Source: a phage. Taken from it: a stretch of DNA of 64,000 bases. Where the stretch lies: NCBI GenBank assembly GCA_012225525.1, contig GCA_012225525.1_3923.1; one strand, 5' to 3'. Below, in pieces: positions 1 through 64,000 of the stretch (position 1 is the stretch's first letter; the number at the start of each line of letters is the position of its first letter). Position numbers and translations under genes: made by a program. The notes below the pieces were generated by a model. That model saw only the letters and a list, made by a program, of their open reading frames with translations, ran no database searches and had not been told where the DNA came from.

Positions 1-977
1 TCGGAGATTTGAACAGGCTGACTTATGGTGGTTACGGTTTAGGTGAGATTACAACTATTGCAGCACCATCTTCAGTAGGTAAGTCAGCTTACACTCGTGA
101 GATGATTTACTCAGCTTGGAAAGAAACTGATTATAATATCGGTGTAATTCCTGTAGAAGATACCTATGAAGAGTTGATGGAGATGCTCTGTGCAATCCAC
201 CTGAGCAAGCAGATTTCTGAGATTCCTTATGATGAACGGGATTGGGATGAATTAAAAGGAGCACACGCAGAACTGTCTAAAGGCCGTCGTATCCATATCG
301 TTGACCATCAAGGGGCAATTGACCAAGATAACCTGCTAGAGTTTGTTGACTATCTTGTTAACAGTTTAGACTGTAAGATTATCATTCTTGACCCTATCAC
401 GTTAGCCCTGTCACGTTCTGATACGGATGAAGAAGAAGTTTTGTCTGAGCTATTGCGTCGTTGCAAACGCTACCAGTATGCGCAGGTAAACGTATGTCAC
501 GTTCGTAAGAGTGCAGGTGGTCAGAAAGCTAACTCTGAAGGTGGAGATATCTCTGAAGAGGATATCAAAGGTTCTGGTGCGTATTTTCAGATTTCTATGA
601 ATAACATTCTGTTAATGCGTAACAAGGTTGACCCAGACCCTGTTAAGAAAAACTTGACAAAAATCAAGTTAACTAAATGCCGTCGTCACGGTAAGTCGAC
701 AGGTATTGCTGGTCATACTTGGTACAATCCAGATACAGGACGTCTCATTAAAGCCTCTGGTTGTGGAGTTGACATTGATGGCGCAGCAGAAAATATTCGC
801 CAACAGTTTGGTATTGGTGAAGCTGAAGACCATTACGATGACTCTTTGCCACATTATGAGGATGAAGTATTTGACCGTGAGACTGGTGAAGTCTATACTG
901 AAGAGCAGCGTCAAAGCTCAACGATTCCACCTGTATTAAGTGAGGATGCAGATGACTGCCCATTCGAAACTGAGTGA
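1..977 (+). CDS. DnaB-like replicative helicase, C-terminal RecA-like domain (5' end probably truncated by window edge)
   Basis: Track ORF 9..977 begins with TTG and frame stays open to position 3; Walker A-like AAPSSVGKS near N-terminus. Confidence 0.5.
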   Translation, partial: GDLNRLTYGGYGLGEITTIAAPSSVGKSAYTREMIYSAWKETDYNIGVIPVEDTYEELMEMLCAIHLSKQISEIPYDERDWDELKGAHAELSKGRRIHIVDHQGAIDQDNLLEFVDYLVNSLDCKIIILDPITLALSRSDTDEEEVLSELLRRCKRYQYAQVNVCHVRKSAGGQKANSEGGDISEEDIKGSGAYFQISMNNILLMRNKVDPDPVKKNLTKIKLTKCRRHGKSTGIAGHTWYNPDTGRLIKASGCGVDIDGAAENIRQQFGIGEAEDHYDDSLPHYEDEVFDRETGEVYTEEQRQSSTIPPVLSEDADDCPFETE

Positions 978-1229
978 TAGTTATAAAAGAGAGGGGTTCA
1001 CACCCTTCTTTGAAGAAAAAAGTTTAAATAAATTTCAGGAAGAGTGTTTGACAAAGATTGATAGGTTCTATAGAATGCTCTACATGAAATGTGATGGTGG
1101 CGTTGAGGTAGAAGAAAAGTTCCATCACAGTATTATCACAGTCACTATTACTATACCTGAACATAATATTGGTTGGCTGTTTATAATGAAAGAAAATGTG
1201 TTTGAATATCAAGTATATCGGAGAATATC

Positions 1230-1379
1230 ATGAAACACTCTAAAGCATTTGAAAAAGTTTTTGGGGACTCTTTAAAAGCCACTGCTGGAAAACCAGCAAA
1301 ATACTATGAAGAAAAACGTGTAAGAACTGGAAAAACTGCACGTAAAGCAGCTTCTAAAGATAAGCACAACTTCCAGTAA
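1230..1379 (+). CDS. small basic hypothetical protein (49 aa)
   Basis: ATG at 1230 with GGAGA about 8 nt upstream; below the track size cutoff. Confidence 0.2.
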   Translation: MKHSKAFEKVFGDSLKATAGKPAKYYEEKRVRTGKTARKAASKDKHNFQ

Positions 1380-1451
1380 TTAATGTTTGACAATAGAGTA
1401 TCAACAAATTAGAATTGGTACTCTTCATAAATTGAGATAGAGGTTTAAATA

Positions 1452-2309
1452 ATGTCTAAAGTTGTTAAAATGAAAGCTCCGGTAGAGAAGTACAACGGTA
1501 CTGAACGTCAAACTCTGCGTTACCTGCTGAAAGATGTCTGGTTTTATTACCTGAATACTTCACCACGTCCGGGAAAAGGTAAGTCTATTGATAAGAAATT
1601 CCCAGGAAAAGATTGTAACTACAGCGTATCAATTCTGGCAGAAGACGGTAACAAACTGTTTAAAGAGTTTACTAAGTCTAAGAAAAATCCAGAAGGATGG
1701 GATAAAGTTACTACTGAAGCAGTTGATGCAGACGACTTCGAAGAGAAGTTTGGTTGCAAACCACCTTTTGAAGCAGACACTTACTACATCTTGAAAGTAA
1801 GTCGTGCAGCAGCTTATAAAGATGGTGCTGTATGGACAGCTAAACAGTCATTCCCTGTAATGCTGATTGAAGAAGTAAATGGTAAGCGTGTAGCTGTTAA
1901 GCAGCCGATGAAGAAAATCAAAGCTCAAGCATCTGACAAACATGAAGATGATAAGAACTATGATGTAATTCATCCAGATATTGCAGTTGGTAACGGTTCT
2001 TTTGGTAGTGTGATTCTTTCTACTCACTTCTACACTTTTGAGAACAATGTCTTGACAAAGCCTATTCAGGAACAGTTTATCATTGATACTCTTGTACCTT
2101 ACACTGGTGGTAACGGTGCTAACGGTGAACCTGAACTGGATGAAGATGAACTGGCTATGCTTGGTCTTGATGGTGTCGAAGATAACGGTGAAATCACTGA
2201 AGAAGACGCAACAGACCATAAATCTTCGAATGATTCTGATGATGGTGACGATGAAGACTTGCCAGACCCAGATGACGAAGAAGATGAAGACTTCGATACA
2301 GAAGACTAA
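1452..2309 (+). CDS. hypothetical protein with strongly acidic C-terminal tail (possible ssDNA-binding protein)
   Basis: 285 aa; C-terminus DDEDLPDPDDEEDEDFDTED resembles acidic tails of phage SSBs; position in replication block. Confidence 0.35.
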   Translation: MSKVVKMKAPVEKYNGTERQTLRYLLKDVWFYYLNTSPRPGKGKSIDKKFPGKDCNYSVSILAEDGNKLFKEFTKSKKNPEGWDKVTTEAVDADDFEEKFGCKPPFEADTYYILKVSRAAAYKDGAVWTAKQSFPVMLIEEVNGKRVAVKQPMKKIKAQASDKHEDDKNYDVIHPDIAVGNGSFGSVILSTHFYTFENNVLTKPIQEQFIIDTLVPYTGGNGANGEPELDEDELAMLGLDGVEDNGEITEEDATDHKSSNDSDDGDDEDLPDPDDEEDEDFDTED

Positions 2310-2371
2310 TCTCTAAAAGTTACTTTAAAGCCCTGTACTTAGTATGGGGCTTTTTCATATGGAGAGCCATA

Positions 2372-3412
2372 ATGGAGAAGTACACATTAACAAAGCTTCC
2401 CGATTCAGTTACACATGTCTTTATTGACTCTGACAGCATTGCCTATAAAGGTGCTTGTGTAGTTGAGAAAGCAAAGTATAAATACGTTAATAAACTCACA
2501 GCAGAAGAATCTGAACCATTTGATAATGCGAAAGATGCTGCAAGATGGTTAGCAGACCAGAGAATCCTTGTGGAAGAGCTTGGCCTGACATTTGATGAAG
2601 ATGAATGGGAAAGACAGACTTGGAAAGAAGCTAAGAGTGAAAAAGAAGCTATCATGGCTACTCAACAGGTGCTTCAGGAATGGCTTAAGGTTGTTGGGAA
2701 AGAGAGAACTTGGGTAGGCTATTTAACAGAGAAAGGTGTGCATAAACATAAAGACGTTAAAGGTCTTGAGCACCAATATCAAGGCAACCGTAAAGATGCT
2801 GTCACACCAACACACTTAGTTGCTTGTCGTGAATACCTTCTGTCAAGACCAGAGTTTAAGCTCTTAAAGGGGGGCTTCGAAGCCGATTCAATCGTAATCG
2901 CTAAAGCTGAAAAGATGGGTAAGAAAGCTGCTCTTATGAGTATTGACAAAGACCTTCGACAAGCTGAAGGAACTTATTGTATTGATATGACTTATGAAAA
3001 GTCACCACTAATTTTTATTGCTGACAATAATGTTGGTGATATCTGGGATTGCCCTATCAAATCAAAACCAAAAGCTGCAAAAACAGTTGGCGTAGGTTTT
3101 AAATTCTTGTGTTATCAGGCTGTTGCTGGAGATAATGCAGACAACTACTTCGGCCTAAAAGGTGCTGGTAAAGTAGCTGTGATGAATGCTTTAGAGGGTA
3201 AAGAGACCTACAAAGAGTGTCTTGACGCTATCTATGAACTTTATGCTAAAAAAGATTCTTATACCTATGTGTCATGGGATGGACAGACTGTTACCAAAAC
3301 ACCATTAGAGTTAATGGAACAGCATTTCTGGATAGCATATCAAGAGAGAAATCCAAAAGACAATTTCTCTTTCAAGAAATATAATTGGGAGCCGTGTATG
3401 AATGAAGATTAA
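2372..3412 (+). CDS. 5'-3' exonuclease / flap endonuclease (FEN, RNase H-like)
   Basis: N-terminal HVFIDSDSIAYKG, GGFEADSIVIA and AGDNADNYFGLKGAGKVA motifs typical of PIN/H3TH 5' nucleases. Confidence 0.65.
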   Translation: MEKYTLTKLPDSVTHVFIDSDSIAYKGACVVEKAKYKYVNKLTAEESEPFDNAKDAARWLADQRILVEELGLTFDEDEWERQTWKEAKSEKEAIMATQQVLQEWLKVVGKERTWVGYLTEKGVHKHKDVKGLEHQYQGNRKDAVTPTHLVACREYLLSRPEFKLLKGGFEADSIVIAKAEKMGKKAALMSIDKDLRQAEGTYCIDMTYEKSPLIFIADNNVGDIWDCPIKSKPKAAKTVGVGFKFLCYQAVAGDNADNYFGLKGAGKVAVMNALEGKETYKECLDAIYELYAKKDSYTYVSWDGQTVTKTPLELMEQHFWIAYQERNPKDNFSFKKYNWEPCMNED

Positions 3413-3899
3413 AGGATTTGGCAATTGCCCCACCTACGGTCATTGGGTATCTTTATGTGGGGAAGTTGACCCCACTAAACATTTTGGCTTTGTCTATTTA
3501 GTGCACTGTAAGAAGACTGGACAATATTATATCGGAAAGAAACAGCTTAACAGTGTGACAAAAAGAAAAGTTGCTGGGAAGACTCGGAAGAAGGTAGTCA
3601 CTAAGGAGAGTGATTGGATGACTTACGAGACTTCTTCTGAGTATATTAAAAAAGATATTGAGAGCTTTGGAAAAGAATTTTTTGACTTTTACATCATTCA
3701 GACCTACTACACAAAAGGTGGCCTAGTCTATGGTGAAGCAAACCTTCAACATAAATTCGATGTAATGACAAAAAGGATTGACTCGAAGCTCAGACTCTTC
3801 TACAATGCCAATATTGCAGCAATTAAGTTTATTACTAAAGAAACTTATGAAGATGCTGAAAAAAGAATCCATAAGGTAATGAAAGCAAATTGTGCTTGA
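3402..3899 (+). CDS. GIY-YIG family endonuclease (homing-endonuclease-like)
   Basis: FVYLVHCKKTGQYYIGKK matches GIY-(10 aa)-YIG spacing. Confidence 0.5.
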   Translation: MKIKGFGNCPTYGHWVSLCGEVDPTKHFGFVYLVHCKKTGQYYIGKKQLNSVTKRKVAGKTRKKVVTKESDWMTYETSSEYIKKDIESFGKEFFDFYIIQTYYTKGGLVYGEANLQHKFDVMTKRIDSKLRLFYNANIAAIKFITKETYEDAEKRIHKVMKANCA

Positions 3900-3905
3900 T
3901 AACTA

Positions 3906-4169
3906 TTGAGAGAGAATAAAATGTTTAACAAAAGCAAAGCTGTGAATCATGTAGCAAAAGTTGACAGTAAGATTGAAGAACTTGAGCGCATTCTTGCAAA
4001 TGCTAGAGAATCAATAATTAAAGAAGTTGAAGCTGTTGAATCACAAATGCAGCACCTAATGCTTAAACGCCAAGAGCTACGTGAGCATCTAGAATATATT
4101 GAAACACGAGAGCTAAAAGTTAACAGATATTTTAAGGAGTCCGAATGTTTAACTCAAGAGAATCAGTAA
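3906..4169 (+). CDS. hypothetical coiled-coil protein
   Basis: Track ORF; probable start ATG at 3921 after GAGAGA. Confidence 0.4.
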   Translation: MRENKMFNKSKAVNHVAKVDSKIEELERILANARESIIKEVEAVESQMQHLMLKRQELREHLEYIETRELKVNRYFKESECLTQENQ

Positions 4170-4900
4170 AAAACTGGAACCTTCGTTGTGGAAACACTCA
4201 AAAGCAACCTTACAGTAATGAGTATTGGGAATCTTTAAAATCTCAATCTCTGTGTATGCTTGAAGAAGCAAAAGAGCTTGTAAAAGCAATTGAAGAGAAA
4301 GACCCCATTGAGACATTGGATGCTCAGGCAGATTTGCAATATGTTCTTGACGGTTTGATTTACCTGTCACAACATGACCACAACGGTGCTATGGAAGCTG
4401 TTTGCCATAATAATGACCTGAAGTACACAGATGACTATGAAGAAGCTTTAAAACGTCTTGCAGACATTGAAAAGCGTACTGGTCAAGAGTGTATTATTCG
4501 AATGTCAGTGGTTGATGGTAAAGAGTGGTATGCGATTGTCCGTGCAGCCGATGGGAAGATTATGAAGCAATCAAATCTCCCTAAAGTACAGCTTGGTGAA
4601 TACATTGTAGAGCTTGAAAGCCAAGAACTTTTTGTGGTAGTATCTGAGACATGCGTTATCTGCAAAGGTATTGTAGGTAGCTTAAAGGATTTGGGTGTAG
4701 ATGGTTTTGTAGAAGTTAATCCAATTACCTCTAAAGCAGATAAAGACTTCTGTAAAGAGAATGGACTATGGATTGCAGATATTGTCTACTATGATGGTGA
4801 GCAGTTCCATGTAACCTCATACCCGAAACTGAATTATGATGCTAATAACCTGAAGTGCTGGTTAAAAGGGGTTGGTTATAATGGATTCACAGAACATTAA
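4145..4900 (+). CDS. hypothetical protein, possibly MazG-like NTP pyrophosphohydrolase N-terminal domain
   Basis: LEEAKELVKAIEEKDPIETLDAQADLQYVLDG resembles the all-alpha EExxE...D motif; weak. Confidence 0.3.
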   Translation: MFNSRESVKNWNLRCGNTQKQPYSNEYWESLKSQSLCMLEEAKELVKAIEEKDPIETLDAQADLQYVLDGLIYLSQHDHNGAMEAVCHNNDLKYTDDYEEALKRLADIEKRTGQECIIRMSVVDGKEWYAIVRAADGKIMKQSNLPKVQLGEYIVELESQELFVVVSETCVICKGIVGSLKDLGVDGFVEVNPITSKADKDFCKENGLWIADIVYYDGEQFHVTSYPKLNYDANNLKCWLKGVGYNGFTEH

Positions 4901-5204
4901 TAAAGAGGGTGTGGCTCAGAAGAGCCACTTCTCAAACTACAATATTTCTATGACGGTGTTTATGAATGACCCGTTACTTGAGAAGTATGGTGAGACTCCA
5001 GATACACTTCTGGATAATGAACAAGTTTTAAAAGCAGTCCTGTACAAATACGGGATTGACATTGAGAAAGAGTATTCTTTTGAAATCTGCCAACACAGGA
5101 ATACTTTCGGTAAAGTTGTGATGGCTCCGCTCTTTATGGGTGTAGAAAGGACTGACTATGGTTGGCTGTATCTGAAAAGAAACTTGGAGAAATACCGTGT
5201 TTAA
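4872..5204 (+). CDS. hypothetical protein
   Basis: Track ORF in co-directional gene array. Confidence 0.4.
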   Translation: MVIMDSQNINKEGVAQKSHFSNYNISMTVFMNDPLLEKYGETPDTLLDNEQVLKAVLYKYGIDIEKEYSFEICQHRNTFGKVVMAPLFMGVERTDYGWLYLKRNLEKYRV

Positions 5205-5532
5205 AGCAAAAAAGCTATCTTATGATGATATCATTTCTGGCGCTAAATTAGGTGTTGACAGTCTCGGACAAGACGTTAAACACGGAGACACAGTGATGTA
5301 CTGTGATGACCGAAGAGGAAGAAGTGCAATCTTGTTTGGAAAAGTTGTATGTAAAATACGCGGTAATTATGTTGTTTCAGATATGGATGTCAACGTCGCA
5401 CAAAAGCTCAAAACAATCATGGATAGCAAGATTTCATCATGGCTCTTAAATTGTATGCACGCATCGTCAATCACAAAGGTAAGTGATAAGTTTTACGATA
5501 TGTGGCAGAATGAGCAAATTTTCAAGATTTAA
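5197..5532 (+). CDS. hypothetical protein
   Basis: Track ORF; followed by hairpin terminator. Confidence 0.4.
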   Translation: MFKAKKLSYDDIISGAKLGVDSLGQDVKHGDTVMYCDDRRGRSAILFGKVVCKIRGNYVVSDMDVNVAQKLKTIMDSKISSWLLNCMHASSITKVSDKFYDMWQNEQIFKI

Positions 5533-5538
5533 ACTAGG

Positions 5539-5560
5539 GAGCCTCTTCGGAGGCTCTTTT
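5539..5560 (+). terminator. intrinsic terminator hairpin
   Basis: GAGCCTC-TTCG-GAGGCTC followed by TTTT. Confidence 0.6.
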
Positions 5561-5578
5561 CATCTGTAGGATTTAAAA

Positions 5579-7813
5579 ATGATTAAGACAATTAAAAAAT
5601 CAAACGGTACAGTAGTAAGCTTTGACCCAGAAAGACTGAATAAATGGGCATCATGGGCAGATAAGCGTGGAATTATCTGGTCAGAAGTCACTATGGAAGC
5701 TATGAAACGTGTCTATGAAGGTTGCACCACAAAAGAGATGCACCAAGCCATGATTGATGTTTGTGTTGATAAACAAACTCAAGAGTACTCAGATATGGCT
5801 GGACGACTGCTTTTGGGTATTATCTACAAAGAAGCCTTTGGAGGCTTTACTAAGGTTCCTACGCTGGTTACCTTCGTTAAAAATATGGAGAGAGCAGGAC
5901 TTTGGGAGAAGATGGACTATTCTCAGGAAGAGCTTGAATACCTGCAAGGGTACATTGTGCACTCAAAAGATATCTCTTATGGTTATGCAGTCCTGAAACA
6001 GTTCAGAGACAAGTATGGTATCCGTGATATTAAAACGGGAAGACTTTTTGAGTCACCACAATTTATGTTTATGGGTATGGCTATGAAAGCCTTTGAGAAG
6101 CAACCAAAGCACCGTAGACTACAAGATGTTATCAAGCTGTACACTTACCTATCTGACCTGAAGATTAACGCTCCTACTCCTTACCTGAATGGTTTAAGAG
6201 CCACTAAATCAGGTTATGCGTCATGCTGTTTGATTAAGGCGAATGATACCGCTGAATCTCTCGGTATTGCTGCAAAGGTTGCTTATGATATGACTACAAA
6301 GCAAGCTGGTATCGGGATGCTGATGGAGACTCGCACTATTGGTGATGGTATCCGTCAAAATACTATTGAACACATGGGTAAGCTACCTTATTACAAGCTT
6401 GTACGTTCATCTGTAGAGGCAAACAAACAGAAGAGTCGTGGTGGTTCAGCTAACAACTTCTATACTGCTCTAGACCCGCAGATTGAAGATTTACTGCGTT
6501 TGAAGCACCCTACAACGGTTCCTTCGAAACGTATTAACGAGATGGACTACTCATTTGGTACAAATGATTATTTCTGGCAGTGTGTTCAATATGATACAGA
6601 CTGGTTGCTATTCTCTTACAAGGATGCACCAAAACTCTATGACATGTTCTACACAGCATCTGCTGATGAGTTTGCTATGGCAGTTGGTCACGCAGTCCAT
6701 TCAGGTGTTAAGCACAGACGAGTAAAGGCTCGTGAAATTGCTAAACTGTTTATCCAGCAGCGTTATGCAACAGGCCGTGTGTACCCATTCTTCACGAATA
6801 ATGCAAACACACATACGCCATTTAAAGAACCTTTGAAGATGTCAAATCTTTGTATGGAAATTGTGTTGCCAGTGTACGGCTTTGAGAAAGAGACAGACCT
6901 TTACAGAGATGATGCTGTGAAAGAGGATGGTGAGGTAGCTCTTTGCTTCCTAGCTAGTTTGGTTGCAGGGAGAATTTCAGAAGATGAATACGCTGACGTT
7001 GCTTATTATGCTCTTGCAATGGTTGACTCCGTTATTGACCTTATGGATTATCCGTATCCGTCGATGCGTAACCATGTTCAGAAGCGTCGTTCTGTTGGTA
7101 TTGGCCTTACAAATGTGGCTCATTACCTTGCAAAAAACTACGTGAACTACTCTTCAAGAGCAGGTAAGACGAAGCTTCATGAGCTTGCTGAAATGCACTC
7201 TTACTACTTACACGAAGCTTCTTTAAGACTTGCTAAAGAACGTGGTGTACCTGAGTATATGCAGTTCACTAAGTATCCTGAAGGCTGGGTTCCTCCAAAG
7301 ACAGCTAACAAGAAGATTGATGAGAAGCATGATGCAAAACTTCGTTATGATTGGGATGACTTAGCACAACGTATTAAAGAAAATGGTGGAATCCGTAACT
7401 CTGTATTAGAGGCTTACATGCCTAATGAGAGTTCTTCACTGGCAACTAATACGACAAACGGCTTGTACCCAATTCGTGACTTTATTTTAACTAAAAAGTC
7501 TGCAACTGGTAACGTACTGTTTATTGTTCCAGATTACGAAGAGTTGAAGTATGTCTATGAAATTGCTTGGGATATTGACACCTTTGACCTGATTGATTGT
7601 TATGCAATTGTTCAAAAGTTCACTGGTCAAGCTATCTCTTCAGATTTCTATGTTGACTACGCAAAAGCTAAGAAGGTATCATTGGCTCAAGCTTTGAAGT
7701 ACATGATTTATGCTAACTCAGTAGGTATGAAAACTATGTACTACCTTAACAGTCGCATTGGTGTAGGTAAATCTGCACTGCAAGATGCTTATTGCGAGGG
7801 TTGTGGTGTTTAG
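5579..7813 (+). CDS. nrdA: ribonucleoside-diphosphate reductase large subunit (class I RNR alpha)
   Basis: 744 aa; ATP-cone-like N-terminus; followed by NrdB and redoxin genes. Confidence 0.9.
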   Translation: MIKTIKKSNGTVVSFDPERLNKWASWADKRGIIWSEVTMEAMKRVYEGCTTKEMHQAMIDVCVDKQTQEYSDMAGRLLLGIIYKEAFGGFTKVPTLVTFVKNMERAGLWEKMDYSQEELEYLQGYIVHSKDISYGYAVLKQFRDKYGIRDIKTGRLFESPQFMFMGMAMKAFEKQPKHRRLQDVIKLYTYLSDLKINAPTPYLNGLRATKSGYASCCLIKANDTAESLGIAAKVAYDMTTKQAGIGMLMETRTIGDGIRQNTIEHMGKLPYYKLVRSSVEANKQKSRGGSANNFYTALDPQIEDLLRLKHPTTVPSKRINEMDYSFGTNDYFWQCVQYDTDWLLFSYKDAPKLYDMFYTASADEFAMAVGHAVHSGVKHRRVKAREIAKLFIQQRYATGRVYPFFTNNANTHTPFKEPLKMSNLCMEIVLPVYGFEKETDLYRDDAVKEDGEVALCFLASLVAGRISEDEYADVAYYALAMVDSVIDLMDYPYPSMRNHVQKRRSVGIGLTNVAHYLAKNYVNYSSRAGKTKLHELAEMHSYYLHEASLRLAKERGVPEYMQFTKYPEGWVPPKTANKKIDEKHDAKLRYDWDDLAQRIKENGGIRNSVLEAYMPNESSSLATNTTNGLYPIRDFILTKKSATGNVLFIVPDYEELKYVYEIAWDIDTFDLIDCYAIVQKFTGQAISSDFYVDYAKAKKVSLAQALKYMIYANSVGMKTMYYLNSRIGVGKSALQDAYCEGCGV

Positions 7814-7868
7814 TTTTAATAACTATGAGGGTCGTAAAAGACCCTCTAAAATTAACTTTGGAGAGACT

Positions 7869-8126
7869 ATGAAAGACTTAATAGCAAATCACGAATGGCC
7901 CATATACTTGTTCCACAAACCTCGGAAAACGATGTACTATGTGAGTAGCACAGACATGATGATAAAACAAAATGATGACTCATGGGTCGATGGTGTCTCT
8001 TACATCTCTACAGCAGATGGTAAAATCTATGCAAGACCTTATGACATGTTTAACAAAGAAAATTGGGAAGTTTTAGACAGAAAACAAGCCTTAGAGATGA
8101 TAAAGAAAGGAGAAATCACGCTATGA
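7869..8126 (+). CDS. small hypothetical protein between nrdA and nrdB
   Basis: ATG at 7869 (MKDLIANHEW...) inside track ORF 7785..8126. Confidence 0.35.
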   Translation: MKDLIANHEWPIYLFHKPRKTMYYVSSTDMMIKQNDDSWVDGVSYISTADGKIYARPYDMFNKENWEVLDRKQALEMIKKGEITL

Positions 8127-9196
8127 TTAACCAACACCCAATCTTTTTAGGTGGTGAGAGAAAGACATTTGACTCACTTAACAAGCACTACCCAAAAATC
8201 TTTGAACTCTATAAACAACAAAAAGCACAAGACTGGTCAGAAGATGAGTTCCCTTTTGAACAATCACGTCTTGATTTTGAGAGTGTACCAGCATCAATGT
8301 CAGGTGTAATGCTTGAGATTCTTAAGTGGCAGTGGGAAGCAGATACCCAAGTTGCTAAGAGTTTAGCGTTTGCTTTTGCACCATTCATCTCTGATGACAT
8401 TTATGCAACTGCAATTATGAAGCAGTCTGAGATTGAAAACCTACATGCTCTTACTTACTCGGAGATTGTAAGACAGTGTATTAAAAATCCTGAAACAATC
8501 TTAGATGAGATTAACCAGAACATTGCTGTACAAGACCGATTAAAAACTGTGAATCGTGTTCTTGAAGAATTACTGGATGAAGGTATAAACTATCGACTGA
8601 GTTATGTCCGTGACTCACTTCTGGATAAAGACCCTTTGCACTTCCATAAAGTGATTCTGAAAGGGCTGTTTGCAGTGACTGCACTTGAAGGCATATCTTT
8701 TATGGCATCCTTTGCATGTACTTTTGCACTTGATGCTCAAGATAAATTTCAGGGTATTGCTCAAGCTGTGCAGAAGATTATGCTTGATGAAATCCTTCAC
8801 ACTAAAATTGATATTGAAGTTTTAAAAGAAACTTTAAGAGATGATGAGTGGCAGAAAGCTTTTCAACAAATTCTTCCAGAGATTAAAGTAATCTTAGATG
8901 AAGTAGTTGAAAGTGAAGAGAAATGGTCGTATTATATCTTCTCCGAAGGACGTGCTGTAGTTGGCTTAAATACAAAGCTTCTTCATGAGTGGGTTTACTA
9001 TAATGCTGCCCCACTGTATGATATGTTTGGAATTCCCAGAGATTTTGTAGCTCCTAAAGAACCACCTTTGAAGTACATGATTAAGAAGATGGAAATTGAT
9101 AAAGAGCAGAATGCTAATCAGGAGCAACAGAACGGTGCGTACCTGTTGAATACTGTTGTAGATGATTTGAATAGTGGATTTTTAGAGGTTCCTTAA
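8123..9196 (+). CDS. nrdB: ribonucleoside-diphosphate reductase small subunit (class I RNR beta)
   Basis: ATG at 8123 (MINQHPIF) with AGGAG upstream; about 357 aa; track ORF from 8063 likely over-extended. Confidence 0.85.
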   Translation: MINQHPIFLGGERKTFDSLNKHYPKIFELYKQQKAQDWSEDEFPFEQSRLDFESVPASMSGVMLEILKWQWEADTQVAKSLAFAFAPFISDDIYATAIMKQSEIENLHALTYSEIVRQCIKNPETILDEINQNIAVQDRLKTVNRVLEELLDEGINYRLSYVRDSLLDKDPLHFHKVILKGLFAVTALEGISFMASFACTFALDAQDKFQGIAQAVQKIMLDEILHTKIDIEVLKETLRDDEWQKAFQQILPEIKVILDEVVESEEKWSYYIFSEGRAVVGLNTKLLHEWVYYNAAPLYDMFGIPRDFVAPKEPPLKYMIKKMEIDKEQNANQEQQNGAYLLNTVVDDLNSGFLEVP

Positions 9197-9438
9197 TGAC
9201 TTATGTAATTTACTCCAAAACTGGATGCCCTCAGTGTGAGACTGCAAAGAATTTTGCAAAAGCTCGTGGTATTGACCATGTTGTGAGAATGTTAGGGCAG
9301 GACTATGAACTATCAGACCTGATGGATATTGCACAGATGCCAGTTCGTCAGATGCCATTCATCATGAAAACTGATGGACAAAACCTAAAACCTGTTGGAA
9401 CGCTACAGAATTTTATGGCAGAGGTGAATAATGCTTAA
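9196..9438 (+). CDS. nrdH: glutaredoxin-like / NrdH-like redoxin
   Basis: 80 aa; CPQC active-site motif near N-terminus; adjacent to nrdAB. Confidence 0.65.
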   Translation: MTYVIYSKTGCPQCETAKNFAKARGIDHVVRMLGQDYELSDLMDIAQMPVRQMPFIMKTDGQNLKPVGTLQNFMAEVNNA

Positions 9439-9637
9439 ACGCCTTTGGGAAGGTCTGGTTGTTGATGCACCAGCCATTGTGATTGGTATGCTTGTTGTTA
9501 ACCTATTTACTGATTTTGAACAAGGTTCATTGTTTGGAGCCATGTTACTATGGGTTATCTTTGAAATATTAGAGATACAGTTAGGCATCACTGAAAAACT
9601 GAGAAAACTCGTTTCTAAGTTTTCTAAAAAGATTTAA
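9431..9637 (+). CDS. small hydrophobic protein
   Basis: 68 aa with hydrophobic stretch. Confidence 0.3.
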   Translation: MLKRLWEGLVVDAPAIVIGMLVVNLFTDFEQGSLFGAMLLWVIFEILEIQLGITEKLRKLVSKFSKKI

Positions 9638-9643
9638 AATGAA

Positions 9644-9667
9644 AGGGTCTCTTCGGAGACCTTTTTA
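9644..9667 (+). terminator. intrinsic terminator hairpin
   Basis: GGGTCTC-TTCG-GAGACC followed by TTTTT. Confidence 0.6.
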
Positions 9668-9685
9668 GCATGTAAAGGGGCAATA

Positions 9686-11830
9686 ATGAACAAAGTGCAG
9701 ATTATTAAAAAGAATGGCTCACTCGAAGAACCTGATATCAAAAAAGTTTTAGCAGCAGTCACAAAGTCAGCTAATAGGGTTGGTTATAAAGAGCTTCCAC
9801 CAGATGTTACTCAAGCTCTTGAGTCAGCATTTATGAGGATTCTGGTAAAGTCCGCTAAGCAGAATAATTTGCTTATCTCGGTAAATGATATTCACAGTAT
9901 TGTTGAAGGTGCTTTGGCAGAAGTTAATCACGAGATTTATGAGTCTTACTCAACATATAGAAATTACCGTAAAGAAGTTGCTCAAAATTGGGATGAACTC
10001 TACCAGAAGACCAAAGATACACTCTTCTTAGGTGACAGAGAGAATGCTAACTTTGACAGCAGTTTAATTTCTACAAAAGGTTCAATTATTCGTGGTTATC
10101 TGACTAAAGAAATCTTTAAACAGTACCATTTAACACCAGAGGAACTTGAAGCCATTGAAAAAGGGTTTATCTATATCCATGATTTAAGAGACCTAATCTT
10201 TGGTGGTATCAACTGTTGCCTGTTTGACATTGGTAAAGTCCTGAAAGGTGGCTTTGAAATGTCTGGCATCGAATATTGTGAACCAAAGTCTGTGCTGTCG
10301 GCCTTACAGGTTATTGGTGACGTAGTTCTTTCAGCAACTGCACAGCAATTTGGTGGCTTTACTTTAGCAGAGATTGATAAGGTACTTGTACCGTATGCTA
10401 AGAAGTCTCTACGCTATCATGCTGAGAAAGCAGCATCTTATGGTATTCCTAAAGAACATTACCACAATTATGTCATGGAGCAGCTACAGATTGAACTAAC
10501 TCAAGGTTTCCAGTCACTTGAAATGAAACTAAATACCGTACCTTGTAGCCGTGGGGATTTTGCATTTACAACTTTGACATTCGGGTTACTTGACTCAGAT
10601 ATGTCTAATGAAGATAACCGACTGCAATATATGATTGCAAGTACTCTCCTAGATGTTCGTATGAATGGACAAGGTAAGAGCAAGAAACCTGTTGTATTCC
10701 CTAAACTGGTTTATATTTATGACCAGAAGAGACATAATGAGAATATCTGTCAAGGCCACCTGTACAGTAAAGCTATAGAGTGTTGCTCTAAAGCGATGTA
10801 TCCAGATTTCTTAAGTGTATCTGGTCATGGTGCTGTAGCAGAAGCTTTTGAGCGTTCTGGCAAGGTAATCTCGCCGATGGGTTGTAGAGCCTTCTTATCT
10901 CCATATCTTAACGAGGATGGGGAAGAGTTCTACGTTGGTCGTGCTAACATTGGTGCTGTATCTTTGAACTTACCAATGATTTACCAGTATTCTAAAGAGA
11001 ATGGTTTAGATTTCTGGAAAGAGCTTGATAAGTACCTAGAGATGATTCGCAGCTTCCACAAGAAACGCTACGAAATGATTGCTAATATGCCAGCAAGTTC
11101 TAACCCTCTTGCGTTCACACAAGGTGGTCTGTACAAAGGAACTAAGAAACCTACTGACAAGGTTGGTTGGGATATTGTGAAGTCCTTCACAGCTTCTTTT
11201 GGTGTTACTGCGCTTGATGAGTTGTCTGTTCTTGCTGAAGGTAAACGACTTCATGAAGTTGGAAGCTATAGTTTTGCATATGATGTTCTGGCATACATTA
11301 ACATGAAAACCGAAGAGTTTAAAAATGAAGATGACTTCTTATATGCCGTCTATGGTACTCCAGCAGAATCACTATGTGGGACTCAGCTAAAACAGTTCAG
11401 AGATATGTTTGGGGTTATCAAAGGTGTTTCCGATAAGGAATACTTTACAAATAGTTTCCATATGAATGTTGCAGCAGACATCTCACCATTTGAGAAGCAG
11501 GACTTAGAAGAGCCATTCTTCCATATCTGTAGAGGCGGTAGAATCCAGTATGTAAGAGTAGCTAACCCAGAAAACTTAACAGCACTTAAAAGTTGTATTA
11601 CAAGAGGTATGTTGAAAGGTTTCTATCAGGGACTTAACTTTGACTTAGCAATCTGTGAACATTGTGGTAACAGGCCAAAGGCTGATGTTGAAGAATGTGA
11701 AGTTTGTCACTCACATGATATCTCTGTGATTAACAGGGTGTGTGGGTATCTTGGATGGACTAAGATTAAAGGTGAATCCCGAATGAACGATGCAAAAATC
11801 GCTGAGATTCGTGACAGGGTTTCTATGTAA
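9686..11830 (+). CDS. nrdD: anaerobic ribonucleoside-triphosphate reductase (class III RNR)
   Basis: 714 aa; C-terminal Cys cluster and NRVCGYLG glycyl-radical motif. Confidence 0.9.
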   Translation: MNKVQIIKKNGSLEEPDIKKVLAAVTKSANRVGYKELPPDVTQALESAFMRILVKSAKQNNLLISVNDIHSIVEGALAEVNHEIYESYSTYRNYRKEVAQNWDELYQKTKDTLFLGDRENANFDSSLISTKGSIIRGYLTKEIFKQYHLTPEELEAIEKGFIYIHDLRDLIFGGINCCLFDIGKVLKGGFEMSGIEYCEPKSVLSALQVIGDVVLSATAQQFGGFTLAEIDKVLVPYAKKSLRYHAEKAASYGIPKEHYHNYVMEQLQIELTQGFQSLEMKLNTVPCSRGDFAFTTLTFGLLDSDMSNEDNRLQYMIASTLLDVRMNGQGKSKKPVVFPKLVYIYDQKRHNENICQGHLYSKAIECCSKAMYPDFLSVSGHGAVAEAFERSGKVISPMGCRAFLSPYLNEDGEEFYVGRANIGAVSLNLPMIYQYSKENGLDFWKELDKYLEMIRSFHKKRYEMIANMPASSNPLAFTQGGLYKGTKKPTDKVGWDIVKSFTASFGVTALDELSVLAEGKRLHEVGSYSFAYDVLAYINMKTEEFKNEDDFLYAVYGTPAESLCGTQLKQFRDMFGVIKGVSDKEYFTNSFHMNVAADISPFEKQDLEEPFFHICRGGRIQYVRVANPENLTALKSCITRGMLKGFYQGLNFDLAICEHCGNRPKADVEECEVCHSHDISVINRVCGYLGWTKIKGESRMNDAKIAEIRDRVSM

Positions 11831-11844
11831 AACTTGACATGGTG

Positions 11845-11879
11845 GTGTGAGTCTTGATAGGCTTACATCACCTTTTTTA
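11845..11879 (+). terminator. probable intrinsic terminator
   Basis: Imperfect hairpin GGTGGTGTGAG...CTTACATCACC followed by TTTTTT; approximate coordinates. Confidence 0.45.
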
Positions 11880-11984
11880 TTGGATGTTAGATATGGCAGA
11901 GAGTATTATTAGGTTGTTCATAGGTTCTGTCTTACTAGGGTTCTTTTTAGGACTCTCTTATTGTGAATTAAGAGGCAAGTTAAA

Positions 11985-12185
11985 ATGTTTAAAATATCAA
12001 AAGCGTTGATATACATTCTCCACATTCTAATCTTCTTCTTTGGGGTTAGTGTTATGGTATGGGGTTTTTCAGACCCACAATGGAGTTTCGCATATCAGGG
12101 TCAGATGGATTTATGGTCATGCTTCAAACCATTTTTAGGGTTAGTCATAGCATTCAGTGCATTGCCAACTAAGGTGAAATTATGA
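11985..12185 (+). CDS. small membrane protein
   Basis: 66 aa, hydrophobic. Confidence 0.25.
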   Translation: MFKISKALIYILHILIFFFGVSVMVWGFSDPQWSFAYQGQMDLWSCFKPFLGLVIAFSALPTKVKL

Positions 12186-12577
12186 TTAAGTTGAACAAAA
12201 AACAGTTAGAGTGGATTAAAGATTATGCCTCAGAGTGTGGCTCTTGCGAAAAGAATCACGTAAGATATTCAACATTCCATACAGCCTTTACATTATATCT
12301 CAGCGAAAACGTTCTAGCTGATTCTGTAGAAGATGGTGTGTCATTACCTAATGAGTTACTTGATAAATTAGCTGTAGTTACTGGAACTTGGTCTGAAGAA
12401 GATGGTCATGAGTTATCTGATGATGTTGTCTTCTACAGTCTTGAAAATATTATGAATCCAGAGTATATTGCACTAATGACCTGTGCACAAGACTGTGTAA
12501 TCTTGCAGGATTTCATCAAGAAACACTGCGAAGAATTTATTACTAAACAGGTTCCTTGTCAGGTGGTGTTTGAATGA
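12182..12577 (+). CDS. hypothetical protein
   Basis: Track ORF; start overlaps previous stop (ATGA). Confidence 0.4.
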   Translation: MIKLNKKQLEWIKDYASECGSCEKNHVRYSTFHTAFTLYLSENVLADSVEDGVSLPNELLDKLAVVTGTWSEEDGHELSDDVVFYSLENIMNPEYIALMTCAQDCVILQDFIKKHCEEFITKQVPCQVVFE

Positions 12578-12873
12578 GTAAAACAATTCGAAGAAAAGGT
12601 TTAAAGAACGTTCATGGACTCTATGAGTGGAGAAATGAGGTACGTAACAGAGAAAATGCTTCAGATGTCTACTTCCATTCTGATATGATGTCCAGAAAAG
12701 GTGGCTCTTACGACTTCACAAGCCAGCCTTGTAGAGAGATTAAGAAGGCCACTAAACGTCTTACAAGAACACAAATAAGGCAGCTTTCTAAGACATCCTT
12801 CTTAGATGAAGATTTTGATATTGATAGCAAGTCTCCAAAGAAAGCCGCTAAGAACACTTATATGTATTGGTGA
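12574..12873 (+). CDS. hypothetical protein
   Basis: Track ORF; overlapping stop/start with neighbour. Confidence 0.4.
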   Translation: MSKTIRRKGLKNVHGLYEWRNEVRNRENASDVYFHSDMMSRKGGSYDFTSQPCREIKKATKRLTRTQIRQLSKTSFLDEDFDIDSKSPKKAAKNTYMYW

Positions 12874-12882
12874 GGTAACTAG

Positions 12883-13368
12883 ATGAATTACATGGAGATT
12901 CGACCATTTGACACAGCTAATGGTGAAGGGGTTCGTGTAAGCCTCTTCGTAGCTGGTTGTAAGCATCACTGTGAAGGTTGCTTTAATAAGGAATCTTGGA
13001 AGTTTAATGCTGGTAAAGAGTTCACTTATGCAAACCTTTATGGCATCATTAAGTTAATGGATGATAATGCCATCAGTGGGCTGTCAATACTTGGTGGAGA
13101 ACCTCTGGATGATAGAAACATTCAAGAGGTTACCAACATATGCAAACGTATTAAAACCGTTTACCCAGAAAAATCTATCTGGCTCTGGACAGGTTTTCAG
13201 TTACATGAAAAAATTCACCTTGATGTGATGAAATATGTTGACGTGGTGATTGATGGTAAGTATGATTCATCTAAACCAACAGTTAAACCGTATCGTGGTT
13301 CAGATAACCAAAACCTCTGGAGAAAAGAGTACGGATGGCAAGGTGATTGTCAGTGGAGAGCAGAGTAA
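12883..13368 (+). CDS. nrdG: anaerobic RNR activating enzyme (radical SAM)
   Basis: CKHHCEGC (CxxxCxxC) radical-SAM cluster motif near N-terminus. Confidence 0.85.
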   Translation: MNYMEIRPFDTANGEGVRVSLFVAGCKHHCEGCFNKESWKFNAGKEFTYANLYGIIKLMDDNAISGLSILGGEPLDDRNIQEVTNICKRIKTVYPEKSIWLWTGFQLHEKIHLDVMKYVDVVIDGKYDSSKPTVKPYRGSDNQNLWRKEYGWQGDCQWRAE

Positions 13369-13492
13369 ATCTCGTTATAAAGTAGGTTATCGGTAAAAGC
13401 CACTTTACAATGTTCTACAGAACAAACTTAACCGTTGGTATCACTGAAGAAGAACTTAAAACATTTTGTGAAAAGATTGAGAGAGATATGAA

Positions 13493-13750
13493 ATGGGACT
13501 CTGGAATAGTTTTAAATCAAAAGTGAAAGCAGCACTAGCTTCATTAGGTATGCTCACTGGTGTTGATGTGACTCATCTTATGCAGAACTTCAAGATGGAT
13601 GAGAAACTGGCTAATGAGATTATGAAAAGCATCTATGTAGGCCGTGGCAAAGGTGGTAAGAAGCAAGCCCATCGTCCGACTGGTGCAGCAGCAATTAAAC
13701 GCGCAGCTAAGAAAGCTCGTAACCGTAAACGTAATAAGAAGGCTAAATAA
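13493..13750 (+). CDS. small protein with basic C-terminus
   Basis: C-terminal KKARNRKRNKKAK. Confidence 0.35.
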   Translation: MGLWNSFKSKVKAALASLGMLTGVDVTHLMQNFKMDEKLANEIMKSIYVGRGKGGKKQAHRPTGAAAIKRAAKKARNRKRNKKAK

Positions 13751-13752
13751 TC

Positions 13753-14073
13753 ATGAGCAAAGTTTATAACACTCGTAAATTACAGATTTTCTTACTGTGC
13801 CAGTTTATGGCTAGAGAACATAACTCCTACTATTGTGGTACAGGATTCATTAGTGATAATGATGGCTCATATCTCCCATTCAAAGAGGCTGTAAAACTCT
13901 TCAATGAAGAGAAAAGCTCTGAGAAAGATATTGAAAAGGTTAAATTAACCTATAGTAAGAAAGATAAGAAGATTATCTGCCTAGATAACTTTGTGAAAGT
14001 TACCAAAGAAACTAAAGAGTTAATGGAAGAAAGTGAAATTCCATTCACAAGAATCTTGAAAGTAGCTCAGTAA
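13753..14073 (+). CDS. hypothetical protein
   Basis: Track ORF. Confidence 0.35.
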   Translation: MSKVYNTRKLQIFLLCQFMAREHNSYYCGTGFISDNDGSYLPFKEAVKLFNEEKSSEKDIEKVKLTYSKKDKKIICLDNFVKVTKETKELMEESEIPFTRILKVAQ

Positions 14074-14084
14074 ACAGATACTAT

Positions 14085-14113
14085 AAGGGGACTGTAAAGG
14101 TTCCCTTTTTATT
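14085..14113 (+). terminator. probable intrinsic terminator
   Basis: Hairpin around GGGGACTGTAAAGGTTCCC followed by TTTTT; approximate coordinates. Confidence 0.4.
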
Positions 14114-14124
14114 TTGGAGGTAAA

Positions 14125-14640
14125 ATGTATCTGTCAAACCTGAAACGTTCGGTTGCAATGTCAGTTCTAAGACTCAGCTTTGATGAGCGTCAAGAGTTTA
14201 TAGACTCCCACAAATATGACCCTTCAAATTCTAATCACATGGTTCTTTGGAATCGTGGTAACTTACGTGAAAGAGCACTTGTCCGTTATTACCCACACTA
14301 CACAATAGATAACCTGTATGAATGGTGTGTTGTGAAGAACACCATTGCAACACTGAACAATCTTTGCAGGTATACGGGTAAGCAAATATTTACATTAGGT
14401 CATCACAAACCTGTTACAAAAGGTGGTGAGCATCACTGTGCAAACTGGTTTATCCAAACTAAAGCTGATAACCAGAAGCAAGGAGATAGCCTCCTAAGTA
14501 TCCCTAAGATGACCTATGAAGAGCAAGAGAAATATATCAAAAATAATATGCCAGATGTGCTTGACAACAACTATACAGATTTGGCAATATCTCTCCTGTT
14601 GAAGTTCGAGACAGTTTATAGGGCAACTTATAATGACTAA
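14125..14640 (+). CDS. HNH family endonuclease
   Basis: GHHKPVTKGGEHHCANWFIQTKADNQKQG fits HH...GG...N...N-x-x-K pattern. Confidence 0.5.
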   Translation: MYLSNLKRSVAMSVLRLSFDERQEFIDSHKYDPSNSNHMVLWNRGNLRERALVRYYPHYTIDNLYEWCVVKNTIATLNNLCRYTGKQIFTLGHHKPVTKGGEHHCANWFIQTKADNQKQGDSLLSIPKMTYEEQEKYIKNNMPDVLDNNYTDLAISLLLKFETVYRATYND

Positions 14641-14911
14641 AGAAAAGTGGGAGATTTTACCATTAGTCAGTGAAGGAGGTAATGGTTGTGAAATGTACAT
14701 GATACGTGGTCATGTTCCAGAGCCAATTGCACTTGAGATGGTAAACAACTTTACAGATGGTTCTTACAAAGACTTAGGCGAACCAACTGTCAAGCAACAA
14801 TGGGTTAAACCTGTACCAGACAGCACAGGTAACTGTAGTGTACTTTATCACGTTGTAGACCCTGCAAAATGCAAATCTGCAATGGCAGTAACAAACGTAA
14901 CTTTTGATTGA
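14633..14911 (+). CDS. hypothetical protein
   Basis: Track ORF. Confidence 0.35.
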   Translation: MTKEKWEILPLVSEGGNGCEMYMIRGHVPEPIALEMVNNFTDGSYKDLGEPTVKQQWVKPVPDSTGNCSVLYHVVDPAKCKSAMAVTNVTFD

Positions 14912-14922
14912 GAGAGAAAACT

Positions 14923-15804
14923 ATGAAAACATCTATCCGTGTTACAGTTCATTCACCAACTAAAGGGACTCATGAAGAAGAGTTTAACATCGTCCAATTC
15001 CCTTCTGGTGAGATTGGTGGACACTTTTCGCCAGAGTTTGTTGATTTTACTGCTTATGCAGCATCATCCATCAACAATGTGATTATGATTGTAAAAGGTT
15101 ATGACAAGGACACATTGTTTGCTGTGGCACTTGCTAAAGAAGCAATTGATGATTTAATTCCTCATGATTATGCTTTAAAGACTGTCATCTTTTACTACTT
15201 ACCAAATGCACGATATGACCGTCACATGTTTAAAGGTGACGCAGCAGCTTTAAAGGTTTTTGCTAAACAGATTAATGCAATGGGATTTGGCGCAGTCTGT
15301 GCAGTTGACCCTCACAGCTATGTACCAGATAACCTGTTTAACTGCTTCCAGAGTATTCCTCAAAAGGAGATTGCAGTCCACTATGCAAATGACCCACTGA
15401 TTGATTACTTAGTAGCCCCAGATGCAGGTGCTGCTAAGAAGATTGCAGAGACTGCTAAAGAGGTGGATAAACCATATATCACAATGTCTAAAGTACGCAA
15501 CCTTAAGACTGGTGAAATTACTGGTATGCGAATCCTTGATGATGTTGATTTGACAGATAAAACCGTCATGATTCTGGATGATATCTGTGATGGTGGTCGA
15601 ACCTTCATAGAAGCAGCTAAACATCTTCGTGAAGCAGGTGCAAAACGTGTGGAACTCTATGTAACACACGGTATCTTCTCTAAAGATGTTGAAAACCTTC
15701 TTGACAATGGCATTGACCACATCTACACTACAAACTCTTTAGGGGAAGCTAAAGACCGTGGCTTAACACATTATGGTCAAGTTACTGTAGCAAACCTTGA
15801 TTGA
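14923..15804 (+). CDS. ribose-phosphate pyrophosphokinase-like enzyme (Prs family)
   Basis: PRPP-binding-loop-like ILDDICDGGRTF and VAPDAGAAKK; ATG at 14923 (track ORF starts at TTG 14908). Confidence 0.8.
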   Translation: MKTSIRVTVHSPTKGTHEEEFNIVQFPSGEIGGHFSPEFVDFTAYAASSINNVIMIVKGYDKDTLFAVALAKEAIDDLIPHDYALKTVIFYYLPNARYDRHMFKGDAAALKVFAKQINAMGFGAVCAVDPHSYVPDNLFNCFQSIPQKEIAVHYANDPLIDYLVAPDAGAAKKIAETAKEVDKPYITMSKVRNLKTGEITGMRILDDVDLTDKTVMILDDICDGGRTFIEAAKHLREAGAKRVELYVTHGIFSKDVENLLDNGIDHIYTTNSLGEAKDRGLTHYGQVTVANLD

Positions 15805-15813
15805 AACTTTATA

Positions 15814-15834
15814 GGGGCTTAAAAGCCCCATTTT
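15814..15834 (+). terminator. intrinsic terminator hairpin
   Basis: GGGGCTT-AAA-AGCCCC followed by ATTTT. Confidence 0.55.
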
Positions 15835-15849
15835 GAGAGAGATTAAAAG

Positions 15850-17631
15850 ATGACTAAATCACTTTATGCAGTACCAGCAGGTTTAAACGCAGATGCTTAC
15901 AAATCTGGTCATGTTTACCAGTACCCTAGTGCAACAGAGTACTTGATGTTCAACCTGACACCACGTAGTGACAAATGGTTTAACAGCCCCTTAGCAATTG
16001 ATGGTGTAGTAGCTTTTGGTATTCAACGTTTCGTTAAAGATTACTTGATAGACCACTGGAACGCCACTTTCTTTGAACGTGATAAAAAAGAAGCCATTGA
16101 TGAAATCTTAGAAGTCATGAATGGTGTTCTGGGTAAAGATGCTATCGGTCGAGAGCATTGGGAAGCACTTCACGACTTAGGTTATCTACCAGTTGAAGTA
16201 TACGCTGTAGAAGAAGGTACAGTTGTTCCTATGCGTGTACCAATGATTGTCTTCCAGAACACTGTTTCAGGTTTCCATTGGGTAGCGGGGTATCTGGAAG
16301 ATGCTTTCTCTGCTGAGATTTGGAAGGCTTGTACCATTGCAACTATTGCATTGCATTATAAACGCATCTGTAAGAAGTGGGCTGACCTTACTTGCGACAA
16401 TGACTTACATTTGCCTTATCAGTGCCATGACTTTGCTATGCGTGGTATGTCCGGCTTTACTGATGACGCATTTAACGCTGTAGGCCACTTAACCAGCTTT
16501 AAAGGAACTGATAGCTTCCCTGCTGTGTATACGGCTAAACGAATCTATGGACAGTCTTACCCAATCTCTGATATTGGTAGCTCTGTACCAGCCACTGAGC
16601 ACTCTGTAATGTGTGCAAACATTGCTTGGGAAGGTGGTAATGATTTGGTTGAAGAAGAAAGACGCTTTAAAGGTGAGTTACAAACCTTCCGTCGTTTCTT
16701 AACAGAAACTTACCCAACTGGTATTGCAAGTGTTGTTTCAGACACTTATAACTTCTGGAGAACTGTGTCAGAAATCTTACCAGCACTTCGTAAAGAAATT
16801 ATGGAACGTGATGGCAAACTGGTAATTCGTCCTGACTCTGGAGACCCTGTACATATTGTCACAGGTTATAAAGCAATCCACTTAGAATGTGCTAAGAAGG
16901 CTTATTACGAGCACCTAATCAAGCTGGAAGCCAGTGACACAATGTTGAATGCTGTTCTGAACATGAAGCTTGAAAACATCAACTATGGTATTGCTGGATG
17001 GCTACTGTCAGAAGGCTACGAAATGGTTGTTGACAGAGAAGACTTTGAAGTTGCTGATACAGTGATGTTGAAAAACGCCTATATGGTTGGTTCTGCAAAC
17101 GTTGTAACACGTCCTGTAGCAGAGATTGATGGGGCCATTAAGACCTTGTATAACATCTTTGGAGGAACTATCAACTCTAAAGGGTTTAAGGTACTGGATG
17201 AGCACATTGGCCTTATCTATGGTGACTCTATCACGTTGGAACGTGCAAACGAAATCCTGAAGCGTTTGTATGAAATGGGTTTTGCAAGCTCTAACGTAGT
17301 GTTTGGTGTAGGTTCTTACACTTACCAGTACATGACTCGTGACACCTTTGCATTTGCTGTCAAAGCAACTCTTGCAAGCATTGGTGGTAAAGAGATTATG
17401 CTTGCAAAAGACCCTAAAACAGATAGCGGTATTAAGAAGTCTGCTTTTGGTGGTGTAGCCCCTATGTGGGATGGTGAGAATCTGAAAGCTGTAGATGGCT
17501 ATGGATTCCAGAGTTTTGCAGATGCACTTGAGCATCCAGCTTGTGCTTTACGTTTAGTCTTTAGCGACTCTGAGCAGTTCGGCTACACAACTCTTGGCGA
17601 TATTCGAAATAATATTGACAAGCAGCTTTAA
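15850..17631 (+). CDS. nicotinamide phosphoribosyltransferase-like enzyme (NAMPT family)
   Basis: 593 aa; N-terminal DAYKSGHVYQYP resembles NAMPT DSYK region; adjacent to Prs-like gene. Confidence 0.8.
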   Translation: MTKSLYAVPAGLNADAYKSGHVYQYPSATEYLMFNLTPRSDKWFNSPLAIDGVVAFGIQRFVKDYLIDHWNATFFERDKKEAIDEILEVMNGVLGKDAIGREHWEALHDLGYLPVEVYAVEEGTVVPMRVPMIVFQNTVSGFHWVAGYLEDAFSAEIWKACTIATIALHYKRICKKWADLTCDNDLHLPYQCHDFAMRGMSGFTDDAFNAVGHLTSFKGTDSFPAVYTAKRIYGQSYPISDIGSSVPATEHSVMCANIAWEGGNDLVEEERRFKGELQTFRRFLTETYPTGIASVVSDTYNFWRTVSEILPALRKEIMERDGKLVIRPDSGDPVHIVTGYKAIHLECAKKAYYEHLIKLEASDTMLNAVLNMKLENINYGIAGWLLSEGYEMVVDREDFEVADTVMLKNAYMVGSANVVTRPVAEIDGAIKTLYNIFGGTINSKGFKVLDEHIGLIYGDSITLERANEILKRLYEMGFASSNVVFGVGSYTYQYMTRDTFAFAVKATLASIGGKEIMLAKDPKTDSGIKKSAFGGVAPMWDGENLKAVDGYGFQSFADALEHPACALRLVFSDSEQFGYTTLGDIRNNIDKQL

Positions 17632-17645
17632 AAGTATATGATAAT

Positions 17646-17667
17646 AGGCTCCTACGGGAGCCTTTTT
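17646..17667 (+). terminator. intrinsic terminator hairpin
   Basis: AGGCTCC-TACG-GGAGCCT followed by TTTT. Confidence 0.6.
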
Positions 17668-17684
17668 AATTTCTGGAGAAAATT

Positions 17685-18020
17685 ATGAAAATCAAAGAGA
17701 TGAACATCAACATTGTCTTAGAAGAGCGTTGGGAGAACATCAAGAAGCCTGAAAATGGTCATAAGTTCCTCAACAAAATCTTAGTAGCAGCTAAAGAAGA
17801 ACTGACTGGGAAGATTGCAGCAGCAATCACAATAAAGGTGTGTGTAAAAGGTCTTCCAGACAATCACCAATTTGCACTTGACGAGTTTAAAGAAAGCTTC
17901 TACAATCCAAACAAACAGATGCTTGAAAGTAACTTTGCAGTATCTACAAGTATCGTCCATGACAGAAGCTTTATCCTTTACAAAAACATGAGAGGTGAGT
18001 CATGCAAGCATATTGGGTAG
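17685..18020 (+). CDS. hypothetical protein
   Basis: Track ORF. Confidence 0.4.
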   Translation: MKIKEMNINIVLEERWENIKKPENGHKFLNKILVAAKEELTGKIAAAITIKVCVKGLPDNHQFALDEFKESFYNPNKQMLESNFAVSTSIVHDRSFILYKNMRGESCKHIG

Positions 18021-18178
18021 AAATTTTACTGTCACTTGGTAGTGTAGCAGTCCTTGTTTACCTTCTTTGTAAGTACTTTGCAGAACACAAGAAGTGTGAC
18101 TACTGTAATGGAGAAGGGTATACAAGAGCAGGTTGTTGCCCTATGTGTGGTGGTTCTGGTAAAATGTTTAATAAGTAA
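18002..18178 (+). CDS. small membrane-anchored zinc-finger protein (58 aa)
   Basis: ATG 18002 after GAGG; hydrophobic N-terminus then CDYCNGEGY...CCPMCGGSG (two CxxCxGxG units); not in track (under 60 aa). Confidence 0.3.
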   Translation: MQAYWVEILLSLGSVAVLVYLLCKYFAEHKKCDYCNGEGYTRAGCCPMCGGSGKMFNK

Positions 18179-18206
18179 TTTAACAGTAAACTAAGAGGAA
18201 AGTATT

Positions 18207-20573
18207 ATGCGCATGGTAAATGACCACGCAGAAGTGATTAAGAGTTCAACTTCTTTAGAGACGTCTCAAGCACAGATTACAATGACACCTGAGATGTTCA
18301 GCCTTTTGAGTTCTGGTGTATATACCTTTAAAGAAAGGGCAGTGATTCGTGAACTGTCATGTAACGCAGTAGATGCTCAGAAAGAAGCTGGAAAAGAGAA
18401 CATCCCGTTCCATGTGCATTTACCTACTCGTTTTGAGCCTTACTTTGAAGTTCGTGATTTTGGAACTGGATTGACTCATGATAAAGTTATGAGTTTGTAC
18501 CTAAACTACGGGGCTTCTACGAAGAATGACTCTAATGACTACATTGGTGCAATGGGTATCGGCTCAAAATCCCCATTTGCAATTGCTCAGTCATTCACAG
18601 TATCTAGCTATGTTGATGGTGTTGTTAATAAGTACTCTGTTTATCTTGAGAATGGTATCCCTCAAGTAACTAAGCTGACCACTAACCCAACAAAAGAACC
18701 TAATGGTTTAGCTGTACGTGTGGCAGTTGCTGACCACCGTATCTCAAAGTTCTTTGAAGAAGCTGGAAATGTGTACTCATACTTCACTGTAAAACCAGAA
18801 AGTAATATTGAGTACGACGATGTATTAGCAGATATGAACGTCATTGCCCGTGAAGAAGGTGTTTATGATGCCATGATTCATAAGCAAAGCTGGCGTTCTA
18901 GTGGTAATAGGACAGAGTTTAATGTGGTGATGGGTAATATTGCCTATCCAGTGAACATGGAAGCATTACTTGGTGATGATTTCTTCAAAGTCTTGCCAGA
19001 GTTTTTCCGTAGGAGCGTAGACCTTGTAAACATCTACATGCCTATTGGTTCAGTTGCTATAGCCGCTTCTCGTGAAGCATTGCAGATGAATGATACGACA
19101 AAAAATGTTATCATCGAGGCTACCAAAAAGATAACTGAAGCAATTACAAAGGATGTTATCAAGAAAGTTAATAGCCAACCTACACTGATGGATGCTGCAC
19201 AGGCTTATGCAGAGTTACGTTTGAACTCACGAGAGATGTTTAATGCTGTGTGTCCAAAGCTAGAGTGGGGAGGCGTTAAGCTTGATTCTCTGGAAGAAGA
19301 ATTGTTAAACATTCGTCGTGGAATTATCTACGCAGAAGACGGCTCAGTCATTTATGAACGTGACGGTAAAGGCAATATTAAGGTTGATAGGAACGGGAAT
19401 AATATCCCTAAAGTAGATTATCTTTATAACCCAGTTGCTTATGTCAAGTTCAACTCTTTAGAGAGTAAGATTCGTGCAACAGCACTTTCCTACACTCAAG
19501 AGGCAAGTATGTTCAATATCTTTGGTGCAATGCGTAAAAGCCAAATTGAACAGTTTTTGTTCGTGATTAATGACCGTCGCAATAAAAACGGTACTGAGAA
19601 GACTGTAGGACGCAATCAAATCTTGCGTGGTGCATGTCGAGACTACGCTAACGAGTCAAGTCTGTTCCACAGATACAATGGTATTGTGTTTGTATTCTCG
19701 ACTGAGAAAGAGCTAGATGACTTAATCAATCTGCACAAACTTGATAAAAGCTTGTTAAAGATTGTGAAGATGTCTGATAAGGAACATCACTATCAGCGTA
19801 AAGAAGCTGTAAGAGGTGTTGTAAAACTCTGGAAAGCTGTTCCAGCAGAAGGTGTAGCTTCCTATAAAGAGGTTTCAGAGGACTTTGATACAATTGAAGA
19901 ACCTCAGCTTTACATTAAGGCAGTTGGTGACACAGTTGATGGCGAATGTTTTTGCTCATCTCCAGAAGATGTGGCTAAGTCAGTTGCTAATGTTATAGGG
20001 AAGACAGTCTATGTTTTCCGAAAAGCAAATTGGAAAAAGATACCAGAAGACTGGATTGAAGTAGATGAGAAGCTCTTGAACGACAGCTTAACTGATGTTC
20101 ATTGGATTAATCATAACAGGTATATGACACGCATCTACATGAATGGTGTTCTTGACCTTACAAGCAGTTGGATTATTGCCAGAAACTTTACATTCAATAA
20201 CAGGAAGATTTCTCGTGGCTATTGCTATTCACGAGATACTAGCAAAACTATCTTCCTAGAAGGTAATGAAGAGGCTGTAGAGGCTATGTTCGGTAAAATC
20301 CAGTATGTTGCTGCACCGTTTGCATACACTTACACTATTAGCAGATTGCAAACTTTGAAAGAATGCCTTGACAATGATACAAAGCTTTACAAGAAAATTA
20401 AGAAAGCTGGTGACCGTATGGTTATTAAGGTGACAAACTACCTTTCAAAAAGAAAACAAGAAAACTTCTTGCTTTCTCATTTAGATTGGAATAAAGTGTC
20501 ACCCATCGAAGTGAGTAAGTTCTTAGGCTTTGATGTGAAGTGTGTTCCAGAAGGAACTACAGTTTACGATTAA
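18207..20573 (+). CDS. GHKL-superfamily (HSP90/MORC/GyrB-like) ATPase domain protein, 788 aa
   Basis: N-box ELSCNAVDA, G1 box VRDFGTGLT, G2 box GAMGIGSKSPF in the N-terminal 130 aa. Confidence 0.55.
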   Translation: MRMVNDHAEVIKSSTSLETSQAQITMTPEMFSLLSSGVYTFKERAVIRELSCNAVDAQKEAGKENIPFHVHLPTRFEPYFEVRDFGTGLTHDKVMSLYLNYGASTKNDSNDYIGAMGIGSKSPFAIAQSFTVSSYVDGVVNKYSVYLENGIPQVTKLTTNPTKEPNGLAVRVAVADHRISKFFEEAGNVYSYFTVKPESNIEYDDVLADMNVIAREEGVYDAMIHKQSWRSSGNRTEFNVVMGNIAYPVNMEALLGDDFFKVLPEFFRRSVDLVNIYMPIGSVAIAASREALQMNDTTKNVIIEATKKITEAITKDVIKKVNSQPTLMDAAQAYAELRLNSREMFNAVCPKLEWGGVKLDSLEEELLNIRRGIIYAEDGSVIYERDGKGNIKVDRNGNNIPKVDYLYNPVAYVKFNSLESKIRATALSYTQEASMFNIFGAMRKSQIEQFLFVINDRRNKNGTEKTVGRNQILRGACRDYANESSLFHRYNGIVFVFSTEKELDDLINLHKLDKSLLKIVKMSDKEHHYQRKEAVRGVVKLWKAVPAEGVASYKEVSEDFDTIEEPQLYIKAVGDTVDGECFCSSPEDVAKSVANVIGKTVYVFRKANWKKIPEDWIEVDEKLLNDSLTDVHWINHNRYMTRIYMNGVLDLTSSWIIARNFTFNNRKISRGYCYSRDTSKTIFLEGNEEAVEAMFGKIQYVAAPFAYTYTISRLQTLKECLDNDTKLYKKIKKAGDRMVIKVTNYLSKRKQENFLLSHLDWNKVSPIEVSKFLGFDVKCVPEGTTVYD

Positions 20574-20578
20574 AGTGT

Positions 20579-20608
20579 TTGACAAGGGGCTTCAAAGCCC
20601 CTTAGAAT
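20579..20608 (+). promoter_or_regulatory. promoter-like TTGACA/TAGAAT with hairpin in the spacer
   Basis: TTGACA at 20579, hairpin AAGGGGCTTCAAAGCCCCTT, TAGAAT about 18 bp downstream. Confidence 0.35.
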
Positions 20609-20652
20609 AGCCTTACAAAATGATTTATTAACTAACAAGAGAGAGTAATAAG

Positions 20653-21762
20653 ATGACTACTAAAACTAAAGCACAGATTGACGCAGAAATTTACAAACTG
20701 GTTAAAGAAGGTAAGCTGACTAAAACAGCTATTGCACAGAAATTTAATACTTCAACCCGTTCAGTTGGTCGTGCTGTAGAGCGTCATGAAGCAACCTTAA
20801 AAGGGAATAAGAAGGCGACTTCTACACCAGCTACGAAAACTTTGAAGCAAGTTGCTAAGACCTTTAAGAAGAAAGCTGGCAAACCAGTTGAAAAGGCTGT
20901 TAAAGACACTGTACAGAAAGCTCCAGTAAATAAACTGCACGAAGCTATGCAGAAAGATGACAAGATTGAGTACATGATTACTGGTGATTCTGTAATTATG
21001 ACTTATGGTTCAGAATCTGAAATTGTTGAGTCTACTCATCCGAACTATCAAGAGATTGTAGTTCATGTTGTGAAAGGTGAGTTCAAGAAAGCATTTGAAC
21101 TGATGAACATTCGTAAGTCTATCGAAAACTTCACTCAGGGTGCTATCACAATCAAAGGTGACAAGCTATTCTACGGTGCTGTTGAGATGCGTTCTACTCT
21201 GGTTGACCGTATTCTTCACATGATGAAAACTGGCGATAAAGGTTTTGAACGACTTGTAATGTTCTTCGAAAAACTGATGGAAAACCCATCTAAAGATTCT
21301 GTAGAACAACTTTGGGGATTTGTATCTCACCTTGATGTTGAAATTGATGAAGAAGGCTACATCATTGGTTGGAAGAAAGTCTCTACTCGTGAAGGCAAGC
21401 TGGTTGACTCTCACACCTACAAAGTTCCTAATGATTTGGGTAACATTGTAGAAATGCCACGTTGGATGGTTGATAATAACCGTAACGTAACTTGCTCTCA
21501 AGGTCTTCATGTTGGTGCTTGGGATTATGTTCGTTGCTTCTCAGGTGATACAATCCTGAAGGTTCGCGTACATCCACGAGATGTTGTATCTGTTCCAACT
21601 GATTACAACGATATGAAGATGCGTTCCTCTCGTTATGAAGTTGCAGCAATCGTTGATAATCAACGTAAAGTGCTGGAAGCATGGGACGGTAAGACTGAAG
21701 CTTTGCATGTCATCGTTGGCACTGCTGGTGAACTCATCTCTCAACGTAAACGTGAAATCTAA
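20653..21762 (+). CDS. hypothetical protein with N-terminal helix-turn-helix-like segment
   Basis: TKTAIAQKFNTSTRSVGRAVERHE near N-terminus followed by Lys-rich linker. Confidence 0.4.
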   Translation: MTTKTKAQIDAEIYKLVKEGKLTKTAIAQKFNTSTRSVGRAVERHEATLKGNKKATSTPATKTLKQVAKTFKKKAGKPVEKAVKDTVQKAPVNKLHEAMQKDDKIEYMITGDSVIMTYGSESEIVESTHPNYQEIVVHVVKGEFKKAFELMNIRKSIENFTQGAITIKGDKLFYGAVEMRSTLVDRILHMMKTGDKGFERLVMFFEKLMENPSKDSVEQLWGFVSHLDVEIDEEGYIIGWKKVSTREGKLVDSHTYKVPNDLGNIVEMPRWMVDNNRNVTCSQGLHVGAWDYVRCFSGDTILKVRVHPRDVVSVPTDYNDMKMRSSRYEVAAIVDNQRKVLEAWDGKTEALHVIVGTAGELISQRKREI

Positions 21763-21778
21763 TAAGTAATTTCTTAAA

Positions 21779-21801
21779 AGGCTGCTTCGGCGGCCTTTTT
21801 T
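21779..21801 (+). terminator. intrinsic terminator hairpin
   Basis: AAGGCTGC-TTCG-GCGGCCTT followed by TTTTTT. Confidence 0.6.
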
Positions 21802-21862
21802 ATTTGTATTTTGTGCAGAGTGCTGTATAATTGTTGTCACGATAAACTAAACAGGAGAACCA

Positions 21863-22411
21863 ATGAAGAAATTGATTCTAGGTTTGTGCTTAATGTTTAC
21901 AGCACACTTATCTTATGCAGTTGACTGCCCAGAGCTATCAATTAGCCAAAAAGTGAACATGTTAAAAGCTTACCAGTATGGTGAGAATAACATGGGTAAA
22001 GGTTGGGGTATCACTCTAGCAGCTATAGCCTTACAAGAGTCAGAGTTAGGTCTGAAGGTAGAAAATAAAAAGACCCATGACTATGGTATCTTCCAGAATC
22101 ACTTGAAGACTGTTGTAAAGCGTAACAAAATTAGTCCTAATGTTGCTAAAAAGAAACTCTTAAAAGATTTTGACTATGCCGCAAAAGAAACACATAAAGA
22201 GCTTGAGTTTTGGACGAAGGTACATGGTCACCCAAAGTCAAAGAAGACTTTACAAAAAGTTTTAGCATCATATAATGCTGGGTATTCGTACAGAATCCCT
22301 AAAGCTAAGAAATACTCTCAAGATGTCTATAACAATATGAAAGTTATCGCTCAATGTGAATTTGCAACAAACATTTCTAAGGTAAATCATGAAAAAATTA
22401 AGAAAGTCTGA
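21863..22411 (+). CDS. secreted lysozyme-like / lytic transglycosylase-like protein
   Basis: Signal-peptide-like N-terminus MKKLILGLCLMFTAHLSYA; QESELG...YGIFQNH resembles SLT catalytic region. Confidence 0.4.
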   Translation: MKKLILGLCLMFTAHLSYAVDCPELSISQKVNMLKAYQYGENNMGKGWGITLAAIALQESELGLKVENKKTHDYGIFQNHLKTVVKRNKISPNVAKKKLLKDFDYAAKETHKELEFWTKVHGHPKSKKTLQKVLASYNAGYSYRIPKAKKYSQDVYNNMKVIAQCEFATNISKVNHEKIKKV

Positions 22412-23084
22412 TGAAGTCCTGTGCCACGCTTATGACTTGCATCCTCATGAGTTAGGTCTTGATTCCTGTGTATGGACTCCAGAACAGTGCAGAGATTTTG
22501 AAGACACTGCAAGAGAGGTTGTATGTTCACTTGAAGAGTTCCACACATCAGAACCCATTGTGAACGTTGTGGACAAAGAGACTGGACAAACTATAGGTGT
22601 AAGGCGTGATAGTTTAGTGATAGTCAATAAAGACCTTGTAGAAAAAGGTAACCTCATCTTAGCAGATATTGATGGTGTTCTTACAAATTTTAATCACGAA
22701 GATTGCTCAACGGAATTGACTGATGGGTCATTCTCACAGTACACTAATCTTCTTGATTCTGTAAGAGCAAAACCAACATATGTTTTCAACATTATTGATG
22801 CAATTGCAAATCATGCAGCAGTTGGACTCTTGACAGCAAGAGGTGAATCTCAGAGAATACCTACTGAGATGTTTTTAAGGCACAATATAGAGCATGATTA
22901 CTTGCTTTTTATGCGTGGTTTTGGAACTAACTCTATAAGTGCAGAAAGTTTGAAAGTGAGGATGATTCAGTCTTGCATTCTTCCTTACTTTAATATAGTA
23001 TGCTTTATAGAAGATACAGAGAAGAATGTTCAGAAGGTAAACAGAATCCTTCCACACATTAAAACCATGTTAGTTAAACATTGA
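22389..23084 (+). CDS. HAD-superfamily hydrolase-like protein
   Basis: ILADIDGVLTNF matches HAD motif I (DxDG[TV]L). Confidence 0.4.
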   Translation: MKKLRKSDEVLCHAYDLHPHELGLDSCVWTPEQCRDFEDTAREVVCSLEEFHTSEPIVNVVDKETGQTIGVRRDSLVIVNKDLVEKGNLILADIDGVLTNFNHEDCSTELTDGSFSQYTNLLDSVRAKPTYVFNIIDAIANHAAVGLLTARGESQRIPTEMFLRHNIEHDYLLFMRGFGTNSISAESLKVRMIQSCILPYFNIVCFIEDTEKNVQKVNRILPHIKTMLVKH

Positions 23085-23095
23085 GAGAAGAACTT

Positions 23096-23560
23096 ATGAA
23101 CAATATCATTACGGTAGCACTGGACGATACGGCAAACAAATCTGAAGTAGTTCGTAAAATGATTCAAGGTAACTTTGAAGGTAAAATTTTCCGTGCTGTT
23201 AATGTAAAAGCTGATGGCAGCATTCGTGAATATCGTGCATTGTTGAACGTTAAGAAGCACGTAAAAGGTGTTGGTTCAACGACTGCACACAAAGAAAACC
23301 TGATGACTATCTATGATATGGGTAAGGCTTCAGAGTTAGGTGCTGAAGGTATCGTTAAAGAAGGTGCTCCGTATCGCTCTTTCAATCTGGAAACTACCCT
23401 TATGCTTTCCTTTACAAGTGGTTCCAAAACAATCACTTATCTCTTTACTGATGCTGCAACGGTATCTGCTATTAAGGATAGCACTGTCAAAGCTGGCGTA
23501 GTTGCTGCTGCAAAAGCTTCTTCGATGGCTGCGAATATCCTTGCTAAAGTCCTCGGTTAA
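23096..23560 (+). CDS. hypothetical protein
   Basis: ATG 23096 inside track ORF 23081..23560. Confidence 0.4.
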   Translation: MNNIITVALDDTANKSEVVRKMIQGNFEGKIFRAVNVKADGSIREYRALLNVKKHVKGVGSTTAHKENLMTIYDMGKASELGAEGIVKEGAPYRSFNLETTLMLSFTSGSKTITYLFTDAATVSAIKDSTVKAGVVAAAKASSMAANILAKVLG

Positions 23561-23571
23561 GGTTAAGATAC

Positions 23572-23593
23572 AGGCTCCTTCGGGAGCCTTTTT
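23572..23593 (+). terminator. intrinsic terminator hairpin
   Basis: AGGCTCC-TTCG-GGAGCCT followed by TTTT. Confidence 0.6.
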
Positions 23594-23612
23594 CATTTCA
23601 GGAGATTGTTAA

Positions 23613-23960
23613 ATGACATTTAAAGAGTTCTGTCAAGCTACTTTCATAATTGTTTTCTTAGTTGGGACAGGTGTCTGGGGAGGATACTCTTACAGAGACT
23701 ACCAAGTTGCTGAAACTGAGCTAAACAACCAGAAGCTAATAAGTGTTGCTAAAGATGCTTATCAGGAAGGATTAGCTACACTGAGCACCAATTACAAAAA
23801 TGATTTGAAAGACGTGCTTGCTAAGAATAAGCACACAAAAGAGGTACTGACATATGAAAAGACTAAGCCAGAGTTTTATAATGTTTGTGTTACTGATAAC
23901 TATGTCAGGGTGTTCAACGAACAAAGTGAACAGTACATTCAAAAACTCCCAAGTAAGTGA
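23613..23960 (+). CDS. i-spanin-like protein (N-terminal TM segment plus coiled-coil periplasmic part)
   Basis: FIIVFLVGTGVWGGY TM helix then charged helical region; a lipoprotein ORF is embedded in the +1 frame. Confidence 0.35.
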   Translation: MTFKEFCQATFIIVFLVGTGVWGGYSYRDYQVAETELNNQKLISVAKDAYQEGLATLSTNYKNDLKDVLAKNKHTKEVLTYEKTKPEFYNVCVTDNYVRVFNEQSEQYIQKLPSK

Positions 23961-24123
23961 GAGTGATAAGTACACTCAAGAAGAATCACGGTATATCATC
24001 AAAGGCAACACAGGCAGTGATGTAGCAGCAGCACTTGAGTTCTACCGTGACGGCTTTTACCAGTGTACAATTAAAGCTAATAACCTTATTGACATGATTT
24101 TATTAGGGAATAAGCAGCAATGA
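23854..24123 (+). CDS. lipoprotein, possible o-spanin, overlapping 23613..23960 in another frame
   Basis: Signal peptide with lipobox-like ITMSGC; starts inside the upstream gene. Confidence 0.3.
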   Translation: MKRLSQSFIMFVLLITMSGCSTNKVNSTFKNSQVSESDKYTQEESRYIIKGNTGSDVAAALEFYRDGFYQCTIKANNLIDMILLGNKQQ

Positions 24124-24389
24124 CAGAGAATCAAGACACTTTCTATGTAGAAGGTTACTTACTGTTACCACGACCAAAAGAAACTTATATGCGAATCGAT
24201 TTCTTACCAACCATTATGGATAATGTGATGTGTCATATCTTTATGCAAGGTGTCACAGCACAGCTTAAGCATGTTGGTAAAGATTGCAAAATAAAGGTTG
24301 ACACTCATCCAGAAATCAAAGAGAATCACTACACATGGTTCTTACCAGATTCTAAAGAAATCTTAGCAGTTCTTAAAACGAGGAAGTAA
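24120..24389 (+). CDS. hypothetical protein
   Basis: Track ORF. Confidence 0.35.
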   Translation: MTENQDTFYVEGYLLLPRPKETYMRIDFLPTIMDNVMCHIFMQGVTAQLKHVGKDCKIKVDTHPEIKENHYTWFLPDSKEILAVLKTRK

Positions 24390-24391
24390 CT

Positions 24392-24718
24392 ATGCAGATT
24401 AATGGAAGAGACTTTGTAGCCGTTTACTACGAGAAAGATAAAGAAGTTGGCGTAGCACAAGTGTCTTATAGCAATGGTAAGTGGCTATATGGAACAATCG
24501 CAGTAGTTGGAACAAGAAGTGATACAAAAACTTTTAAAGATTGTGTTGACCTTCTTGAAGAATCCATTCAGAATCATTGGTGTCTGATATGGATGACTGA
24601 CAATGAAGTGATAGAACGCTTCAAAAAGATTGATATCAACATTGATAGTATTGAGCATGTTGATTTATATGAGCTAACTGAGAAGGTAAACTATGAGAGT
24701 AATTCTAGCCAGAGATAA
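24392..24718 (+). CDS. hypothetical protein
   Basis: Track ORF. Confidence 0.35.
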   Translation: MQINGRDFVAVYYEKDKEVGVAQVSYSNGKWLYGTIAVVGTRSDTKTFKDCVDLLEESIQNHWCLIWMTDNEVIERFKKIDINIDSIEHVDLYELTEKVNYESNSSQR

Positions 24719-24920
24719 AAAGACACGGAAACTCATCCGGTCAGCAGTATTCATTGGAAGAAATGAAGTCATCCCGTTTACAGCAAACGATGTGATAGCC
24801 TACAGGAAAAACTTAGTATTTAGTGATTGCTTGCGTGGCTTCATCTCCCAACCGTTGGAAGACTTTAAAAGCCGTTGTGGTAAAGGTATCATCATTCAAG
24901 AGGCAATTATCAATGGCTGA
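24693..24920 (+). CDS. hypothetical protein
   Basis: Track ORF overlapping neighbours. Confidence 0.25.
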   Translation: MRVILARDKKTRKLIRSAVFIGRNEVIPFTANDVIAYRKNLVFSDCLRGFISQPLEDFKSRCGKGIIIQEAIING

Positions 24921-25113
24921 CTTCTGCAAAGACTGTTCTATAGAAATGTTTGGACGTGATACAGGTGACTTAAAAGGTCTTATCACTGAGGATGACTTTA
25001 AAGCTGGCTACGCAATGCCAGTAATCTGTGAAGGCTGTGGGTGCATCTGGGTAGACCACGAAGGACAGCGTGTAAAACCTTCAGAAGATAAAGAGTCTTG
25101 GGAGAGATGTTAA
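24913..25113 (+). CDS. small zinc-ribbon-like protein
   Basis: ATG 24913 (MADFCKDC...CEGCGC) within track ORF 24823..25113. Confidence 0.3.
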   Translation: MADFCKDCSIEMFGRDTGDLKGLITEDDFKAGYAMPVICEGCGCIWVDHEGQRVKPSEDKESWERC

Positions 25114-25899
25114 ATGGGTATTGTAAAAATAATCAATGGTGATATCTTTGCCGCATTTGATAAAGGTAAGTTTGACATCATCGGTCACGGTTGCAACTGT
25201 ATGAATTTAATGGGTGCAGGTATCGCTGACAAGATTTCTAAACTTTACCCAAAAGCATATGAGACCGATACAGAAGTTTATCTATATGCAGGTGGTATAG
25301 GACACAAACCCTGTGAAAATTTACTGGGTAATTTCTCTGTAGCACGTTTAAAACAAGGTCGTATAGCTAACCTTTACACTCAGCTTAAGACTGGTAAAGA
25401 TGCCCGATACAGTGCTTTAGAGTCATCTTTGAAACAGCTTAACAGATACTGTGAAGTTAATCAGTTGAAGAAAGTTGGTTTACCTATGATTGGTGCAGGT
25501 ATTGGTGGGCTGGACCCTCAAGCTGTCATAGTTATCATCAATCAGGTGATGAAGAGTGTAGATGTTTATCTGTATGTCTATGAAGGAGAGATGTACCACA
25601 AGTTACGCTCAGGTTGGAAGAACTACTGTGAACCAGAATACTTTGCAGGTGTAGCAGTGTTCACAGATAACGCAGTTACCCTCTTCAGACGAAGAAAAGG
25701 TAAGATACATCAAAGTAACCCTCCGGTTGAAAAGATGTCTCTGAGTAACGCTCTAGTTACCCACCTGTCGAAGAGCAATCACAGGATTGCAGTAACATTT
25801 GGCAGTGATGCAGATACTTATATCTATGCAAGAACTGATGAGGATATCGAGACAGTTTTCTCTTCACCAGAAGTTACCTTCTTAGACGCAAAGAACTAA
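25114..25899 (+). CDS. macro-domain-like protein (ADP-ribose binding/processing)
   Basis: INGDIF...FDIIGHGCNCMNLMGAGIADKI and GLPMIGAGIGGLDP resemble macro domain N-terminal and Gly-rich motifs. Confidence 0.5.
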   Translation: MGIVKIINGDIFAAFDKGKFDIIGHGCNCMNLMGAGIADKISKLYPKAYETDTEVYLYAGGIGHKPCENLLGNFSVARLKQGRIANLYTQLKTGKDARYSALESSLKQLNRYCEVNQLKKVGLPMIGAGIGGLDPQAVIVIINQVMKSVDVYLYVYEGEMYHKLRSGWKNYCEPEYFAGVAVFTDNAVTLFRRRKGKIHQSNPPVEKMSLSNALVTHLSKSNHRIAVTFGSDADTYIYARTDEDIETVFSSPEVTFLDAKN

Positions 25900-25967
25900 G
25901 AAACTCTGTAGAATATTCACAATAGACTAAGCCTTTCTTATCTGGTAAATTTTTCAGGTAAGGAGGG

Positions 25968-26153
25968 CTTTTTCATTTCAGGATTGTGCAGGTAGAGTTC
26001 TGTAGAGAAATCTGTAGAGAGAATTTTGAACTCCAAAGAGAAAATTCATTTTCAAACTGTGCAGGTAATCTCCAAAGAGCTTTTTCATTTTCAAAACGTG
26101 CAGACCCCGCTCAGGTCGGGCAAGAAAAATCATTTTAGAATTGTGCAGGTAGG
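25968..26153 (+). repeat. four imperfect direct repeats of about 26 bp (TTTCATTTTCAAA-TGTGCAGGTA)
   Basis: Copies at about 25968, 26040, 26078, 26125; also duplicated TCTGTAGAGA and CTCCAAAGAG. Confidence 0.7.
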
Positions 26154-26154
26154 T

Positions 26155-26205
26155 TTTTATAGAGAGCCAGACCAACCCCTCTCCCCCTCTTACTCCCCCT
26201 CTCCC
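26155..26205 (+). repeat. polypyrimidine C-rich tract
   Basis: CCAGACCAACCCCTCTCCCCCTCTTACTCCCCCTCTCCCC. Confidence 0.6.
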
Positions 26206-26327
26206 CAAAAGTCAAGAGAAAAATTTGTAGTGGATTGAAAAATAATTCTTGATTTGTGTTCTGTTTTGTGGTAGTCGCGTGCGCCCGTTTCATTACAGTT
26301 TTGCTAAAAATATTTTTAAAAATTTTC

Positions 26328-26356
26328 TTGACTCTTTGAACGGGGTTATCTAATAT
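26328..26356 (+). promoter_or_regulatory. sigma70-like promoter
   Basis: TTGACT-17 bp-TAATAT upstream of first small gene. Confidence 0.55.
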
Positions 26357-26408
26357 TTGCATCAGACGGGGCGACAAGCTCAACAACCTTAAACTAGGAG
26401 ATTCAAAA

Positions 26409-26789
26409 ATGGCATATCGTGCACCTAAATTCATCAACAAAGACAACTTTCGCAACGCACTGGAGAAGTCACTTGATGAAAATTTTAAAGGTAACATTAT
26501 CGTTGTTCACGCATTCAATTTTAAGTATGATGTAAACGGGAATAGAATCAACCATTACACGGCAACCATGTCAGATGGTACACTTTCAAGTGAAAAAGCC
26601 GTACTAAATGCACTGGCAGGACGTGGAAAGGTATTAGTAAGATGTGATAAGAGACGTTATCAGGGCGGCGCATATGGTTATGATGATGCTGTTTACCATC
26701 TTGAAAATATGGGCTATCAAGTAGAAAAAGCTGGAGCATCACAAATCATCGGCAGCGATGGTTATGTAACAATCTTCAAAATTAACTGA
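26409..26789 (+). CDS. small hypothetical protein (array gene 1)
   Basis: Preceded by TTAAACTAGGAGATTCAAAAATG leader. Confidence 0.5.
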   Translation: MAYRAPKFINKDNFRNALEKSLDENFKGNIIVVHAFNFKYDVNGNRINHYTATMSDGTLSSEKAVLNALAGRGKVLVRCDKRRYQGGAYGYDDAVYHLENMGYQVEKAGASQIIGSDGYVTIFKIN

Positions 26790-26877
26790 TAAAGTACTTT
26801 ACAAGGGGCTTATAGTTCGATAAAGTAAGCCCCAGATAAAGAGCTTTACCACTAAATCCTAAATTGGAGATTCAAAA
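26786..26877 (+). repeat. cassette type B copy 1
   Basis: CTGATAAAGTACTTTACAAGGGGCTTATAGTTCGATAAAGTAAGCCCCAGATAAAGAGCTTTACCACTAAATCC...GGAGATTCAAAAATG. Confidence 0.75.
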
Positions 26878-27168
26878 ATGGCTACTATCAAAAACGTTGT
26901 AATTCCTGTAAAAACTCGTGATGACGCTCGCATCATGGCGAAAAAGTTAGGCGGGAAAGTGGTTGACAACGGAAAACAATCTGCTGTAAGATGGGGTGTG
27001 AAGGCTGATAAACAGTTGAAGTTAAAAAATTCACCAATAAATCTTTTTACATGTGTAAACACTATCGGAAAGACAAATGTATACACGAAAAAGGCATATA
27101 TTAGACGCGTAGCCTTAACATCTCCAATTCGTACAATGAGAGGTTATGCAAAGCTGAAAATTAACTGA
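26878..27168 (+). CDS. small hypothetical protein (array gene 2)
   Basis: Follows cassette B. Confidence 0.5.
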   Translation: MATIKNVVIPVKTRDDARIMAKKLGGKVVDNGKQSAVRWGVKADKQLKLKNSPINLFTCVNTIGKTNVYTKKAYIRRVALTSPIRTMRGYAKLKIN

Positions 27169-27256
27169 TAAAGTACTTTACAAGGGGCTTAAAAGTTGGT
27201 ATCTTAAGCCCCAGATAAAGAGCTTTACCACTCAATCCTAAACTGGAGATTCAAAA
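27166..27256 (+). repeat. cassette type B copy 2
   Basis: Same architecture, hairpin GGGGCTTAA...TTAAGCCCC. Confidence 0.75.
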
Positions 27257-27553
27257 ATGAAATTACCAAATAAAGTTCGTGAAAATCTAAGCAAATTACT
27301 CAACAAAATTGATTTCATTGAAACATCAAGAAATAGCCATGATGTTATGGAATGGTTACACGGCAAAATAAAAGGTCGTCGTGTAGTGATTTGCTTATGG
27401 AATAGTTGCAGGGAGTATAAAAAACCTGTATTGCAAGTTAATATCTATGATGATACTCTTAAAAGTCCTGTCAAATCTAAAAGCGATTTACTAGATTCTT
27501 ATGAGATAACTGTAAATGGCAAAGTGTCACGTAAAGAGGAAGCACCATGTTAA
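27257..27553 (+). CDS. small hypothetical protein (array gene 3)
   Basis: Follows cassette B. Confidence 0.5.
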   Translation: MKLPNKVRENLSKLLNKIDFIETSRNSHDVMEWLHGKIKGRRVVICLWNSCREYKKPVLQVNIYDDTLKSPVKSKSDLLDSYEITVNGKVSRKEEAPC

Positions 27554-27879
27554 TGACTGGTATCACTGCAATCATTGCCATTTTCGCGCTCTATAAGGCA
27601 TATAAAGCCTATAATCTAGCAAATAAGGCAATTACACAACAGGTTAGCAATAACCTTGTAATGAGCTTTCTAGAGCGGTTGAGCGATGAACAATTAAAGC
27701 GGTTAGAAATGAGCTTCAGATTCAGGGCGAGAACTTATCAAATCAGCGACATTTTCAAAGATGATTTTCAATTAGTCGATGATTATAATTCTCTGATAAA
27801 TGCTTTAAATATTAGTGACTTAAAAGACTATCATACTGTAATTGTTCAAGAGTTGAGCAAACGAAAACAAAACTGTTGA
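27547..27879 (+). CDS. small membrane-associated hypothetical protein (array gene 4)
   Basis: N-terminal hydrophobic segment; overlaps previous stop. Confidence 0.4.
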   Translation: MLMTGITAIIAIFALYKAYKAYNLANKAITQQVSNNLVMSFLERLSDEQLKRLEMSFRFRARTYQISDIFKDDFQLVDDYNSLINALNISDLKDYHTVIVQELSKRKQNC

Positions 27880-27969
27880 CACTGGTTTTTAGATAGATTA
27901 AATTACACATCAACGGGGAGGGAATGACCTTCCCCACTAAATAAAGTCCTTAAACTAGGAGATTCTAAA
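27876..27969 (+). repeat. cassette type A copy 1 (promoter TTGACA-17-TAAATT, hairpin 27915..27935, RBS)
   Basis: TTGACACTGGTTTTTAGATAGATTAAATT...GGGGAGGGAATGACCTTCCCC...TTAAACTAGGAGATTCTAAAATG. Confidence 0.75.
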
Positions 27970-28242
27970 ATGTATACTACTAACAATGGCCGCACTTTGA
28001 ACGTCACACTACGTCACTATGTAGATGGTGTCATGCACTTTGAAGATTTACAAGCTGAACAACATATCTTAGATTGGCAAGTCGCAGGACTCCAAAAAAC
28101 TGCTACGGGATACGGTAAAAAGATTCCAACTAGTTGGAAAGTTCACTATGAAGGACGTTTGCGCAGAATTTATCAAGATGTGCAAAGCAATAGTGCATCG
28201 AGTTACATTATAGTAAAAGGTAAAAAACTGCATTTAGTGTAA
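27970..28242 (+). CDS. small hypothetical protein (array gene 5)
   Basis: Follows cassette A. Confidence 0.5.
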   Translation: MYTTNNGRTLNVTLRHYVDGVMHFEDLQAEQHILDWQVAGLQKTATGYGKKIPTSWKVHYEGRLRRIYQDVQSNSASSYIIVKGKKLHLV

Positions 28243-28325
28243 AGTACTTTACAGGGGGTTATCAAGCTGATAAGATAGCCCCAGATAAAGAGCTTTACCA
28301 CTAATCCTAAATTGGAGATTCAAAA
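28243..28325 (+). repeat. cassette type B copy 3
   Basis: AAAGTACTTTACAGGGGGTTATCAAGCTGATAAGATAGCCCCAGATAAAGAGCTTTACCACT. Confidence 0.7.
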
Positions 28326-28730
28326 ATGGCTATCAATAATCGTGAATTATCAATCTTAAAAGCACGTTTGACCGTTAATCGAATCAATGTTATCACGTCA
28401 TCAGCACCGGATGAAACATTGCACAACATTATCGGAAAGATTCAAAGCGTTATCTTAGACGTTGAAAACGTAAAAAGTTCATTGGCTGACGTTGCAGCAG
28501 GTATCACGCTAGACGGTGCGCAATATGAAATGGCTGACATGTTAGGCAAATCAAAGGTAATGAATAAAGAACTTGATTTAAAAATGTTTCGATTTGCCGT
28601 GAAAGTATGGCTATCCGTCGAGTATGACGCTAATTTTGCAATCGCTGATTTCTTCGCCACTTGGTTGCAACGTAATTTGACAAATCATGATTTTCGTGAC
28701 ATCTGCGACGCAATTTATGCAGAACTCTAA
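28326..28730 (+). CDS. small hypothetical protein (array gene 6)
   Basis: Follows cassette B. Confidence 0.5.
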   Translation: MAINNRELSILKARLTVNRINVITSSAPDETLHNIIGKIQSVILDVENVKSSLADVAAGITLDGAQYEMADMLGKSKVMNKELDLKMFRFAVKVWLSVEYDANFAIADFFATWLQRNLTNHDFRDICDAIYAEL

Positions 28731-28738
28731 AAATTTTA

Positions 28739-28831
28739 TTGACACTGATTTTTAGATAGATTAAATTACACATCAACGGGGAGGGAATGACCTTCCCCAC
28801 TAAGTAAAGTCCTTAAACTAGGAGATTCAAA
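28739..28831 (+). repeat. cassette type A copy 2 (promoter TTGACA-17-TAAATT, hairpin 28778..28798, RBS)
   Basis: Near-identical to copy 1. Confidence 0.75.
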
Positions 28832-29029
28832 ATGGCTATTATCAACGGTTTAACCATTGAAACCACGCACATCAAAGACATTAAAGTTGGTGATGTAGTT
28901 CTTTCCCACGGCGTAGAAAAAACAGTCACTGCAAAGGATATCAAAGATGATTCTTTCATGGGTAGAACTCTCTTCGGTGATTCTTATTGCTTAGGTTATC
29001 TTGCAGTTTTAAAAGTTGTCAAAAATTAA
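28832..29029 (+). CDS. small hypothetical protein (array gene 7)
   Basis: Follows cassette A. Confidence 0.5.
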   Translation: MAIINGLTIETTHIKDIKVGDVVLSHGVEKTVTAKDIKDDSFMGRTLFGDSYCLGYLAVLKVVKN

Positions 29030-29122
29030 CTGATAAAGTACTTTACAAGGGGCTTATAGTTCGATAAAGTAAGCCCCAGATAAAGAGCTTTACCACTAAA
29101 TCCTTAAACTAGGAGATTCAAA
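29030..29122 (+). repeat. cassette type B copy 4
   Basis: Near-identical to copy 1. Confidence 0.75.
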
Positions 29123-29665
29123 ATGAAATGCTTTCACGGTACTACTCAAGAAAACTTTATCAACCTGATTAATAACGGTGATAAACCATCAGGTGTATGG
29201 AATTGTTCGGATATGGACGGCAATTTTTACGTGTACCCAGAAAATAAACTCTATGGTGATGATGAGGAAGAGATAGCATCGGAAGGTATCCAGCAAGCTC
29301 TAGGAAATGCCACTATCACGGCAGCTTTTCAGATGAAAACTCAAAATATTGTTATCTTAGAACTTGACATTCCAGAGGATGAGCTAAATGATGATTATTC
29401 TTGTGATAACATGTCAAATATAGCAAGCTTTACAGAGTACTTTGATGTAAATTGGATTAAAAAGGTCTATACAACAGAGTTCAACGCTATGTATTCACCT
29501 TTTTGTCTCCCTTCACTGGATAACCCAAATTTAAATTATCTTGATGAAACATTGGAGCTACTTGCTAAAAGTATCCAACAATCCGACAGTATTCAGGTTT
29601 TTTGTGACATCATGGATACACTGACAGAAAACATTGTAGAGAGTGATTTAAAGGTCTTTTTCTAA
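29123..29665 (+). CDS. hypothetical protein (array gene 8, 180 aa)
   Basis: Follows cassette B. Confidence 0.5.
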   Translation: MKCFHGTTQENFINLINNGDKPSGVWNCSDMDGNFYVYPENKLYGDDEEEIASEGIQQALGNATITAAFQMKTQNIVILELDIPEDELNDDYSCDNMSNIASFTEYFDVNWIKKVYTTEFNAMYSPFCLPSLDNPNLNYLDETLELLAKSIQQSDSIQVFCDIMDTLTENIVESDLKVFF

Positions 29666-29731
29666 AAACCTATACATTCACCTTATAAACACTGATTAAC
29701 CCCTTACAGGGGCTTTTAGAGGGCTTAAATC

Positions 29732-29965
29732 ATGCTTACAACCATTTATCTCATCCTTTCCATTTGTAACGGCCATTCATGTGACTTTAAAGGGCTTGAA
29801 GAGTTTACAGGAAGTAAAGAAAATGCTATTCAAGTTTGCCAGATAGCAAGACAAGACTACCCCGCCAGTGATGATATACAATGTTACTTTAAGACAGAAG
29901 ATGACGAAGGAATCTATTTCGACAGTGTCGATGGTCAATATGAAATTATCATTGAAAAAGACTAG
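29732..29965 (+). CDS. small hypothetical protein (array gene 9)
   Basis: Preceded by hairpin CCCCTTACAGGGG; no A/B cassette. Confidence 0.4.
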   Translation: MLTTIYLILSICNGHSCDFKGLEEFTGSKENAIQVCQIARQDYPASDDIQCYFKTEDDEGIYFDSVDGQYEIIIEKD

Positions 29966-30058
29966 ACAAGCCTGATAAAAGTCTGTAAATTATCAATCAA
30001 CGGGGAGGGAATGACCTTCCCCACTAAGTAAAGTCCTTAAACTAGGAGATTCCAAAAA
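29966..30058 (+). repeat. cassette type A copy 3 (hairpin 30002..30022)
   Basis: ATCAACGGGGAGGGAATGACCTTCCCCACTAAGTAAAGTCCTTAAACTAGGAGATTCC. Confidence 0.7.
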
Positions 30059-30307
30059 ATGTATACTAAAACTCAACTAAAAAACATGGTTAGCAATGGC
30101 TTAATGGATGAAGTCTATAAAGAGTGTAGACGCTACGGGGAAATTAAGGATAAGACTAGTTATGAGTATACCCACACAATAGACTTTAAAACCAATGAGA
30201 AGAGGACTGACCTTGTTACTGTAGTAGTGATTGAGTATAAACGAATTATTTGGACCTTTGAGCTAGTAAAAGGTGAGTGCACAGAGATAGAATATAAAGA
30301 CGCTTAA
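30059..30307 (+). CDS. small hypothetical protein (array gene 10)
   Basis: Follows cassette A. Confidence 0.5.
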   Translation: MYTKTQLKNMVSNGLMDEVYKECRRYGEIKDKTSYEYTHTIDFKTNEKRTDLVTVVVIEYKRIIWTFELVKGECTEIEYKDA

Positions 30308-30392
30308 AGTACTTTACATGGGGCTTATTAGTCTGTATAGTAAGCCCCAGATAAAGAGCTTTACCACTCAATCCTAAACTGGAGATTCTAAA
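30308..30392 (+). repeat. cassette type B copy 5
   Basis: AAGTACTTTACATGGGGCTTATTAGTCTGTATAGTAAGCCCCAGATAAAGAGCTTTACCACT. Confidence 0.7.
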
Positions 30393-30734
30393 ATGGCTTA
30401 TGTAACCGTAATTACCGATAAAGCTGGCTCATCTTGGTCAACTCAAGTAAGTGATAAGATGTCACCTATGCAGTGCCTAAAATACTTTGAACAGTGGAAC
30501 AAAGGCGAGGGTGTAAGCCCCTTTCAAGTGATGCAAATCATCCATACAGATAACGAAGGGAATAAAACGACCTTGAACAGTGAATACTACGCAAGCCGTT
30601 TTGAAACGAGAAGTAAAACAATGAAGCTTTTACGTGAATCCGGTTATGCACATATTGCCGCTTTAATCTGGGATGACCTGCTAAAAAGTCAGCGTATCAG
30701 CTATGTAAAACCTGAAAAAATATTCATCAGTTAA
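30393..30734 (+). CDS. small hypothetical protein (array gene 11)
   Basis: Follows cassette B. Confidence 0.5.
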   Translation: MAYVTVITDKAGSSWSTQVSDKMSPMQCLKYFEQWNKGEGVSPFQVMQIIHTDNEGNKTTLNSEYYASRFETRSKTMKLLRESGYAHIAALIWDDLLKSQRISYVKPEKIFIS

Positions 30735-30862
30735 TCAATAACTTATAAAAAACTTTTAAAAAAGTGTTGACAATACCCATTGACATTGGTAACTTTGTTC
30801 GAGGGGGTTATCTAAAAGGGATTCACTTAATAGATTCTTTATAGATAAACTTAAAAAATTGC

Positions 30863-30955
30863 TTGCAAAGGCAAATCAAAACAAGTATAGTACTAATCAA
30901 CGGGGAGGGAATGACCTTCCCCACTAAGTAAAGTCCTTAAACTAGGAGATTCAAA
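30863..30955 (+). repeat. cassette type A copy 4 (promoter TTGCAA-17-TATAGT, hairpin 30902..30922)
   Basis: Additional TTGACA-like elements at about 30769-30790. Confidence 0.7.
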
Positions 30956-31486
30956 ATGAACAAGTTTCAAGCTATCAACTACATTCGCTCATCTAACGTT
31001 ATGACTAAACCCGTTAAAGATACCTTCGAATTTCGTTGCAACGGTGTACACTTTGCAACTATCACTAAATCAGAAAACGGGGCTTATTATATACATCGTC
31101 GTAATGTTTCTACTGTTGTAGTATCTCACTTTATGCAAGCTGTAGCAGAACTGTTACCGCTATTCTTAGGTATTTACTTAGATGAGTGTAAAAACGTTCG
31201 CAACCACGTTAAAGACCTTTTAAATGGTTATAAAATGGCTTATGAACGTTCTATCAAGAATCTTAACAAGTTCTATAAAGCCCCTGAAAACACCGTATCA
31301 ATAGCTTATGATGTAAGCGGTGAAATGGTCAACCTCTCCAATGTAGAACAAATTGGCCTTTATGATTTACGTCCTAGCGGTTATTCTAAGACTCTCGGTG
31401 AAGGCTTATCCTTCAATATCAAGAACTTAGAAAAAACTTTAAAAGATATTGAAAAAGATATTGACGAGACAATCAAAAGTCTGTAA
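30956..31486 (+). CDS. hypothetical protein (array gene 12, 176 aa)
   Basis: Follows cassette A. Confidence 0.5.
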   Translation: MNKFQAINYIRSSNVMTKPVKDTFEFRCNGVHFATITKSENGAYYIHRRNVSTVVVSHFMQAVAELLPLFLGIYLDECKNVRNHVKDLLNGYKMAYERSIKNLNKFYKAPENTVSIAYDVSGEMVNLSNVEQIGLYDLRPSGYSKTLGEGLSFNIKNLEKTLKDIEKDIDETIKSL

Positions 31487-31553
31487 ATTGTCAATCAACG
31501 GGGAGGGATTAACCTTCCCACTAAGTAAAGTCCTTAAACTAGGAGATTCAAAA
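31487..31553 (+). repeat. cassette type A copy 5 (variant hairpin 31499..31518)
   Basis: GGGGAGGGATTAACCTTCCC variant then TTAAACTAGGAGATTCAAAAATG. Confidence 0.7.
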
Positions 31554-31817
31554 ATGGAAAACGTAGAATTAACCACACTTTTACAAATTGCAACCGACAA
31601 AGAAGATGTAGCATTATTCCACCGTATCGAAAGCGATTTGTTCAATGGTGAAATCATTAAAGAATCTTACGAAGTTGTCGGATTCAAAGATGGTAAAGCA
31701 TTTGGCTTTTTTGACCTCGACAAAAGCAAAGCGGTTACAATGTACGATGTTCTATCTTGTGAAATTCTGACAAAATACAACGAAAAAAGGCTTGCAACCT
31801 ACGCCAATATGCAGTAA
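31554..31817 (+). CDS. small hypothetical protein (array gene 13)
   Basis: ATG 31554 directly after cassette RBS; track ORF 31449..31817 over-extended upstream. Confidence 0.45.
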   Translation: MENVELTTLLQIATDKEDVALFHRIESDLFNGEIIKESYEVVGFKDGKAFGFFDLDKSKAVTMYDVLSCEILTKYNEKRLATYANMQ

Positions 31818-31884
31818 ATTACTAATCAACGGGGAGGGAATGACCTTCCCACTAAACAAAGTCCTAAACTGGAGAATCTAAATT
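31818..31884 (+). repeat. cassette type A copy 6 (hairpin 31831..31850)
   Basis: ATCAACGGGGAGGGAATGACCTTCCCACTAAACAAAGTCCTAAACTGGAGAATC. Confidence 0.7.
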
Positions 31885-32133
31885 ATGTCAACTATCCGCG
31901 TAACTGTTAATGCTTATGGCTGCCACCAACTTGATGCAAAATTCGATATCGGTGGAACAGATAACACCTTTGACCTTATCAAAATGCTGATTCAGCAGGT
32001 GATACCAGATTATAACCCTACTGATGACTTCTGGAAAGATGCCGTAAAAGAAGCCATAAACGAGGAATCTCACTACCATTATTGGGGTGACTTGATTATC
32101 TCTCTGTACTACAGCAAACAAGGTTACAACTAA
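31885..32133 (+). CDS. small hypothetical protein (array gene 14)
   Basis: Follows cassette A. Confidence 0.5.
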   Translation: MSTIRVTVNAYGCHQLDAKFDIGGTDNTFDLIKMLIQQVIPDYNPTDDFWKDAVKEAINEESHYHYWGDLIISLYYSKQGYN

Positions 32134-32143
32134 TCGACGCAAC

Positions 32144-32196
32144 GGGGCTAAATAGCCCCAGATACCTGAAAAGCTCCTTCTCATAGGGGCTTTTTT
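32144..32196 (+). terminator. terminator region ending the rightward small-gene array
   Basis: Hairpin GGGGCTAAATAGCCCC, then GGGGCTTTTTT. Confidence 0.5.
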
Positions 32197-32199
32197 ACG

Positions 32200-33700
32200 T
32201 CTATAAAGAGACTCTATACAATCCCTTTCCTTTCCTTCCTAGAATCTATCCCGTACCTTAAAAGCAATAACTCTATAGGTTATTCTATAGCCCCTTATCA
32301 AATCAACTTAAATAAAAGCCAATAACCCCAGAAAGGGGATGGCCCATTAAAACGCTCTATAAAGCTCTATAACAGCCTTATCAACCTAACTTAAGCAATC
32401 ATATTAACCCACTCTAAAAAGCCCTTTATAGAGCTTCCCAGAGCCTTAAAAGAATCTTATAAGGGTGTAAGTTTATAGGCTGGCTAGTATCTTGTGAATA
32501 ACTAAACAATCCCCTTGATAGTCACTAAAAAGCATGTTATAGGGGGTATAAAGTTACTTCAAAGTAACGTAAAAAAGGCTATAAAGTTACGTAAATGCTA
32601 GCCCCCTTAACATTTTCTTAACAATTTCTTAACAATCCCTACATAGTTATGCTTGTTAGCCCCTTGTTAAATCTCTGTTAAGACCACGTAAAAGCCTTGT
32701 AAGAGTCTTTGACATAGCCTTAAAAGCTCCTGTAAAGCCCTATAAAGAGGTGTCTGTATAGTTGGGGTGTAATTACTAGGAAGAGACTTAAAAGAGCTTA
32801 CAAGGAGCTATAGAGAGCTTTTAAGAGGTATGTTTAAGAGTTCACTAAGAAAGGAAGGGAACGATAAGAAAAGAGATAGTGACCATGTTAATAGCTTGTT
32901 AAAAAGATTAAACACTTGTTAGGAACTTGTTAATTATCTTAATTGGTATTGTTACCAATCCCTACAAAATAACTCTTTAAAATTAACTTGTTAGCTCTTG
33001 TTAGTCATCTGTTAAGCCTCTGTAAAGACTATTCAGCACTTGTTAGAAAACTGTTAAGCCCTTGTTAGTTCTGTTAAGAAACTGTTAAGACCTTTGAAGA
33101 GATGTTAAGAGCTTGAGAGAGTTGTTAAGAGATTGTTAAGGATATTTTAAAATTTTGCAAAGTACTTGTAAGGGAGCTGTTAAGGGCTACCAAGCAGATA
33201 TACATCTTCTACAGATATTTTTCAGTCCCTTCAAAGACCCTAAAAAATGACTTGATAGTCCTATTTTATAAAAATTTTAAAATTCTGAATAATTACCTAG
33301 ACAGTCTTTTAAAAATACAGGTAGAAACAGGCTTATAAGATACCTTGTTAGTACCGTGTTAGACCTTGTGAGATAAGGTCTGTAAAGATATTCCTGTTAA
33401 GTTTGTTAAAACAGTCTATATAGAGGCTTAGTAGTGCCTAGTGAACACCTATAGAGGGTAACATAGCTAACCTAGAGATTAAGAGGTGTATAGGAGCTTC
33501 TAAGAGGGTGTAGAGAGATGGTTAAGGTGATTGTATAGGTTGTTAAGAAGGCTTGTTAGAAGAGTGTTTAGAAGGGCTATACAGAGGGGCTATTAAGACC
33601 ACTAGATAGATACTAAGATACTATATAGTACTATATAACTATATAGAGAGTAAGATTAAGAAGGTTGTTAAGAAGGGTAGATATTTTATTCACATATGAT
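32200..33700. repeat. ORF-free, motif-dense non-coding region (about 1.5 kb)
   Basis: No ORF of 60 aa or more on either strand; dozens of short motifs (CTTGTTAG, CTGTTAAG, TTGTTAAGA, CTATAAAG, TTAAAAG, TATAGAG). Confidence 0.8.
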
Positions 33701-33739
33701 GGTGACCCAGCGGTTGGGACAACCGATAAATTTTATAAA

Positions 33740-33778
33740 AATTAAAAAGCCCCCGATTAAGGAGGCTCTTAAGATATT
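33740..33778 (-). terminator. probable terminator for the leftward block
   Basis: Minus-strand hairpin around GAGCCTCC/GGGGGC followed by T-run; approximate. Confidence 0.35.
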
Positions 33779-34372
33779 TTAAATCAGTGTTTCCAGAACT
33801 GTTTTCAATGATGACTTGGTTGTCTGATAAAAATGAGTAAATCCATTGTTATTATCGAATACCTGCATCATGATATCATCTCCCTTGATTGGGTACACTC
33901 GGATATCATAGTGAAAACCATTAAAGACACAAGAGCCATTACAGAATGCACTAAAGTCATCCACTGAGATATACTCTTCATGTCCTGTGATTTTTATACA
34001 AACACCTTTACTCGGTCTCTTAGGGTTGATATCTTCCATCACAGACATACTCTGTCCACCAAGAGACACCATAGTGACCACTTTACGGTTCTTCTGTTTA
34101 AAGTACATCTTAACTTTCTGCAAAGTGTCTTCATAGAACGGATAAGACTTCTCTACAAATATTCCTTCAAGTGGCTCTTTACCATTTTCAACTTCTCTGG
34201 TATGTCGTACTGCAAAGATAATTTGTTGGAACCAGTCAAGATTTTCTTCGGAGAGTGCTTCTCGAACATCACTCCAGTCAAGGACTAGATAGTTACCTTC
34301 AACTTCTTTTAAGTTATCTTTTTCCATATCTATCACACCATTATCGTAAAACTTGATATTCTGGTACTGCAA
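33779..34372 (-). CDS. hypothetical protein
   Basis: Track ORF, 197 aa. Confidence 0.45.
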   Translation of the reverse strand: MQYQNIKFYDNGVIDMEKDNLKEVEGNYLVLDWSDVREALSEENLDWFQQIIFAVRHTREVENGKEPLEGIFVEKSYPFYEDTLQKVKMYFKQKNRKVVTMVSLGGQSMSVMEDINPKRPSKGVCIKITGHEEYISVDDFSAFCNGSCVFNGFHYDIRVYPIKGDDIMMQVFDNNNGFTHFYQTTKSSLKTVLETLI

Positions 34373-34805
34373 ACTTGTTGCTATTGTTCCTAATAAGGTC
34401 TTCTTCTGTTACTAAGAATGTAATCCCACATAAGTGCGTATAGTGGCTGTCATACTCGAATATTTTAAGTAAGTATTTACCATCATGATAAACAGATTCT
34501 ACTACACCTTTTGCAACAATCTTTCCAGTCTTGAAGTCTTTAAGAGGGTATGTATTACCAACTTTAGGGACTGTTTTCACTTCAGGTTCTTTTAGCTTCT
34601 CACTAGCTTCTACATCACCTAGTAAGTTAGAACTTTCAAAAGCTCTGAATCTCATATAAGCTTCTGAACATTCCCAGATAAAACAATGTACAAGAACCTT
34701 AGCAGCATGTCTTGAGCAATTCAACTCATCACAGATTTCTTTGTACATTTCATCTTTAGTTGAATTGGTAAGCATTGCTTTTCGAACTGTTTCTTTAATT
34801 TTCAT
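34341..34805 (-). CDS. hypothetical protein
   Basis: Track ORF, 154 aa. Confidence 0.45.
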   Translation of the reverse strand: MKIKETVRKAMLTNSTKDEMYKEICDELNCSRHAAKVLVHCFIWECSEAYMRFRAFESSNLLGDVEASEKLKEPEVKTVPKVGNTYPLKDFKTGKIVAKGVVESVYHDGKYLLKIFEYDSHYTHLCGITFLVTEEDLIRNNSNKFAVPEYQVLR

Positions 34806-35223
34806 AAGCTCTCCGAATAACCCTATTAAGCATCTCTAAAGTCAGCTTTCCAGACTCTAAATGTGGCATAACAAGCTTTAAAGCTTTTTCAACATCATGC
34901 ACAACATCTATTATACCTTCTTCATAGGCTTCTACAAGGATATCTTTTACGTTTTGTTGGTTATCTTTTTGTGGTATTGCTAGACGCATATTAAACTCAT
35001 TTGCTTGAGGGTGGTCACTACCACGCCAGTAACCATCTTTGTTAAAGCTGATGTAGTCACCGTGGTAAAAGTGTACACCATTAGCTTTAAACTTCTCCAG
35101 CACAAGGCATTGAATTGGGTATTCAGTATTCCACTCCCTGACTCCTATAACCTTCACTGTTGCGATGTACTCCTGTGTTTTTGCATCTATGATGTCAAGT
35201 TCTTGACCAGCTATGATTTGCAT
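34795..35223 (-). CDS. hypothetical protein
   Basis: Track ORF, 142 aa. Confidence 0.45.
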   Translation of the reverse strand: MQIIAGQELDIIDAKTQEYIATVKVIGVREWNTEYPIQCLVLEKFKANGVHFYHGDYISFNKDGYWRGSDHPQANEFNMRLAIPQKDNQQNVKDILVEAYEEGIIDVVHDVEKALKLVMPHLESGKLTLEMLNRVIRRAYEN

Positions 35224-35277
35224 ATTCGCTACCTTCTAAGTTTCTACAAAGGGGCTATCAAGTAACCCCTCAAGTTA

Positions 35278-35502
35278 TTACTCAGACTTTTCAGTCTTCT
35301 TGTCGGATTTCTTACTAGTCTTCTTCTCAGCTTTCTGCTCAGGCTCCTTCTCAGAAGTTGCCTTAATAACCATATCAAGAAGCTCTGATAAGTCACTCTT
35401 CAGTAAAGTAACAGGCTGCTCATTGTAGAAGTTTTTGTCAAGATAGACTTTGAACTCTTCAATAGATGGAAATCCAAAAATTGGTACAGGTGTCTTAATC
35501 AT
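35278..35502 (-). CDS. small hypothetical protein
   Basis: Track ORF, 74 aa. Confidence 0.35.
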   Translation of the reverse strand: MIKTPVPIFGFPSIEEFKVYLDKNFYNEQPVTLLKSDLSELLDMVIKATSEKEPEQKAEKKTSKKSDKKTEKSE

Positions 35503-35578
35503 TACTTAGTTTCTCCATAAGCATCTTTCAAGATTGCCTTGTTAATCATTTCAGCGATTGCAAAACGAACACATACAG

Positions 35579-36112
35579 CTATAATTGTAGGTTGCATTCT
35601 TTACTTACCTCTTCAAGTTTAACCTCAGAGTCCTTAAGTCGTTTCTTATGAACTCTGAATCTCATTAGTGAGATGATGATACCAACTAAAGGGACAGCAT
35701 ACAAGTACCAAACATCATATACCTTTGCAGTAATCTGTGCAATTGTCAAATCTTGAGCTATGCAGCTAATTACTGATACTGCCAGTAACGTTGCTAAGAA
35801 GAAAGCCAGTATCATAACAATATTCAGACAACCTCTGGCATGGTATTCATGCTTAATGCACTTATTCTTTTCGTCAACAACCCTGTTGTAGTCGTTTGTA
35901 AAGTCTCTGTAGAAAGCTTTCAAGTATTCTTGAGTGTAGCCTTCAAAGCAACCTGTACCATACCAATAATCACCACCAAAATGTGCTATGATACCGGTAT
36001 CTCCATTTGGTTTGGTTACTCTTAAAGAGACATGATGACCAGTCTTCTGGTAATCTATCTTATATCTTTCTTCGTAAATCATTTTCCAACCCCTCTCAAT
36101 CTCTTGTTCCAT
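35579..36112 (-). CDS. membrane protein
   Basis: Two hydrophobic segments (ILAFFLATLLAVSVI, LYAVPLVGIIISL). Confidence 0.4.
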   Translation of the reverse strand: MEQEIERGWKMIYEERYKIDYQKTGHHVSLRVTKPNGDTGIIAHFGGDYWYGTGCFEGYTQEYLKAFYRDFTNDYNRVVDEKNKCIKHEYHARGCLNIVMILAFFLATLLAVSVISCIAQDLTIAQITAKVYDVWYLYAVPLVGIIISLMRFRVHKKRLKDSEVKLEEVSKECNLQL

Positions 36113-36297
36113 TCAAGGTCAACAAATCTTTGCAGAACTTTTCCTCTAGGTGTTACACCTTTTAAATCTGCATCGTAACAATGGTAAAAATCACCTTCAG
36201 CGTGTTTACCATAGCATTTTCTGATATTCTGGCTTCTGCGATACTGTTCTAACAAGGACAGTTTGTAGTAATCTTCAACTGTAGTTAGTTTTTTCAT
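36079..36297 (-). CDS. small hypothetical protein
   Basis: Track ORF, 72 aa. Confidence 0.3.
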   Translation of the reverse strand: MKKLTTVEDYYKLSLLEQYRRSQNIRKCYGKHAEGDFYHCYDADLKGVTPRGKVLQRFVDLEWNKRLRGVGK

Positions 36298-36839
36298 TCT
36301 TTCACCATAGCATTTCTGAACTGGCGTTGTGTTTCTCTTGTAATTTCGTTTGGGGTAAACCCTGCTTTTAGCATATCTCTGAAAAGAACTTCTAAGTGGT
36401 CCCTCTCAATGGTGTAAATGGCATTCTGAATAGCTGTTTTACGCTCCTTCAGGTCGCTGCTAATCTCTTCGCACTTGCTTGTAAGTTCTGTGTCAACTTT
36501 CTTATAGACTGGCATAACATGTGCATAACAACCTTTATTGGTCTCCATGAAGAATTTAAAAGATTCTTCAGAGTCCTTTAGAGCAATCCCTATAAAGTTC
36601 TTGTAAGCACCTGTGAAAGATAAGGACTCAATCTCAGCAGTTGAGTATACAGTCCCTGCACACAGCCTTGCAGAAGTACTAAATGTGTGGTTTGGTGTCA
36701 TGTCAAAATCTAAGTTCTTCAGTGGCCTGAAATAAACAATACCGTTGTGTGAGATATGTGTTACAACAGCCTCAACACTCTTTGAAGGATTCTGTTTAAC
36801 ATACAAAATAATTTTATCGTGTTCTTTCACTTTAGCCAT
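36294..36839 (-). CDS. hypothetical protein
   Basis: Track ORF, 181 aa. Confidence 0.45.
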   Translation of the reverse strand: MAKVKEHDKIILYVKQNPSKSVEAVVTHISHNGIVYFRPLKNLDFDMTPNHTFSTSARLCAGTVYSTAEIESLSFTGAYKNFIGIALKDSEESFKFFMETNKGCYAHVMPVYKKVDTELTSKCEEISSDLKERKTAIQNAIYTIERDHLEVLFRDMLKAGFTPNEITRETQRQFRNAMVKE

Positions 36840-36911
36840 ATCTATTCTCCAGAAACTAAAAAGGGAACTACCTTTCGATAGCTCCCATCATAATCAATAT
36901 TGTATACTCGG

Positions 36912-37493
36912 TCAAGAGTATTTTTTAGGCAGTAATGCACTGCGCTTGTTGCTCTCTTCACTCAGCAGTGCGATAAATTCATCACCTTTACCCTTCCACG
37001 GGCTAAATGTAGGGATGTGTTCTCTGATAGCGTCAATCACTGTTTTCAGGGCATTGTTTTTTAGCCACCAATCAGACACTGCTGAAGCTACAATATAATA
37101 AGCACCATCATCTGTGAAGATTGGCTCAGAGATACATGGTGAAATCATAGTGGTGATGATAGAGCCGTTATTCATGTAATATGTTCTTTTTTCAACCTTA
37201 TCAAGAAGCTTATGTAGGTCTGCAAAGAGACTCACAACCTCTTTATGGTCAATATCTTTTTCAAGATTTGCTCTATATTTCAGCAGTGCAGCATCAACCT
37301 CTTTATCATTAAATTTGAAGTACTGGACTTCTTCATTCACACATACACTGATGTTGTTAGTGTTTATCGTCAATTTGCACAGTTTGACTGGAGAGTTGAT
37401 GTTGGTCTGAAAAAGTGCTACACAGCCTTCTACATTTCCGAAATGTTTTACTAATGTAACTTCTGGTTGGATATGCTCATGTTCTTCTGACAT
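36912..37493 (-). CDS. hypothetical protein
   Basis: Track ORF, 193 aa. Confidence 0.45.
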   Translation of the reverse strand: MSEEHEHIQPEVTLVKHFGNVEGCVALFQTNINSPVKLCKLTINTNNISVCVNEEVQYFKFNDKEVDAALLKYRANLEKDIDHKEVVSLFADLHKLLDKVEKRTYYMNNGSIITTMISPCISEPIFTDDGAYYIVASAVSDWWLKNNALKTVIDAIREHIPTFSPWKGKGDEFIALLSEESNKRSALLPKKYS

Positions 37494-37837
37494 TACAGTT
37501 TCCTCATTAAATACTTTTTAAGTTGTGTGTTAGGTTTCTCAAAAACTTCTATAGAAGATATCTTGACAGACTCACCACGCATACCAGTATGTTTGAATAT
37601 GTAGTACTCTAACATCCCTATGTACTTTGCTGGTAAGTCATATTTGACATACACCGTCACAGAATCTTCAAATTCTACAACCTTTGTACCATCTTTGTAG
37701 TTGAACTCTTTAGGATGGTTGTAGTTGTCTATGTCATACATTAAAAAGAGTCTTTTACGTTGTAAATCAAGCTTATTTGTTAAAGACTCTTTGATATCTG
37801 AGAAGTTTTTGTACACTGTGACATGGAGCTTACTCAT
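37493..37837 (-). CDS. hypothetical protein
   Basis: Track ORF, 114 aa. Confidence 0.4.
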   Translation of the reverse strand: MSKLHVTVYKNFSDIKESLTNKLDLQRKRLFLMYDIDNYNHPKEFNYKDGTKVVEFEDSVTVYVKYDLPAKYIGMLEYYIFKHTGMRGESVKISSIEVFEKPNTQLKKYLMRKL

Positions 37838-38123
37838 CGTTAAACTCTCTGACGAAGAAATAGTTGACTTTGTTATTACCTACCATAAGGTCAAAGCAGG
37901 TATTTTCAAAAGGTTTGTTGTAGGCATCGTATGAAACATATGGGTCAGCTACTTGCTTAGTGCTTAACTTCTTACTTGATGGATTTAAGAGGCCACCATA
38001 CAGCTTCTTGATAGCCTCTTCTACAACAGACCAGATAATTTCGTCAGTAATTTCTTCGTACAGGTCAAGTTCACGCTCTAGTGAGAAGTCACAAATAGGG
38101 AAAACAACCTGTACTTTACTCAT
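37830..38123 (-). CDS. hypothetical protein
   Basis: Track ORF, 97 aa. Confidence 0.4.
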   Translation of the reverse strand: MSKVQVVFPICDFSLERELDLYEEITDEIIWSVVEEAIKKLYGGLLNPSSKKLSTKQVADPYVSYDAYNKPFENTCFDLMVGNNKVNYFFVREFNDE

Positions 38124-38512
38124 TAACGAACAACCTGTGAGACTTGAATTGCTTCAGTTACAGACAAATCACCAACTTTCTCTTCTTTGATAAAAGTGAA
38201 GGTGAGTTCAACAGGCTCTTGCTCTTCTTGCTCAACTGGAATGCCATTAAGCTCATCGCGGATTGATTGAGTTGTCCAGTCTTCTCCACCATCTGGATAA
38301 TGGATGGCGTAAAGAGGAAACTCCGTGTCATACCAGCCAAATACAGGGCAACCATCTGCATCATCTCGCATTCTGCGAAGGGTGCTACCTGAGCCTGTAA
38401 AGCGAAGACTAATATTCCCATTACACTCAAAAATCACTGCGTCAGCAAGTCCAGCATCTTCTCGACCATCATGGCCAAAGGTGTCAACTTTTACTTGAAT
38501 CTCTTTATTCAT
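38123..38512 (-). CDS. hypothetical protein
   Basis: Track ORF, 129 aa. Confidence 0.4.
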   Translation of the reverse strand: MNKEIQVKVDTFGHDGREDAGLADAVIFECNGNISLRFTGSGSTLRRMRDDADGCPVFGWYDTEFPLYAIHYPDGGEDWTTQSIRDELNGIPVEQEEQEPVELTFTFIKEEKVGDLSVTEAIQVSQVVR

Positions 38513-38903
38513 AAAAACCTCTCTCTGCTTGTTCTATTTTTGCTCTTAAAGCTTCGCAATGTTGTAAATGATAGTTAGCTTCTTGCTCATGTGTTGCTAA
38601 CTGCCTTTCCAGAACAGTTTTATAATAACTTGCGAGTTGCTCTTTTGTCAATGGGTGCTCTGAAATAATATCAAGTCCACTTTCACCAAGAGGGTTGAAT
38701 TGTCCATGTTCGTTGACATTGTAAGTCTCAAACTTGAACAGGCCATTGTTCACAGACTCAATAGGTGACAGTTCAACAAGCTCTACAGTAAACCGTGTAT
38801 ATACCTTGTCACCTCTTGAAACCACATTGTTCCCGACAATGCGTACAAGCGAGCCATTACGAGTGTACTTAAAAGTTCCAAAGTCACTAGCCCAAAGTTT
38901 CAT
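38505..38903 (-). CDS. hypothetical protein
   Basis: Track ORF, 132 aa. Confidence 0.4.
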   Translation of the reverse strand: MKLWASDFGTFKYTRNGSLVRIVGNNVVSRGDKVYTRFTVELVELSPIESVNNGLFKFETYNVNEHGQFNPLGESGLDIISEHPLTKEQLASYYKTVLERQLATHEQEANYHLQHCEALRAKIEQAERGFYE

Positions 38904-38931
38904 AGCTTTCTCCTTAGAAAATAAAAAAGGC

Positions 38932-38954
38932 TCCCGAAGGAGCCTATGAAGATA
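38932..38954 (-). terminator. intrinsic terminator after endolysin gene
   Basis: Minus-strand AGGCTCC-TTCG-GGAGCCT followed by TTTTTT. Confidence 0.55.
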
Positions 38955-39419
38955 TTACTTTGGGTATACACTGTCAAGATAAATGTCAGCTTCCATTCTA
39001 CGTCTGTTTTTCAGACCGTTTGAAGTGACCTTCTTACCTTTGACTGTAACCTTGTTCCACCACTGCATAGCTTCTGCACAACCTACCTTATTACCGGCAT
39101 TGTGGCGCTTGATAAATGTGGAATCCTGCATAGCTGTGATACCGATGTTGTATGTTTCACTTACAAGTGCATCGAACTCATTCTGAGTAGTTGGAACCTT
39201 GATAGCTTTGTTCACTGCTGCAACAAACTTCTCAACATCCGCGAGAAGATACTGTTCAGCTTGTTCAGCAGTAATTTTCATACCCATCTTAACAGGTTTT
39301 CCGTCAATACGGATTGTCCCATACCCGATTGTTGGGATTCCGGCAGAATCTTCGTAAGCCTCTAACTCCAGACCTTCGAAGAACTTAATAGCATCTAAAC
39401 CTTTTCTTGAGAGTTGCAT
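38955..39419 (-). CDS. endolysin, phage lysozyme (GH24 muramidase-like)
   Basis: LELEAYEDSAGIPTIGYGT motif typical of T4/lambda-type lysozymes; 154 aa. Confidence 0.7.
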   Translation of the reverse strand: MQLSRKGLDAIKFFEGLELEAYEDSAGIPTIGYGTIRIDGKPVKMGMKITAEQAEQYLLADVEKFVAAVNKAIKVPTTQNEFDALVSETYNIGITAMQDSTFIKRHNAGNKVGCAEAMQWWNKVTVKGKKVTSNGLKNRRRMEADIYLDSVYPK

Positions 39420-40552
39420 TACGCCTCCCCTGCTGGGTTAACTGTAACTGTTGCTGCATTGGATGTTACAGAGCCACCTGCACCAGTAACTACACAGGTG
39501 TAGCTTCCTGCATCAGCAGCGGTCGCACCTTCTTTGGTGTAAGTTGCAGTAGTTGCATCAAGGATGTCTTCCTCACCTTTCTTCCACTGGTAACCTGTCG
39601 CACCTGTTGCCACAACATTCAGCGTTAAGGTCTCACCTTCATTGATTTCTTGATTGGTTGGCTGTTGAGTGATTACCGGAAGTGCGTTAACAGTAACCGT
39701 TGCAGGGCTAGAAGTGACAGAACCACCTGCACCTGTTACAACGCAAGTGTATGAACCTGCATCTGCTGGCAGAGCACCAGACTTACTATAGGTTGCATCT
39801 GTAGCCGAAGGAATGTCAGAGCCATCTTTCTTCCACTGATAACCTGTTGCACCTGTTGCAGTCACTTCCAAGTTGATGTTTCCACCCTCATTGACGGTCT
39901 GACCAGAAGGTTGCTGTGTAATAACAGGCAGTGCGTTGACAGTAACTGTTGCCGCATCTGAGGTAACACTTGTCCCAGCCTCTCCAGACACAACACAAGT
40001 ATAAGAACCAGCATCAGAAGGTGCTACAGATTGTTTTGTGTAGGTTGCAGATGTGGCGCTAGTGATATCCTCACCATCCTTTTTCCATTGATATCCAGTG
40101 GCATTGGTTGCAATAACGCTTAGGGTAAGTGTATCACCTTCATTTACTGTTTGATTGGTTGGTTGCTGAGTGATTGATGGTGGCTTGATAGCATCCTTCA
40201 ACTTAGCATTCAACATTGAGAATGGTTTAACTCTTGCCAGCCATTCACAATAAACTGTATCAACGTCTTTACCATTGATAATTGCATATTGTAAGTCCAT
40301 GAAGAAGTCAGAAGTTCTCATTTGAGCACCAACGCTGTAAAGCAACTCATCACTAAATGGGACTTTGTAGTCTGGTTTGTAGTCAAACTTCTCAACTTCT
40401 GCAATATCAGCTTCAGGCCAATACGAGCTATAGGTGAGTGGTAAAATAGCCTCTTGATATGTTCTAAAATCATATCTCTTACCAGCCTTTACATTTGCAA
40501 TGAAGCCCTTCACAAACTCTTTGAAGTCTGGGTAAGTCTTTGCTTTAATCAT
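39419..40552 (-). CDS. protein with N-terminal unknown domain and three C-terminal Ig-like repeats
   Basis: Three tandem ~90-aa repeats each with QQPTNQTVNEG...ATGYQWKKDG...DAGSYTCVV (I-set-like pattern). Confidence 0.6.
   Translation of the reverse strand: MIKAKTYPDFKEFVKGFIANVKAGKRYDFRTYQEAILPLTYSSYWPEADIAEVEKFDYKPDYKVPFSDELLYSVGAQMRTSDFFMDLQYAIINGKDVDTVYCEWLARVKPFSMLNAKLKDAIKPPSITQQPTNQTVNEGDTLTLSVIATNATGYQWKKDGEDITSATSATYTKQSVAPSDAGSYTCVVSGEAGTSVTSDAATVTVNALPVITQQPSGQTVNEGGNINLEVTATGATGYQWKKDGSDIPSATDATYSKSGALPADAGSYTCVVTGAGGSVTSSPATVTVNALPVITQQPTNQEINEGETLTLNVVATGATGYQWKKGEEDILDATTATYTKEGATAADAGSYTCVVTGAGGSVTSNAATVTVNPAGEA
39422..40180 (-). repeat. three tandem ~280-bp coding repeats (Ig-like domains)
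   Basis: Repeated nucleotide blocks; antisense ORF 39407..39628 is a by-product. Confidence 0.65.
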
Positions 40553-40920
40553 TTCTTTTCAGCCTCTAAATGTGCGTTTAGCCTAAAATAACCTTTGTGA
40601 TTCGGAGATACATCACCAACAACAATACCTTTAACCTTATAACCTTTACCAATTACATACTGGATATCCATAAGGAATCTTCCAAGACCAACAATATGGA
40701 ACATTGGATATAATAGATTCTCAGAGTCTGGAATATTGATTTCAGGTTTGTAGGTGCGTTGTTCGCTTGTTGGTGTAATATCTTCTTCAGGCCATTTACT
40801 GAGTCTCCATGTCAAAGGTGTTGGGATAACATCATTAAGGTTGTACCTTTCACCATTTTGCACGGAATTGATATAGGATTGTAGGAAGCAATAAAAGTCT
40901 TTTGCACTCTTAGCTTTCAT
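40549..40920 (-). CDS. paralog of the N-terminal domain of the Ig-repeat protein
   Basis: LMDIQYVI vs FMDLQYAI and similar overall pattern; 123 aa. Confidence 0.45.
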   Translation of the reverse strand: MKAKSAKDFYCFLQSYINSVQNGERYNLNDVIPTPLTWRLSKWPEEDITPTSEQRTYKPEINIPDSENLLYPMFHIVGLGRFLMDIQYVIGKGYKVKGIVVGDVSPNHKGYFRLNAHLEAEKK

Positions 40921-40967
40921 TAAATATCCTTATAAATAGTTAAAGGGGCATCAGCCCCTATTCACAC

Positions 40968-41558
40968 TTAAGCTTTGGTCTTAAGTAGGTTCTTAAGTTT
41001 TTTAAGATTCATACTCTCATCAAACTTAAAACCAAATCCATTGACATAATCAATGAACTCGGATTTCTTACTGAGTGACAATGCGTAACTCATATCAAAG
41101 TTCTTACTTGTTTCTGCGTCTGGACTAGAGTTCACATCAAATGAAATTTCTGTAGGCTCCTGCTTACTTTTTCTCATATTATCAACCAACAAACATGTAT
41201 AGTTTGCTGGATAGAAATTTACACTACCATCAACGTAGCTGTACTTATTATTATGGATAAGGTTGGAAAATACCTTAAGGAATGTTTCTGAGTCGTGGCA
41301 AACAAGTTTGAATTGGCTGCTCTCTCCAAGCGCAACTAATGAATACGGACTTTCACTATCAAAGTCATAATTTGGATTAGATGCCGTCACTGTTACACGC
41401 ATCAAGTTATTAGCAATAGTCTTCTGTTTAAAAGAATTTTGAACATAGTGAAGACCTCTATCACACTGATTGACTAGCTCTTTAAGAAGGTCATTTGCAT
41501 ATGGTGAATTAATTGATACAGAGCCATCACTATTGTAATTAAAACTTACTGTTAACAT
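40968..41558 (-). CDS. hypothetical protein
   Basis: Track ORF, 196 aa. Confidence 0.45.
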   Translation of the reverse strand: MLTVSFNYNSDGSVSINSPYANDLLKELVNQCDRGLHYVQNSFKQKTIANNLMRVTVTASNPNYDFDSESPYSLVALGESSQFKLVCHDSETFLKVFSNLIHNNKYSYVDGSVNFYPANYTCLLVDNMRKSKQEPTEISFDVNSSPDAETSKNFDMSYALSLSKKSEFIDYVNGFGFKFDESMNLKKLKNLLKTKA

Positions 41559-41785
41559 TTTTCAGTTCTCCTGCGATTTATAATTTTGCTGCAATAGAGA
41601 AACGAAGTAAACTCACTGGAAGAAACCATTAAGTGTTGTTCACTAGATTGAGCCATTGCCCTGAAATACATTCCAGTCAAAGCATCATAGTGACTATTCT
41701 TTCCAATTGAGGTTATATAGCCATGACTCTTTGCAGTTTGATATAAATCTATAATATCTGCGATTTCTAATTGGGAACTACACAT
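41552..41785 (-). CDS. small hypothetical protein
   Basis: Track ORF, 77 aa. Confidence 0.35.
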   Translation of the reverse strand: MCSSQLEIADIIDLYQTAKSHGYITSIGKNSHYDALTGMYFRAMAQSSEQHLMVSSSEFTSFLYCSKIINRRRTEKC

Positions 41786-41949
41786 AGATAATCCTCTTGT
41801 CTTCTGTAATTTTGAAAGAACAGGTACAGACCAATTTCAGAGGATGAATAGTAGATTAACTCTACCCTTTTTGATTCCTTACAGTGATTGGTATTCTTAC
41901 CTTTCTTCGGTTTATTTGATTTTCTCATTAAGTCTCCTTTGTAGAACAA
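41767..41949 (-). CDS. small basic hypothetical protein
   Basis: Track ORF, 60 aa. Confidence 0.3.
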   Translation of the reverse strand: MFYKGDLMRKSNKPKKGKNTNHCKESKRVELIYYSSSEIGLYLFFQNYRRQEDYLCVVPN

Positions 41950-42019
41950 GGCAGACCTACAGCTTTAAGTAAGATGGTACAGTAATCCATACAACAAGTC
42001 AAGAACTATTGCAAGTTAA

Positions 42020-42170
42020 AAAAGTTGTTGACAAAGTACTTGACAAGGTGTAGGCTTATAAATACTTAGAAGATAACTTAAAAGGTTCCTCTAAAAAGGC
42101 TATTTAAACAGATATCTTTCTGGATATCTATCTTTTATCTTAAAAGCCTTTTAAGAGGTCTTATAAGAGG
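42020..42170. promoter_or_regulatory. divergent promoter/operator region
   Basis: TTGACA-like hexamers at about 42025-42050; palindrome AGATATCTTTCTGGATATCT; TTAAAAG/TTATAAGAGG motifs also seen in 32.2-33.7 kb. Confidence 0.4.
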
Positions 42171-42177
42171 CATACCA

Positions 42178-42549
42178 ATGAAAAACAGAACAAACAAAGG
42201 CCAGTTTAAAAAAGGCCAGTCTGGAAACCCATCTGGAAGACCAAAAGGCTCTCGTAACAAAAGCTCACTTGTAAAAGCTCAACTGACCATTGATAATTCT
42301 GCTGAGTTTGCTGCAAAGTTGTTTGAGGCGATTGTTACAAGGGACGCGGCTAAGCTTGCAGAGTTTGGGTTAAACACAGACGACGTAACCATCAAGAGCA
42401 TGATTGAGGTCGGTAAAACTATCATGACCCACTCAGCAGGTGAGATGAAAGCAATTGCAGCAGATACTAAGAAGACTCCTGATAATGGTGGTCAGTCTCA
42501 GACAGATAACAAACCAACGTTCTCTGCTGTTGCAACCCTTAAAAAATAA
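42178..42549 (+). CDS. hypothetical protein with N-terminal GNPSGRPKG motif (possible nucleic-acid binding)
   Basis: KGQSGNPSGRPKGSRNK near N-terminus. Confidence 0.4.
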   Translation: MKNRTNKGQFKKGQSGNPSGRPKGSRNKSSLVKAQLTIDNSAEFAAKLFEAIVTRDAAKLAEFGLNTDDVTIKSMIEVGKTIMTHSAGEMKAIAADTKKTPDNGGQSQTDNKPTFSAVATLKK

Positions 42550-42561
42550 TTTTAAAAGATG

Positions 42562-42595
42562 TTGACAGACTCTATAAAGTTGCTCTAAAGTCTGT
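42562..42595 (+). promoter_or_regulatory. promoter-like TTGACA embedded in hairpin GACAGACT...AGTCTGTC
   Basis: TTGACA at 42562; 8-bp inverted repeat spans spacer. Confidence 0.35.
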
Positions 42596-42630
42596 CACAT
42601 CAAACAACAAATGAGAGAAGAGAGTAAAAT

Positions 42631-44046
42631 ATGAGCGAATTATTTAAACATGCGCACCTTCATGCAGGTCGAACTGAAAATGGTGCTGTAAACCATACTT
42701 CATCAATGTCTACTCTTGTAGACTTTTACAAAGCTGCTGGTTCAAGCCGTAGCAATGTAGAAATCTTACCAGACTTGTTCTACAAAGCTTTGCGTGAGGA
42801 TGTTGATGTTGCAGTTCGTATTTTACTGCATATGCGAGATGTACGAGAAGGCATGGGTGAGCGTAAAGCCTTCAGAACTGTTTTGCTTCAAGCGATTGAA
42901 GATGAAGTTTTAGAGCCTACGCAGGTTCTTCGCATTATGGATAAGATTGCAGAACTTGGTCGTTTTGATGACTTCAAAATCTTTGTAGGTACTCGTTTCG
43001 AGACAGATGCCTTCAAGCATTTAGAAGCAGCATTACTAGACCCTGCAACAGCAGGTTTGGCGGCTAAGTGGTTACCACGAGTCAAACCACGTCATAAGCA
43101 GTTTGTAAAACGTTTCTGCAAGTTTGCCAACTTGAGTGAGAAAGAGTACCGCACACTGTTGTCTGCACTATCTGATACAGTTGAGCAAAAAATCTCTGCT
43201 AATGAGTTTGGTAAGATTGACTACAGTAAGATTCCTTCACTTGCTGCTGCACGTTACCAAAAACTGTTTAACCGTAAAGATGGAGAGCGTTACAAAGCTT
43301 ACATCGAGTCCTTATCAAAAGGTGAGACTAAGATTAACGCTGGTGCTGTTTACCCATACGATGTGATTAAATCTTTCAAGTATGGTAATGCAGATGTTGC
43401 TAATGAGCAGTGGAAAGCACTACCAAACTGGATGGCAGAAGGTGAAAACATCTTGTGTATGTCTGATGTATCAAGTTCAATGTCTTGGGTGAATTTTGGC
43501 TCCATTACTGCTCTGGATATTGGTGTATCACTTGCCTTGTATGTAGCAGAACGCAATACAGGTTGCTTTAAGAATGAGTTGATGGTTTATTCGACAAACC
43601 CTCACTTCATCGAACTGAGTGGTGATTTACGAAACCGTCATCGTCAGGTGATGCGACACGTTGAATATGGCTCAACTAACTTACAAGCAGCTTTTGACCG
43701 CATTCTTGAAACAGGTAAAAGAAACAACTTGACTCAGAAAGATATGCCAAGTAAGCTTATCATCTTCTCCGATATGGAGTTCAATCAGGTTGATGGAGCT
43801 AACGGTCGTACAAACTTTGAAGCAATTCAGAGTAAGTACAAAAAAGCTGGATATGAGATGCCACAACTGGTATTCTGGTACTTAGCAAACCGTAATGGTA
43901 CTTGCGAAGTATCTGTTAAGGATAACGGTGTAGCAATGGTATCAGGGTTCTCTCCAGCCACTTTAAAAGCTCTGCTTGGTGGTGAGAAGTTTGACCCAAT
44001 CAGTGTAATGCTCAAAGCAGTAATGATTGACCGTTATATCTGGTAA
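42631..44046 (+). CDS. von Willebrand factor A (vWA) domain protein with MIDAS motif
   Basis: DVSSSMS (DxSxS) MIDAS motif about residue 280; 471 aa; sits immediately upstream of the tRNA array. Confidence 0.5.
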   Translation: MSELFKHAHLHAGRTENGAVNHTSSMSTLVDFYKAAGSSRSNVEILPDLFYKALREDVDVAVRILLHMRDVREGMGERKAFRTVLLQAIEDEVLEPTQVLRIMDKIAELGRFDDFKIFVGTRFETDAFKHLEAALLDPATAGLAAKWLPRVKPRHKQFVKRFCKFANLSEKEYRTLLSALSDTVEQKISANEFGKIDYSKIPSLAAARYQKLFNRKDGERYKAYIESLSKGETKINAGAVYPYDVIKSFKYGNADVANEQWKALPNWMAEGENILCMSDVSSSMSWVNFGSITALDIGVSLALYVAERNTGCFKNELMVYSTNPHFIELSGDLRNRHRQVMRHVEYGSTNLQAAFDRILETGKRNNLTQKDMPSKLIIFSDMEFNQVDGANGRTNFEAIQSKYKKAGYEMPQLVFWYLANRNGTCEVSVKDNGVAMVSGFSPATLKALLGGEKFDPISVMLKAVMIDRYIW

Positions 44047-44064
44047 AAAGTTTTAAAAAGGGTA

Positions 44065-44093
44065 TTGACAATGTGTTTAATACCCTTTAATAT
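44065..44093 (+). promoter_or_regulatory. sigma70-like promoter for tRNA array, -35 inside hairpin
   Basis: TTGACA-17-TAATAT; flanking inverted repeat AAGGGTATT/AATACCCTT. Confidence 0.5.
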
Positions 44094-44211
44094 GTTCTAC
44101 ATAGAAACGAAATGAGAGCTTTTCTAAGATACTGAAAAATATTTTAAAAAAGTTCTTGACAACCACTAAAAAATAATGTTAAAGTGGTTACATAGAGTTT
44201 GAAAAGTTTAT

Positions 44212-44288
44212 CTCTGTTTAGCTCAGCTTGGTAGAGCGTTCCGTTTGGGGCGGTAAGGCCGGAGGTTCAAGTCCTCCAACAGAGACCA
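44212..44288 (+). tRNA. tRNA-Pro (anticodon TGG)
   Basis: Manual cloverleaf; T-arm GGAGG-TTCAAGT-CCTCC; CCA encoded. Confidence 0.7.
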
Positions 44289-44295
44289 AATTAAT

Positions 44296-44373
44296 GTTCC
44301 AGTAGACAAAATGGTAAAGTCACCACTCTTTCAAAGTGGATATCTGAGGGTTCAAATCCCTTCTGGAACGCCA
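44296..44373 (+). tRNA. tRNA-Glu (anticodon TTC)
   Basis: Acceptor GTTCCAG/CTGGAAC; anticodon loop CTTTCAA. Confidence 0.7.
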
Positions 44374-44463
44374 GTTTTGACAGAAGACCAATTACAGCAA
44401 ACTTAATCTACTCATCTGAAAGTTAATCGGACAAAGAAGATATTTGGTCTGGTCATTAAGAAT

Positions 44464-44540
44464 TGCGGGTATAGAGAAAGGGCGTCTCACATGTCTCATT
44501 AGCATGGTATCGGCAGGTTCGACTCCTGCACCCGCCTCCA
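44464..44540 (+). tRNA. tRNA-like element, anticodon arm unresolved
   Basis: Perfect T-arm GCAGG-TTCGACT-CCTGC and CCA end; internal GTCTCA duplication. Confidence 0.3.
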
Positions 44541-44623
44541 AATTTACAGAAGACCGTTTACAGCAATATTTATTAAATTTTTAGCGGAAAAATTGAAAGA
44601 TACGGTCTGGTAATACTAAACAT

Positions 44624-44700
44624 GGTTAGGAAGCACATAAGGTATGTGCGGTCGCCTGTTAAGCGAATGGCACAGGGTTCGAATCCCTGACTAACCGCCA
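44624..44700 (+). tRNA. tRNA-Asn (anticodon GTT)
   Basis: Anticodon loop CTGTTAA; T-arm CAGGG-TTCGAAT-CCCTG. Confidence 0.7.
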
Positions 44701-44769
44701 AATTTAGGAGAGAAGCGATTGCTCACCGATTTGTAAGGTGCAAGTCCTTAGCCTGAATAGAAATCAAAT

Positions 44770-44857
44770 GTGTCGTTATCCCGTAGATGGTAGCGGTGGG
44801 GACTGTAAATCCCTTGTCATTGAGACTCGGTAGGTTCGACTCCTACACGGCACACCA
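44770..44857 (+). tRNA. tRNA-Tyr (anticodon GTA), long variable arm
   Basis: Anticodon loop CTGTAAA; 88 nt. Confidence 0.7.
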
Positions 44858-44863
44858 AATAAA

Positions 44864-44941
44864 GGTTATGTAGTTTAATCTGGTTAAAATACTCCCCTGT
44901 CACGGGAGATGATGAGGGTTCAAATCCCTTCATAACCGCCA
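44864..44941 (+). tRNA. tRNA-Asp (anticodon GTC)
   Basis: Acceptor GGTTATG/CATAACC; anticodon stem-loop CTCCC-CTGTCAC-GGGAG. Confidence 0.75.
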
Positions 44942-45370
44942 ATTTTGAGAGGGCTATTTAGCCCCTCCCTTAAAGAGTTCTTACGAGTATTCTTTAAAGG
45001 AGCAGAAGACCAAATACAGCAAGAATGTATGAAATTTCAAGCCAATTCAATTTTGAAAATTTAAAACTTGGTCTGGCTCAACAAATTTACAGAAGACCGT
45101 TTACAGCAAAACTTAAACAATCTATTTCTCCGGTAAAGAAAAGGCGAAGGTTCGATTCCTTCACTCGGCAGATGTCGAGTTGGTGTAATGGTAGCACTTA
45201 AGATGATAAACAACGGTCTGGTAATTATCTTTGTAGATAAGTTATTAAGCTTACCTGTGAGTATGCGACCACAAAGGGTGAAAGGGTAAATTCTAGATTT
45301 AAACCCAAAAAGGCACATCGCTACAGACCTTAAGCAAGTCTGGGTAGCTTATCTACAAAGATAATTTAAT

Positions 45371-45446
45371 GGAAGTGTAGCAGAATGGTGATGCGGCAGA
45401 CTTTTAATCTGACAGGCGATGGGTTCGAATCCCTCCACTTCTACCA
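45371..45446 (+). tRNA. tRNA-Lys (anticodon TTT)
   Basis: Anticodon loop CTTTTAA; T-loop TTCGAAT. Confidence 0.65.
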
Positions 45447-45524
45447 AATTCACCCTTAACTGAGAAACACCTGCGCGGCTGGAAACACCCACTCAACAGT
45501 TTCTCTAACTAGGGTACTTATTCT

Positions 45525-45601
45525 GGTTCAGTCGCAGATAAGGTAATGCAAGGGTCTCATAAGCCCTATGAATGTGGGTTCGATTCCCATCTGAACCTCC
45601 A
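45525..45601 (+). tRNA. tRNA-Met or Ile2 (anticodon CAT)
   Basis: Acceptor GGTTCAG/CTGAACC; anticodon loop CTCATAA. Confidence 0.7.
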
Positions 45602-45602
45602 A

Positions 45603-45678
45603 GCTGGTATAGTTAAGAAGGTTATAACACTCCCCTGATAAGGGAACATCGGTGGTTCGATTCCACCTACCAGTACCA
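45603..45678 (+). tRNA. tRNA-Ile (anticodon GAT)
   Basis: Anticodon loop CTGATAA; T-arm GGTGG-TTCGATT-CCACC. Confidence 0.7.
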
Positions 45679-45693
45679 ATTTCAATAAAGTTG

Positions 45694-45722
45694 TTGACAT
45701 TGAGATGTGACTACTTTATAGT
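45694..45722 (+). promoter_or_regulatory. sigma70-like promoter inside tRNA array
   Basis: TTGACA-17-TATAGT. Confidence 0.5.
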
Positions 45723-45924
45723 AACCTTAGTTTTCGTTGCGTAGCGTCTATTTTGCAAATTTAAAATAAATGCAAACGACAATGTTTTTCTGGCAGTAGC
45801 TTGATAGGCTAAACACCAGTGAGGTCTTCCAATCCCTCATCAAAGAATTTGGCGTACTCGCCCACGGTATGATTAATAAGGTGGGCATCTTTAAGGGCTT
45901 TCTAAGAGAGTCTTTAAAGATAAT

Positions 45925-46001
45925 GCACCCTTAGTTCAATTGGATAGAGCAACGGTCTTCTAAATCGTTAGTTACAGGTTCGAATCCTGTAGGGTGTACC
46001 A
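45925..46001 (+). tRNA. tRNA-Arg (anticodon TCT)
   Basis: Anticodon loop CTTCTAA; T-arm ACAGG-TTCGAAT-CCTGT. Confidence 0.7.
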
Positions 46002-46143
46002 AATAGTTAGCAGATTACTTAGACGGCCTTAGCGGGTCTTCCTGTAGGGAGGTGGTCTGTATCTCATGTTTTCCAGAACATGTAAATAATCTGAGAAGAA
46101 GCTTGACAGTGTTGAGATAACAGGGTAAGCTTCGAATTATAAT

Positions 46144-46226
46144 ATGGGACGATGTTAAGACTCTAAGGCATGAGCAACGGCCTCCAAAACCGTTTCAAAG
46201 GGGTTCAACTCCTCCGTCCCATGCCA
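46144..46226 (+). tRNA. tRNA, probably Trp (anticodon CCA), atypically long D region
   Basis: Perfect acceptor ATGGGAC/GTCCCAT, CCA end, candidate loop CTCCAAA; 83 nt. Confidence 0.4.
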
Positions 46227-46239
46227 AAGTCTTATTAGG

Positions 46240-46327
46240 GGTAGGTAGCGGCTAATGGCAGCCAAACAGTCTTGAAAACTGTTGCCACTGTAGAGATACG
46301 GTGAGGGTTCGACTCCTTTACTTACCG
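46240..46327 (+). tRNA. tRNA-Ser (anticodon TGA), long variable arm
   Basis: Anticodon stem-loop ACAGT-CTTGAAA-ACTGT. Confidence 0.7.
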
Positions 46328-46483
46328 CCTAATAAGATTTACTCCGTCCATGCTTGTTCGCATTGTCGGTTTATCCCTCGTGTATTGTCGTACACTGTCA
46401 AAGCACCTAGTAGGTGTCACGGAGAAGAGATAATATCAAGCTCTCCAAAGGTTCTAGTCACCGGATTAAACAAGACTATGCAA

Positions 46484-46503
46484 AGACCTATTTAGGTCTT
46501 TTT
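46484..46503 (+). terminator. intrinsic terminator within tRNA region
   Basis: AGACCT-ATTT-AGGTCT followed by TTTT. Confidence 0.5.
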
Positions 46504-46582
46504 AGAGGGCTTCTAAGGTTATTACAGCTTGTTGTGGAACCTTGTTGCTTAGGTTCTTAGAAGTTCTCTAAAAAGATTTAAT

Positions 46583-46660
46583 GGGAGATTGACGGTAATT
46601 GGTAAACCTACCATCCTTAGAAGTTGGTGTTTGAGGGTTCGAATCCCTTGTCTCCCACCA
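46583..46660 (+). tRNA. tRNA with anticodon TAG (Leu-type) but short variable loop
   Basis: Anticodon loop CTTAGAA; discriminator A; 5-nt variable loop. Confidence 0.55.
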
Positions 46661-46667
46661 AATTAAT

Positions 46668-46743
46668 GCAGGTGTAGCAAAATGGTTATGCGGCTGACTC
46701 TTAATCAGTAAGACGATGGGTTCAATTCCCTCCACCTGTACCA
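46668..46743 (+). tRNA. tRNA-Lys (anticodon CTT)
   Basis: Anticodon loop CTCTTAA. Confidence 0.65.
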
Positions 46744-46749
46744 AACAAT

Positions 46750-46825
46750 GGGGTCATAGTTTATATGGTTAAAATTCGAGTTTTGCAAACTTGGGAACTG
46801 AGTTCAATTCTCAGTGACTCCACCA
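46750..46825 (+). tRNA. tRNA-Ala (anticodon TGC)
   Basis: Anticodon loop TTTGCAA; T-arm CTGAG-TTCAATT-CTCAG. Confidence 0.7.
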
Positions 46826-46831
46826 ATTAGT

Positions 46832-46906
46832 GCATCCATAGTTTAAACGGGAAAATTACAGTCTTCCAAACTGAGGTTGAGGGTTCGATTCCCTCTGGAT
46901 GCTCCA
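46832..46906 (+). tRNA. tRNA-Gly (anticodon TCC)
   Basis: Acceptor GCATCCA/TGGATGC; anticodon loop CTTCCAA. Confidence 0.7.
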
Positions 46907-46913
46907 AATTAAT

Positions 46914-46989
46914 GCTCCTATCGTATAATTGGCTATTACGGTTGCCTTGTAAGTAACTTATCAGGGTTCGAATCCTTGTGGGAGCACCA
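46914..46989 (+). tRNA. tRNA-Thr (anticodon TGT)
   Basis: Anticodon stem-loop GTTGC-CTTGTAA-GTAAC. Confidence 0.7.
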
Positions 46990-47085
46990 ATTTAGAGGTC
47001 AAGTGAAAGACCGCTTTGAGTCAACTGAAGACCGTAACAAATCCCACGGAGTTGAGTTAGCGGAACAACTTCAGACCTCTTTCAT
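46990..47085 (+). ncRNA. candidate structured spacer RNA
   Basis: Closing inverted repeat AGAGGTC...GACCTCT enclosing TGAAGACCGTAACAAATCC. Confidence 0.3.
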
Positions 47086-47160
47086 ACTCGCTTAGTTTAT
47101 ATGGTAAAACATCACCCTTACAAGATGAAGAAAAAGGTTCAAGTCCTTTAGTGAGTACCA
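47086..47160 (+). tRNA. tRNA-Val (anticodon TAC)
   Basis: Anticodon loop CTTACAA; T-arm AAAGG-TTCAAGT-CCTTT. Confidence 0.6.
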
Positions 47161-47161
47161 T

Positions 47162-47239
47162 GTTCCAGTATCCCAATTGGCAGAGGATGCAAGCTCAAAC
47201 CTTGTACTAGTGACGGTTCGAATCCGTCTTGGAACACCA
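47162..47239 (+). tRNA. tRNA with anticodon CAA (Leu-type) but short variable loop
   Basis: Anticodon stem-loop GCAAG-CTCAAAC-CTTGT; 6-nt variable loop; discriminator A. Confidence 0.55.
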
Positions 47240-47255
47240 ATTTTAGGAGAACACT

Positions 47256-47363
47256 ATGAGTAATAAATCAATTGCAAAAAAGTTTATAGCGTCATTCAAA
47301 AACAGGCGTAAAAACAACTCTTGTGAAAAACTGTATGGTGTTCTTGTAGGTAAGCAGGATTAG
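47256..47363 (+). CDS. very small ORF (35 aa) with strong RBS inside tRNA array
   Basis: TAGGAGAACACTATG; stop overlaps 5' end of the next tRNA. Confidence 0.2.
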   Translation: MSNKSIAKKFIASFKNRRKNNSCEKLYGVLVGKQD

Positions 47364-47429
47364 TTCAAATGGATAGAGCAACAGTCTACGAAGCTGTTAA
47401 TAGGGGTTCGAATCCCTTATCCTGCGCCA
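47354..47429 (+). tRNA. tRNA-Arg (anticodon ACG)
   Basis: Perfect acceptor GCAGGAT/ATCCTGC; anticodon loop CTACGAA. Confidence 0.7.
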
Positions 47430-47448
47430 ATTTAAAGAGGCTATTTAA

Positions 47449-48006
47449 ATGAGATACTTGAAGTATGCTTCATGGATTTTCTTAGCTTTGCTAGAGCCAT
47501 TGGCAGCAATCTTAGCAGTTATCTTAGCACCTTTTGTAGTTCCATTTTACAGTGAGAAGAAAGGACACTTACCTTTTGGATTCAGATGGATGGAGACATA
47601 TGACAACCCGATTGATGGTGATGAAGGTCACGTTAAAAGATGGGCTAAGATTAGAAAGATTGGTAAGCTTGGTGTCTATTTGCAGAGAGTTGGATGGCTC
47701 TGGAGAAACAAAGCTTATAACTTCTCTTACCATGTGTTAGGAAGAGATGTAAAAGATGTTACTAAGTGGAAAGGCAATATCAACGTAAGTTCTGACCCTG
47801 AAGATAATCAGACAGGTTATCTCCTAATGTGGAACAGTAATGCTTGGGGATTATTCGCTTTTATCCCATCAATTAAAGTCTTTGGTAAACAATTCTACTG
47901 GAGAATTTATGTTGGATGGAAGCTAAAAAGTGTTGTCCCAGAAGAAAGAGCATTCTCAAGGGAAAGAGTTATGTTGGCATTCTTTATTCATCCACTGAGA
48001 AAGTAA
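47449..48006 (+). CDS. membrane protein embedded in tRNA array
   Basis: 185 aa; N-terminal hydrophobic segments. Confidence 0.5.
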   Translation: MRYLKYASWIFLALLEPLAAILAVILAPFVVPFYSEKKGHLPFGFRWMETYDNPIDGDEGHVKRWAKIRKIGKLGVYLQRVGWLWRNKAYNFSYHVLGRDVKDVTKWKGNINVSSDPEDNQTGYLLMWNSNAWGLFAFIPSIKVFGKQFYWRIYVGWKLKSVVPEERAFSRERVMLAFFIHPLRK

Positions 48007-48014
48007 AGATTTAA

Positions 48015-48090
48015 AGGGGATTAGTTTACAAGGTTAAAACCTCGGTCTTTGAAATCGAAGAAGTTGGTTCAATTCCAACATCCCCCGCCA
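48015..48090 (+). tRNA. tRNA-Gln (anticodon TTG)
   Basis: Anticodon stem-loop TCGGT-CTTTGAA-ATCGA; T-arm GTTGG-TTCAATT-CCAAC. Confidence 0.65.
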
Positions 48091-48092
48091 AT

Positions 48093-48171
48093 GCTCCATT
48101 ACTCCAATTGGCAGAGAGGCCAGACTTAAAATCTGTGTTATGTATCGGTTCGAATCCGATATGGAGTACCA
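48093..48171 (+). tRNA. tRNA with anticodon TAA (Leu-type) but short variable loop
   Basis: Anticodon loop CTTAAAA; 7-nt variable loop; discriminator A. Confidence 0.55.
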
Positions 48172-48176
48172 AATTT

Positions 48177-48252
48177 AGCGGTATAGCATAACTGGCAATG
48201 CAGCAGTCTCTGAAGCTGTCTTATTAAGGTTCAAATCCTTATGCCGCTGCCA
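48177..48252 (+). tRNA. tRNA-Gln (anticodon CTG)
   Basis: Anticodon loop CTCTGAA; T-arm TAAGG-TTCAAAT-CCTTA. Confidence 0.65.
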
Positions 48253-48283
48253 CTTCTAAGGATTCTTACGAGAGTCCTTAAAT

Positions 48284-48359
48284 GTGGCCTTATCATAAAT
48301 GGTAATGACCCATGCTGTGAACATGGTCTATACGGGTTCAAATCCCGTAGGTCACCCCA
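48284..48359 (+). tRNA. tRNA-His (anticodon GTG)
   Basis: Anticodon stem-loop CCATG-CTGTGAA-CATGG. Confidence 0.7.
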
Positions 48360-48364
48360 ATTTA

Positions 48365-48439
48365 TAGTCCAAGTAGCTTATATGGTTAAAGCGCGTGTCT
48401 GAAAAACATGAGAAGAGGGTTCAAATCCCACTGGACTAC
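48365..48439 (+). tRNA. tRNA-Phe (anticodon GAA), CCA not encoded
   Basis: Acceptor TAGTCCA/TGGACTA; anticodon loop CTGAAAA. Confidence 0.65.
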
Positions 48440-48457
48440 CAATTTCAAAGGTGCTTA

Positions 48458-49192
48458 ATGAAAGAGATGACAGAACAAGGTAAGGAGATTTTTAATCTCT
48501 TAAAAACTGGTAAAGGGTTTTCTAACCCCCTTATTACTGGTGCAGCAGTTCTCGGTGGAACCGTAGCTGCCTCTACATCACTTGTAAGCTCTATTAGTTC
48601 TGTATCAGACCCTACAGTAAAGGATAAGCTTGTTGCTGCTGGACTTACAACAGTTCTGCTTAACAGCTTTACCACGAGTCTGACAAGCACTACATCAACT
48701 ACCAAAACACTGACAGATTACGGTCAAAAGTCCATTGATGAGTTTTCATCACGTATGCAGGTAGCAAAAGGTTATTCTAATGTTATGGGTGCAGCAGGTG
48801 AACAAGTTGGCTGTACACCATTTAGTGGTATTATGGGTGTTGCTACAGAGTATGGTCAAAAAGCTATTGATATGATTAACAGTGCACTAGACGGTGTTAA
48901 TGATGTATTAAGTGACTTACAAGACGCTATTGACAAAGGTCTTGATACTATTTCTGATTTAGCTAACCAAGCTGTTAGTAAGATTAATGAAGGTATCTCG
49001 AAGATTACAGCTTATGCAGATGAAGTTGTGCAGATGATTGAAGAAGAAGCTGCCCTTATTGCAGAGTACCTTAAAACGAATATCAATGGGTTCTTAGCAG
49101 GTATCTTACCAGACTGGTTTGATGATGCTTGTAAAACTGGTGTAATTGACACTATTGCAACACCAGAAATGAAGAACGCATTACAGAAATAA
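48458..49192 (+). CDS. Ser/Thr-rich hypothetical protein
   Basis: ATG 48458 after AAAGG; track start 48395 lies inside tRNA-Phe. Confidence 0.5.
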   Translation: MKEMTEQGKEIFNLLKTGKGFSNPLITGAAVLGGTVAASTSLVSSISSVSDPTVKDKLVAAGLTTVLLNSFTTSLTSTTSTTKTLTDYGQKSIDEFSSRMQVAKGYSNVMGAAGEQVGCTPFSGIMGVATEYGQKAIDMINSALDGVNDVLSDLQDAIDKGLDTISDLANQAVSKINEGISKITAYADEVVQMIEEEAALIAEYLKTNINGFLAGILPDWFDDACKTGVIDTIATPEMKNALQK

Positions 49193-49194
49193 AT

Positions 49195-49287
49195 GGAAGA
49201 TTAACCCTAAAAGGTAAGGGAGCAGTTTGCTAAACTGCCAGTAGCTGAGAAATCGGTGTACCAGTTCAAGTCTGGTATCTTCCTCCA
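49195..49287 (+). tRNA. tRNA-Ser (anticodon GCT), long variable arm
   Basis: Perfect acceptor GGAAGAT/ATCTTCC; anticodon stem-loop GCAGT-TTGCTAA-ACTGC. Confidence 0.75.
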
Positions 49288-49291
49288 ATTT

Positions 49292-49367
49292 GAATCCGTG
49301 ACAGAAATGGCTATGTGCCTGTCTGCAAAACAGGTTTATAAGGGTTCGAGTCCCTTCGGATTCTCCA
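49292..49367 (+). tRNA. tRNA-Cys (anticodon GCA)
   Basis: Perfect acceptor GAATCCG/CGGATTC; anticodon stem-loop CCTGT-CTGCAAA-ACAGG. Confidence 0.75.
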
Positions 49368-49406
49368 AGTTATTTTACTCTCTCTCTCAATTAAAATAAT
49401 AATAAT

Positions 49407-49466
49407 GCCCTGCTATAAGTATTCTTCCTTTCGCTACCGAAGAGTATTTTTAGACAGGGCTTTTTT
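49407..49466 (+). terminator. intrinsic terminator closing the tRNA array
   Basis: GCCCTG...CAGGGC stem followed by TTTTTT. Confidence 0.6.
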
Positions 49467-49591
49467 ACAGAGTTATACTTTATAAGAAGTCTTATACAGT
49501 ATGTCTCTGACGTACATTGTGGTTTCTCCTTGACGGTCTCTGTACCGTCTTTTTTAAGGGGAAACATGGTTAACTATTTGGAGAAAACATA

Positions 49592-49792
49592 ATGAGCGAG
49601 ACCGTTTATAAAGAACTTTATGAAGCTAATAAAAAGCTAGAATTTATGCAGAATACTATCATGGCAATTGCAGACAGATTGTCTGTAGCAACAGGTATTG
49701 ATATTAAAGAAGCATCTATGGATGCACTTCTTGATGCTGTTGATGCAAAGTTCGAAGTTAAGAAAGAAGAGACTGCTACAGACTCTGAATAA
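49592..49792 (+). CDS. small protein upstream of terminase (possible small terminase subunit or DNA-binding partner)
   Basis: 66 aa; position only. Confidence 0.35.
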   Translation: MSETVYKELYEANKKLEFMQNTIMAIADRLSVATGIDIKEASMDALLDAVDAKFEVKKEETATDSE

Positions 49793-49813
49793 TTCTATTT
49801 GCGGAGGTGCTTA

Positions 49814-51415
49814 ATGGACTTAAATGCTGTTAAGCAGAAGCGAGTGGAAGATGTTAGGAAAGTCCTAGCTGGAGAGTTGGGGCTTTCTGATGAAGTAAAA
49901 GAAATTATCAAATCATTCGGTAAAGACCCCTCTAAATTCCTTCCAACTCAAATTCTGACTTTATTAAGATACACACCAGACCAAGTTCGCCTTATCTTTA
50001 AATTGATGACTGATAAGAATTATGTAGCCCCTCAGCCGGGTTCTCAAGAGGTCTTTTTAAACACTAATGCTGACTTGGTTCTTTATGGTGGTGCTGCTGG
50101 TGCTGGTAAAACTGCTGCATTGTTAATGGACTCTTTAAGATTTATTGAAGACCCTAACTATAATGCTGTATATTTCCGTCGAAATACAACACAGCTACAA
50201 GGTGGTTTATGGCCTGCTGCAAAGAAACTATTTGGTAAGTTTGGTGGGATTCCTCACGAGCAGAAAATGACTATCACATTCCCTTCTGGGGCAACTATCA
50301 AGTTTACCTACCTAGAACTTGAAAAGCACGCTGAAGGTCATCAGGGTATTGAATACTCAGCTATCTACTTTGACGAAGGTACACACTTCTCTGCTTCACA
50401 GATTTCATACCTACAGACCCGTCTACGTTCTGGTGCTGAAGGCGACTCATACATGAAGATTTCTATGAACCCAGATAGAGACCACTTCATTTATGATTGG
50501 GTAGAACCCTTCTTAGATGAAGAAGGTTACCCAGACCCTGAGAAGTGCGGTCGTATTCGTTGGTATGTTATGAATGACGGTGTGATGGTTTCTGATTGGG
50601 AAAGAGACAAGATTCTTGAAATGTTCCCTCTTGAGATTCCTCAGACATACACCTTCATCTCTGGTACGATTGATGATAACCCAATTCTTGACTTCTTAGA
50701 ACCTAAATATCGTGGTAAGCTGGAAAACAACACCCCTGTAAACGTTGCAAGACTTCGTTTCGGTAACTGGAAGGCTCGTGCAGAAGGTTCAAACTATTGG
50801 CAAAGACAATGGTGTGAAATTGTTGATTCACTCCCAGAAGATGTATTCGATGTCAGAGCATGGGACTTAGCAGCAACTTTACCATCTGAGATTAACCCTA
50901 ATCCAGACTGGACAGCAGGTGTTAAGATGGGTAAATCTAAAAAAGACGGTTGCTATTATATCATTGATGTAGTAAGATTTAGAGATAGACCCTCTGGAGT
51001 CGAAACACAAATTAATTTGACTGCTGAAAGTGACGGTAAGCGAACTGGTATTTTTATCCCTCAAGACCCAGGCGCTGCTGGTAAATCCTACGCAACATCC
51101 CTCATCAGGAAACTTGCCGAGAAAGGTTATCGAGCAAGAGCTAAACCAACAAATAAAGACAAAGTTACCCGATTTGCGGGGTTTTCTGCTGCTTCTGAAG
51201 CTGGACTTGTAAAAGTCTTGAGAGGTAGTTGGAATGAAGCTTACTTTCAAGAGCTTGAAGGCTTTTGTGGTGATGGTAAAACTAAAGATGACCAAGTGGA
51301 TGCTACCAGTGATGCTTTCAACAGTCTTAACGAAGTTAAATTATTCAAGCCACCATCAATGGGTGCTCACACAGATTTAGTGAGAGGAAACCCATATGAG
51401 GGGCTTAGACGTTGA
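49814..51415 (+). CDS. terL: terminase large subunit
   Basis: Walker A LYGGAAGAGKTAA; ATG 49814 after GGAGGT; followed by portal. Confidence 0.8.
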   Translation: MDLNAVKQKRVEDVRKVLAGELGLSDEVKEIIKSFGKDPSKFLPTQILTLLRYTPDQVRLIFKLMTDKNYVAPQPGSQEVFLNTNADLVLYGGAAGAGKTAALLMDSLRFIEDPNYNAVYFRRNTTQLQGGLWPAAKKLFGKFGGIPHEQKMTITFPSGATIKFTYLELEKHAEGHQGIEYSAIYFDEGTHFSASQISYLQTRLRSGAEGDSYMKISMNPDRDHFIYDWVEPFLDEEGYPDPEKCGRIRWYVMNDGVMVSDWERDKILEMFPLEIPQTYTFISGTIDDNPILDFLEPKYRGKLENNTPVNVARLRFGNWKARAEGSNYWQRQWCEIVDSLPEDVFDVRAWDLAATLPSEINPNPDWTAGVKMGKSKKDGCYYIIDVVRFRDRPSGVETQINLTAESDGKRTGIFIPQDPGAAGKSYATSLIRKLAEKGYRARAKPTNKDKVTRFAGFSAASEAGLVKVLRGSWNEAYFQELEGFCGDGKTKDDQVDATSDAFNSLNEVKLFKPPSMGAHTDLVRGNPYEGLRR

Positions 51416-51431
51416 TAGCTAGGTGAGAAGA

Positions 51432-52898
51432 ATGGCAGATATTACAGAAACACAAGAAAGCTTACCACCATTTAGAATGGGTGAAGTAGGTTCTTTGGGT
51501 CTGAAGGTTAAGAATGGAAGAATCTATGAAGAACCTCGTCAGGCACTAAGGTTCCCTGAAAGTATTAAAACTTTCCAATTAATGATGCGTGACCCTGCTG
51601 TAGCAGCATCTGTAAATATTATTAAGATGTTTGTCAGAAAAGTCAACTGGAGATTCGTACCTCCAAAGGGGAAAGAGCAAGACCCTAAAATGCTTGAAAG
51701 AGCAGACTTCTTTAATTCTTTAATGGATGACATGGAGCATGATTGGGCAGATTTTATTAACTCTGTAATGTCATTCTGCACTTATGGGTTCTGTGTTAAC
51801 GAAAAGGTTTATAAGAAACGTCAGGGTAAAAAAGGAAAGTACCAGTCAAAATTTGATGACGGTCTAATTGGGTGGGCTAAATTACCAATCAGAAACCAGT
51901 CAACACTTGATAAGTGGTATTTTGACGAAGACTTTAGAAAAGTTACTGGTGTTAGACAGAATCTGAGAAATGTTTCACATATTGCTGGAGCAATCAATCT
52001 CGGAGAAAGACCACTAACAAGAAAACTTCCACGAGCTAAATTCATGCTGTTTAAGTATGACGATGAATATGGAAATCCAGAAGGTCGTTCACCATTACTT
52101 AACGCTTATGTACCGTGGAAATATAAAGTACAGATTGAAGAGTATGAAGCTGTTGGTGTTTCAAGAGACTTAGTAGGTATGCCAAAGATTGGTTTACCAC
52201 CAGACTATCTGGATGAAAATGCAGAGCCTGAAAAGAAAGCTTTCGTACAATACTGCAAAACTGTTGTTAACGATATGATTGCTAATGACAGAGCAGGTTT
52301 AATCTGGCCTAGATATATCGACCCAGACACTAAAGAGGATATCTTTGAGTTCTCATTGGTTTCTAGACAGGGTGCTAAAGCATACGATACAGGTTCTATT
52401 ATTGATAGATATTCCAAGCAGATTATGATGGCATTCATGTCAGATGTTCTTGCTATGGGTCAGTCAAAATATGGTTCATTTTCTCTTGCAGATTCTAAGA
52501 CAAGCCTATTAGCAATGTCAGTAGATATTCTGCTGAAGCAAATTAAGAACGTAATTAACCGTGACTTAGTTGCACAGACTTATGCTCTTAATATGTGGGA
52601 TGATGAAGAACATGTACAAATCACGTATGATGATATCGAAACTCCAGACCTTGAAGCAATTGGTTCTTATATTCAGAAGACTGTTGCCGTAGGTGCTTTG
52701 GAAGTTGACAAAGAGCTATCTAACAAACTTAGAGAGCATATTGGTCTTCCTCCTGCTGATGAGTCTCAGCCAGTATCTGAAAAGCTTTCTCCAAATAGCC
52801 AAAGCCGTTCAGGAGATGGTTATAAGACCGCTGGAGAAGGTACTGCAAAGACACCTTCAGCGAAAGACCCAAGCACAGCAAATAAGGCAAATAAATAA
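51432..52898 (+). CDS. portal protein
   Basis: About 489 aa directly after terminase; acidic/Lys-rich C-terminus. Confidence 0.6.
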   Translation: MADITETQESLPPFRMGEVGSLGLKVKNGRIYEEPRQALRFPESIKTFQLMMRDPAVAASVNIIKMFVRKVNWRFVPPKGKEQDPKMLERADFFNSLMDDMEHDWADFINSVMSFCTYGFCVNEKVYKKRQGKKGKYQSKFDDGLIGWAKLPIRNQSTLDKWYFDEDFRKVTGVRQNLRNVSHIAGAINLGERPLTRKLPRAKFMLFKYDDEYGNPEGRSPLLNAYVPWKYKVQIEEYEAVGVSRDLVGMPKIGLPPDYLDENAEPEKKAFVQYCKTVVNDMIANDRAGLIWPRYIDPDTKEDIFEFSLVSRQGAKAYDTGSIIDRYSKQIMMAFMSDVLAMGQSKYGSFSLADSKTSLLAMSVDILLKQIKNVINRDLVAQTYALNMWDDEEHVQITYDDIETPDLEAIGSYIQKTVAVGALEVDKELSNKLREHIGLPPADESQPVSEKLSPNSQSRSGDGYKTAGEGTAKTPSAKDPSTANKANK

Positions 52899-53398
52899 TG
52901 GCTGAAGTTATCTCTATTTCAAATGCTACACGAGTGCATTCGTATAGGGGTGTTCTTATCATTACTGATAAGTTATCTGTAGAGGCTGTCTCAAGGGTCA
53001 GCCTTTCAGGTTATGTTAGTGATGGTGGAGTCTCTGACGTTTTCACTATTTGCAGGTTACTTGATGCACCAATGAGTGGTAAACCGTTTATTTCAGGAAA
53101 TTGTAGTGAAATTGTTAAAATTCCATTTGACAGTTCATGCCTTTTGGGTGTAAAGTTATATAACTGCGAGAATAAACGTATCAATGTTAATAGCATTGAA
53201 GCCGCTTTCATTACCCTCGATACTGCATTTCAATCTCCAATGACAGTTAATAAAGAAACAAACAGACTTGAATACATTTTTTCACAAAATGATTACAAAG
53301 TACTTGTCAAAGGTAAAGTATATGATATGATTGTAAATGTGGTAGATGAATCTGGTAACCATTCAACAGTCCTTAAACAAAAAGTAAGGTTTAATTAA
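52898..53398 (+). CDS. head-associated hypothetical protein
   Basis: Track ORF in morphogenesis block. Confidence 0.4.
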   Translation: MAEVISISNATRVHSYRGVLIITDKLSVEAVSRVSLSGYVSDGGVSDVFTICRLLDAPMSGKPFISGNCSEIVKIPFDSSCLLGVKLYNCENKRINVNSIEAAFITLDTAFQSPMTVNKETNRLEYIFSQNDYKVLVKGKVYDMIVNVVDESGNHSTVLKQKVRFN

Positions 53399-53730
53399 TG
53401 GGAACATTAACTATTGATGGTAAGAATAAAATCCTCGCCACGCTAACCCCAACGACTATTATTTTACACAATGTAGACCCAACGGCAGACCCTACAGCAA
53501 ATAAGGTTACTCAGCCAGTGGCTATTTATTTTTCTGAACCGGATAATGGCTTAATTGCCTCAGAAGACACAGTTAATATTACTGTTCCAGCTTCTGCAAC
53601 GGTCTCACACTATAGCTTGTGGGATGCTAACGATAAATGCGTGGCAACTGGTGCTCTTAGCAAACCTCAATTCTTTGCTGAAGAAGGTATCTATGTTATC
53701 TCTTCAGTCTCTGTAGATTTAAACAAATAG
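53398..53730 (+). CDS. head-associated hypothetical protein
   Basis: Track ORF in morphogenesis block. Confidence 0.4.
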   Translation: MGTLTIDGKNKILATLTPTTIILHNVDPTADPTANKVTQPVAIYFSEPDNGLIASEDTVNITVPASATVSHYSLWDANDKCVATGALSKPQFFAEEGIYVISSVSVDLNK

Positions 53731-53741
53731 GGTGAGTAAAA

Positions 53742-55088
53742 ATGAGTTCGAATATCTTCAGACTTGCTGATAGATTATTCAACCAACCTTTACTAGCCAC
53801 TGAATCATTAGCTCACTCAGCAGCAACTTATGTGAATAACAGATTGCTGGGTGATGTCCAAGCAGCAGTAAACTTTGATAAACCTAAAGGTGAAGCAAGA
53901 AGTCTTTTAAAAGTAAAAGATGACATTGCTATTATTCCTATTATGGGTGGTTTAACTCATCGTATGACATTCATTGATGCAATGTGTACAGGTGGTTTAA
54001 GCTCTTATGAAGGTTTACGTAGAGGCTTTGACGAAGCTTTAGCAGATGAGTCAATCAAGACTATTGTTCTGCACATTGATTCTGGTGGTGGTGAAGCTTC
54101 AGGTTGCTTTGAATTAGCACGTCACATCATGGCTTCAAGAGGCCAAAAGAAAATTATTGCTTATGTAGATGAGTTCGCTTGTTCCGCTGCATATGCTCTT
54201 GCATCTTCTGCTGAAGAAATTATTGCATCACCAGATGCAGATGTTGGTTCTATCGGTGTAATCATGGTTCATCAGGAATTAACTAAGGCATTTGAAAAGA
54301 ATGGCGTAACAATTAACGTCATCAAAGCTGGTGAGTTTAAAGGTATGGGTTCACCATTCCAAGCACTTTCAGAAGAAAGCAAAGAAAGACTTCAAAAGAG
54401 AATTAATGATACCTACGCAACCTTTACAGGTTTTGTAGCTGAATCTCGTAATCTCTCTGAAGAAGCTGTAAAGAATACTGAGGCGAATGTTTATTCTGCT
54501 CAGGAAGCTCTTGAACTTGGTTTAATTAACTCAATCATGTCTCAAGATGATTTCTTAAATTACTTACAAGGTTCTGAAGAGGCTCCTGTAAGTTTAAACG
54601 TTAACAATTCAGGTGAAGAAATGACTGAACAAGAAAAGCAAGAACTAGAAGCTTTGCGTCTTCAGGTTGCTCAAATGAAAGCTAAAGAACAGGAAGCTGC
54701 TTTGTCAGATTTGACTAATAAGATTTCTGCTTCTGCTGAAGCTTTTGGGTTTGATGCAAAAGAAGCTGCAACGACTATTTTAGGTGCTGGTCTTGACAAC
54801 CCTCTGAGTGTTCTGTTTATGAATGCTATGGAAGGTGCTAACCAGAAACTTAATGAAACTATCGCGTCCCATGCTTCTGCAATGGAAGAAAAAGAATCAG
54901 AAATTACCAAGCTGAAAGAAACTGCTGGTGCTGTTCTTGAACATTCCAACGCTATGGAAGAAGTGGGTAATGACGGCGAAGCTGATTTGGTTGAAGAAGA
55001 AAAAGAACCAGCTAAGAATGCTTCCGAAGACACCGCTGAACAACGCAAACTGGCTCTCCAGAATGCTCTAAAATCTCTTATCAAATAA
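53742..55088 (+). CDS. prohead protease (S49/ClpP-like) fused to coiled-coil scaffold-like C-terminal region
   Basis: IVLHIDSGGGEASG and FACSAAYALASSAEEIIASP resemble S49 motifs; C-terminal 170 aa helical and acidic. Confidence 0.6.
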   Translation: MSSNIFRLADRLFNQPLLATESLAHSAATYVNNRLLGDVQAAVNFDKPKGEARSLLKVKDDIAIIPIMGGLTHRMTFIDAMCTGGLSSYEGLRRGFDEALADESIKTIVLHIDSGGGEASGCFELARHIMASRGQKKIIAYVDEFACSAAYALASSAEEIIASPDADVGSIGVIMVHQELTKAFEKNGVTINVIKAGEFKGMGSPFQALSEESKERLQKRINDTYATFTGFVAESRNLSEEAVKNTEANVYSAQEALELGLINSIMSQDDFLNYLQGSEEAPVSLNVNNSGEEMTEQEKQELEALRLQVAQMKAKEQEAALSDLTNKISASAEAFGFDAKEAATTILGAGLDNPLSVLFMNAMEGANQKLNETIASHASAMEEKESEITKLKETAGAVLEHSNAMEEVGNDGEADLVEEEKEPAKNASEDTAEQRKLALQNALKSLIK

Positions 55089-55099
55089 GGAACACAATA

Positions 55100-55477
55100 A
55101 TGGCATATCAAGGTTTTACTAAGTTAGGTAACAGAGAACCTCTGAATGATATCATTCTTTGGGAACAAATTACCCCAACAGGCCACTCTCGCAAAGAGTA
55201 CACTCCAGTTGCTTCAACAGAATACCGTGTAGGTGAAGTTCTGAAAGCAGATGGTACTAAGGTACAAGCTGGAGAAGAAGCCCAAGCAGACTCTGTATGT
55301 ATCGTTAATTTCTACGCAGACCTGCAACTGTCTTATCATGGTCAGTTGAAAGTGGTAGGTATCTACCGTGATGCAGAACTAAAAGACATGCTTACTCTTG
55401 AAGCGAGCGTTGATGCTGCTGCCGTCAAGACAGCTCTGGCTGCTAAAGGTATTGATTTCGTACCAACTGGCCTGTAA
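55100..55477 (+). CDS. small head protein (possible decoration protein)
   Basis: 125 aa between protease/scaffold and major capsid. Confidence 0.35.
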   Translation: MAYQGFTKLGNREPLNDIILWEQITPTGHSRKEYTPVASTEYRVGEVLKADGTKVQAGEEAQADSVCIVNFYADLQLSYHGQLKVVGIYRDAELKDMLTLEASVDAAAVKTALAAKGIDFVPTGL

Positions 55478-55510
55478 TAACAATAATAAGACATTCTGGA
55501 GAATTTTACA

Positions 55511-56617
55511 ATGTTGACTAATTCTGAAAAAAGCAGATTTTTCCTTGCTGACCTGACTGGTGAAGTCCAGTCTATCCCAAATACTTATGGGTATATTTCC
55601 AACTTAGGTCTGTTCCGTTCAGCACCAATCACCCAAACTACTTTCCTTATGGACTTGACTGATTGGGATGTTAGCTTGCTTGATGCGGTAGACCGTGATA
55701 GCCGTAAAGCAGAGACTAGCGCACCTGAGCGTGTTCGTCAAATCAGCTTCCCAATGATGTACTTCAAAGAAGTTGAAAGCATTACTCCTGATGAAATTCA
55801 GGGTGTACGTCAGCCAGGCACTGCAAACGAACTGACTACTGAAGCTGTAGTACGTGCTAAGAAGCTGATGAAGATTCGTACCAAGTTCGATATTACTCGT
55901 GAGTTCCTGTTTATGCAAGCTCTGAAGGGTAAAGTTGTTGATGCTCGTGGTACTCTGTATGCTGACCTGTACAAGCAGTTCGACGTTGAGAAGAAGACTG
56001 TTTACTTCGACCTTGACAACCCTAATGCTGACATCGACGCTTCTATTGAAGAACTGCGTATGCACATGGAAGATGAAGCTAAGACTGGCACTGTAATCAA
56101 CGGTGAAGAAATTCACGTAGTTGTTGACCGCTTATTCTTCAGCAAACTGGTTAAGCATCCTAAGATTCGTGACGCTTATCTTGCACAGCAGACTCCACTG
56201 GCTTGGCAACAGATTACTGGTTCTCTGAGAACTGGTGGTACTGACGGCGTTCAGGCTCACATGAACACTTTCTACTACGGTGGTGTTAAGTTTGTCCAGT
56301 ACAACGGTAAGTTCAAAGACAAGCGTGGTAAGGTTCACACTCTGGTGAGCATTGATAGCGTAGCGGCAACTGTTGGTGTAGGTCATGCTTTCCCTAACGT
56401 TTCTATGCTGGGCGAAGCAAACAACATCTTCGAAGTGGCATATGGTCCATGTCCTAAGATGGGTTATGCCAATACACTTGGTCAGGAACTGTACGTATTC
56501 GAATACGAAAAAGACCGTGACGAAGGTATTGACTTTGAAGCTCACTCTTACATGCTGCCATACTGCACACGTCCTCAGTTGCTGGTAGACGTTCGTTCTG
56601 ACGCTAAACCAGACTAA
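55511..56617 (+). CDS. major capsid protein
   Basis: 368 aa following protease/scaffold; biased codon usage suggests high expression. Confidence 0.6.
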   Translation: MLTNSEKSRFFLADLTGEVQSIPNTYGYISNLGLFRSAPITQTTFLMDLTDWDVSLLDAVDRDSRKAETSAPERVRQISFPMMYFKEVESITPDEIQGVRQPGTANELTTEAVVRAKKLMKIRTKFDITREFLFMQALKGKVVDARGTLYADLYKQFDVEKKTVYFDLDNPNADIDASIEELRMHMEDEAKTGTVINGEEIHVVVDRLFFSKLVKHPKIRDAYLAQQTPLAWQQITGSLRTGGTDGVQAHMNTFYYGGVKFVQYNGKFKDKRGKVHTLVSIDSVAATVGVGHAFPNVSMLGEANNIFEVAYGPCPKMGYANTLGQELYVFEYEKDRDEGIDFEAHSYMLPYCTRPQLLVDVRSDAKPD

Positions 56618-56638
56618 TATTCTTAAGGAGGGTTATGA

Positions 56639-57088
56639 ATGTGTTATACAGGCGACCCAGCCAATAACCCTCTTGATAGAGTAAGAATCCTCTGCACAGA
56701 CACCAATAATGATGAAATTCTTATTGAACAGTCTGTGCTAGAGTGGTTCTATCTAGAATCTGGAAAGGATGAAAAGAAAGCAGCCATCAAAGCTCTTAAA
56801 TATTTACTCTTTCAAGTAGCCAAGATGGGAGATGAGAAGGTTGGTGGTGTTTATTTACGTAACTCTTCCAGATTCAAATCTCTGAAAGCTGTTTATGATG
56901 ACCTTGTTAAAAGCTCTGTTTCAGGACTACCCTATGCAGGTGGTATTAATCAGTGTGATATTGACATGCGTCGTCAGAATCCTTGCTCTGTCAAGAAATA
57001 CACAGAATATGGTGATGCTGCCAGATACGAAGGCAGAGATTACTGCAACCGTGTTAATGGCGTATTTATTATCGAGCGAGATGAATAA
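56639..57088 (+). CDS. head completion / neck protein
   Basis: Position between capsid and tail genes. Confidence 0.35.
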   Translation: MCYTGDPANNPLDRVRILCTDTNNDEILIEQSVLEWFYLESGKDEKKAAIKALKYLLFQVAKMGDEKVGGVYLRNSSRFKSLKAVYDDLVKSSVSGLPYAGGINQCDIDMRRQNPCSVKKYTEYGDAARYEGRDYCNRVNGVFIIERDE

Positions 57089-57570
57089 TGGTTAAAAGGG
57101 TTATTCACCCCGCTAGAGCAAAATTAGTCGGGGCTATGAAGAACTTGCAAACGGCTAATGCTCAAGTTGGGTATTTTCAAGAACAAGGTCAACATAGCTC
57201 TGGTTTTTCTTATCCTGCTTTAATGTATTTGCAAGAAGTTATTGGGGTTCCCTCAGCTTCTGGTAAAGTATATCGTAGGTTGTTTGAAATCACTATGATG
57301 CTAAACAGACAGACCTTGTTAGAGCAGACTAAGAAGAATCTATATAAGCAACTTAGCAGTCTCAACACAGACCCTTCAAATACCTTAGAAGCATTTGCAA
57401 AGAATGCTCAAAAGGCAATTAAAAGAGGTTTTGGTAATTCTGCTATACTCCCTCCTAACGCACCTTCCACAGTCAAGAAAAAAGGCTTTAATGCACCTCT
57501 TGTTGAGACAGGTGACTTAAGGGATAACCTTGCTTATAAAATTTCTACTAAGAAGGGTATTAAAAAATGA
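57088..57570 (+). CDS. head-tail connector / neck protein
   Basis: Position; overlapping stop/start. Confidence 0.35.
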   Translation: MVKRVIHPARAKLVGAMKNLQTANAQVGYFQEQGQHSSGFSYPALMYLQEVIGVPSASGKVYRRLFEITMMLNRQTLLEQTKKNLYKQLSSLNTDPSNTLEAFAKNAQKAIKRGFGNSAILPPNAPSTVKKKGFNAPLVETGDLRDNLAYKISTKKGIKK

Positions 57571-57968
57571 GACTCTTAAACAGACACAGCTTTGTAGTAA
57601 AGCGCAAAGTCTCTGAAGATGGTTATTACAATGATGATGGTGATTGGGTAGCTTCACAAGATATTGTAGAGGTTAACTGTAAAGGTAATATCCAGCCATA
57701 TATCAAAGGTTCTGTAAAGAATGGTACACAGATTGCTTTACCGGAAGGTATTAGACTAACCGATACAAGAATCCTGTATACTACATATAAACTTAGAACT
57801 TCAGATGATGTAGAGTGGAATGAGTCTGACATTGTTATGATTGATGGTCATGAGTATGAAGTATTTATGACTATGGATTGGTCACAGCAATTAGCCCATA
57901 CGTCCCATTATGAATATATCATTATTAGAAGGGATAAAATGAATGCAGTTAGAAACAGCAGAACTTGA
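57567..57968 (+). CDS. neck / tail completion protein
   Basis: Position; overlapping stop/start. Confidence 0.35.
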   Translation: MRLLNRHSFVVKRKVSEDGYYNDDGDWVASQDIVEVNCKGNIQPYIKGSVKNGTQIALPEGIRLTDTRILYTTYKLRTSDDVEWNESDIVMIDGHEYEVFMTMDWSQQLAHTSHYEYIIIRRDKMNAVRNSRT

Positions 57969-58542
57969 AAAAGGTCTAGTTAGAACCTTAGTGGATGTTA
58001 TTGGTCACAGACTAGCTCGTGATAAAAATAATAGACCAAATGTAATTAGAGCTTACCCTTCTGATAACTCAAATGACAAAGGTTTAAAACCTGACCAGCC
58101 ATTTATTACCGTATATTGTCAAGATGCTGCAACACCTTATGGTTGGGTTCTTGATAAGTTTGTTGAGGATGATGTAGTTTGCTATAGAATTGCTTTTCAA
58201 ATTCCAGTATTAATTACGGTAAATGGTAAAGGTGCTCACAGTATTATGCTTGAGCTTAAACAACGATTAGAGATGAGTTCAGTCAGAGATTTAATTCTTG
58301 AAGAGACAGGAGCTACAGTTTTAGACACTGGAGCCATCCCAAATGACTACACTTATCTTAATACAGATTTCGAAAATTCTGCACCTCTTGTTGTAACTCT
58401 TGTAAAAAATTCAGTCCTGAAAGATGAACGTGGAAGTATTATTGAGCGTGTCATTGTTGATGGTGAATTAGTTTACGAAGAAGGACAAGAGCCACCAGAA
58501 TATACTATCCATCTAGATGTAGACTCCAAAGGGGTAAAATAA
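57943..58542 (+). CDS. tail completion / sheath terminator protein
   Basis: Position. Confidence 0.35.
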   Translation: MQLETAELEKGLVRTLVDVIGHRLARDKNNRPNVIRAYPSDNSNDKGLKPDQPFITVYCQDAATPYGWVLDKFVEDDVVCYRIAFQIPVLITVNGKGAHSIMLELKQRLEMSSVRDLILEETGATVLDTGAIPNDYTYLNTDFENSAPLVVTLVKNSVLKDERGSIIERVIVDGELVYEEGQEPPEYTIHLDVDSKGVK

Positions 58543-59895
58543 ATGTGGAATCCAATTGTTAATGTAGATATTACATTGAACACCGCAGGAACTACAAGAG
58601 AAGGTTTTGGGCTGCCACTATTTTTAGCTTCAACAGATAACTTTGAAGAAAGAGTCCGTGGTTACACTTCCTTAACTGAAGTTGCTGAAGATTTCGATGA
58701 AAATTCTGCTGCATATAAGGCTGCTAAACAACTTTGGAGTCAGACTCCTAAAGTAACTCAGCTTTATATTGGTAGACGTGCTATGCAGTACACTGTATCA
58801 ATTCCTGATGAGGTTGCTGAGAGCACCGACTATTCTTTAACTGTAGCTGTGAGCGGTGGAGTTTCTCAGCCATTCCAGTACACTTCACAGTCAGAAGATA
58901 CTGCTGAGAAGGTGCTACAGCAGCTTAAAACTCAGATTGAAGCAGAACCTTCTGTAAAAGACCTTGTTACTGTCAATGTAACTGGTGCTGGCGGTTCAGC
59001 AACAATGGTAATCACCAAAGCTGGTGTCAACGACTTCGTGAAGGTTACTACTACAGCACAAACAGTGTCAATTGCAAGCACAACTGCTGACACAGCATCG
59101 ACTGCTCTGGCAGCTATTGAAGCGTATTCAACTGACTGGTATTTCATTGCAGCAGAAGACAGAACTCAACAGTTTGTCTTAGCAATGGCTTCTGAGATTC
59201 AAGCTCGTAAGAAGATTTTCTTTACAGCTAACTCCGATGTAGCAGCACTGCAAGGTACAGAATTAGCGAGTGCAAATGATGTTCCAGCACAGCTTGCTAA
59301 GAATCAGTACACTCGTACAGTTTGCTTGTGGCATCACACAGCAGCAGAAGACTATCCAGAAATGGCTTATATTGCTTATGGTGCTCCGTATGATGCAGGT
59401 TCAATTGCTTGGGGTAACGCACAGTTAACTGGTGTAGCTGCTTCTCTACAGCCATCTAACCAGAGACCTCTGACAAGTATTCAGAAGTCAGCTTTAGATG
59501 CACGTCACTGTAACTTTATTGACCTTGATGGTGGTGTTCCAGTGGTTCGTAGAGGGATTACTTCTGGTGGGGAATGGATTGATATCGTCCGTGGTGTTGA
59601 CTGGTTAGAATCAGACCTGAAAACTTCTCTGAGAGACTTGCTAATTAACCAGAAGGGTGGTAAGATTACTTATGATGATACTGGTATTACCCGTATTCGT
59701 CAAGTCATTGAAACCTCTCTGCAAAGAGCAGTCAACAGAAACTTCCTGTCATCTTACACAGTTAATGTTCCTAAAGCCTCTCAAGTTGCTTTGGCAGACA
59801 AGAAAGCTCGTATCCTGAAAGATGTTACCTTCGCAGGTATCTTGGCAGGGGCTATCTTGGATGTTGACTTGAAAGGTACAGTGGCTTACGAATAA
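58543..59895 (+). CDS. tail sheath protein
   Basis: 450 aa immediately upstream of a 148-aa tube-sized gene. Confidence 0.5.
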   Translation: MWNPIVNVDITLNTAGTTREGFGLPLFLASTDNFEERVRGYTSLTEVAEDFDENSAAYKAAKQLWSQTPKVTQLYIGRRAMQYTVSIPDEVAESTDYSLTVAVSGGVSQPFQYTSQSEDTAEKVLQQLKTQIEAEPSVKDLVTVNVTGAGGSATMVITKAGVNDFVKVTTTAQTVSIASTTADTASTALAAIEAYSTDWYFIAAEDRTQQFVLAMASEIQARKKIFFTANSDVAALQGTELASANDVPAQLAKNQYTRTVCLWHHTAAEDYPEMAYIAYGAPYDAGSIAWGNAQLTGVAASLQPSNQRPLTSIQKSALDARHCNFIDLDGGVPVVRRGITSGGEWIDIVRGVDWLESDLKTSLRDLLINQKGGKITYDDTGITRIRQVIETSLQRAVNRNFLSSYTVNVPKASQVALADKKARILKDVTFAGILAGAILDVDLKGTVAYE

Positions 59896-59910
59896 TAGAG
59901 GTAAATTGGA

Positions 59911-60357
59911 ATGGCTATGTATCAGCAATATTCCCCTAAAGACGTTGTGTGTAGCTGGAATGGTATTGCCATTGAAGGCTTTGCCCCAGACTCATTCTTA
60001 CGTCTACAGAGAACATCACCACTTGTGACACCAGTTGTAGGTGCAGGTGGTCAGGTTGCTCTGACAAGAAATGCAGACAAGACAGGTACTATTGAGATTG
60101 AGCTAATGCAGACTTCTCTCTCTAATCAGATGCTTTCTGCAATTCAAGCTAAACAAGACAATATGGAACTTGAAGAAGATATCTCTTCTAACTTCGTAAT
60201 CTACGACCCATCAGGCTCTGTTCTGGCAACTGGTATTAATGCTTGGTTGCAGGAATTACCACAGATTGAACTTGGTCGTGACCAGAACTCTAAAACTTGG
60301 ATTTTTGGTTGTGAGAAGTTAGACTACACTTCTACAATTCCAGCGTCAAGTGTTTAA
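59911..60357 (+). CDS. tail tube protein
   Basis: 148 aa between sheath and chaperone/tape-measure genes. Confidence 0.45.
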   Translation: MAMYQQYSPKDVVCSWNGIAIEGFAPDSFLRLQRTSPLVTPVVGAGGQVALTRNADKTGTIEIELMQTSLSNQMLSAIQAKQDNMELEEDISSNFVIYDPSGSVLATGINAWLQELPQIELGRDQNSKTWIFGCEKLDYTSTIPASSV

Positions 60358-60370
60358 TAAATCCTATAAG

Positions 60371-60403
60371 GGGGAGACTTTAAAAGGTCTTCCCCTTTTT
60401 TGT
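60371..60403 (+). terminator. intrinsic terminator after tube gene
   Basis: GGGGAGACTTTTAAAAGGTCTTCCCC followed by TTTTTTT. Confidence 0.55.
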
Positions 60404-60429
60404 TTCTTTTAAAGTATTAAGGAATCACA

Positions 60430-60828
60430 ATGAAAACAGAATCTAGAGTAATTAATGGTAAGAAAGTAAATATCGTTCTGCTTGGGGCAAGAGATGGTAT
60501 TAAGATGTCTATGAAGTTGGGTAAAATTGTTGTTCCAACATTTGCACAGATGCTGTCAAGCCTGACTGATAAAGATAAGAAAGAAGCTCCAATGGTTCCA
60601 TTTAAAGAACTTGTTGAAGCTTGTTTTGACAGAATTGAAGAAATCAACCTTGAAGAAATGGCTACCCTGTTATTTCAAGGGGCAACTGTTGATGACTTCC
60701 CACTTAATATTGATACATACTTCCAAGCAAACTACGGTGAATTTATTGATTACTTAGCATTTGCGCTGGAGGCAAACTTCGGAAGTTTTTTCGAAGCAAG
60801 CATTTTCAAAAGCCTAACTTCTCAGTAA
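60430..60828 (+). CDS. tail assembly chaperone
   Basis: Position immediately upstream of tape measure. Confidence 0.4.
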   Translation: MKTESRVINGKKVNIVLLGARDGIKMSMKLGKIVVPTFAQMLSSLTDKDKKEAPMVPFKELVEACFDRIEEINLEEMATLLFQGATVDDFPLNIDTYFQANYGEFIDYLAFALEANFGSFFEASIFKSLTSQ

Positions 60829-60830
60829 AC

Positions 60831-61069
60831 ATGGGTAACACTCTACAGACACCACTGACTGATGCTGCTGTAGAGGCAACCTATGAAGAAGCAGACGAGA
60901 TGAAATTTGTGCTTGCTATTTATGGTATGGAAGGGTGTAAAGAAACACTTGACCAACTCTTTGCTATGACATTCTCTGATTTATTATCATTGAGACAATT
61001 TCTTGAGATTCAGAGGTCGTATAAAGAGGAAATTGCTTACAACGAACTTAGAAGAGCAGGAAAAATGTA

Positions 61070-61070
<1 letters not shown>
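60831..61070 (+). CDS. tail assembly chaperone (second small ORF)
   Basis: Position; stop overlaps tape-measure start. Confidence 0.35.

Positions 61071-64000
<2,930 letters not shown>

Follow-up and report, generated by a model that had tools for sequence, protein, structure and literature searches.

Two adjacent genes in the window analysed here (a stretch of 64,000 nucleotides of phage DNA, contig GCA_012225525.1_3923.1 of assembly GCA_012225525.1) raise the question of whether the phage uses a Prs-like and a NAMPT-like enzyme for ordinary NAD salvage, or to rebuild NAD+ that the defence systems of its host have destroyed. A preliminary description had placed a Prs-like protein at 14923-15804 and a 593-aa NAMPT-like protein at 15850-17631, had proposed that they form an NAD+ reconstitution (counter-defence) module, with salvage as the alternative, and had suggested profile and structure comparisons of both proteins. 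Both open reading frames (ORF A and ORF B) are present at those positions and have the expected profile matches, and the motif ILDDICDGGRTF is present in ORF A. The whole window is a Felixounavirus (Felix O1-like) genome, which has 96-98% nucleotide identity to phages HY02, wV8 and XTG1 and is collinear with XTG1. The locus is, with a probability of about 0.9, the NARP1 (NAD+ reconstitution pathway 1) operon of this Felixounavirus. The features of the locus are:

14085..14107, + strand: terminator-like hairpin and T-run (terminator scan; 9-bp stem, TTTATTTT tail)
14125..14640, + strand: 171-aa ORF with a weak HNH-like motif, GHHKPVTKGGEHHCANWFIQ (phrog_3500, 1.7e-92; equivalent to Bas63 gp77)
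14633..14911, + strand: 92-aa ORF (phrog_4726, 9e-60; equivalent to Bas63 gp78)
14923..15804, + strand: ORF A, predicted from homology as Adps, ADP-ribose pyrophosphate synthetase (Prs-like), 293 aa
14923..15420, + strand: mosaic (recombinant) segment over the N-terminal domain of Adps, from nucleotide identity to Bas63
15814..15829, + strand: 6-bp G+C hairpin GGGGCT-taaa-AGCCCC followed by ATTTT, in the Adps-Namat spacer (read from the sequence)
15850..17631, + strand: ORF B, predicted from homology as Namat, nicotinamide ADP-ribose transferase (NAMPT-like), 593 aa
15958..15999, + strand: selectivity-clamp loop (SCL) of Namat, aa 37-50, TPRSDKWFNSPLAI, with K42-W43 (alignment to SPbetaL1 R40)
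16867..17130, + strand: Ounavirinae-type insertion in Namat, aa 340-427, 77-88 aa, in the loop after the strand bearing R327 and D329
17311..17343, + strand: selectivity-clamp helix (SCH) signature of Namat, GSYTYQYMTRD, aa 488-498
17646..17663, + strand: intrinsic-terminator-like hairpin AGGCTCC-tacg-GGAGCCT followed by TTTTT, closing the unit (terminator scan)

NARP1 was defined on genes 79-80 of phage Bas63 (JohannRWettstein, MZ501086). Deletion of these two genes sensitised Bas63 to SIR2-HerA, with a drop in plaques of about 20-fold and a fall in NAD+; an ion of ADPR-pyrophosphate (ADPR-PP; m/z 720.010) appeared in Bas63-infected cells only with the operon; and the operon was effective in hosts lacking pncC and nadR [Osterman et al. 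2024, bioRxiv 10.1101/2024.02.11.579819]. In the proposed mechanism, a host defence NADase (SIR2-HerA, DSR1/2, type I Thoeris, SEFIR or similar) would split NAD+ into ADP-ribose and nicotinamide. Adps would then transfer the beta-gamma pyrophosphate of ATP to the terminal ribose of ADP-ribose, yielding ADPR-PP, and Namat would exchange the pyrophosphate of ADPR-PP for nicotinamide, giving NAD+ directly, with no need for NMN or for the NadR and PncC of the host.

Bas63 belongs to the same genus, and its pair has the same position (in both phages between nrdG and rIIA), the same gene lengths (882 and 1782 nt) and no alignment gaps relative to the pair in the window. The Namat proteins are 98% identical (Bas63 gp80), and the long insertion and the two clamp elements are common to both. 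By alignment and gene order, genes 79-80 of Bas63 and the window pair are positional orthologues. Two differences are a 114-aa gene (gp81) that follows Namat in Bas63 but is absent from the window, and the N-terminal domain of Adps, for which the two phages have different alleles. Enzyme activities in vitro have been shown for the homologues of SPbetaL1, ICP1, DyoEdafos and P. foliorum; this chemistry comes from homologues that are 32-47% identical, because purification of the Bas63 proteins failed. By analogy, it is very probable that the allele pair in the window has the same activities as these characterised homologues. Chance matches are of no concern: the E-values are extremely small, and over 250 phage records share the conserved pair. 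In addition, a Namat-type neighbour is present for 97% of Adps-clade genes.

ORF A matches Pribosyltran and Pribosyl_synth (Pfam) and phrog_619 (4e-97), and its closest solved structures, among PDB entries that include no Adps, are archaeal and human Prs. It passes the broad subfamily model TIGR01251 only narrowly (122.6 bits against a cutoff of 113), and it falls far below every NCBIfam Prs equivalog cutoff (at best 104 bits against 296). The Adps proteins of Bas63 (gp79), ICP1 and SPbetaL1 share 78%, 33% and 32% identity with it, and E. coli Prs shares 24%. The Adps of the Vibrio phage ICP1 has an apo crystal structure and substrate- and product-bound cryo-EM structures [PMC13586617], and the determinants of Adps were mapped onto the window protein by alignment to the ICP1 sequence from GenBank. 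K190 aligns with the catalytic beta-hairpin lysine (SPbetaL1 K162, ICP1 K185), and R97, H131, D167, D219 and D220 match the acceptor-site residues R87, H121, D161, D212 and D213 of ICP1 [for the roles of these residues, see PMC13586617; bioRxiv 10.1101/2024.02.11.579819]. Of these, K190, H131, D167, D219 and D220 are counterparts of residues that have been shown to be essential. The PP loop motif DDICDG is conserved (C222-T227 lie in this loop), the full loop reading DDICDGGRTF in the window, DDICDGAASF in ICP1 (where residues 218-220 are AAS rather than GRT) and DDMIDTGGTL in E. coli Prs. Like ICP1 Adps, the window protein has a short C-terminus that, in the alignment, is devoid of the alpha11-12 helices (the regulatory module) of Prs; it ends earlier than E. 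coli Prs, with no counterpart of the AEAIRRISNEESISAMFE segment. In ICP1 Adps, F18 and F92 make aromatic contacts to the adenine of ADPR [PMC13586617]. The window protein retains an aromatic residue as F26, whereas Phe92 is replaced by Met102, which is also Met in Bas63 and falls in a gap in SPbetaL1. On these scores, identities and aligned residues, ORF A groups with the characterised Adps proteins and not with bona fide Prs.

The start of ORF A was placed at ATG 14923 on the basis of the position of the ribosome-binding site (a GAGAGAG purine run lies 6 nt before the ATG) and because Bas63, XTG1 and Michonne have the same annotated start. On these grounds TTG 14908, which is in frame and would add five codons, was rejected; this TTG also overlaps the stop codon of the preceding ORF.

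ORF B matches NAPRTase (PF04095, 8e-35), NF006629 (469 bits) and phrog_448 (4.5e-202), and is 47% identical to SPbetaL1 Namat. The SPbetaL1 Adps and Namat have been characterised biochemically, and crystal structures of the Namat are available [9w5w and 9w5x; PMC12774641]. These two structures are the best solved matches to ORF B by sequence (7e-128), and also the best fold matches to its AF2 model (pLDDT 93; target TM 0.95). The two-gene order, the catalytic Lys, the nicotinamide pocket and a GSX-phi-X-phi-X-phi-TRD motif are common to SPbetaL1 and the window. The core residues D15, Y17, F195, R198, D221, A248, H251, R327 (R306 in SPbetaL1) and D329 are conserved in the alignment. The SCH signature carries Y490 and Y494, and reads GGALLQKVDRD at the same position in Xanthomonas Nampt and GAQTYQRNTRD in H. 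ducreyi NadV. As aligned, ORF B carries a clamp motif of the Namat type and not of the Nampt type, with the caveat that 496-aa enterobacterial chromosomal homologues, which may be either Namat or Nampt and possibly bacterial NARP1 copies, bear the motif as well (as GSYTYQYNTRD). In the SCL, the stacking residue is Arg40 in SPbetaL1, whereas the window Namat has Lys42-Trp43, as does that of Bas63, whose fourth SCL residue has been modelled as stacking on adenine [PMC12774641].

How much of this would also be expected from ordinary salvage? In that case, the Prs-like protein would make PRPP from ribose-5-phosphate, the NAMPT-like protein would make NMN from this PRPP and nicotinamide, and host NadR or PncC would finish NAD+, raising NAD or nucleotide pools for replication. 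Canonical Prs and Nampt/NadV, as well as NARP2 (Nampt and Nmnat, as in KVP40), share their superfamilies and folds with the window pair. At the family level the pair does match Prs and NAPRTase/NAMPT, every GenBank relative carries the annotation Prs and nicotinamide phosphoribosyltransferase, and the pair adjoins a cluster of nrd genes (nrdA/B/D/G). What separates the pathways is the substrate: the acceptor of NARP1 is ADP-ribose rather than ribose-5-phosphate, and the donor is ADPR-PP rather than PRPP. On this point the window proteins, with ORF A scoring so far beneath the Prs equivalog cutoffs and ORF B having a Namat-type clamp, side with NARP1, as do the published experiments. With the Bas63 orthologues, SIR2-HerA was overcome even in a host mutated in both pncC and nadR; formation of ADPR-PP depended on the operon; purified SPbetaL1 Adps yielded no product in the reported assay of the Prs reaction; and Namat offered both donors produced NAD+ only. 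SPbetaL1 Namat is able to form NMN from PRPP in vitro, and a salvage side activity of the window Namat is conceivable, since Namat homologues keep some of this activity in vitro. As the main function of the pair, salvage is very unlikely. For NARP2, no Nmnat lies beside the window pair, and the regions of XTG1 and Bas63 that were viewed have no annotated Nmnat or NadR. Thus, the proposal of a counter-defence module is supported by the orthology to Bas63 and by the predicted determinants of Adps and Namat.

The part of the operon which differs most from Bas63 is the N-terminal domain of Adps. Within 14923..15420 the window and Bas63 share 61-82% of their nucleotides, against 92-98% on either flank, and the patch has 56 non-synonymous codon differences. 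The proteins are 66% identical over residues 1-165 and 94% identical over residues 166-293. There are two classes of Adps allele among the records of Ounavirinae phages, of which the window type is the commoner (some 155 records reach at least 90% identity, and 94 lie at 60-80%). It could be argued that the replaced domain gave the window Adps an altered acceptor specificity or a lower activity, making its operon unlike that of Bas63; the acceptor might be a modified ADP-ribose, e.g. ADPR-1''-phosphate or a cyclic ADPR product. The sharp patch does fall on the domain where the adenine end of ADPR is bound, and both allele classes have been maintained. Against this, the mapped contact and catalytic residues are all alike in the two alleles, the reaction centre lies within the conserved C-terminal domain, and the greater abundance of the window-type allele argues for a working gene. 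A functional departure from Bas63 is extremely improbable, and the mosaic domain, as it appears from the alignments, is a minor new detail of a NARP1 operon.

The Namat of the window was described as about 100 aa longer than usual, suggesting an insertion or extra domain. Its 593 aa compare with 491 aa in SPbetaL1 and 488 aa in ICP1. The stretches without a counterpart in SPbetaL1 Namat are aa 47-50 (4 aa of the SCL), a 15-aa insert at 258-275 and, as the main part, aa 340-427 (77 aa), which is confidently predicted to be a small folded alpha/beta subdomain. A search for fold relatives of this subdomain detected none. The length of the loop at the insertion site ranges from 20 to 103 aa across the family, and the insertion is not discussed in the NARP1 literature searched. 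It is doubtful that this subdomain of about 85 aa is a functional add-on and not neutral decoration; if it were, possible roles include channelling of the labile ADPR-PP through docking of Adps, allosteric regulation, or a shield against a host anti-NARP1 factor. Perhaps the recombinant N-terminal domain of Adps reflects the same arms race.

Other NARP1 loci share the core pair and have additional genes: NARP1-AP (Adps-Adpp-Namat), in which Adpp is a Macro-domain ADPR-1''-phosphatase, and loci that contain RyDEP. No Macro-domain Adpp or RyR-domain RyDEP was found in several ORFs on either side of the window pair (Pfam at E <= 1, and PHROGs), which is a minor new detail. Without such a gene, following the published logic, the operon should neither counter aRES-type defence nor convert cADPR signals.

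NARP1 has already been characterised, and the lineage of the window operon is that of the published type example; the identification is correct but not new, leaves current understanding unchanged and has its significance mostly in annotation. More than 250 Felix O1-like records still label the pair "ribose-phosphate pyrophosphokinase" and "nicotinamide phosphoribosyltransferase", and a literature search pairing Felixounavirus with NARP1 gave no match, the link being visible only via the phage name Bas63. Several of these records belong to phages that are candidates for therapy or biocontrol against E. coli O157 and Salmonella. To regard the pair as a counter-defence system predicts resistance to NAD+ depletion of the SIR2, DSR, Thoeris and SEFIR types, and with no Macro phosphatase the phage would be expected to be sensitive to defence of the aRES type. 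For enzymologists, the subdomain of Namat and the pair of Adps alleles pose small questions.

The pair appears to belong to a longer transcription unit, flanked by terminator-like hairpins, of which that at 14085..14107 is probably, as inferred from its structure, the upstream limit. In the Mooglevirus Michonne, terminators are annotated at positions equivalent to both flanking hairpins. The 171-aa ORF, which has a weak match to the HNH family phrog_2214 (7.5e-06) and nothing above cutoff in a Pfam search, apparently shares this unit and would be a candidate member of the pathway at most. Upstream of its Adps gene, Hafnia phage SarahDanielle encodes a homologue of this ORF with 34% identity. 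The latter phage also has two extra genes between Adps and Namat, neither of which has a Pfam assignment. The 92-aa ORF, without a match in a Pfam search, has a stop codon that overlaps the ribosome-binding region of Adps, and a gene of equal length precedes Adps in Michonne. Adps and Namat are separated by 45 nt, and the hairpin in this spacer, which the terminator scan missed because its T-run is too short, is possibly an attenuator or an RNA-stability element.

The neighbouring Prs-like and NAMPT-like genes had been put forward in the preliminary description as a candidate NAD+ reconstitution module. Both were confirmed in position, + strand orientation and the occurrence of ILDDICDGGRTF in the first. 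They are referred to here as Adps (ADP-ribose pyrophosphate synthetase) and Namat (nicotinamide ADP-ribose transferase), the two enzymes of NAD+ reconstitution pathway 1 (NARP1), in which ADPR and ATP give ADPR-PP, and ADPR-PP and nicotinamide give NAD+.

Features of the Adps-Namat region (window coordinates)
14085-14107: terminator-like hairpin, probable upstream end of a four-ORF unit
14125-14640, + strand: 171-aa ORF with motif GHHKPVTKGGEHHCANWFIQ and weak HNH similarity
14633-14911, + strand: 92-aa ORF, between the 171-aa ORF and Adps
14923-15804, + strand: ORF A (Adps), 293 aa, containing ILDDICDGGRTF
14923-15420, + strand: N-terminal mosaic patch of Adps, a sharp identity drop against Bas63
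15814-15829: 6-bp G+C hairpin GGGGCT-taaa-AGCCCC, then ATTTT, in the Adps-Namat spacer
15850-17631, + strand: ORF B (Namat), 593 aa, 45 nt after ORF A
16867-17130, + strand: large Namat insertion (aa 340-427), an alpha/beta subdomain in the predicted structure
17646-17663: terminator-like hairpin, downstream end of the four-ORF unit

The ATG at 14923, which follows a GAGAGAG run and is the annotated start in three relatives, was preferred for Adps to the TTG at 14908; that codon, at which the range given in the preliminary description starts, shares bases with the stop codon of the ORF upstream. In Pfam, ORF A hits the phosphoribosyltransferase and Prs-associated domains, and among the PHROGs phrog_619. 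Its score of 122.6 bits clears the cutoff of 113 for TIGR01251, the broad model of the Prs subfamily, and all Prs equivalog models leave it well short of their cutoffs. ORF B matches PF04095, NF006629 (469 bits) and phrog_448.

The preprint defining NARP1 (bioRxiv 10.1101/2024.02.11.579819) began with genes 79-80 of the BASEL phage Bas63 (JohannRWettstein; MZ501086, genus Felixounavirus), which are 882 and 1782 nt long and lie between nrdG and rIIA, the same position as the window pair. Gap-free alignments give 78% identity between ORF A and gp79, and 98% between ORF B and gp80. In that work, deletion of the operon lowered plating on SIR2-HerA about 20-fold and left NAD+ depleted there, ADPR-pyrophosphate was seen only when the defence system and the operon were present together, and host pncC and nadR were not required. 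As the Bas63 proteins purified poorly, the reactions were demonstrated with SPbetaL1 homologues; later, the Adps reaction was demonstrated with ICP1 Adps (PMC13586617), and the enzyme reactions also with P. foliorum and DyoEdafos proteins. The window operon, being the orthologue of this published type example, is already known.

The residues on which the two reactions depend were located by alignment, for ORF A with ICP1 Adps, SPbetaL1 Adps and E. coli Prs. K190 is the catalytic lysine (ICP1 K185, SPbetaL1 K162); ICP1 R87, H121, D161, D212 and D213 correspond to R97, H131, D167, D219 and D220, and F18 to F26, while F92 aligns to M102, also Met in Bas63. In the PP loop, ORF A has DDICDGGRTF where ICP1 has DDICDGAASF and E. 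coli Prs has DDMIDTGGTL, and its C-terminus is without the segment forming the Prs regulatory helices. In Namat, the nicotinamide-pocket and ribose-binding residues of SPbetaL1 are conserved (D15, Y17, F195, R198, D221, A248, H251, R327, D329), and K42-W43 stands in the clamp loop, as it does in Bas63. The helix signature published as specific to Namat, GSX-phi-X-phi-X-phi-TRD (PMC12774641), appears as GSYTYQYMTRD, with aromatic Y490 and Y494; the same site reads GGALLQKVDRD in Xanthomonas Nampt and GAQTYQRNTRD in H. ducreyi NadV. For an AlphaFold2 model (pLDDT 93.3, pTM 0.92), the closest matches are the solved structures of Namat (target TM 0.95), followed by NadV and then by mammalian NAMPT. 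The pair could also be read as serving plain NAD salvage, but orthology to gp79-80, position and the conserved determinants of both enzymes support NARP1 activity, as judged from sequence, and make plain salvage unlikely.

The Namat-type motif, in the form GS[YF]TYQYNTRD, also occurs in three 496-aa homologues on Erwinia, Klebsiella and Cronobacter chromosomes (P0069, P0074, P0084) that are annotated 'nicotinate phosphoribosyltransferase'. One possibility is that these are copies of NARP1 in bacteria; another is that the motif is not as specific as the published work has it.

The suggestion that the NAMPT-like protein is about 100 aa longer than usual through an insertion or extra domain held: it has 593 residues against 491 in SPbetaL1 Namat, with extra residues at aa 47-50, 258-275 (15 aa) and 340-427 (77 aa). 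The 77-aa insert, placed after the RPDSGDP active-site strand bearing R327 and D329, forms a small subdomain of four short strands plus four or five helices in high-confidence predictions of both the whole protein and the insert by itself. Searches of PDB and BFVD gave no fold relative, and the Namat structure paper (PMC12774641) does not discuss it. Every homologue on an Ounavirinae-like contig of 85-92 kb has the insert, down to 46% identity, and it is compatible with NARP1 function, since Bas63 Namat carries it too. The insertion site is a hot spot of length variation (20-103 aa across the family), and a second, unrelated insert type of about 100 aa (TPHG...NRYDKQYY) occurs in homologues P0094, P0097 and P0106.

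Nucleotide identity to Bas63 is 61-82% across 14901-15400 and 92-98% on both flanks; correspondingly, Adps is 66% identical in its N-terminal 165 residues and 94% in the remainder. Both allele classes are common in Ounavirinae records (about 155 with at least 90% identity to the window type, 94 with 60-80%), and all mapped functional residues are identical in the window and Bas63 alleles. The patch is best read as an allelic replacement by recombination.

The four + strand ORFs between the terminator-like hairpins apparently place the 171-aa and 92-aa ORFs in the same transcription unit as Adps. Mooglevirus Michonne is annotated with the same four-ORF and hairpin layout, and Hafnia phage SarahDanielle has a homologue of the 171-aa protein (34% identity) upstream of Adps. 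The spacer hairpin could be a partial terminator or RNA-stability element setting the Adps:Namat ratio. Other phages have Macro (Adpp) or RyR (RyDEP) accessory genes in the Adps-Namat gap; scanned ORFs flanking the window pair include no Macro-domain phosphatase or RyR-domain glycosidase, so the operon is a plain two-enzyme NARP1. SarahDanielle, a distant member of the Ounavirinae, has two genes of 128 and 125 aa in this gap (4498-4884 and 4968-5345 of its locus, L009); they have no Pfam assignment and are candidate new NARP1 accessory genes. Bas63 differs from the window in having an extra 114-aa gene, gp81 (phrog_20372), directly 3' of Namat, in the region 19456-19858 of its locus, L004; the gene is absent from the window at 17632-17700. 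In typing phage 1, LF82P2 and JLBYU32 the match downstream of Namat is about 350 bp longer, which may be gp81.

Nucleotide identity between the region and the Felix O1-like myophages HY02, wV8, SP22 and XTG1 is 96-98%, XTG1 being collinear with the window nearly base for base, and matches to 227 phage records span 80% or more of the region. The pair lies downstream of an nrdA/nrdB/nrdD/nrdG cluster and upstream of rIIA/rIIB. The window nrdD (9686-11830) is a single unbroken 714-aa ORF; in the annotation of Bas63 it is joined from two pieces and encloses a homing endonuclease gene, bas63_0068. A + strand array of 26 tRNA genes at 44212-49367 is typical of Felix O1-like phages.

Follow-up and report, generated by a model that had tools for sequence, protein, structure and literature searches.

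Our analysis points to a 58-codon phage gene, lying directly before rIIA and rIIB, as coding for a single-pass inner-membrane miniprotein that would carry one cytoplasmic zinc knuckle and bind another protein with it, probably early or in the middle of infection. We give this reading a probability of about 0.6. The gene was studied in a 64,000-nucleotide stretch of phage DNA (GCA_012225525.1_3923.1), hereafter called the window, which is numbered 5' to 3' from its first letter. By comparing the region with public genomes, we found about 98% identity to typing phages 1 and 15 of E. coli O157, which identifies the source as a Felixounavirus, and 96-97% identity to many other Felixounavirus genomes.

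A short conserved gene before rIIA-rIIB

The gene, its upstream neighbour and the elements around its start codon are located as follows.

17685..18020, + strand: upstream 111-aa gene, PHROG 4262 (unknown function), from the ORF list and a PHROG match
17990..17999, + strand: Shine-Dalgarno-like purine-rich element GAGAGGTGAG, read in the sequence, within the 3' end of the upstream gene
18002..18178, + strand: 58-codon gene, ATG to TAA, orthologue of Felix O1 ORF131/Felix01p243, PHROG 3931
18002..18020, + strand: 19-nt overlap of the 58-codon gene with the stop region of the upstream gene, from the ORF coordinates

Translation of 18002-18178 gives the 58-aa product MQAYWVEILLSLGSVAVLVYLLCKYFAEHKKCDYCNGEGYTRAGCCPMCGGSGKMFNK, the TAA stop being at 18176-18178. 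The element GAGAGGTGAG ends 2 nt 5' of the ATG, and the GAGG that it contains (17992-17995) lies 6 nt 5' of the same codon. We observed a GGAG or GAGG at equal distance before the gene in Moogle-, Susp- and Felixounavirus loci. Also, the 19-nt overlap with the upstream gene recurs in Moogle, PC79-13, SFPB, EP1 and Felix O1, and it is likely to represent a translational-coupling arrangement. Both the GAGG before an ATG at 18002 and the 19-nt overlap had been described in the original prediction, and the coordinates agree with them, with the upstream ORF running from 17685 to 18020.

The gene is a known and annotated one, not a new one. The original prediction had called it unannotated, which is correct for an ORF track restricted to products of at least 60 aa but not for the public records, since it is a CDS in most of the related GenBank/RefSeq entries. 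Its Felix O1 counterpart, ORF131/Felix01p243 (NP_945023.1), is labelled "hypothetical membrane protein", the counterpart in the RefSeq record of typing phage 1 is YP_009606850.1, and other records use "putative membrane protein". The 58-aa protein also matches PHROG 3931 over its full length (E=4e-33, residues 1-58 against positions 1-59 of a 59-position profile). In PHROGs, this family carries no assigned function.

The length of the ORF is not significant in itself, as many spurious ORFs of the same size occur in DNA of 39% G+C. A chance ORF, or a decaying and untranslated remnant, would fit with a frame that is short, lies under common gene-calling thresholds in AT-rich DNA where chance ORFs of similar length are common, and is frameshifted in a few public genomes. 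The conservation data refute this explanation, which can be taken as excluded at the level of sequence comparison. First, tblastn identified the 58-aa protein in 258 phage records, with about 52% identity in Mooglevirus and about 47% in Suspvirus. Second, in a set of 37 loci, composed of 36 fetched related loci and the window, the frame was intact in every one (37/37, 57-60 codons), with a median pairwise dN/dS of 0.14 (Nei-Gojobori), and the two other forward frames carried 2-7 stops in each locus. Third, synonymous sites are saturated between genera and the Cys/Gly pattern is unchanged. The conserved Shine-Dalgarno element, the two invariant motifs described below and the existence of a full-length homologue in an unrelated myovirus lineage argue in the same direction. 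Together, these comparisons indicate that the gene is real, strongly conserved and under purifying selection, as anticipated by the original prediction of a real short gene. The frame and the four motif cysteines, whose conservation had been named there as a check, are kept in all 37 loci, across four Ounavirinae genera and in the Krischvirus homologues.

Across the whole family, the invariant residues are the initiator M1 and those of two CxxCxGxG motifs (C32, C35, G37, G39, C46, C49, G51 and G53). The strictly conserved cysteines are hence C32, C35, C46 and C49. C23, within the predicted helix, is variable, and so is C45, which is a Pro in the metagenomic member P0010 and is missing in P0137.

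The frameshifted public versions were found in phiWec177 and its sister genome, in NJ12, in MG969406 and in two metagenomic contigs. All are singletons produced by single-base deletions, with codons otherwise unchanged, and neighbouring genes are also truncated in some of these assemblies. We read them as sequencing errors or recent laboratory mutations; alternatively, they could mean that phages in culture do not need the gene. We considered and rejected a second coding use of the +1 frame that these versions enter (18054-18194), this frame containing 2-6 stops per locus and not being kept open in the other genera.

The gene order 111-aa gene, 58-codon gene, rIIA and rIIB is common to Felixouna-, Moogle-, Susp- and Kolesnikvirus. 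In Erwinia phage phiEa21-4 and other Kolesnikvirus, the protein encoded directly before rIIA-rIIB has 54 aa; in phiEa21-4 it is gp117 (MDVHTGLNILLVLVIVGGLLAAKYRVDSCCKHCDGTGVKDGCVCPFCQGTGEDD), of the same design, which aligned with the family profile at 96% probability (hhalign, E=1e-9). Several Kolesnikvirus records name this orthologue "dnaJ chaperone protein", a label that overstates what the protein is. We also found a full-length homologue of 52 aa, RB49p046 (MIIENLVSVFIIALFAIMTLPLKKCKHCNGTGLRGDGCCAHCHGSGKVSIIK), whose type is present in about 60 T4-like Krischvirus genomes; the hhalign probability was 97%, and reciprocal tblastn gave 42-44% identity over 88% of RB49p046. Like the 58-aa protein, RB49p046 and phiEa21-4 gp117 have an N-terminal transmembrane helix, then K/R residues, then CxxCxGxG-x6-CxxCxGxG. 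Unlike the 58-codon gene, RB49p046 does not adjoin rIIA: in its T4-like genome, it stands tens of kilobases away from rIIA and overlaps the end of nrdH, a glutaredoxin gene. Tiny proteins with a helix and two motifs (P0115 and P0137) are likewise encoded in metagenomic contigs with phage-like gene packing. Judging from these matches, the family spans four Ounavirinae genera, where it has a fixed place before rIIA, and the T4-like Krischvirus, an extent that is new here.

An N-terminal helix followed by a predicted zinc knuckle

The protein can be divided into a hydrophobic N-terminal part and a C-terminal part with two cysteine motifs.

18011..18070, + strand: predicted transmembrane helix, residues about 4-23, YWVEILLSLGSVAVLVYLLC, from hydropathy and AlphaFold2 (AF2)
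18095..18118, + strand: first CxxCxGxG motif, C32 D Y C35 N G37 E G39, from a motif scan, invariant in the family alignments
18137..18160, + strand: second CxxCxGxG motif, C46 P M C49 G G51 S G53, from a motif scan and the family alignments

The protein begins with a hydrophobic helix. The 19-residue Kyte-Doolittle mean peaks at 2.14 over residues 5-23, and AF2 models a helix at residues 4-29, which bears out the hydrophobic N-terminus and membrane anchor of the original prediction. Before the helix there is no K or R, and an acidic residue is present (E7 here, D2 or E4 in other members). After the helix come K24, K30 and K31 here, KYR in phiEa21-4 and KK.K in RB49. Family-wide, one to three K/R are found within 15 residues after the helix, and in P0137 and the members from Felixouna-, Kolesnik- and Krischvirus they come immediately after it. 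The positive-inside argument is weaker for Moogle- and Suspvirus, whose post-helix flank is net acidic and has a single Lys. By the positive-inside rule, the protein is likely to be oriented N-out/C-in; the family-wide charge pattern on which this orientation rests is new here, and the Pf3 coat protein offers a precedent for such a topology. An N-out/C-in orientation would expose the cysteines to the reducing conditions of the cytoplasm, under which a Zn(Cys)4 site is stable.

The same features bear on whether the protein could instead be a redox-active thiol-disulfide isomerase or reductase, possibly with a periplasmic C-terminus. Thiol-disulfide activity has been reported for the zinc-finger domain of DnaJ and for plastid LQY1 and CYO1. 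The 58-aa protein has two CxxC pairs and, as in many members, an extra Cys (C45), and the overlap with the end of the glutaredoxin gene nrdH is found in about 60 Krischvirus genomes. We nevertheless consider a redox role quite improbable: the N-terminus lacks the positive charge of an N-in/C-out signal anchor and the K/R residues come after the helix, the extra Cys is not conserved, and the conserved Gly residues of CxxCxGxG, together with a cysteine spacing identical to that of Anti-TRAP, favour a zinc knuckle.

By scanning all six frames of the window, we found that the two CxxCxGxG motifs are the only ones in its 64 kb. Mononucleotide shuffles yielded 0.16 CxxCxGxG per window, so that two of them in one frame, 14 codons apart, are far beyond chance. 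Another CxxC...CxxC, at 11654, was set aside as the normal C-terminal zinc ribbon of NrdD.

Taken as a single sequence, the 58-aa protein reached the cut-off of none of the NCBIfam models for DnaJ or RtpA; with the RtpA model NF058604, for example, it scored 11 bits where 65 are required. It scored 17.1 bits against PF00684 (DnaJ_CXXCXGXG), whose gathering cut-off is 32.7, and its orthologues also fell below. The window protein gave no match to PF15777, the Anti-TRAP family, and none to a J domain in Pfam or NCBIfam. When the single sequence was searched for a named function in Pfam, NCBIfam and PHROGs, the only matches were sub-threshold ones to DnaJ, Anti-TRAP, DUF5351 and a lambda-Q-like zinc finger.

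Then, we turned to a family profile of nine members. Among PDB sequences, it matched the cysteine-rich domain (CRD) of E. coli DnaJ (1exk) at E=1.8e-7 and human DNAJA3 (2ctt) at 1.2e-6, and it reached Anti-TRAP (2bx9) at E=0.03 with an identical C-x2-C-x10-C-x2-C spacing in the HMMER alignment. Searched against 1.84 billion representative proteins, the profile gave 416 matches at E <=0.001. Among the best 60 non-orthologues, which include genuine J-domain DnaJs, PF00684 was present in 60/60 and the Anti-TRAP family PF15777 in 48/60.

Structure prediction gave a consistent picture. The AF2 model (pLDDT 72.8, moderate) consists of the helix and then a small beta-knuckle, and a Foldseek search of the PDB returned Anti-TRAP as the best match (rmsd 1.1 A over 23 residues), followed by the DnaJ CRD, with E-values of 0.4-2 that are weak because the domain is tiny (about 25 residues). 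A viral structure library yielded first the orthologue of the modelled protein, then the proteins of RB49 and phiEa21-4 and various phage proteins named "DnaJ-like". Searching the literature for phage membrane proteins of the zinc-finger or DnaJ-like type that had been characterised, we found only genome notes reporting two CxxCxGxG in other phage proteins.

On this profile evidence, the C-terminal half can be firmly assigned to the DnaJ-CRD/Anti-TRAP zinc-knuckle superfamily, an assignment that is new here. In DnaJ, four motifs make up two zinc centres, each built from a pair of non-adjacent motifs. Since the 58-aa protein has only two adjacent motifs, a single zinc centre is predicted, as in Anti-TRAP, with Cys32, Cys35, Cys46 and Cys49 as the putative ligands; this one-zinc, Anti-TRAP-like reading is also new here. 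With no J domain and half of the cysteine-rich domain, the protein is thus DnaJ-like but is not a DnaJ. The "DnaJ-type zinc finger" of the original prediction accordingly stands as a motif type, the profile matching both the DnaJ CRD and Anti-TRAP, and falls as far as the two-zinc, four-motif domain of DnaJ itself is meant.

Transcription context and possible roles

The neighbours in the window follow the order prs, nadV, 111-aa gene, 58-codon gene, rIIA and rIIB, with the following elements.

17615..17642, + strand: promoter-like TTGACA-16-TATGAT, sigma-70-like, after nadV
17646..17663, + strand: terminator-like GC-rich hairpin and T-run, directly after the promoter-like site, after nadV
18207..20573, + strand: rIIA, from PHROG 612 (E=2e-189) and annotations, starting 28 nt downstream of the 58-codon gene
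20653..21762, + strand: rIIB, from the ORF list and annotations
21776..21799, + strand: terminator-like hairpin after rIIB, the next such hairpin after the nadV one

Felix O1, Susp- and Mooglevirus have kept the arrangement of promoter-like site and hairpin after nadV. Compensatory changes preserve the pairing of the hairpin in phiEa21-4, where it is annotated as a terminator. The transcription unit of the 58-codon gene is therefore probably bounded on its 5' side by 17615-17663. Given these bounding elements after nadV and the hairpin after rIIB, the 111-aa gene, the 58-codon gene, rIIA and rIIB would probably share one unit, expressed early or in the middle of infection. Strict co-transcription with rIIA is not universal, as Moogle- and Suspvirus have a promoter-like TTGACA...TATAGT after the 58-codon gene and before rIIA. 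For Felixounavirus, our literature search found no transcriptome, and the published proteomes of these phages cover virion proteins only.

The upstream 111-aa gene was considered as a functional clue and proved uninformative. Its product, of PHROG 4262, has homologues only in the same phages, and its AF2 model (pLDDT 69) gave only weak IF3-C-like fold matches (E 0.008-0.05, TM about 0.45). Its positional counterpart in Kolesnikvirus is barely similar.

The place of the 58-codon gene could suit an accessory subunit of the rIIA/rIIB membrane system, one that would anchor or regulate the rII proteins at the inner membrane and in this way aid escape from membrane-acting abortive infection of the Rex type. 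The gene immediately precedes rIIA-rIIB in each of the four Ounavirinae genera examined, lies only 28 nt from rIIA in the window and is probably co-transcribed with it, and both rII proteins have been described as membrane-associated (PMC4837284), which counts for such a link. Adjacency is weak evidence in a compact phage genome, however, and this synteny lies within one subfamily. Moreover, the distance of RB49p046 from rIIA and its overlap with nrdH in Krischvirus speak against a dedicated rII partner, as does the promoter-like element before rIIA in Moogle- and Suspvirus. The T4 gene at the equivalent position, rIIA.1, is unrelated; it was considered as a counterpart and rejected, its product being soluble, 67 aa long and devoid of the Cys motifs. 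We therefore regard an rII accessory role as fairly unlikely.

A membrane protein next to genes named "rII lysis inhibitor" may also bring to mind a holin, an antiholin or a lysis-timing factor, whose accumulation in the membrane would trigger or regulate lysis. In 2010, the Felix O1 genome paper named gp131, which is the 58-codon gene, as one of five candidates for the missing holin, together with gp79, gp116, gp118 and gp119 (PMC3185647). The single transmembrane helix and the Lys-rich tail would be in line with such a role, and the holin of the Felix O1-like group has never been shown experimentally. Annotation does not decide the matter: the "putative holin" of Pr103Blw is merely PHROG 4038, of unknown function, and is absent from the window. 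Later annotators choose gp79-type genes or a different gene of 123 aa that closes the tail-fibre cluster, on weak grounds. Several points speak against a role in lysis. Genes of nucleotide metabolism and the rII genes surround the 58-codon gene, which follows a sigma-70-like promoter and does not belong to the late module. What the family conserves is the zinc knuckle, and we know of no described holin with such a feature. Also, the Krischvirus homologues presumably coexist with a T4-type holin gene t. Taking both sides together, we consider a lysis role improbable.

We favour a membrane-tethered protein-binding role. Residues about 4-23 would span the inner membrane as one helix and place the C-terminal 27 residues in the cytoplasm, where Cys32, Cys35, Cys46 and Cys49 would bind one Zn2+ and both CxxCxGxG would fold into a single knuckle. 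On the cytoplasmic side of the inner membrane, the tethered knuckle would then bind a protein of the phage or of the host and hold or block this partner, and the gene would be expressed early or in the middle of infection, from a unit that starts after the nadV terminator and runs into rIIA-rIIB. A role in protein binding is suggested by this architecture and by the behaviour of the characterised J-domain-less relatives, every one of which, to our knowledge, acts by binding another protein. Anti-TRAP binds TRAP, for example. Plastid FIP, with a membrane anchor and two CxxCxGxG motifs, binds FtsH5 (PMC5915565).

A more specific form of this proposal is that the protein is a phage counter-measure or takeover factor, whose knuckle would capture a membrane-proximal machine of the host, alone or with rIIA/rIIB. 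The captured target could be, for instance, the FtsH protease, as for plastid FIP, or a membrane-acting abortive-infection effector. We regard this as unlikely; if true, it would define a new class of membrane-tethered zinc-knuckle inhibitors in Ounavirinae and T4-like Krischvirus.

Whatever its partner, a conserved gene under the 60-codon cut-off gains a better description, that is, a membrane anchor and one DnaJ/Anti-TRAP-type knuckle, which can replace both "hypothetical membrane protein" and the misleading "dnaJ chaperone". Several hundred sequenced phages of the Felix O1-like and RB49-like groups encode a member of the family, and many of these phages are in development for biocontrol or therapy. 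The fixed place of the gene before rIIA-rIIB in Ounavirinae makes it a cheap candidate to examine beside the poorly understood rII proteins. Should the protein bind a host membrane machine, it would be a new type of small phage effector; should it lack a phenotype, it would be one of many conserved phage miniproteins.

Comparison with known zinc-knuckle proteins

Three known systems share features with the 58-aa protein. The first is Anti-TRAP (RtpA) of Bacillus (2bx9/3ld0, PF15777), a stand-alone protein of about 53 residues with two motifs. Neither protein has a J domain, and both have the identical C-x2-C-x10-C-x2-C arrangement, by which Anti-TRAP binds one zinc. Anti-TRAP, the structure closest to the AF2 model, acts purely by binding another protein. 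It differs in being soluble, in having a C-terminal oligomerisation helix that forms trimers and in regulating trp genes. The 58-aa protein has an N-terminal membrane helix instead, and the sequence match between them is marginal (E=0.03, and below the RtpA and PF15777 cut-offs).

The second is the CRD of DnaJ/Hsp40 (PF00684, 1exk), with which the 58-aa protein shares the CxxCxGxG repeat. DnaJ has four motifs, a J domain, a G/F region and C-terminal substrate-binding domains, whereas the 58-aa protein has two motifs and none of the other parts.

The third is found in plastids. LQY1, a membrane-anchored DnaJ-like zinc-finger protein, has the same architecture as the 58-aa protein. So does FIP (At5g02160), in which a membrane anchor is followed by a C4 zinc finger with two CxxCxGxG and no J domain (PMC5915565). 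The FIP-type proteins, likened to the 58-aa protein by shared motif and architecture, differ in being eukaryotic, located in the thylakoid, longer and equipped with a transit peptide. Taken together, these comparisons lead to a sound but modest conclusion: the 58-aa protein is a membrane-anchored miniature among the J-domain-less DnaJ-like zinc-finger proteins.

A promoter-like site, a hairpin and a variable slot after nadV

Window 17615-17663: sigma-70-like promoter and terminator-like hairpin, just 3' of nadV
Window 17685-18020: 111-aa gene (PHROG 4262), upstream of the small gene

Just past nadV we found a near-consensus sigma-70-like promoter (TTGACA-16-TATGAT) followed, at most 4 nt downstream, by a terminator-like hairpin, AGGCTCC-TACG-GGAGCCT with a T-run. 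Since the predicted transcript start lies within the hairpin's 5' arm, transcripts from this promoter-like site might escape termination there. The pair is kept in Felix O1, Suspvirus and Mooglevirus; in the Erwinia phage phiEa21-4, whose record labels the hairpin "terminator", compensatory changes preserve its pairing.

Gene content between nadV and the 111-aa gene differs among relatives, as seen by comparing window 17632-17684 with three loci from related phages (L001:2186-2530, L003:2473-2694 and L048:2709-3161). The slot is empty in the window and in Felix O1. In O157 typing phages 1 and 15 it carries an additional 114-aa ORF, which does not clearly duplicate the 111-aa gene (E=0.11). Mooglevirus and some Suspvirus have a DUF7279 gene of 71 aa there, and Kolesnikvirus has a ProQ-like gene of 150 aa.

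Homologues of the 111-aa gene itself are confined to the same phages as the small gene. The AF2 model of its product (pLDDT 69) has a beta-alpha-beta-alpha-beta-beta fold that weakly matches the initiation factor IF3 C-terminal domain (E 0.008-0.05, TM about 0.45). In the metagenomic protein P0165, prs is fused to the 111-aa gene, an arrangement that implies deletion of nadV.

Alternative frame and public records

Window 18054-18194: 46-codon ORF overlapping the small gene in its +1 frame
L043:39938-40309: "putative holin" gene of Pr103Blw (123 aa), at the end of the tail-fibre cluster

Several 63-aa "proteins" in public records, from phiWec177 and MG969406 as well as from two metagenomic contigs, are versions of the small gene that run into the +1 frame after a single-base deletion. 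When checked in other genera, this frame was not kept open, and dual coding was therefore rejected.

Two records matched by the small protein, GU169904.1 and MG065664.1, contain Felix O1-like sequence that includes a copy of the small gene with 90-95% identity. Given that the first is titled "Staphylococcus phage SA1" and the second "Campylobacter phage A132", this sequence content suggests that they are contaminated or mis-assigned.

The "putative holin" of the close relative Pr103Blw belongs to PHROG 4038, a family without a function label, and has no counterpart within the 64-kb window. Annotation still seems to be the sole basis for a holin in Felix O1-like phages.

The Krischvirus homologue

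L049:11884-12042, minus strand: RB49p046 of phage RB49, T4-like homologue of the small protein

In every genome listed (about 60 Krischvirus), the 3' end of nrdH, encoding a glutaredoxin, shares 11 nt with RB49p046. The homologue is as tightly coupled to its upstream gene as the small gene is to its own, but the upstream gene here is a different one, nrdH.

Follow-up and report, generated by a model that had tools for sequence, protein, structure and literature searches.

The rIIA orthologue of a Felix-O1-like phage and its predicted Hsp90-like ATPase module

The rII genes and the defences they counter

The gene rIIA is among the best known of phage genes, and rII has been under study since Benzer. 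The prototype of the family is the 725-residue rIIA of phage T4, which has its N-terminal ~320 residues in common with the protein described here. CRISPRi knock-down of rIIA or rIIB in the phages T4, MM02, EdH4, SUSP1 and N4 lowered the EOP only on hosts carrying lambda RexAB, and plain E. coli was unaffected (PMC11879866); of these phages, SUSP1 belongs to the Ounavirinae, the same subfamily as the phage analysed here. T4 transposon data agree with a conditional requirement for rII on RexAB hosts, and rIIB in turn sets off a CARD-gasdermin defence. In phage Bas63, deletion of g84 or g85 reduced plating 10^4-10^5-fold on QatABCD hosts, and complementation restored it; the depolarisation model that the authors offer for Bas63 rII is speculative (preprint PMC11482910).

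The role of rII at the phenotype level is thus settled by published genetics: the genes are dispensable on naive hosts and are required on those with certain systems of abortive infection, namely lambda RexAB (in T4 and SUSP1) and QatABCD (in Bas63, whose protein is 98% identical to the one studied here). The T4 and Felixounavirus modules are alike in being needed only on defence-carrying hosts, whereas in Bas63, the nearest relative with test results, the defence found to be countered is QatABCD and not RexAB as for T4. The GHKL domain of rIIA was previously described by Iyer et al. 2021 (PMC7824862). In the rII literature we found no demonstration of ATPase activity, dimerisation or a binding partner for rIIA. 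Since no molecular mechanism is known for rII, the residual value of the gene is mechanistic.

The rIIA-rIIB locus in the window

The window is a stretch of 64,000 nucleotides of phage DNA (contig GCA_012225525.1_3923.1). The features of the locus are as follows.

18207..20573, + strand: rIIA coding sequence, 788 aa, 89.6 kDa, stop codon included (ORF list, PHROG match, nucleotide and protein identity)
18195..18199, + strand: Shine-Dalgarno sequence GAGGA, 7 nt upstream of the rIIA ATG (direct reading of the sequence)
20653..21762, + strand: rIIB coding sequence, 369 aa, with an HTH-like segment at the N-terminus, a linker rich in Lys and Ala, and a core conserved over residues ~104-338 (phrog_609, HTH matches, annotated relatives)
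17615..17663, + strand: promoter-like TTGACA-16-TATGAT (17615-17642) abutting a terminator-like hairpin (17646-17663), after the NAMPT gene (consensus scan; pattern match only)
20579..20608, + strand: sigma-70-like promoter match TTGACA-18-TAGAAT in the rIIA-rIIB gap (consensus scan, 11/12 positions; pattern match only)
21776..21799, + strand: strong intrinsic-terminator-like hairpin, 10 bp stem and T run, directly after rIIB (consensus scan; pattern match only)

The gene proposed at 18207-20573 in the initial annotation is real. The ORF list gives a clean frame of 788 codons with an ATG start, a ribosome-binding site precedes it, and the product matches its family over the full length: residues 1-770 align with positions 1-716 of the 725 in phrog_612 'RIIA lysis inhibitor' (E=2.4e-189, PHROGs scan). 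A 4.4-kb stretch around the gene has 96-97% DNA identity to many Felixounavirus genomes in which rIIA and rIIB are annotated. At the protein level, Bas63 (JohannRWettstein, MZ501086) gp84/gp85, HY02 and the O157 typing phages show 98-99.7% identity at equal length, so that rIIA of the Felixounavirus relatives differs from ours by a handful of substitutions; 774 of the 788 residues (98%) are identical in Bas63 gp84 (bas63_0084), and identity to rIIA of Escherichia phage HY02 reaches 99.7%. T4 rIIA (NP_049616) is 32% identical over residues 24-317 (E=8e-37, BLASTP), falls in the same full-length PHROG and likewise has rIIB next to it. On this sequence evidence, we identify the ORF as rIIA, orthologous to the T4 gene, in a Felix-O1-like myovirus (Felixounavirus). 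The window accordingly belongs to the genome of a phage of the Felix-O1 type, with which the NAD-salvage gene pair directly upstream and a cluster of 26 tRNAs are consistent.

The gene is already known, with near-identical annotated copies in dozens to hundreds of deposited Felixounavirus genomes. It is thus no orphan: it is rIIA, which the initial annotation did not recognise, and its GHKL domain had been published (PMC7824862). Relatives were found by tblastn in 2,926 of 50,697 phage records, which corresponds to about 5-6% of sequenced phages, and the phages that carry them are myo-, sipho- and podoviruses of Proteobacteria, Actinobacteria and Cyanobacteria. We put at about 85% the probability that rIIA and the adjacent rIIB form a widespread rII module acting as an accessory, conditionally essential counter-defence system.

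A link between the gene and the HTH protein encoded downstream at 20653-21762 had also been suggested, and it is borne out: the downstream gene is rIIB, and the gene order is kept in related and in distant phages. Its product matches phrog_609 'RIIB lysis inhibitor' (E=2.4e-89, PHROGs scan), the HTH matches in residues 10-45 are weak, and the gene follows rIIA on the same strand after a gap of 79 nt. The same order, rIIA then rIIB, was found in typing phage 1, Bas63, N4 (a podovirus), Streptomyces phage Muntaha, Caulobacter phage CcrSwift and Microcystis phage Mwe-JY26. The pairing is thus conserved in four distant lineages, those of N4, Muntaha, CcrSwift and the Microcystis phage. In Mwe-JY26, the partner of rIIA is mis-annotated as a 'transposase' and is 30% identical to rIIB of the window (E=2e-33). 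The profile phrog_609, which has 1055 positions, matches the N-terminal module of rIIA as well as rIIB, and this double match hints at fused or co-clustered forms of the two genes.

The neighbourhood that the window shares with its Felixounavirus relatives comprises prs, NAMPT, small ORFs, rIIA, rIIB, polynucleotide kinase and spanins. In Bas63 and typing phage 1, a small ORF of ~345 bp separates NAMPT from the ORF that precedes rIIA; the window lacks it. The promoter-like and terminator-like signals at 17615..17663 are likely the upstream boundary of a unit in which rIIA and rIIB are grouped with two small ORFs. The small ORF adjoining rIIA also differs between phages, being rIIA.1 in T4 and, here, a 58-aa Zn-finger ORF at 18002-18178; the two are unrelated. 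The Zn-finger ORF was considered as a general companion of rIIA and rejected, as it is confined to the Ounavirinae.

The ATP-binding module and its relationship to Hsp90

The domains and motifs of rIIA were delimited as follows.

18276..18782, + strand: GHKL / Bergerat-fold ATP-binding domain, about residues 24-192
18339..18377, + strand: Motif I / N box, AVIRELSCNAVDA, with invariant residues; aligns to HtpG 'FLRELISNASDA'
18450..18476, + strand: Motif II / G1 box, VRDFGTGLT (DxGxG)
18543..18581, + strand: Motif III / G2 box, IGAMGIGSKSPFA (GxxGxG), end of the ATP lid, with invariant residues; aligns to HtpG 'IGQFGVGFYSAF'
18783..19259, + strand: second domain, about residues 193-351, the putative equivalent of the Hsp90 middle / GHKL 'transducer' domain, followed by helices
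19044..19085, + strand: loop IGSVAIAASREALQ, candidate catalytic-arginine loop, in which G281, R289 and E290 are invariant; aligns to HtpG 'NVSREILQ'
19260..20570, + strand: C-terminal region, about residues 352-788, a family-specific alpha/beta domain set

Conservation was assessed in an alignment of 65 sequences, made up of rIIA and 64 homologues that are 22-68% identical to it. The three Bergerat-fold motifs that the initial annotation had quoted lie in order at residues 48-61, 80-90 and 114-127, and they are not chance matches, as their key residues do not vary: R48, E49, N53 and D56 of the N box, D84 and G86 of the G1 box (G88 is kept in 61/65), and G114, G117, G119 and K121 of the G2 box are invariant. 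The residues by which the GHKL class is recognised (E49/N53/D56, D84/G86/G88, G114/G117/G119) are thus all present and in the expected order. E49 is presumed to be the general base and N53 the Mg2+ ligand. An AlphaFold2 model built from the 64-sequence alignment has a mean pLDDT of 87.8, with lower values (60-70) in the ATP lid, residues 100-117, and displays the alpha/beta sandwich of the Bergerat fold. The GHKL assignment was therefore upheld: the fold is supported, and homology to topoisomerases is limited to the common ATPase module. We conclude from the sequence that the N-terminal part of rIIA is a two-domain ATPase module of the GHKL class, with its predicted ATP-binding and catalytic residues intact. 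The invariance of the catalytic Glu, the Mg-binding Asn, the adenine-binding Asp, the glycine-rich lid and the second-domain Arg argues for real ATP turnover, and from these residues we infer that rIIA binds and hydrolyses ATP.

When rIIA was searched as a single sequence, no match was obtained in the PDB sequence set, and Pfam returned HATPase_c alone, below threshold (E=0.12); family profiles are therefore needed to detect its relationships. With the family profile, the only chains at E<0.01 in the whole PDB sequence set were of the Hsp90 family (TRAP1 2.7e-5, HtpG 0.006), while MutL, GyrB, MORC and Topo VI chains did not appear at E<=10. The best NCBIfam match was PRK14083 'HSP90 family protein' (E=2.7e-11), with the sacsin N-terminal domain also among the best; the score of 42.6 bits against NF010683 lies below the curated family cut-off of 455. 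The best PADLOC match was the Tiamat protein TmtA, and 20 of the 64 family members matched Pfam HATPase_c_3. Foldseek with the rIIA model gave Hsp90-family proteins in all of the top 50 matches (best E=4e-17). For rIIA, it is the sequence profiles that tell the GHKL families apart; structure does not.

The initial annotation had recognised no motif after the first 130 residues. This was too strong a statement; a second domain with a candidate Hsp90-like SRE loop lies there. The probability in hhalign comparisons of rIIA with Hsp90 was about 95-97%; against a profile of five HtpG sequences it was 97.5% (E=7e-12) over 334 columns, pairing rIIA 17-366 with HtpG 4-423. This alignment places the rIIA loop 'AASREALQ' (R289, E290) on HtpG 'NVSREILQ', which contains R336, with high posterior, SRE on SRE. 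In Hsp90, the arginine of this middle-domain loop (HtpG R336, yeast R380) touches the gamma-phosphate of ATP. A profile of rIIA 192-345 alone found the same HtpG segment (P=2.3e-4), against P=0.48 for a column-reversed control. The middle-domain profile found no Hsp90 match among PDB sequences and gave a weak match (probability 4%) to a single HtpG sequence, so that the result is moderately significant only against the small HtpG profile. Support for the match between the second domain and the Hsp90 middle domain is thus moderate and not conclusive. A segment ahead of the N box (ET..A.I....MF..LSSG.Y..K) resembles the strand-swap and first-helix signature of Hsp90.

Judged by these comparisons, the closest sequence relationship of the rIIA ATPase module is with Hsp90. 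Sequence profiles favour Hsp90 over the other GHKL families for the N-terminal domain, and the middle domain has its candidate catalytic arginine in an 'SRE' loop; a homologous C-terminal dimerisation domain and a score over the curated threshold are both lacking. Identity to members of the Hsp90 family (HtpG, TRAP1, Hsp82, Grp94) is about 12-19%. Unlike them, rIIA has neither a charged linker nor a detectable Hsp90 C-terminal dimerisation domain, and nothing points to chaperone activity in it. MORC, SMCHD1, sacsin and TmtA form an Hsp90-like GHKL branch (Pfam HATPase_c_3), but rIIA is without their CW zinc finger, coiled coil, hinge and other accessory domains. These proteins are cellular and serve in chromatin or in defence; rIIA, by contrast, comes from a phage and counters defence. 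In T4 rIIA the ATP-binding motifs are identical to those of the protein described here, and the SRE loop reads 'PSREALS'. We found nothing relevant on a link of rIIA to Hsp90, HtpG or MORC in the open-access literature, nor a statement there that the affinity to Hsp90 extends into a second domain with an SRE arginine; this predicted extension is a modest refinement of the known picture.

The C-terminal half, alternative readings and a possible mechanism

Residues ~352-788 are far less conserved than the ATPase module and contain many indels. The C-terminal half could not be aligned to T4 rIIA by BLASTP, and searches of residues ~352-788 returned no Pfam, NCBIfam or PADLOC domain. The C-terminal model had no structural match, the Hsp90 C-terminal dimerisation domain included. 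These searches thus gave no sign in rIIA of a C-terminal domain of the Hsp90 type. In the model, the region is predicted to consist of confidently folded, family-specific alpha/beta domains without a known relative, in agreement with Iyer et al. (PMC7824862). That the half has no structural relative was not found stated in the open-access literature, and it too is a modest refinement.

Three roles had been offered for the protein. Counter-defence is supported by the published genetics of the 98%-identical Bas63 protein, while a DNA-manipulating ATPase found no specific support. The latter would be a GHKL enzyme akin to topoisomerase-B, MutL or MORC, with the DNA of the phage or of the host as its substrate. 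It might, for instance, conceal or remodel intermediates of replication or recombination to which defences respond, and rIIB would be its DNA-binding HTH partner. Such an enzyme is structurally compatible with rIIA, but at the sequence-profile level only Hsp90-family proteins emerge, and the absence of MutL, GyrB, MORC and Topo VI from the PDB set (E<=10) extends to NCBIfam. Moreover, the residue conserved in the second domain is, like that of Hsp90, the Arg of an SRE loop. GyrB and MutL have a Lys in place of this Arg. Searches of the C-terminal 440 residues of rIIA detected no DNA-binding domain, whether Toprim, nuclease, CW or another; what would mark a topoisomerase or MutL, namely a Toprim or a MutL C-terminal endonuclease/dimerisation domain together with the transducer lysine, is lacking, and no Pfam or NCBIfam match points to it. 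We regard the DNA-manipulating reading as improbable.

It is also very improbable that rIIA is a degenerate GHKL pseudo-enzyme, serving purely as a structural decoy or scaffold that, for example, binds a defence sensor stoichiometrically without ATP turnover. The rII literature yielded no report of rIIA ATPase activity, and the curated Pfam GHKL models score the protein below threshold (E=0.12); yet every ATP-binding and hydrolysis residue, together with the second-domain arginine, is invariant across 65 sequences that are otherwise 22-68% identical to rIIA. A dead scaffold is unlikely because invariance of catalytic residues across such deep divergence is what one would expect if the enzyme is active and purifying selection acts on it. 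The name given to the family in PHROGs and RefSeq, 'RIIA lysis inhibitor', suggests instead a component of lysis timing that delays holin triggering; rII mutants were historically isolated as rapid-lysis plaques, and the relatives carry spanin genes some 2 kb further downstream. Against this, knock-down of rIIA or rIIB had no effect on infection of Rex-less hosts (PMC11879866), the T4 RefSeq note ascribes rapid lysis to prophage effects, and the literature assigns rII proteins no direct part in lysis inhibition, with the phenotype dependent on genes of the prophage (Miller 2003; Abedon 2019). A true lysis inhibitor is the least probable of the readings considered.

For the counter-defence module that we favour, a mechanism can be proposed from the conserved residues and the fold. 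By analogy only, rIIA would act as Hsp90 and MORC do, as a dimeric clamp driven by ATP. Binding of ATP would close the lid, the N-terminal domains would then dimerise, and R289 of the second domain would contact the gamma-phosphate and promote hydrolysis. Contact with the target would fall to the lineage-specific C-terminal half and to rIIB. This target may be the defence proteins as such, or else the state of membrane or nucleoprotein to which those proteins respond, and the defence would thereby be kept from firing. With the label 'membrane integrity protector' in mind, we sought transmembrane segments in rIIA and rIIB; none was predicted, and the maximum Kyte-Doolittle mean over 19 residues in rIIA is 1.29. 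T4 rIIA is nevertheless reported to be membrane-associated (Ennis & Kievitt 1973); the lack of a transmembrane segment counts against the model where a membrane-level defence is concerned.

A further and more speculative reading, which we consider rather unlikely, sees in rIIA a true viral branch of the Hsp90 lineage. Such a protein would have kept the N-terminal ATPase, the strand-swap segment and the catalytic Arg of the middle domain, would have exchanged the client-binding and dimerisation half for a C-terminal half that evolves fast and is specific to phages, and would act with rIIB as an ATP-driven clamp or remodeller that disarms complexes of abortive infection, RexAB and QatABCD among them. 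The upstream membrane-anchored DnaJ-type zinc-finger ORF, found in Ounavirinae, might take part in this activity.

In conclusion, the conserved part of rIIA is evidently a complete and, as its residues predict, active two-domain ATPase module, closest to Hsp90 down to the catalytic-arginine loop, while the half that contacts the target is presumably the lineage-specific, structurally unprecedented C-terminal one. The conserved residues provide precise point mutants for the study of the rII mechanism in Bas63-like phages, for which knock-outs and a QatABCD phenotype are at hand. If the reading as a viral derivative of Hsp90 were true, the 70-year-old rII problem would become one of chaperone or clamp biochemistry, to be approached with the mutants E49A, D84N and R289A.

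Small ORFs around rIIA and rIIB

A small plus-strand ORF lies on either side of the rIIA-rIIB pair.

18002-18178, +, 58-aa ORF, 29 nt 5' of rIIA
21863-22411, +, 182-aa ORF after the rIIB terminator, phrog_600 (function unknown)

The 58-aa ORF, whose PHROG is phrog_3931 (function unknown), belongs to a family found in Ounavirinae only. Its product has a hydrophobic N-terminal helix (residues 5-23, Kyte-Doolittle 2.14) and two DnaJ-type CxxCxGxG repeats, CDYCNGEG and CPMCGGSG; the match to Pfam DnaJ_CXXCXGXG (E=0.0065) was below the cut-off. Judged from these sequence features, it is a predicted membrane-anchored DnaJ-like zinc finger. Its position next to rIIA, an Hsp90-like ATPase, may or may not be a coincidence. 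The N-terminus of the 182-aa ORF resembles a signal peptide, and its weak match to SLT lytic transglycosylases (E=9e-4) was likewise below the cut-off.

Between the nicotinamide phosphoribosyltransferase gene and a 111-aa ORF, an additional small ORF of ~345 bp is present in typing phage 1 and in Bas63 but is missing from the window. The difference is located at window 17631-17685, as compared with 4032-4430 in the typing phage 1 record (L001) and 20455-20859 in the Bas63 record (L009). The megablast matches to both records were split into two pieces, which together spanned ~350 bp more than the query.

Farther downstream, the window contains a cluster of tRNA genes, a trait typical of Felix-O1-like phages.

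44212-49367, +, cluster of 26 tRNA genes

At about 34000-42000 the sign of the GC skew flips, as does that of the AT skew, which indicates a block of minus-strand genes within an otherwise plus-strand region.

An rIIB homologue, the phrog_609 profile and an Hsp90-like plasmid protein

A gene labelled 'transposase' in Microcystis phage Mwe-JY26 (XAI95949, L007 5864-6913) is a homologue of rIIB, with 30% identity and E=2e-33 against the rIIB of the window, and is located directly 3' of that phage's rIIA homologue. Since its conserved rIIB core begins at residue 2, the ~100-residue N-terminus of Felixounavirus rIIB, with its HTH and Lys/Ala-rich sequence, is an add-on. The phrog_609 'RIIB' profile (1055 positions) matched both window proteins: positions 31-299 matched the N-terminal module of rIIA (18207-20573), and positions 755-1048 matched rIIB (20653-21762). 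This double match suggests either that fused rIIA-rIIB proteins exist in nature or that the cluster is a mixed one.

The Pseudanabaena sp. plasmid ABRG53a encodes a large Hsp90-like 'ATP-binding protein' (L014 1132-3555). It shares 30% identity with the HtpG N+M region, and its gene is divergently adjacent to one for a protein with a TIR domain. For an Hsp90-like ATPase, these surroundings resemble a defence island.

NAD-related genes and a possible counter-defence cluster

Two NAD genes lie directly upstream of the rIIA region, and a third, possibly NAD-related gene lies downstream.

14908-15804, +, ribose-phosphate pyrophosphokinase-like gene
15850-17631, +, nicotinamide phosphoribosyltransferase gene
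25114-25899, +, gene for a 261-aa protein, PHROG match phrog_335 'phosphatase'

The orthologues of the two upstream genes in Bas63, g79 and g80, were reported to act against the NAD-depleting Sir2-HerA defence (PMC11482910), and thus the region at 14.9-21.8 kb of the window looks like a counter-defence cluster. By eye, the N-terminal half of the 261-aa protein looks like a macro (ADP-ribose-binding) domain, and its gene could be a further counter-defence gene related to NAD/ADP-ribose.

Follow-up and report, generated by a model that had tools for sequence, protein, structure and literature searches.

The window, a 64,000-nt stretch of phage DNA, comes from a Felixounavirus, a Felix O1-like E. 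coli phage, with 96-98% identity to phage wV8. At three of its gene junctions, only 79-81 nt accommodate stop codon, hairpin, promoter, UTR and SD. At each of these sites (S1, S2 and S3) a sigma70-type promoter is interlocked with a perfect inverted repeat of 8-10 bp, and we confirmed all three as given in the preliminary description. S1, the first promoter of the tRNA array (44057-44093, + strand), consists of TTGACA (44065-44070), a 17-nt spacer and TAATAT (44088-44093); its arms, AAAGGGTATT (44057-44066) and AATACCCTTT (44079-44088), form 10 bp around a 12-nt loop, so placed that the -35 box lies partly in the 5' arm and partly in the loop, and the first base of the -10 box is the last of the 3' arm. 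The S1 hairpin begins 11 nt past the Ro-like gene's stop codon, and its U-rich tail overlaps the -10 box: the U-tract is borderline, and S1 was flagged as terminator-like too. At S2, upstream of the Ro-like gene (42558-42602, + strand), TTGACA (42562-42567) and TAAAGT (42586-42591) are separated by 18 nt; the -35 box itself forms the 5' arm (TGACAGACT, 42563-42571), and the 3' arm (AGTCTGTCA, 42589-42597) comprises the end of the -10 box and 6 further nt, giving 9 bp and a 17-nt loop. S3, at the rIIA/rIIB junction (20579-20608, + strand), pairs TTGACA (20579-20584) with TAGAAT (20603-20608) across an 18-nt spacer that houses the hairpin AAGGGGCT-TCAA-AGCCCCTT (20584-20603), which begins 11 nt past the rIIA stop codon. 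Compared with dinucleotide shuffles, the three sites have RNA folding z-scores of -3.2, -3.9 and -2.9, respectively. The earlier characterization of these promoters as having the -35 box inside a stem-loop suits S1 and S2 better than S3, where only the last -35 base lies in the stem.

The window holds at least 20 promoter/hairpin units, extending beyond S1, S2 and S3. A second tRNA-array promoter (44156-44189, + strand, TTGACA-18-TAAAGT) has arms AACCACT (44161-44167) and AGTGGTT (44183-44189), the latter ending 4 nt past the -10 box; this hairpin folds no better than many dinucleotide shuffles (z = -1.3). At 1387-1424 (+ strand), TTGACA-17-TAGAAT is combined with a 10-bp stem, AGAGTATCAA/TTGGTACTCT, which includes one G·U pair and runs from the spacer to 9 nt past the -10 box (z = -2.1). 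In four units a canonical terminator follows the promoter directly, its 5' arm beginning 1-4 nt past the -10 box: TTGAAA-17-TACTAT abuts AAGGGGACT..GGTTCCCTT TTTATTTT at 14056-14115 (+ strand); TTGACA-16-TATGAT is followed after 3 nt by AGGCTCC-TACG-GGAGCCT TTTT at 17615-17671 (+ strand); TTGACC-17-TATGAT abuts GGGAGCTATC-GAAA-GGTAGTTCCC TTTTT at 36855-36915 (- strand); and TTGACA-17-TATCTT is followed after 3 nt by AGGCTCC-TTCG-GGAGCCT TTTTTT at 38920-38977 (- strand). Only S1 and these four units carry a U-tract; behind the hairpins of S2, S3 and all repeated cassettes (types A and B, below), 1-2 of the following 8 nt are U.

Five type-B cassettes lie on the + strand. Copy 1 (26789-26877, TTTACA-17-TAAAGT) has its whole promoter enclosed in a two-tier hairpin of ∼60 nt (dG -22.6, z = -4.9), with GGGGCTTA/TAAGCCCC as the inner and TAAAGTACTTTA/TAAAGAGCTTTA as the outer stem; the 5' UTR, SD and ATG follow. 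Copy 2 (27168-27256) has the -10 box TATCTT and stem GGGGCTTAA/TTAAGCCCC; copy 3 (28239-28325) has TAAGAT and GGGG(G)TTATC/GATAGCCCC, with one T·G pair; copy 4 occupies 29033-29122; and copy 5 (30304-30392, -10 box TATAGT) is absent, together with the gene at 30059-30307, from 17 of 24 relatives. The interrupted helix of ∼19 bp is built from segments of 8, 5 and 5-6 bp, with a 3×3 internal loop and an A·A mismatch between them, and its loops measure 10-13 nt. Its -35 box lies in a perfect 12-bp palindrome, TAAAGTACTTTA, with the near-copy TAAAGAGCTTTA 47 bp downstream.

As previously described, type-A cassettes also combine promoter and hairpin; six are present, all on the + strand. At 27876-27969, TTGACA-17-TAAATT is followed 10 nt later by the hairpin GGGGAGGG-AATGA-CCTTCCCC (27915-27935; dG -15.2, z = -4.0) and then by SD and ATG, so that the mRNA made from the cassette itself is predicted to carry the hairpin at its 5' end; type-A hairpins lie ∼3 nt past the predicted start. 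The cassette at 28726-28831 has an extra AT-rich stem (TCTAAAAAT/ATTTTTAGA, 28726-28756) with the -35 box inside its loop. The others are found at 29963-30058 (TAGACA-17-TAAATT; a common indel has its junction in the SD-proximal segment), 30863-30955 (TTGCAA-17-TATAGT) and 31461-31556 (TTGACG-17-TAAATT, with ATTGAC and GTCAAT on either side of the promoter), and a remnant at 31805-31884 comprises hairpin and UTR, with no promoter-like site at 9/12 or better.

The units lie 10-16 nt past the stop codon of the upstream gene, and the sequence preceding the -35 box is 74% AT, versus 61% genome-wide. Where the hairpin reaches from spacer to discriminator, its 3' arm ends 4-9 nt past the -10 box. 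The stems of S1, S2, S3, 44156, 1387 and the cassettes have no sequence in common. Inverted repeats are enriched at promoters over chance: perfect repeats of at least 8 bp (loop 3-22 nt) occur in 1.4% of 60-nt stretches of the genome, and of ∼25 distinct perfect repeats in 64 kb, 8 lie on promoter-like sites. By our own arithmetic, counting paralogous cassettes once, ∼4 independent cases among at most ∼20 promoter families correspond to a binomial probability of ∼1e-4. Some near-promoter stems are clearly chance, such as ATACTC/GAGTAT at 36915, which about half the relatives have in disrupted form.

Comparison with relatives separates the promoter boxes, the stems and the loops. The hexamers behave like those of real sigma70 promoters: at S1-S3 and 44156, only 2 of 48 hexamer columns vary. 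Stem columns vary less than loop columns (8/51 versus 15/38, p = 0.015), and the variant pair states comprise 6 G·T, 1 A·C and 2 others; for S1-S3 alone, within the spacer, the difference between stem and non-stem columns is not significant (p = 0.13). At S1 both stem changes are T-A to T·G, with 4 of 8 loop columns variable. At S2, 33 relatives show variation in 0/12 hexamer, 1/10 stem (A-T to G·T) and 8/14 loop columns, and the stem of a diverged clade still has 10 bp, two of them G·U. At S3, 30 relatives keep hexamers and stem while the loop differs (TCAA/TTGA/GAAA). The 44156 stem changes from C-G to T·G and from A-T to G·T, and in the diverged clade it is shifted to AACACTA/TAGTGTT. At 36855-36915, conserved hexamers flank a variable spacer, and an invariant terminator precedes downstream genes that differ among relatives. 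Conservation extends over all of 38920-38977 but is uninformative, since the end of a coding sequence overlaps this stretch.

Among 84 unique type-B cassettes, the -35 box TTTACA is invariant, as are positions 1, 2 and 6 of the -10 box (T, A and T), whereas 12 variants occur at positions 3-5; 79/84 have a 17-nt spacer, and TG precedes the -10 box in 46/84. The predicted structure pairs 92-93% of cells, versus 30-55% in slid controls. Compensatory changes affect three pairs (15 cells), a level reached in 0/500 shuffles, and the covariation score is 0.087, versus at most 0.025 in slid controls. This covariation is modest: the double changes are limited to 3 of 20 pairs (a pair number reached by 33/500 shuffles), and the sequences, aligned by fitting to the model, are related paralogues and orthologues and so not independent. 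G·T cells outnumber A·C cells by 125 to 6, and a covariance model scores reverse-strand copies at 24-44 bits, versus 58-90 bits on the + strand. The stems are maintained with a + strand (RNA) bias, through G·U-biased and some compensatory changes, and the loops drift.

The arrangement persists across genera. Erwinia phage phiEa21-4 has the same geometry with different stem sequences (GGTGTTTA/TAAGCACC, GGGGTTATGGTT/GATTATAACCCC, and GAGGGG/CCCCTC around a -10 box), and it also has a TTTACA within a terminator loop. In its counterpart of the 44156 promoter, GAAGC/GCTTC brackets the -10 box, and at its rIIA/rIIB junction GGGCTG-GAAA-CAGCCC takes the place of the S3 hairpin, retained there without a recognizable promoter. 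In L062 the same junction has a different hairpin, over the -10 box. By BLAST, the cassette sequences are found essentially only in the Felix O1 group. Gene content among relatives breaks preferentially at cassettes, which make up 19% of the region and contain 127/173 (73%) of the breakpoints and 31/51 distinct clusters (p = 6e-10). Because the repeated cassettes share 60-100 nt of sequence, they could serve as sites of homologous recombination, at which modules of gene plus cassette would be added, deleted or swapped.

We consider it likely that this Felix O1-like phage carries regulatory elements of the PeSL type, each a composite of promoter and stem-loop. PeSLs (promoter-early stem-loop cassettes) were described in the T4-like phages RB49/phi1, T4/PST and KVP40/nt-1 (Arbiol et al. 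2010, PMC2839356; Comeau et al. 2014, PMC4122927), and by sequence our units fit the published definition: a promoter of sigma70-like type preceded by AT-rich sequence (including the variant TTTACW-N17-TAYWAT); a stable stem-loop between the boxes, over the -35 or -10 box, upstream, or just past the -10 box; polyG..polyC or A3-4G3..C3T3-4 stems with G-T pairs; SD and ATG at the 3' end; clustering among small ORFan genes; and a tendency to bound indels and replacements between close relatives. The differences are that the host genome is one of the Ounavirinae (Felixounavirus/Kolesnikvirus) and not T4-like, that published PeSLs have no sequence relationship to the cassettes, that type B has an extra outer helix, and that four units place a canonical terminator immediately past the -10 box. 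We found no report of PeSL cassettes in Felix O1-like phages in the literature searched; a known kind of element, not a new one, is extended here to an unrelated phage group.

Each unit would place two signals within 50-100 nt between two co-directional genes: a host sigma70 promoter serving the downstream gene, and a hairpin that forms only in RNA coming from upstream. The arms occupy promoter stretches outside sigma70 recognition (the spacer, the discriminator past the -10 box and the AT-rich region before the -35 box), and in places they pair with a hexamer itself. We placed starts by the usual rule, about 7 nt past the -10 box; for Felix O1-like phages, the searchable literature yielded no mapped ends of transcripts, 5' or 3'. 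Most units have a 3' arm that ends before the expected start or within ∼2 nt of it, and in the terminator-abutting units the expected start falls inside the 5' arm. The unit's own transcript should thus be unable to form the full hairpin, while read-through transcripts could. On read-through RNA the hairpin would end, attenuate or 3'-protect the upstream message, and the embedded promoter would restart transcription at or past the 3' arm, making each small gene an insulated module. Such action of the hairpin in read-through RNA, with promoter restart, is the most likely mechanism. Type A would be the exception, its hairpin lying inside its own mRNA and more likely stabilizing the 5' end. Of the two earlier proposals, the combined terminator/promoter module is the better one and is partly supported: placement soon after stop codons, sigma70-like hexamers, stem maintenance and the PeSL match all agree with it. 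By sequence, the word "terminator" applies to S1 and the four terminator units, which resemble rho-independent terminators in having a GC-rich stem soon past the stop codon and a U-rich tail. It fits S2, S3 and the repeated cassettes poorly: lacking a U-tract, and with long loops at S2 and in type B, they look like poor intrinsic terminators, so that true termination is doubtful there, and attenuation, processing or 3'-end protection appear equally possible.

It is possible, though clearly less probable than PeSL-type units, that the hairpins are RNA processing or stability elements and not terminators, their overlap with promoters being mere compaction. Early transcripts would then be cut at or near the hairpins, for example by RNase III at the type-B helix; alternatively, the hairpins would block 3' exonucleases, and the type-A hairpin would protect the 5' end. 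The RNase III hairpins of T7 early genes are intergenic helices of ∼20 bp with internal loops, in early transcripts made by the host polymerase, and the interrupted type-B helix, known here from sequence and predicted fold, has a size and style suiting such a substrate; however, it shares no sequence with the T7 hairpins, and those do not overlap promoters. The type-A hairpin sits where 5' stabilizers of the ompA type sit, close to the transcript start. Such a role would also account for the U-poor hairpins of S2, S3, type B and type A and for the promoterless hairpin of phiEa21-4. Against it, five units do carry U-tracts, and when a PeSL stem-loop was inserted between a promoter and lacZ, expression fell to the same extent as with rrnB T1 (PMC2839356), so U-poor phage stem-loops can stop transcription. 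It is unlikely that S1-S3 are coincidences of tight packing, at each of which an ordinary promoter and the usual kind of hairpin at a gene end would interlock in one short AT-rich gap without a selected relationship. The crowding of those gaps, the hairpin position relative to the hexamers (different at every site) and the non-significant spacer comparison are in its favor. Yet coincidence differs from PeSL-type units only in denying that geometry matters, and the recurrent distances from the -10 box to the end of the 3' arm or the start of the terminator, reproduced with new sequences in phiEa21-4, argue for selection against including the hairpin in RNA that starts at the unit itself.

The other earlier proposal, protein-binding sites that occlude the promoter, fared worse. 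Operators at which a phage or host protein effects early shut-off would overlap the -35 or -10 boxes, as these repeats do, and the type-B palindrome is over-represented (32 matches with one mismatch allowed, versus 5.9 expected). However, a shared repressor site is not supported, as stems differ in sequence among promoters; the exact palindrome is confined to type-B cassettes and one other site; half-site spacings range inconsistently from 4 to 24 nt; and distant relatives have different hairpins at the same place. The excess of G·T over A·C (125 versus 6 cells; 6 versus 1 states) and the low reverse-strand scores fit + strand RNA, not recognition of double-stranded DNA, leaving operators improbable. 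Least probable of all, in our view, is that the structures act purely as DNA: cruciforms or single-strand hairpins that tune the promoter through supercoiling, or signals for recombination or replication. Loops of 10-17 nt and G·T pairs disfavor cruciform extrusion, and the strand asymmetry again points to RNA. Promoters of the N4 virion RNA polymerase, read on single-stranded DNA, likewise associate with inverted repeats but have short stems and 3-nt loops, in contrast to the 4-17 nt loops and sigma70 consensus hexamers found here. N4 uses a phage polymerase; Felix O1, according to its genome paper, encodes no RNA polymerase of the kind that uses hairpin promoters (PMC3185647). A DNA role would agree with the concentration of breakpoints in cassettes and with PeSL recombination junctions, which mapped in or beside the stem-loop (PMC2839356), but the junction resolved here at the base level lies in the SD-proximal direct repeat, outside the hairpin.

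The window derives from an E. coli myovirus of the Felix O1 type (genus Felixounavirus). Many phages of this kind match a 4-kb stretch of it with 97-98% identity, and its small-gene region is 96-98% identical to that of phage wV8. The preliminary description had pointed to three sites at which a promoter is combined with an inverted repeat, and we found all three as it described them. At S1 (44057-44093), TTGACA-17-TAATAT is interlocked with a 10-bp stem, AAAGGGTATT/AATACCCTTT. At S2 (42562-42597; TTGACA-18-TAAAGT), the 5' arm TGACAGACT is the -35 box itself, while the 3' arm AGTCTGTCA spans the end of the -10 box and the next 6 nt. At S3 (20579-20608; TTGACA-18-TAGAAT), the hairpin AAGGGGCT-TCAA-AGCCCCTT lies within the spacer. 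The genes around these sites are rIIA (18207-20573) and rIIB (20653-21762), assigned by synteny with Erwinia phage phiEa21-4 and wV8; between S2 and S1, a plus-strand gene of 471 aa (42631-44046) that relatives' annotations describe as a Ro-like RNA-binding protein (DUF2828); and an array of 26 tRNA genes (44212-49367). Enrichment and folding both indicate that the three combinations are not due to chance: only 1.4% of 60-nt stretches in the genome contain a perfect inverted repeat (≥8 bp, loop 3-22 nt), 8 of the about 25 distinct repeats of this kind in the 64 kb fall on promoter-like sites, and all three sites beat their dinucleotide shuffles, with folding z-scores of -3.2 (S1), -3.9 (S2) and -2.9 (S3).

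A survey of all intergenic gaps of 40-300 nt in the window showed that S1-S3 belong to a pattern that is widespread in this genome. In one class, the hairpin extends from the spacer to the discriminator, its 5' arm beginning 1-8 nt after the start of the -35 box and its 3' arm ending 4-9 nt past the -10 box; the members are the unit at 1387, S2, the second tRNA-array promoter at 44156 (AACCACT/AGTGGTT), and the repeated cassettes that we call type B, at 26789, 27168, 28239, 29033 and 30304. In S3 and S1 the hairpin comes before the -10 box. Four promoter-terminator units, at 14056, 17615, 36915 (minus strand) and 38977 (minus strand), carry a canonical terminator with 6-7 U in the next 8 nt, the 5' arm of which begins 1-4 nt past the -10 box. 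The second repeated cassette, type A, combines promoter and hairpin as previously proposed: its six copies carry the hairpin GGGGAGGG-AATGA-CCTTCCCC 10 nt past the -10 box. In type B, the inner stem GGGGCTTA/TAAGCCCC is prolonged by an outer helix, TAAAGTACTTTA/TAAAGAGCTTTA, and the two together therefore form a two-tier hairpin of ∼60 nt (ΔG -22.6, z -4.9) around the entire promoter. All eleven cassettes are intergenic, set among small genes at 26.8-31.9 kb, and each has a Shine-Dalgarno (SD) sequence and start codon at its 3' end; 3-9 type-B copies are present in each relative. A search of the whole window against the curated families of Rfam, at the gathering threshold, returned tRNAs only and no match to the cassettes.

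To assess the promoters, we gathered 124 type-B cassettes from 26 genomes, comprising 84 unique cores. The -35 hexamer TTTACA is invariant in these cores; in the -10 box, positions 1, 2 and 6 are fixed as T, A and T while positions 3-5 vary freely, giving 12 different hexamers. Of the 84 cores, 79 have a 17-nt spacer and 46 have TG just before the -10 box; the invariant TA of the -10 box falls within the hairpin loop. This pattern of conservation is the signature of a sigma70 promoter. At S1-S3 and 44156, compared across 23-39 relatives, 2/48 hexamer columns are variable, and at 36915 relatives conserve both hexamers across a freely varying spacer. Upstream of the -35 boxes, the adjoining 25 nt have a mean AT content of 74% (21 units), compared with 61% (sd 8) for random 25-mers of the genome.

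The hairpins also bear marks of selection. At the four single-copy sites (S1-S3 and 44156), stem columns are less variable than loop columns (8/51 vs 15/38, p=0.015), a difference that is not significant when stem and non-stem columns are compared within the spacer alone (p=0.13); the variant pair states there are 6 G.T, 1 A.C and 2 other. For type B, the proposed structure pairs 92.8% of cells, compared with 30-55% when the partners are slid. Plus-strand copies, including those of Erwinia phages, were then realigned with a covariance model. In this model-fitted alignment, compensatory double changes occur at three pairs (G-C to U-A twice, U-A to A-U once) and span 15 cells, a number matched in 0/500 shuffles, and the covariation score reaches 0.087 (slid controls, 0.025 or less), all of these figures coming from sequences that are kin to one another. 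The count of pairs with double changes was matched by 33/500 shuffles, so that this measure is suggestive only. A further swap seen by eye in a 63-nt subfamily, TTA/TAA to TAT(C)/(G)ATA, was left out of the pairing and covariation counts because that subfamily is misregistered at the two innermost pairs in both alignments. G.T cells outnumber A.C cells 125 to 6, G.T variants being common and A.C variants singletons, and plus-strand copies score 58-90 bits while their reverse complements score 24-44. This asymmetry between strands is what would be expected of selection on the plus-strand RNA, not on a DNA palindrome.

The best-supported reading of these data is that an RNA hairpin would form on the read-through transcript and that the promoter would restart transcription. 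The hairpin would act in RNA, on transcripts arriving from the upstream gene, and the embedded promoter would then begin a new one; start sites and hairpin action are here predicted from sequence. Unless the promoter comes first, the hairpins begin 10-20 nt past the stop codon of the upstream gene, and they sit on parts of the promoter not read by sigma70. The end of the 3' arm precedes the predicted start or lies within about 2 nt of it, and in the promoter-terminator units the predicted start would lie within the 5' arm, sparing only 3-4 nt of that arm. In S2, S3 and type B, the action of the hairpin may be termination, attenuation, RNase III-type processing or 3'-end protection. The type-A hairpin, which would lie inside its own mRNA, is more likely a 5' stabilizer.

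Several other explanations can be weighed against this one. The preliminary description had suggested that the inverted repeats might be binding sites for a protein that occludes the promoter. A repressor operator common to the promoters is not supported by the data: stem sequences are unrelated between promoters, relatives replace the stems, and mismatches are strand-biased both in type-B cells and in the states at the single-copy sites (6 vs 1), with plus-strand copies reaching about twice the bits of minus-strand ones. The palindrome TAAAGNNCTTTA, searched for as a general operator, is confined to type-B cassettes. The long loops and the strand bias likewise argue against a purely DNA-level role of the structures. 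Pure coincidence of promoter and hairpin can account for individual small stems, as is illustrated at 36901-36920 (minus strand), where the 6-bp stem ATACTC/GAGTAT has as its loop exactly the -35 box TTGACC of the 36915 unit; in about half of the relatives GAATAT takes the place of GAGTAT, giving an A.C mismatch that breaks the stem, and this stem is probably fortuitous. As an account of the whole set, coincidence is disfavored by the enrichment over chance and by the recurrence across genera. N4-type hairpin promoters were rejected because of the size of the loops, the presence of sigma70 hexamers and the absence of a phage polymerase.

The alternative proposal, that the sites are combined terminator/promoter modules, is partly supported. 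The GC-rich stem and 3-8 nt loop of an intrinsic terminator fit S3 (loop 4 nt), the four promoter-terminator units and, only with an extended stem, S1 (8 nt), but not S2 (17 nt) or type B (10-13 nt). Within 8 nt after the stem, S2, S3 and type B have 1 U and type A has 2, in contrast to 4-5 in S1, which is borderline, and 6-7 in the promoter-terminator units; a U-tract is thus confined to S1 and those four units. Type B alone resembles an RNase III site, which spans about two helical turns and often holds internal loops, with helices of 8 + 5 + 5-6 bp, a 3x3 loop, an A.A mismatch and the ΔG of -22.6.

It is instructive to compare these units with the promoter-early stem-loop (PeSL) cassettes of T4-like phages. 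PeSLs have strong sigma70-like promoters with an AT-rich upstream region and a stable stem-loop, often polyG..polyC or A3-4G3..C3T3-4 with G-T pairs, which lies between the boxes, over either box, upstream, or just past the -10 box; an SD and ATG follow, and the cassettes cluster among ORFans and bound the indels that separate close relatives (PMC2839356, PMC4122927). Further hallmarks of PeSLs are demonstrated promoter and terminator or attenuator activity and the mini-circles that arise when neighbouring copies recombine. The units in the window share the sigma70-like promoter, the spacer of about 17 nt, the AT-rich upstream region, the SD and start codon and the intergenic location; their stem-loops represent all positional classes of PMC2839356, repeats occupy the small-gene region, and indels and replacements relative to other phages are bounded by cassettes. 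Every sequence-level feature of PeSLs was found among the predicted units of this phage; repetition within a hyperplastic small-gene region is not a trait of S1, S2 and S3, which are single copies beside conserved genes. The difference is that PeSLs have been described only in T4-like myoviruses, while the present units occur in Felixounavirus and Kolesnikvirus, but this restriction reflects how far the published description reaches, not a requirement of the mechanism. By BLAST, the cassette sequences occur essentially only in the Felix O1 group (phages of Escherichia, Salmonella, Shigella and Citrobacter, and for type B also of Erwinia), and therefore were not borrowed from T4-like phages; for type B, roughly 1,400 copies are spread over 289 GenBank genomes. 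Judged by these features, we identify the units as PeSL-type composites in a phage group in which they were previously undescribed.

Our literature search found no paper applying the PeSL concept to Felix O1-like phages, and neither mapping of transcript starts or ends nor reporter fusions for them. The Felix O1 genome paper lists the cassettes only as direct repeats of 57 bp and 39 bp, and states that the timing of transcription, and how it passes the many terminators, are unknown (PMC3185647). In the wV8 paper, neither repeats nor promoters are mentioned; the wV8 record (NC_012749) has the cassettes as repeat regions DR_1-DR_9, annotates no promoters, and calls two cassette hairpins (12062-12106 and 13581-13601) Rho-independent terminators on the complementary strand, yet the flanking genes are all on the plus strand.

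The geometry is kept in phiEa21-4, a Kolesnikvirus of another host, with different stems: TTTACA-17-TAGTAT with GGTGTTTATAC/GTATAAGCACC; (TTTACA or TTGCAA)-17-GATTAT with GGGGTTATGGTT/GATTATAACCCC; TTGACA-18-TAAAAT, the -10 box of which is the loop of GAGGGG/CCCCTC; a terminator with TTTACA in its loop, followed by a T-tract and TATACT; and a tRNA promoter whose -10 box is bracketed by GAAGC/GCTTC. At the rIIA/rIIB junction, phiEa21-4 keeps a hairpin, GGGCTG-GAAA-CAGCCC, without a recognizable promoter, and a more distant contig (L062) has another hairpin there, over the -10 box. Across relatives, structure and placement recur while sequence does not.

We also aligned window positions 24000-33500 to 24 relatives and located the breakpoints in gene content. 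Cassettes make up 19% of the 26-32 kb region and hold 73% of the breakpoints (127/173), or 31/51 distinct breakpoint clusters (p=6e-10). The gene at 30059-30307 is missing, together with one cassette, from 17/24 relatives, and the genes downstream of the 36915 unit differ among relatives. In three relatives (L064, L072 and L078), a type-A cassette directly precedes the gene that type B precedes in the window; the junction falls within the SD-proximal segment that the two share. The type-A hairpin and untranslated region (UTR) are invariant and are joined to at least 6 different promoter modules (window 27876-31884 and relatives L063-L086); between the -10 box and the hairpin, several interchangeable versions occur (ACACATCAAC, GTCAATCAAC, ACTAATCAAC and ATCAATCAAC). 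These arrangements suggest recombination inside the type-A cassette as well as between cassettes.

Taken jointly, the observations raise the possibility, which we advance tentatively and rate as somewhat improbable, that a PeSL-like system arose in the Felix O1 group (Ounavirinae) separately from that of T4-like phages. Its core would be the ∼60-nt two-tier RNA hairpin enclosing a whole sigma70 promoter, accompanied by "terminator-immune" promoters that start inside the 5' arm of a terminator; the units would insulate small early genes and serve as recombination handles that move ORFan genes between phages. If so, promoter-embedded hairpins would be a general, convergent route to modular gene exchange in large lytic phages. 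The PeSL-type reading would carry a concept hitherto linked with T4-like phages over to another, unrelated lineage of myoviruses, would provide a concrete, testable map of early promoters and expected upstream transcript ends, and would explain the differences in gene content from rIIB to lysis among near-identical therapeutic and typing phages. In practical terms, the cassettes could be used as ready-made insulated expression modules and predictable recombination sites in engineering Felix O1-like phages, for example Bas63, wV8 and Felix O1.

Some further features of the window deserve mention. The Ro-like gene lies directly upstream of the 26-tRNA array and is missing in phiEa21-4, and many unrelated large phages (Vibrio, Campylobacter, Mycobacterium, Listeria) carry homologues with 30-47% identity. 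When viral contigs were scanned by protein alignment with the Ro-like gene, no relatives of intermediate identity were found, all being ≥84% or ≤44%; because the distant matches belong to unrelated phages, they supply no extra homologous S1/S2 junctions. The 5' UTRs of both cassette types share a near-palindromic motif, TAAAG(T/A)(C/G)CTT(A/T)A, ∼20-30 nt upstream of the SD, at 27942-27953, 28805-28816, 30029-30040, 30929-30940 and 31526-31537 in type A and at 26837-26848 and its four paralogues in type B, where it doubles as the 3' strand of the outer helix; it may have a separate role, for example as a translational operator.

Between converging blocks of plus- and minus-strand genes, ∼1.6 kb (32134-33778) lacks any ORF of at least 50 aa and contains dense short TGTTAAG/CTGTTAAG repeats (33000-33185) and, as inverted copies, TTCTTAACA (32604-32640); the stretch may serve as an origin or packaging site, or mark a genome end. 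At 25975-26210, right after a terminator (25929-25970), a ∼25-nt motif, TTTTCATTTyCAnnnTGTGCAGGTA, occurs four times at intervals of 40-45 nt, with a polypyrimidine run, CCCCTCTCCCCCTCTTACTCCCCCTCTCCCC, on the 3' side. A similar four-copy array, TTTTTCATTTTCAATTTGTGCATAG, occupies the equivalent location in phiEa21-4 (∼9330-9500), and the array is conserved and iteron-like.
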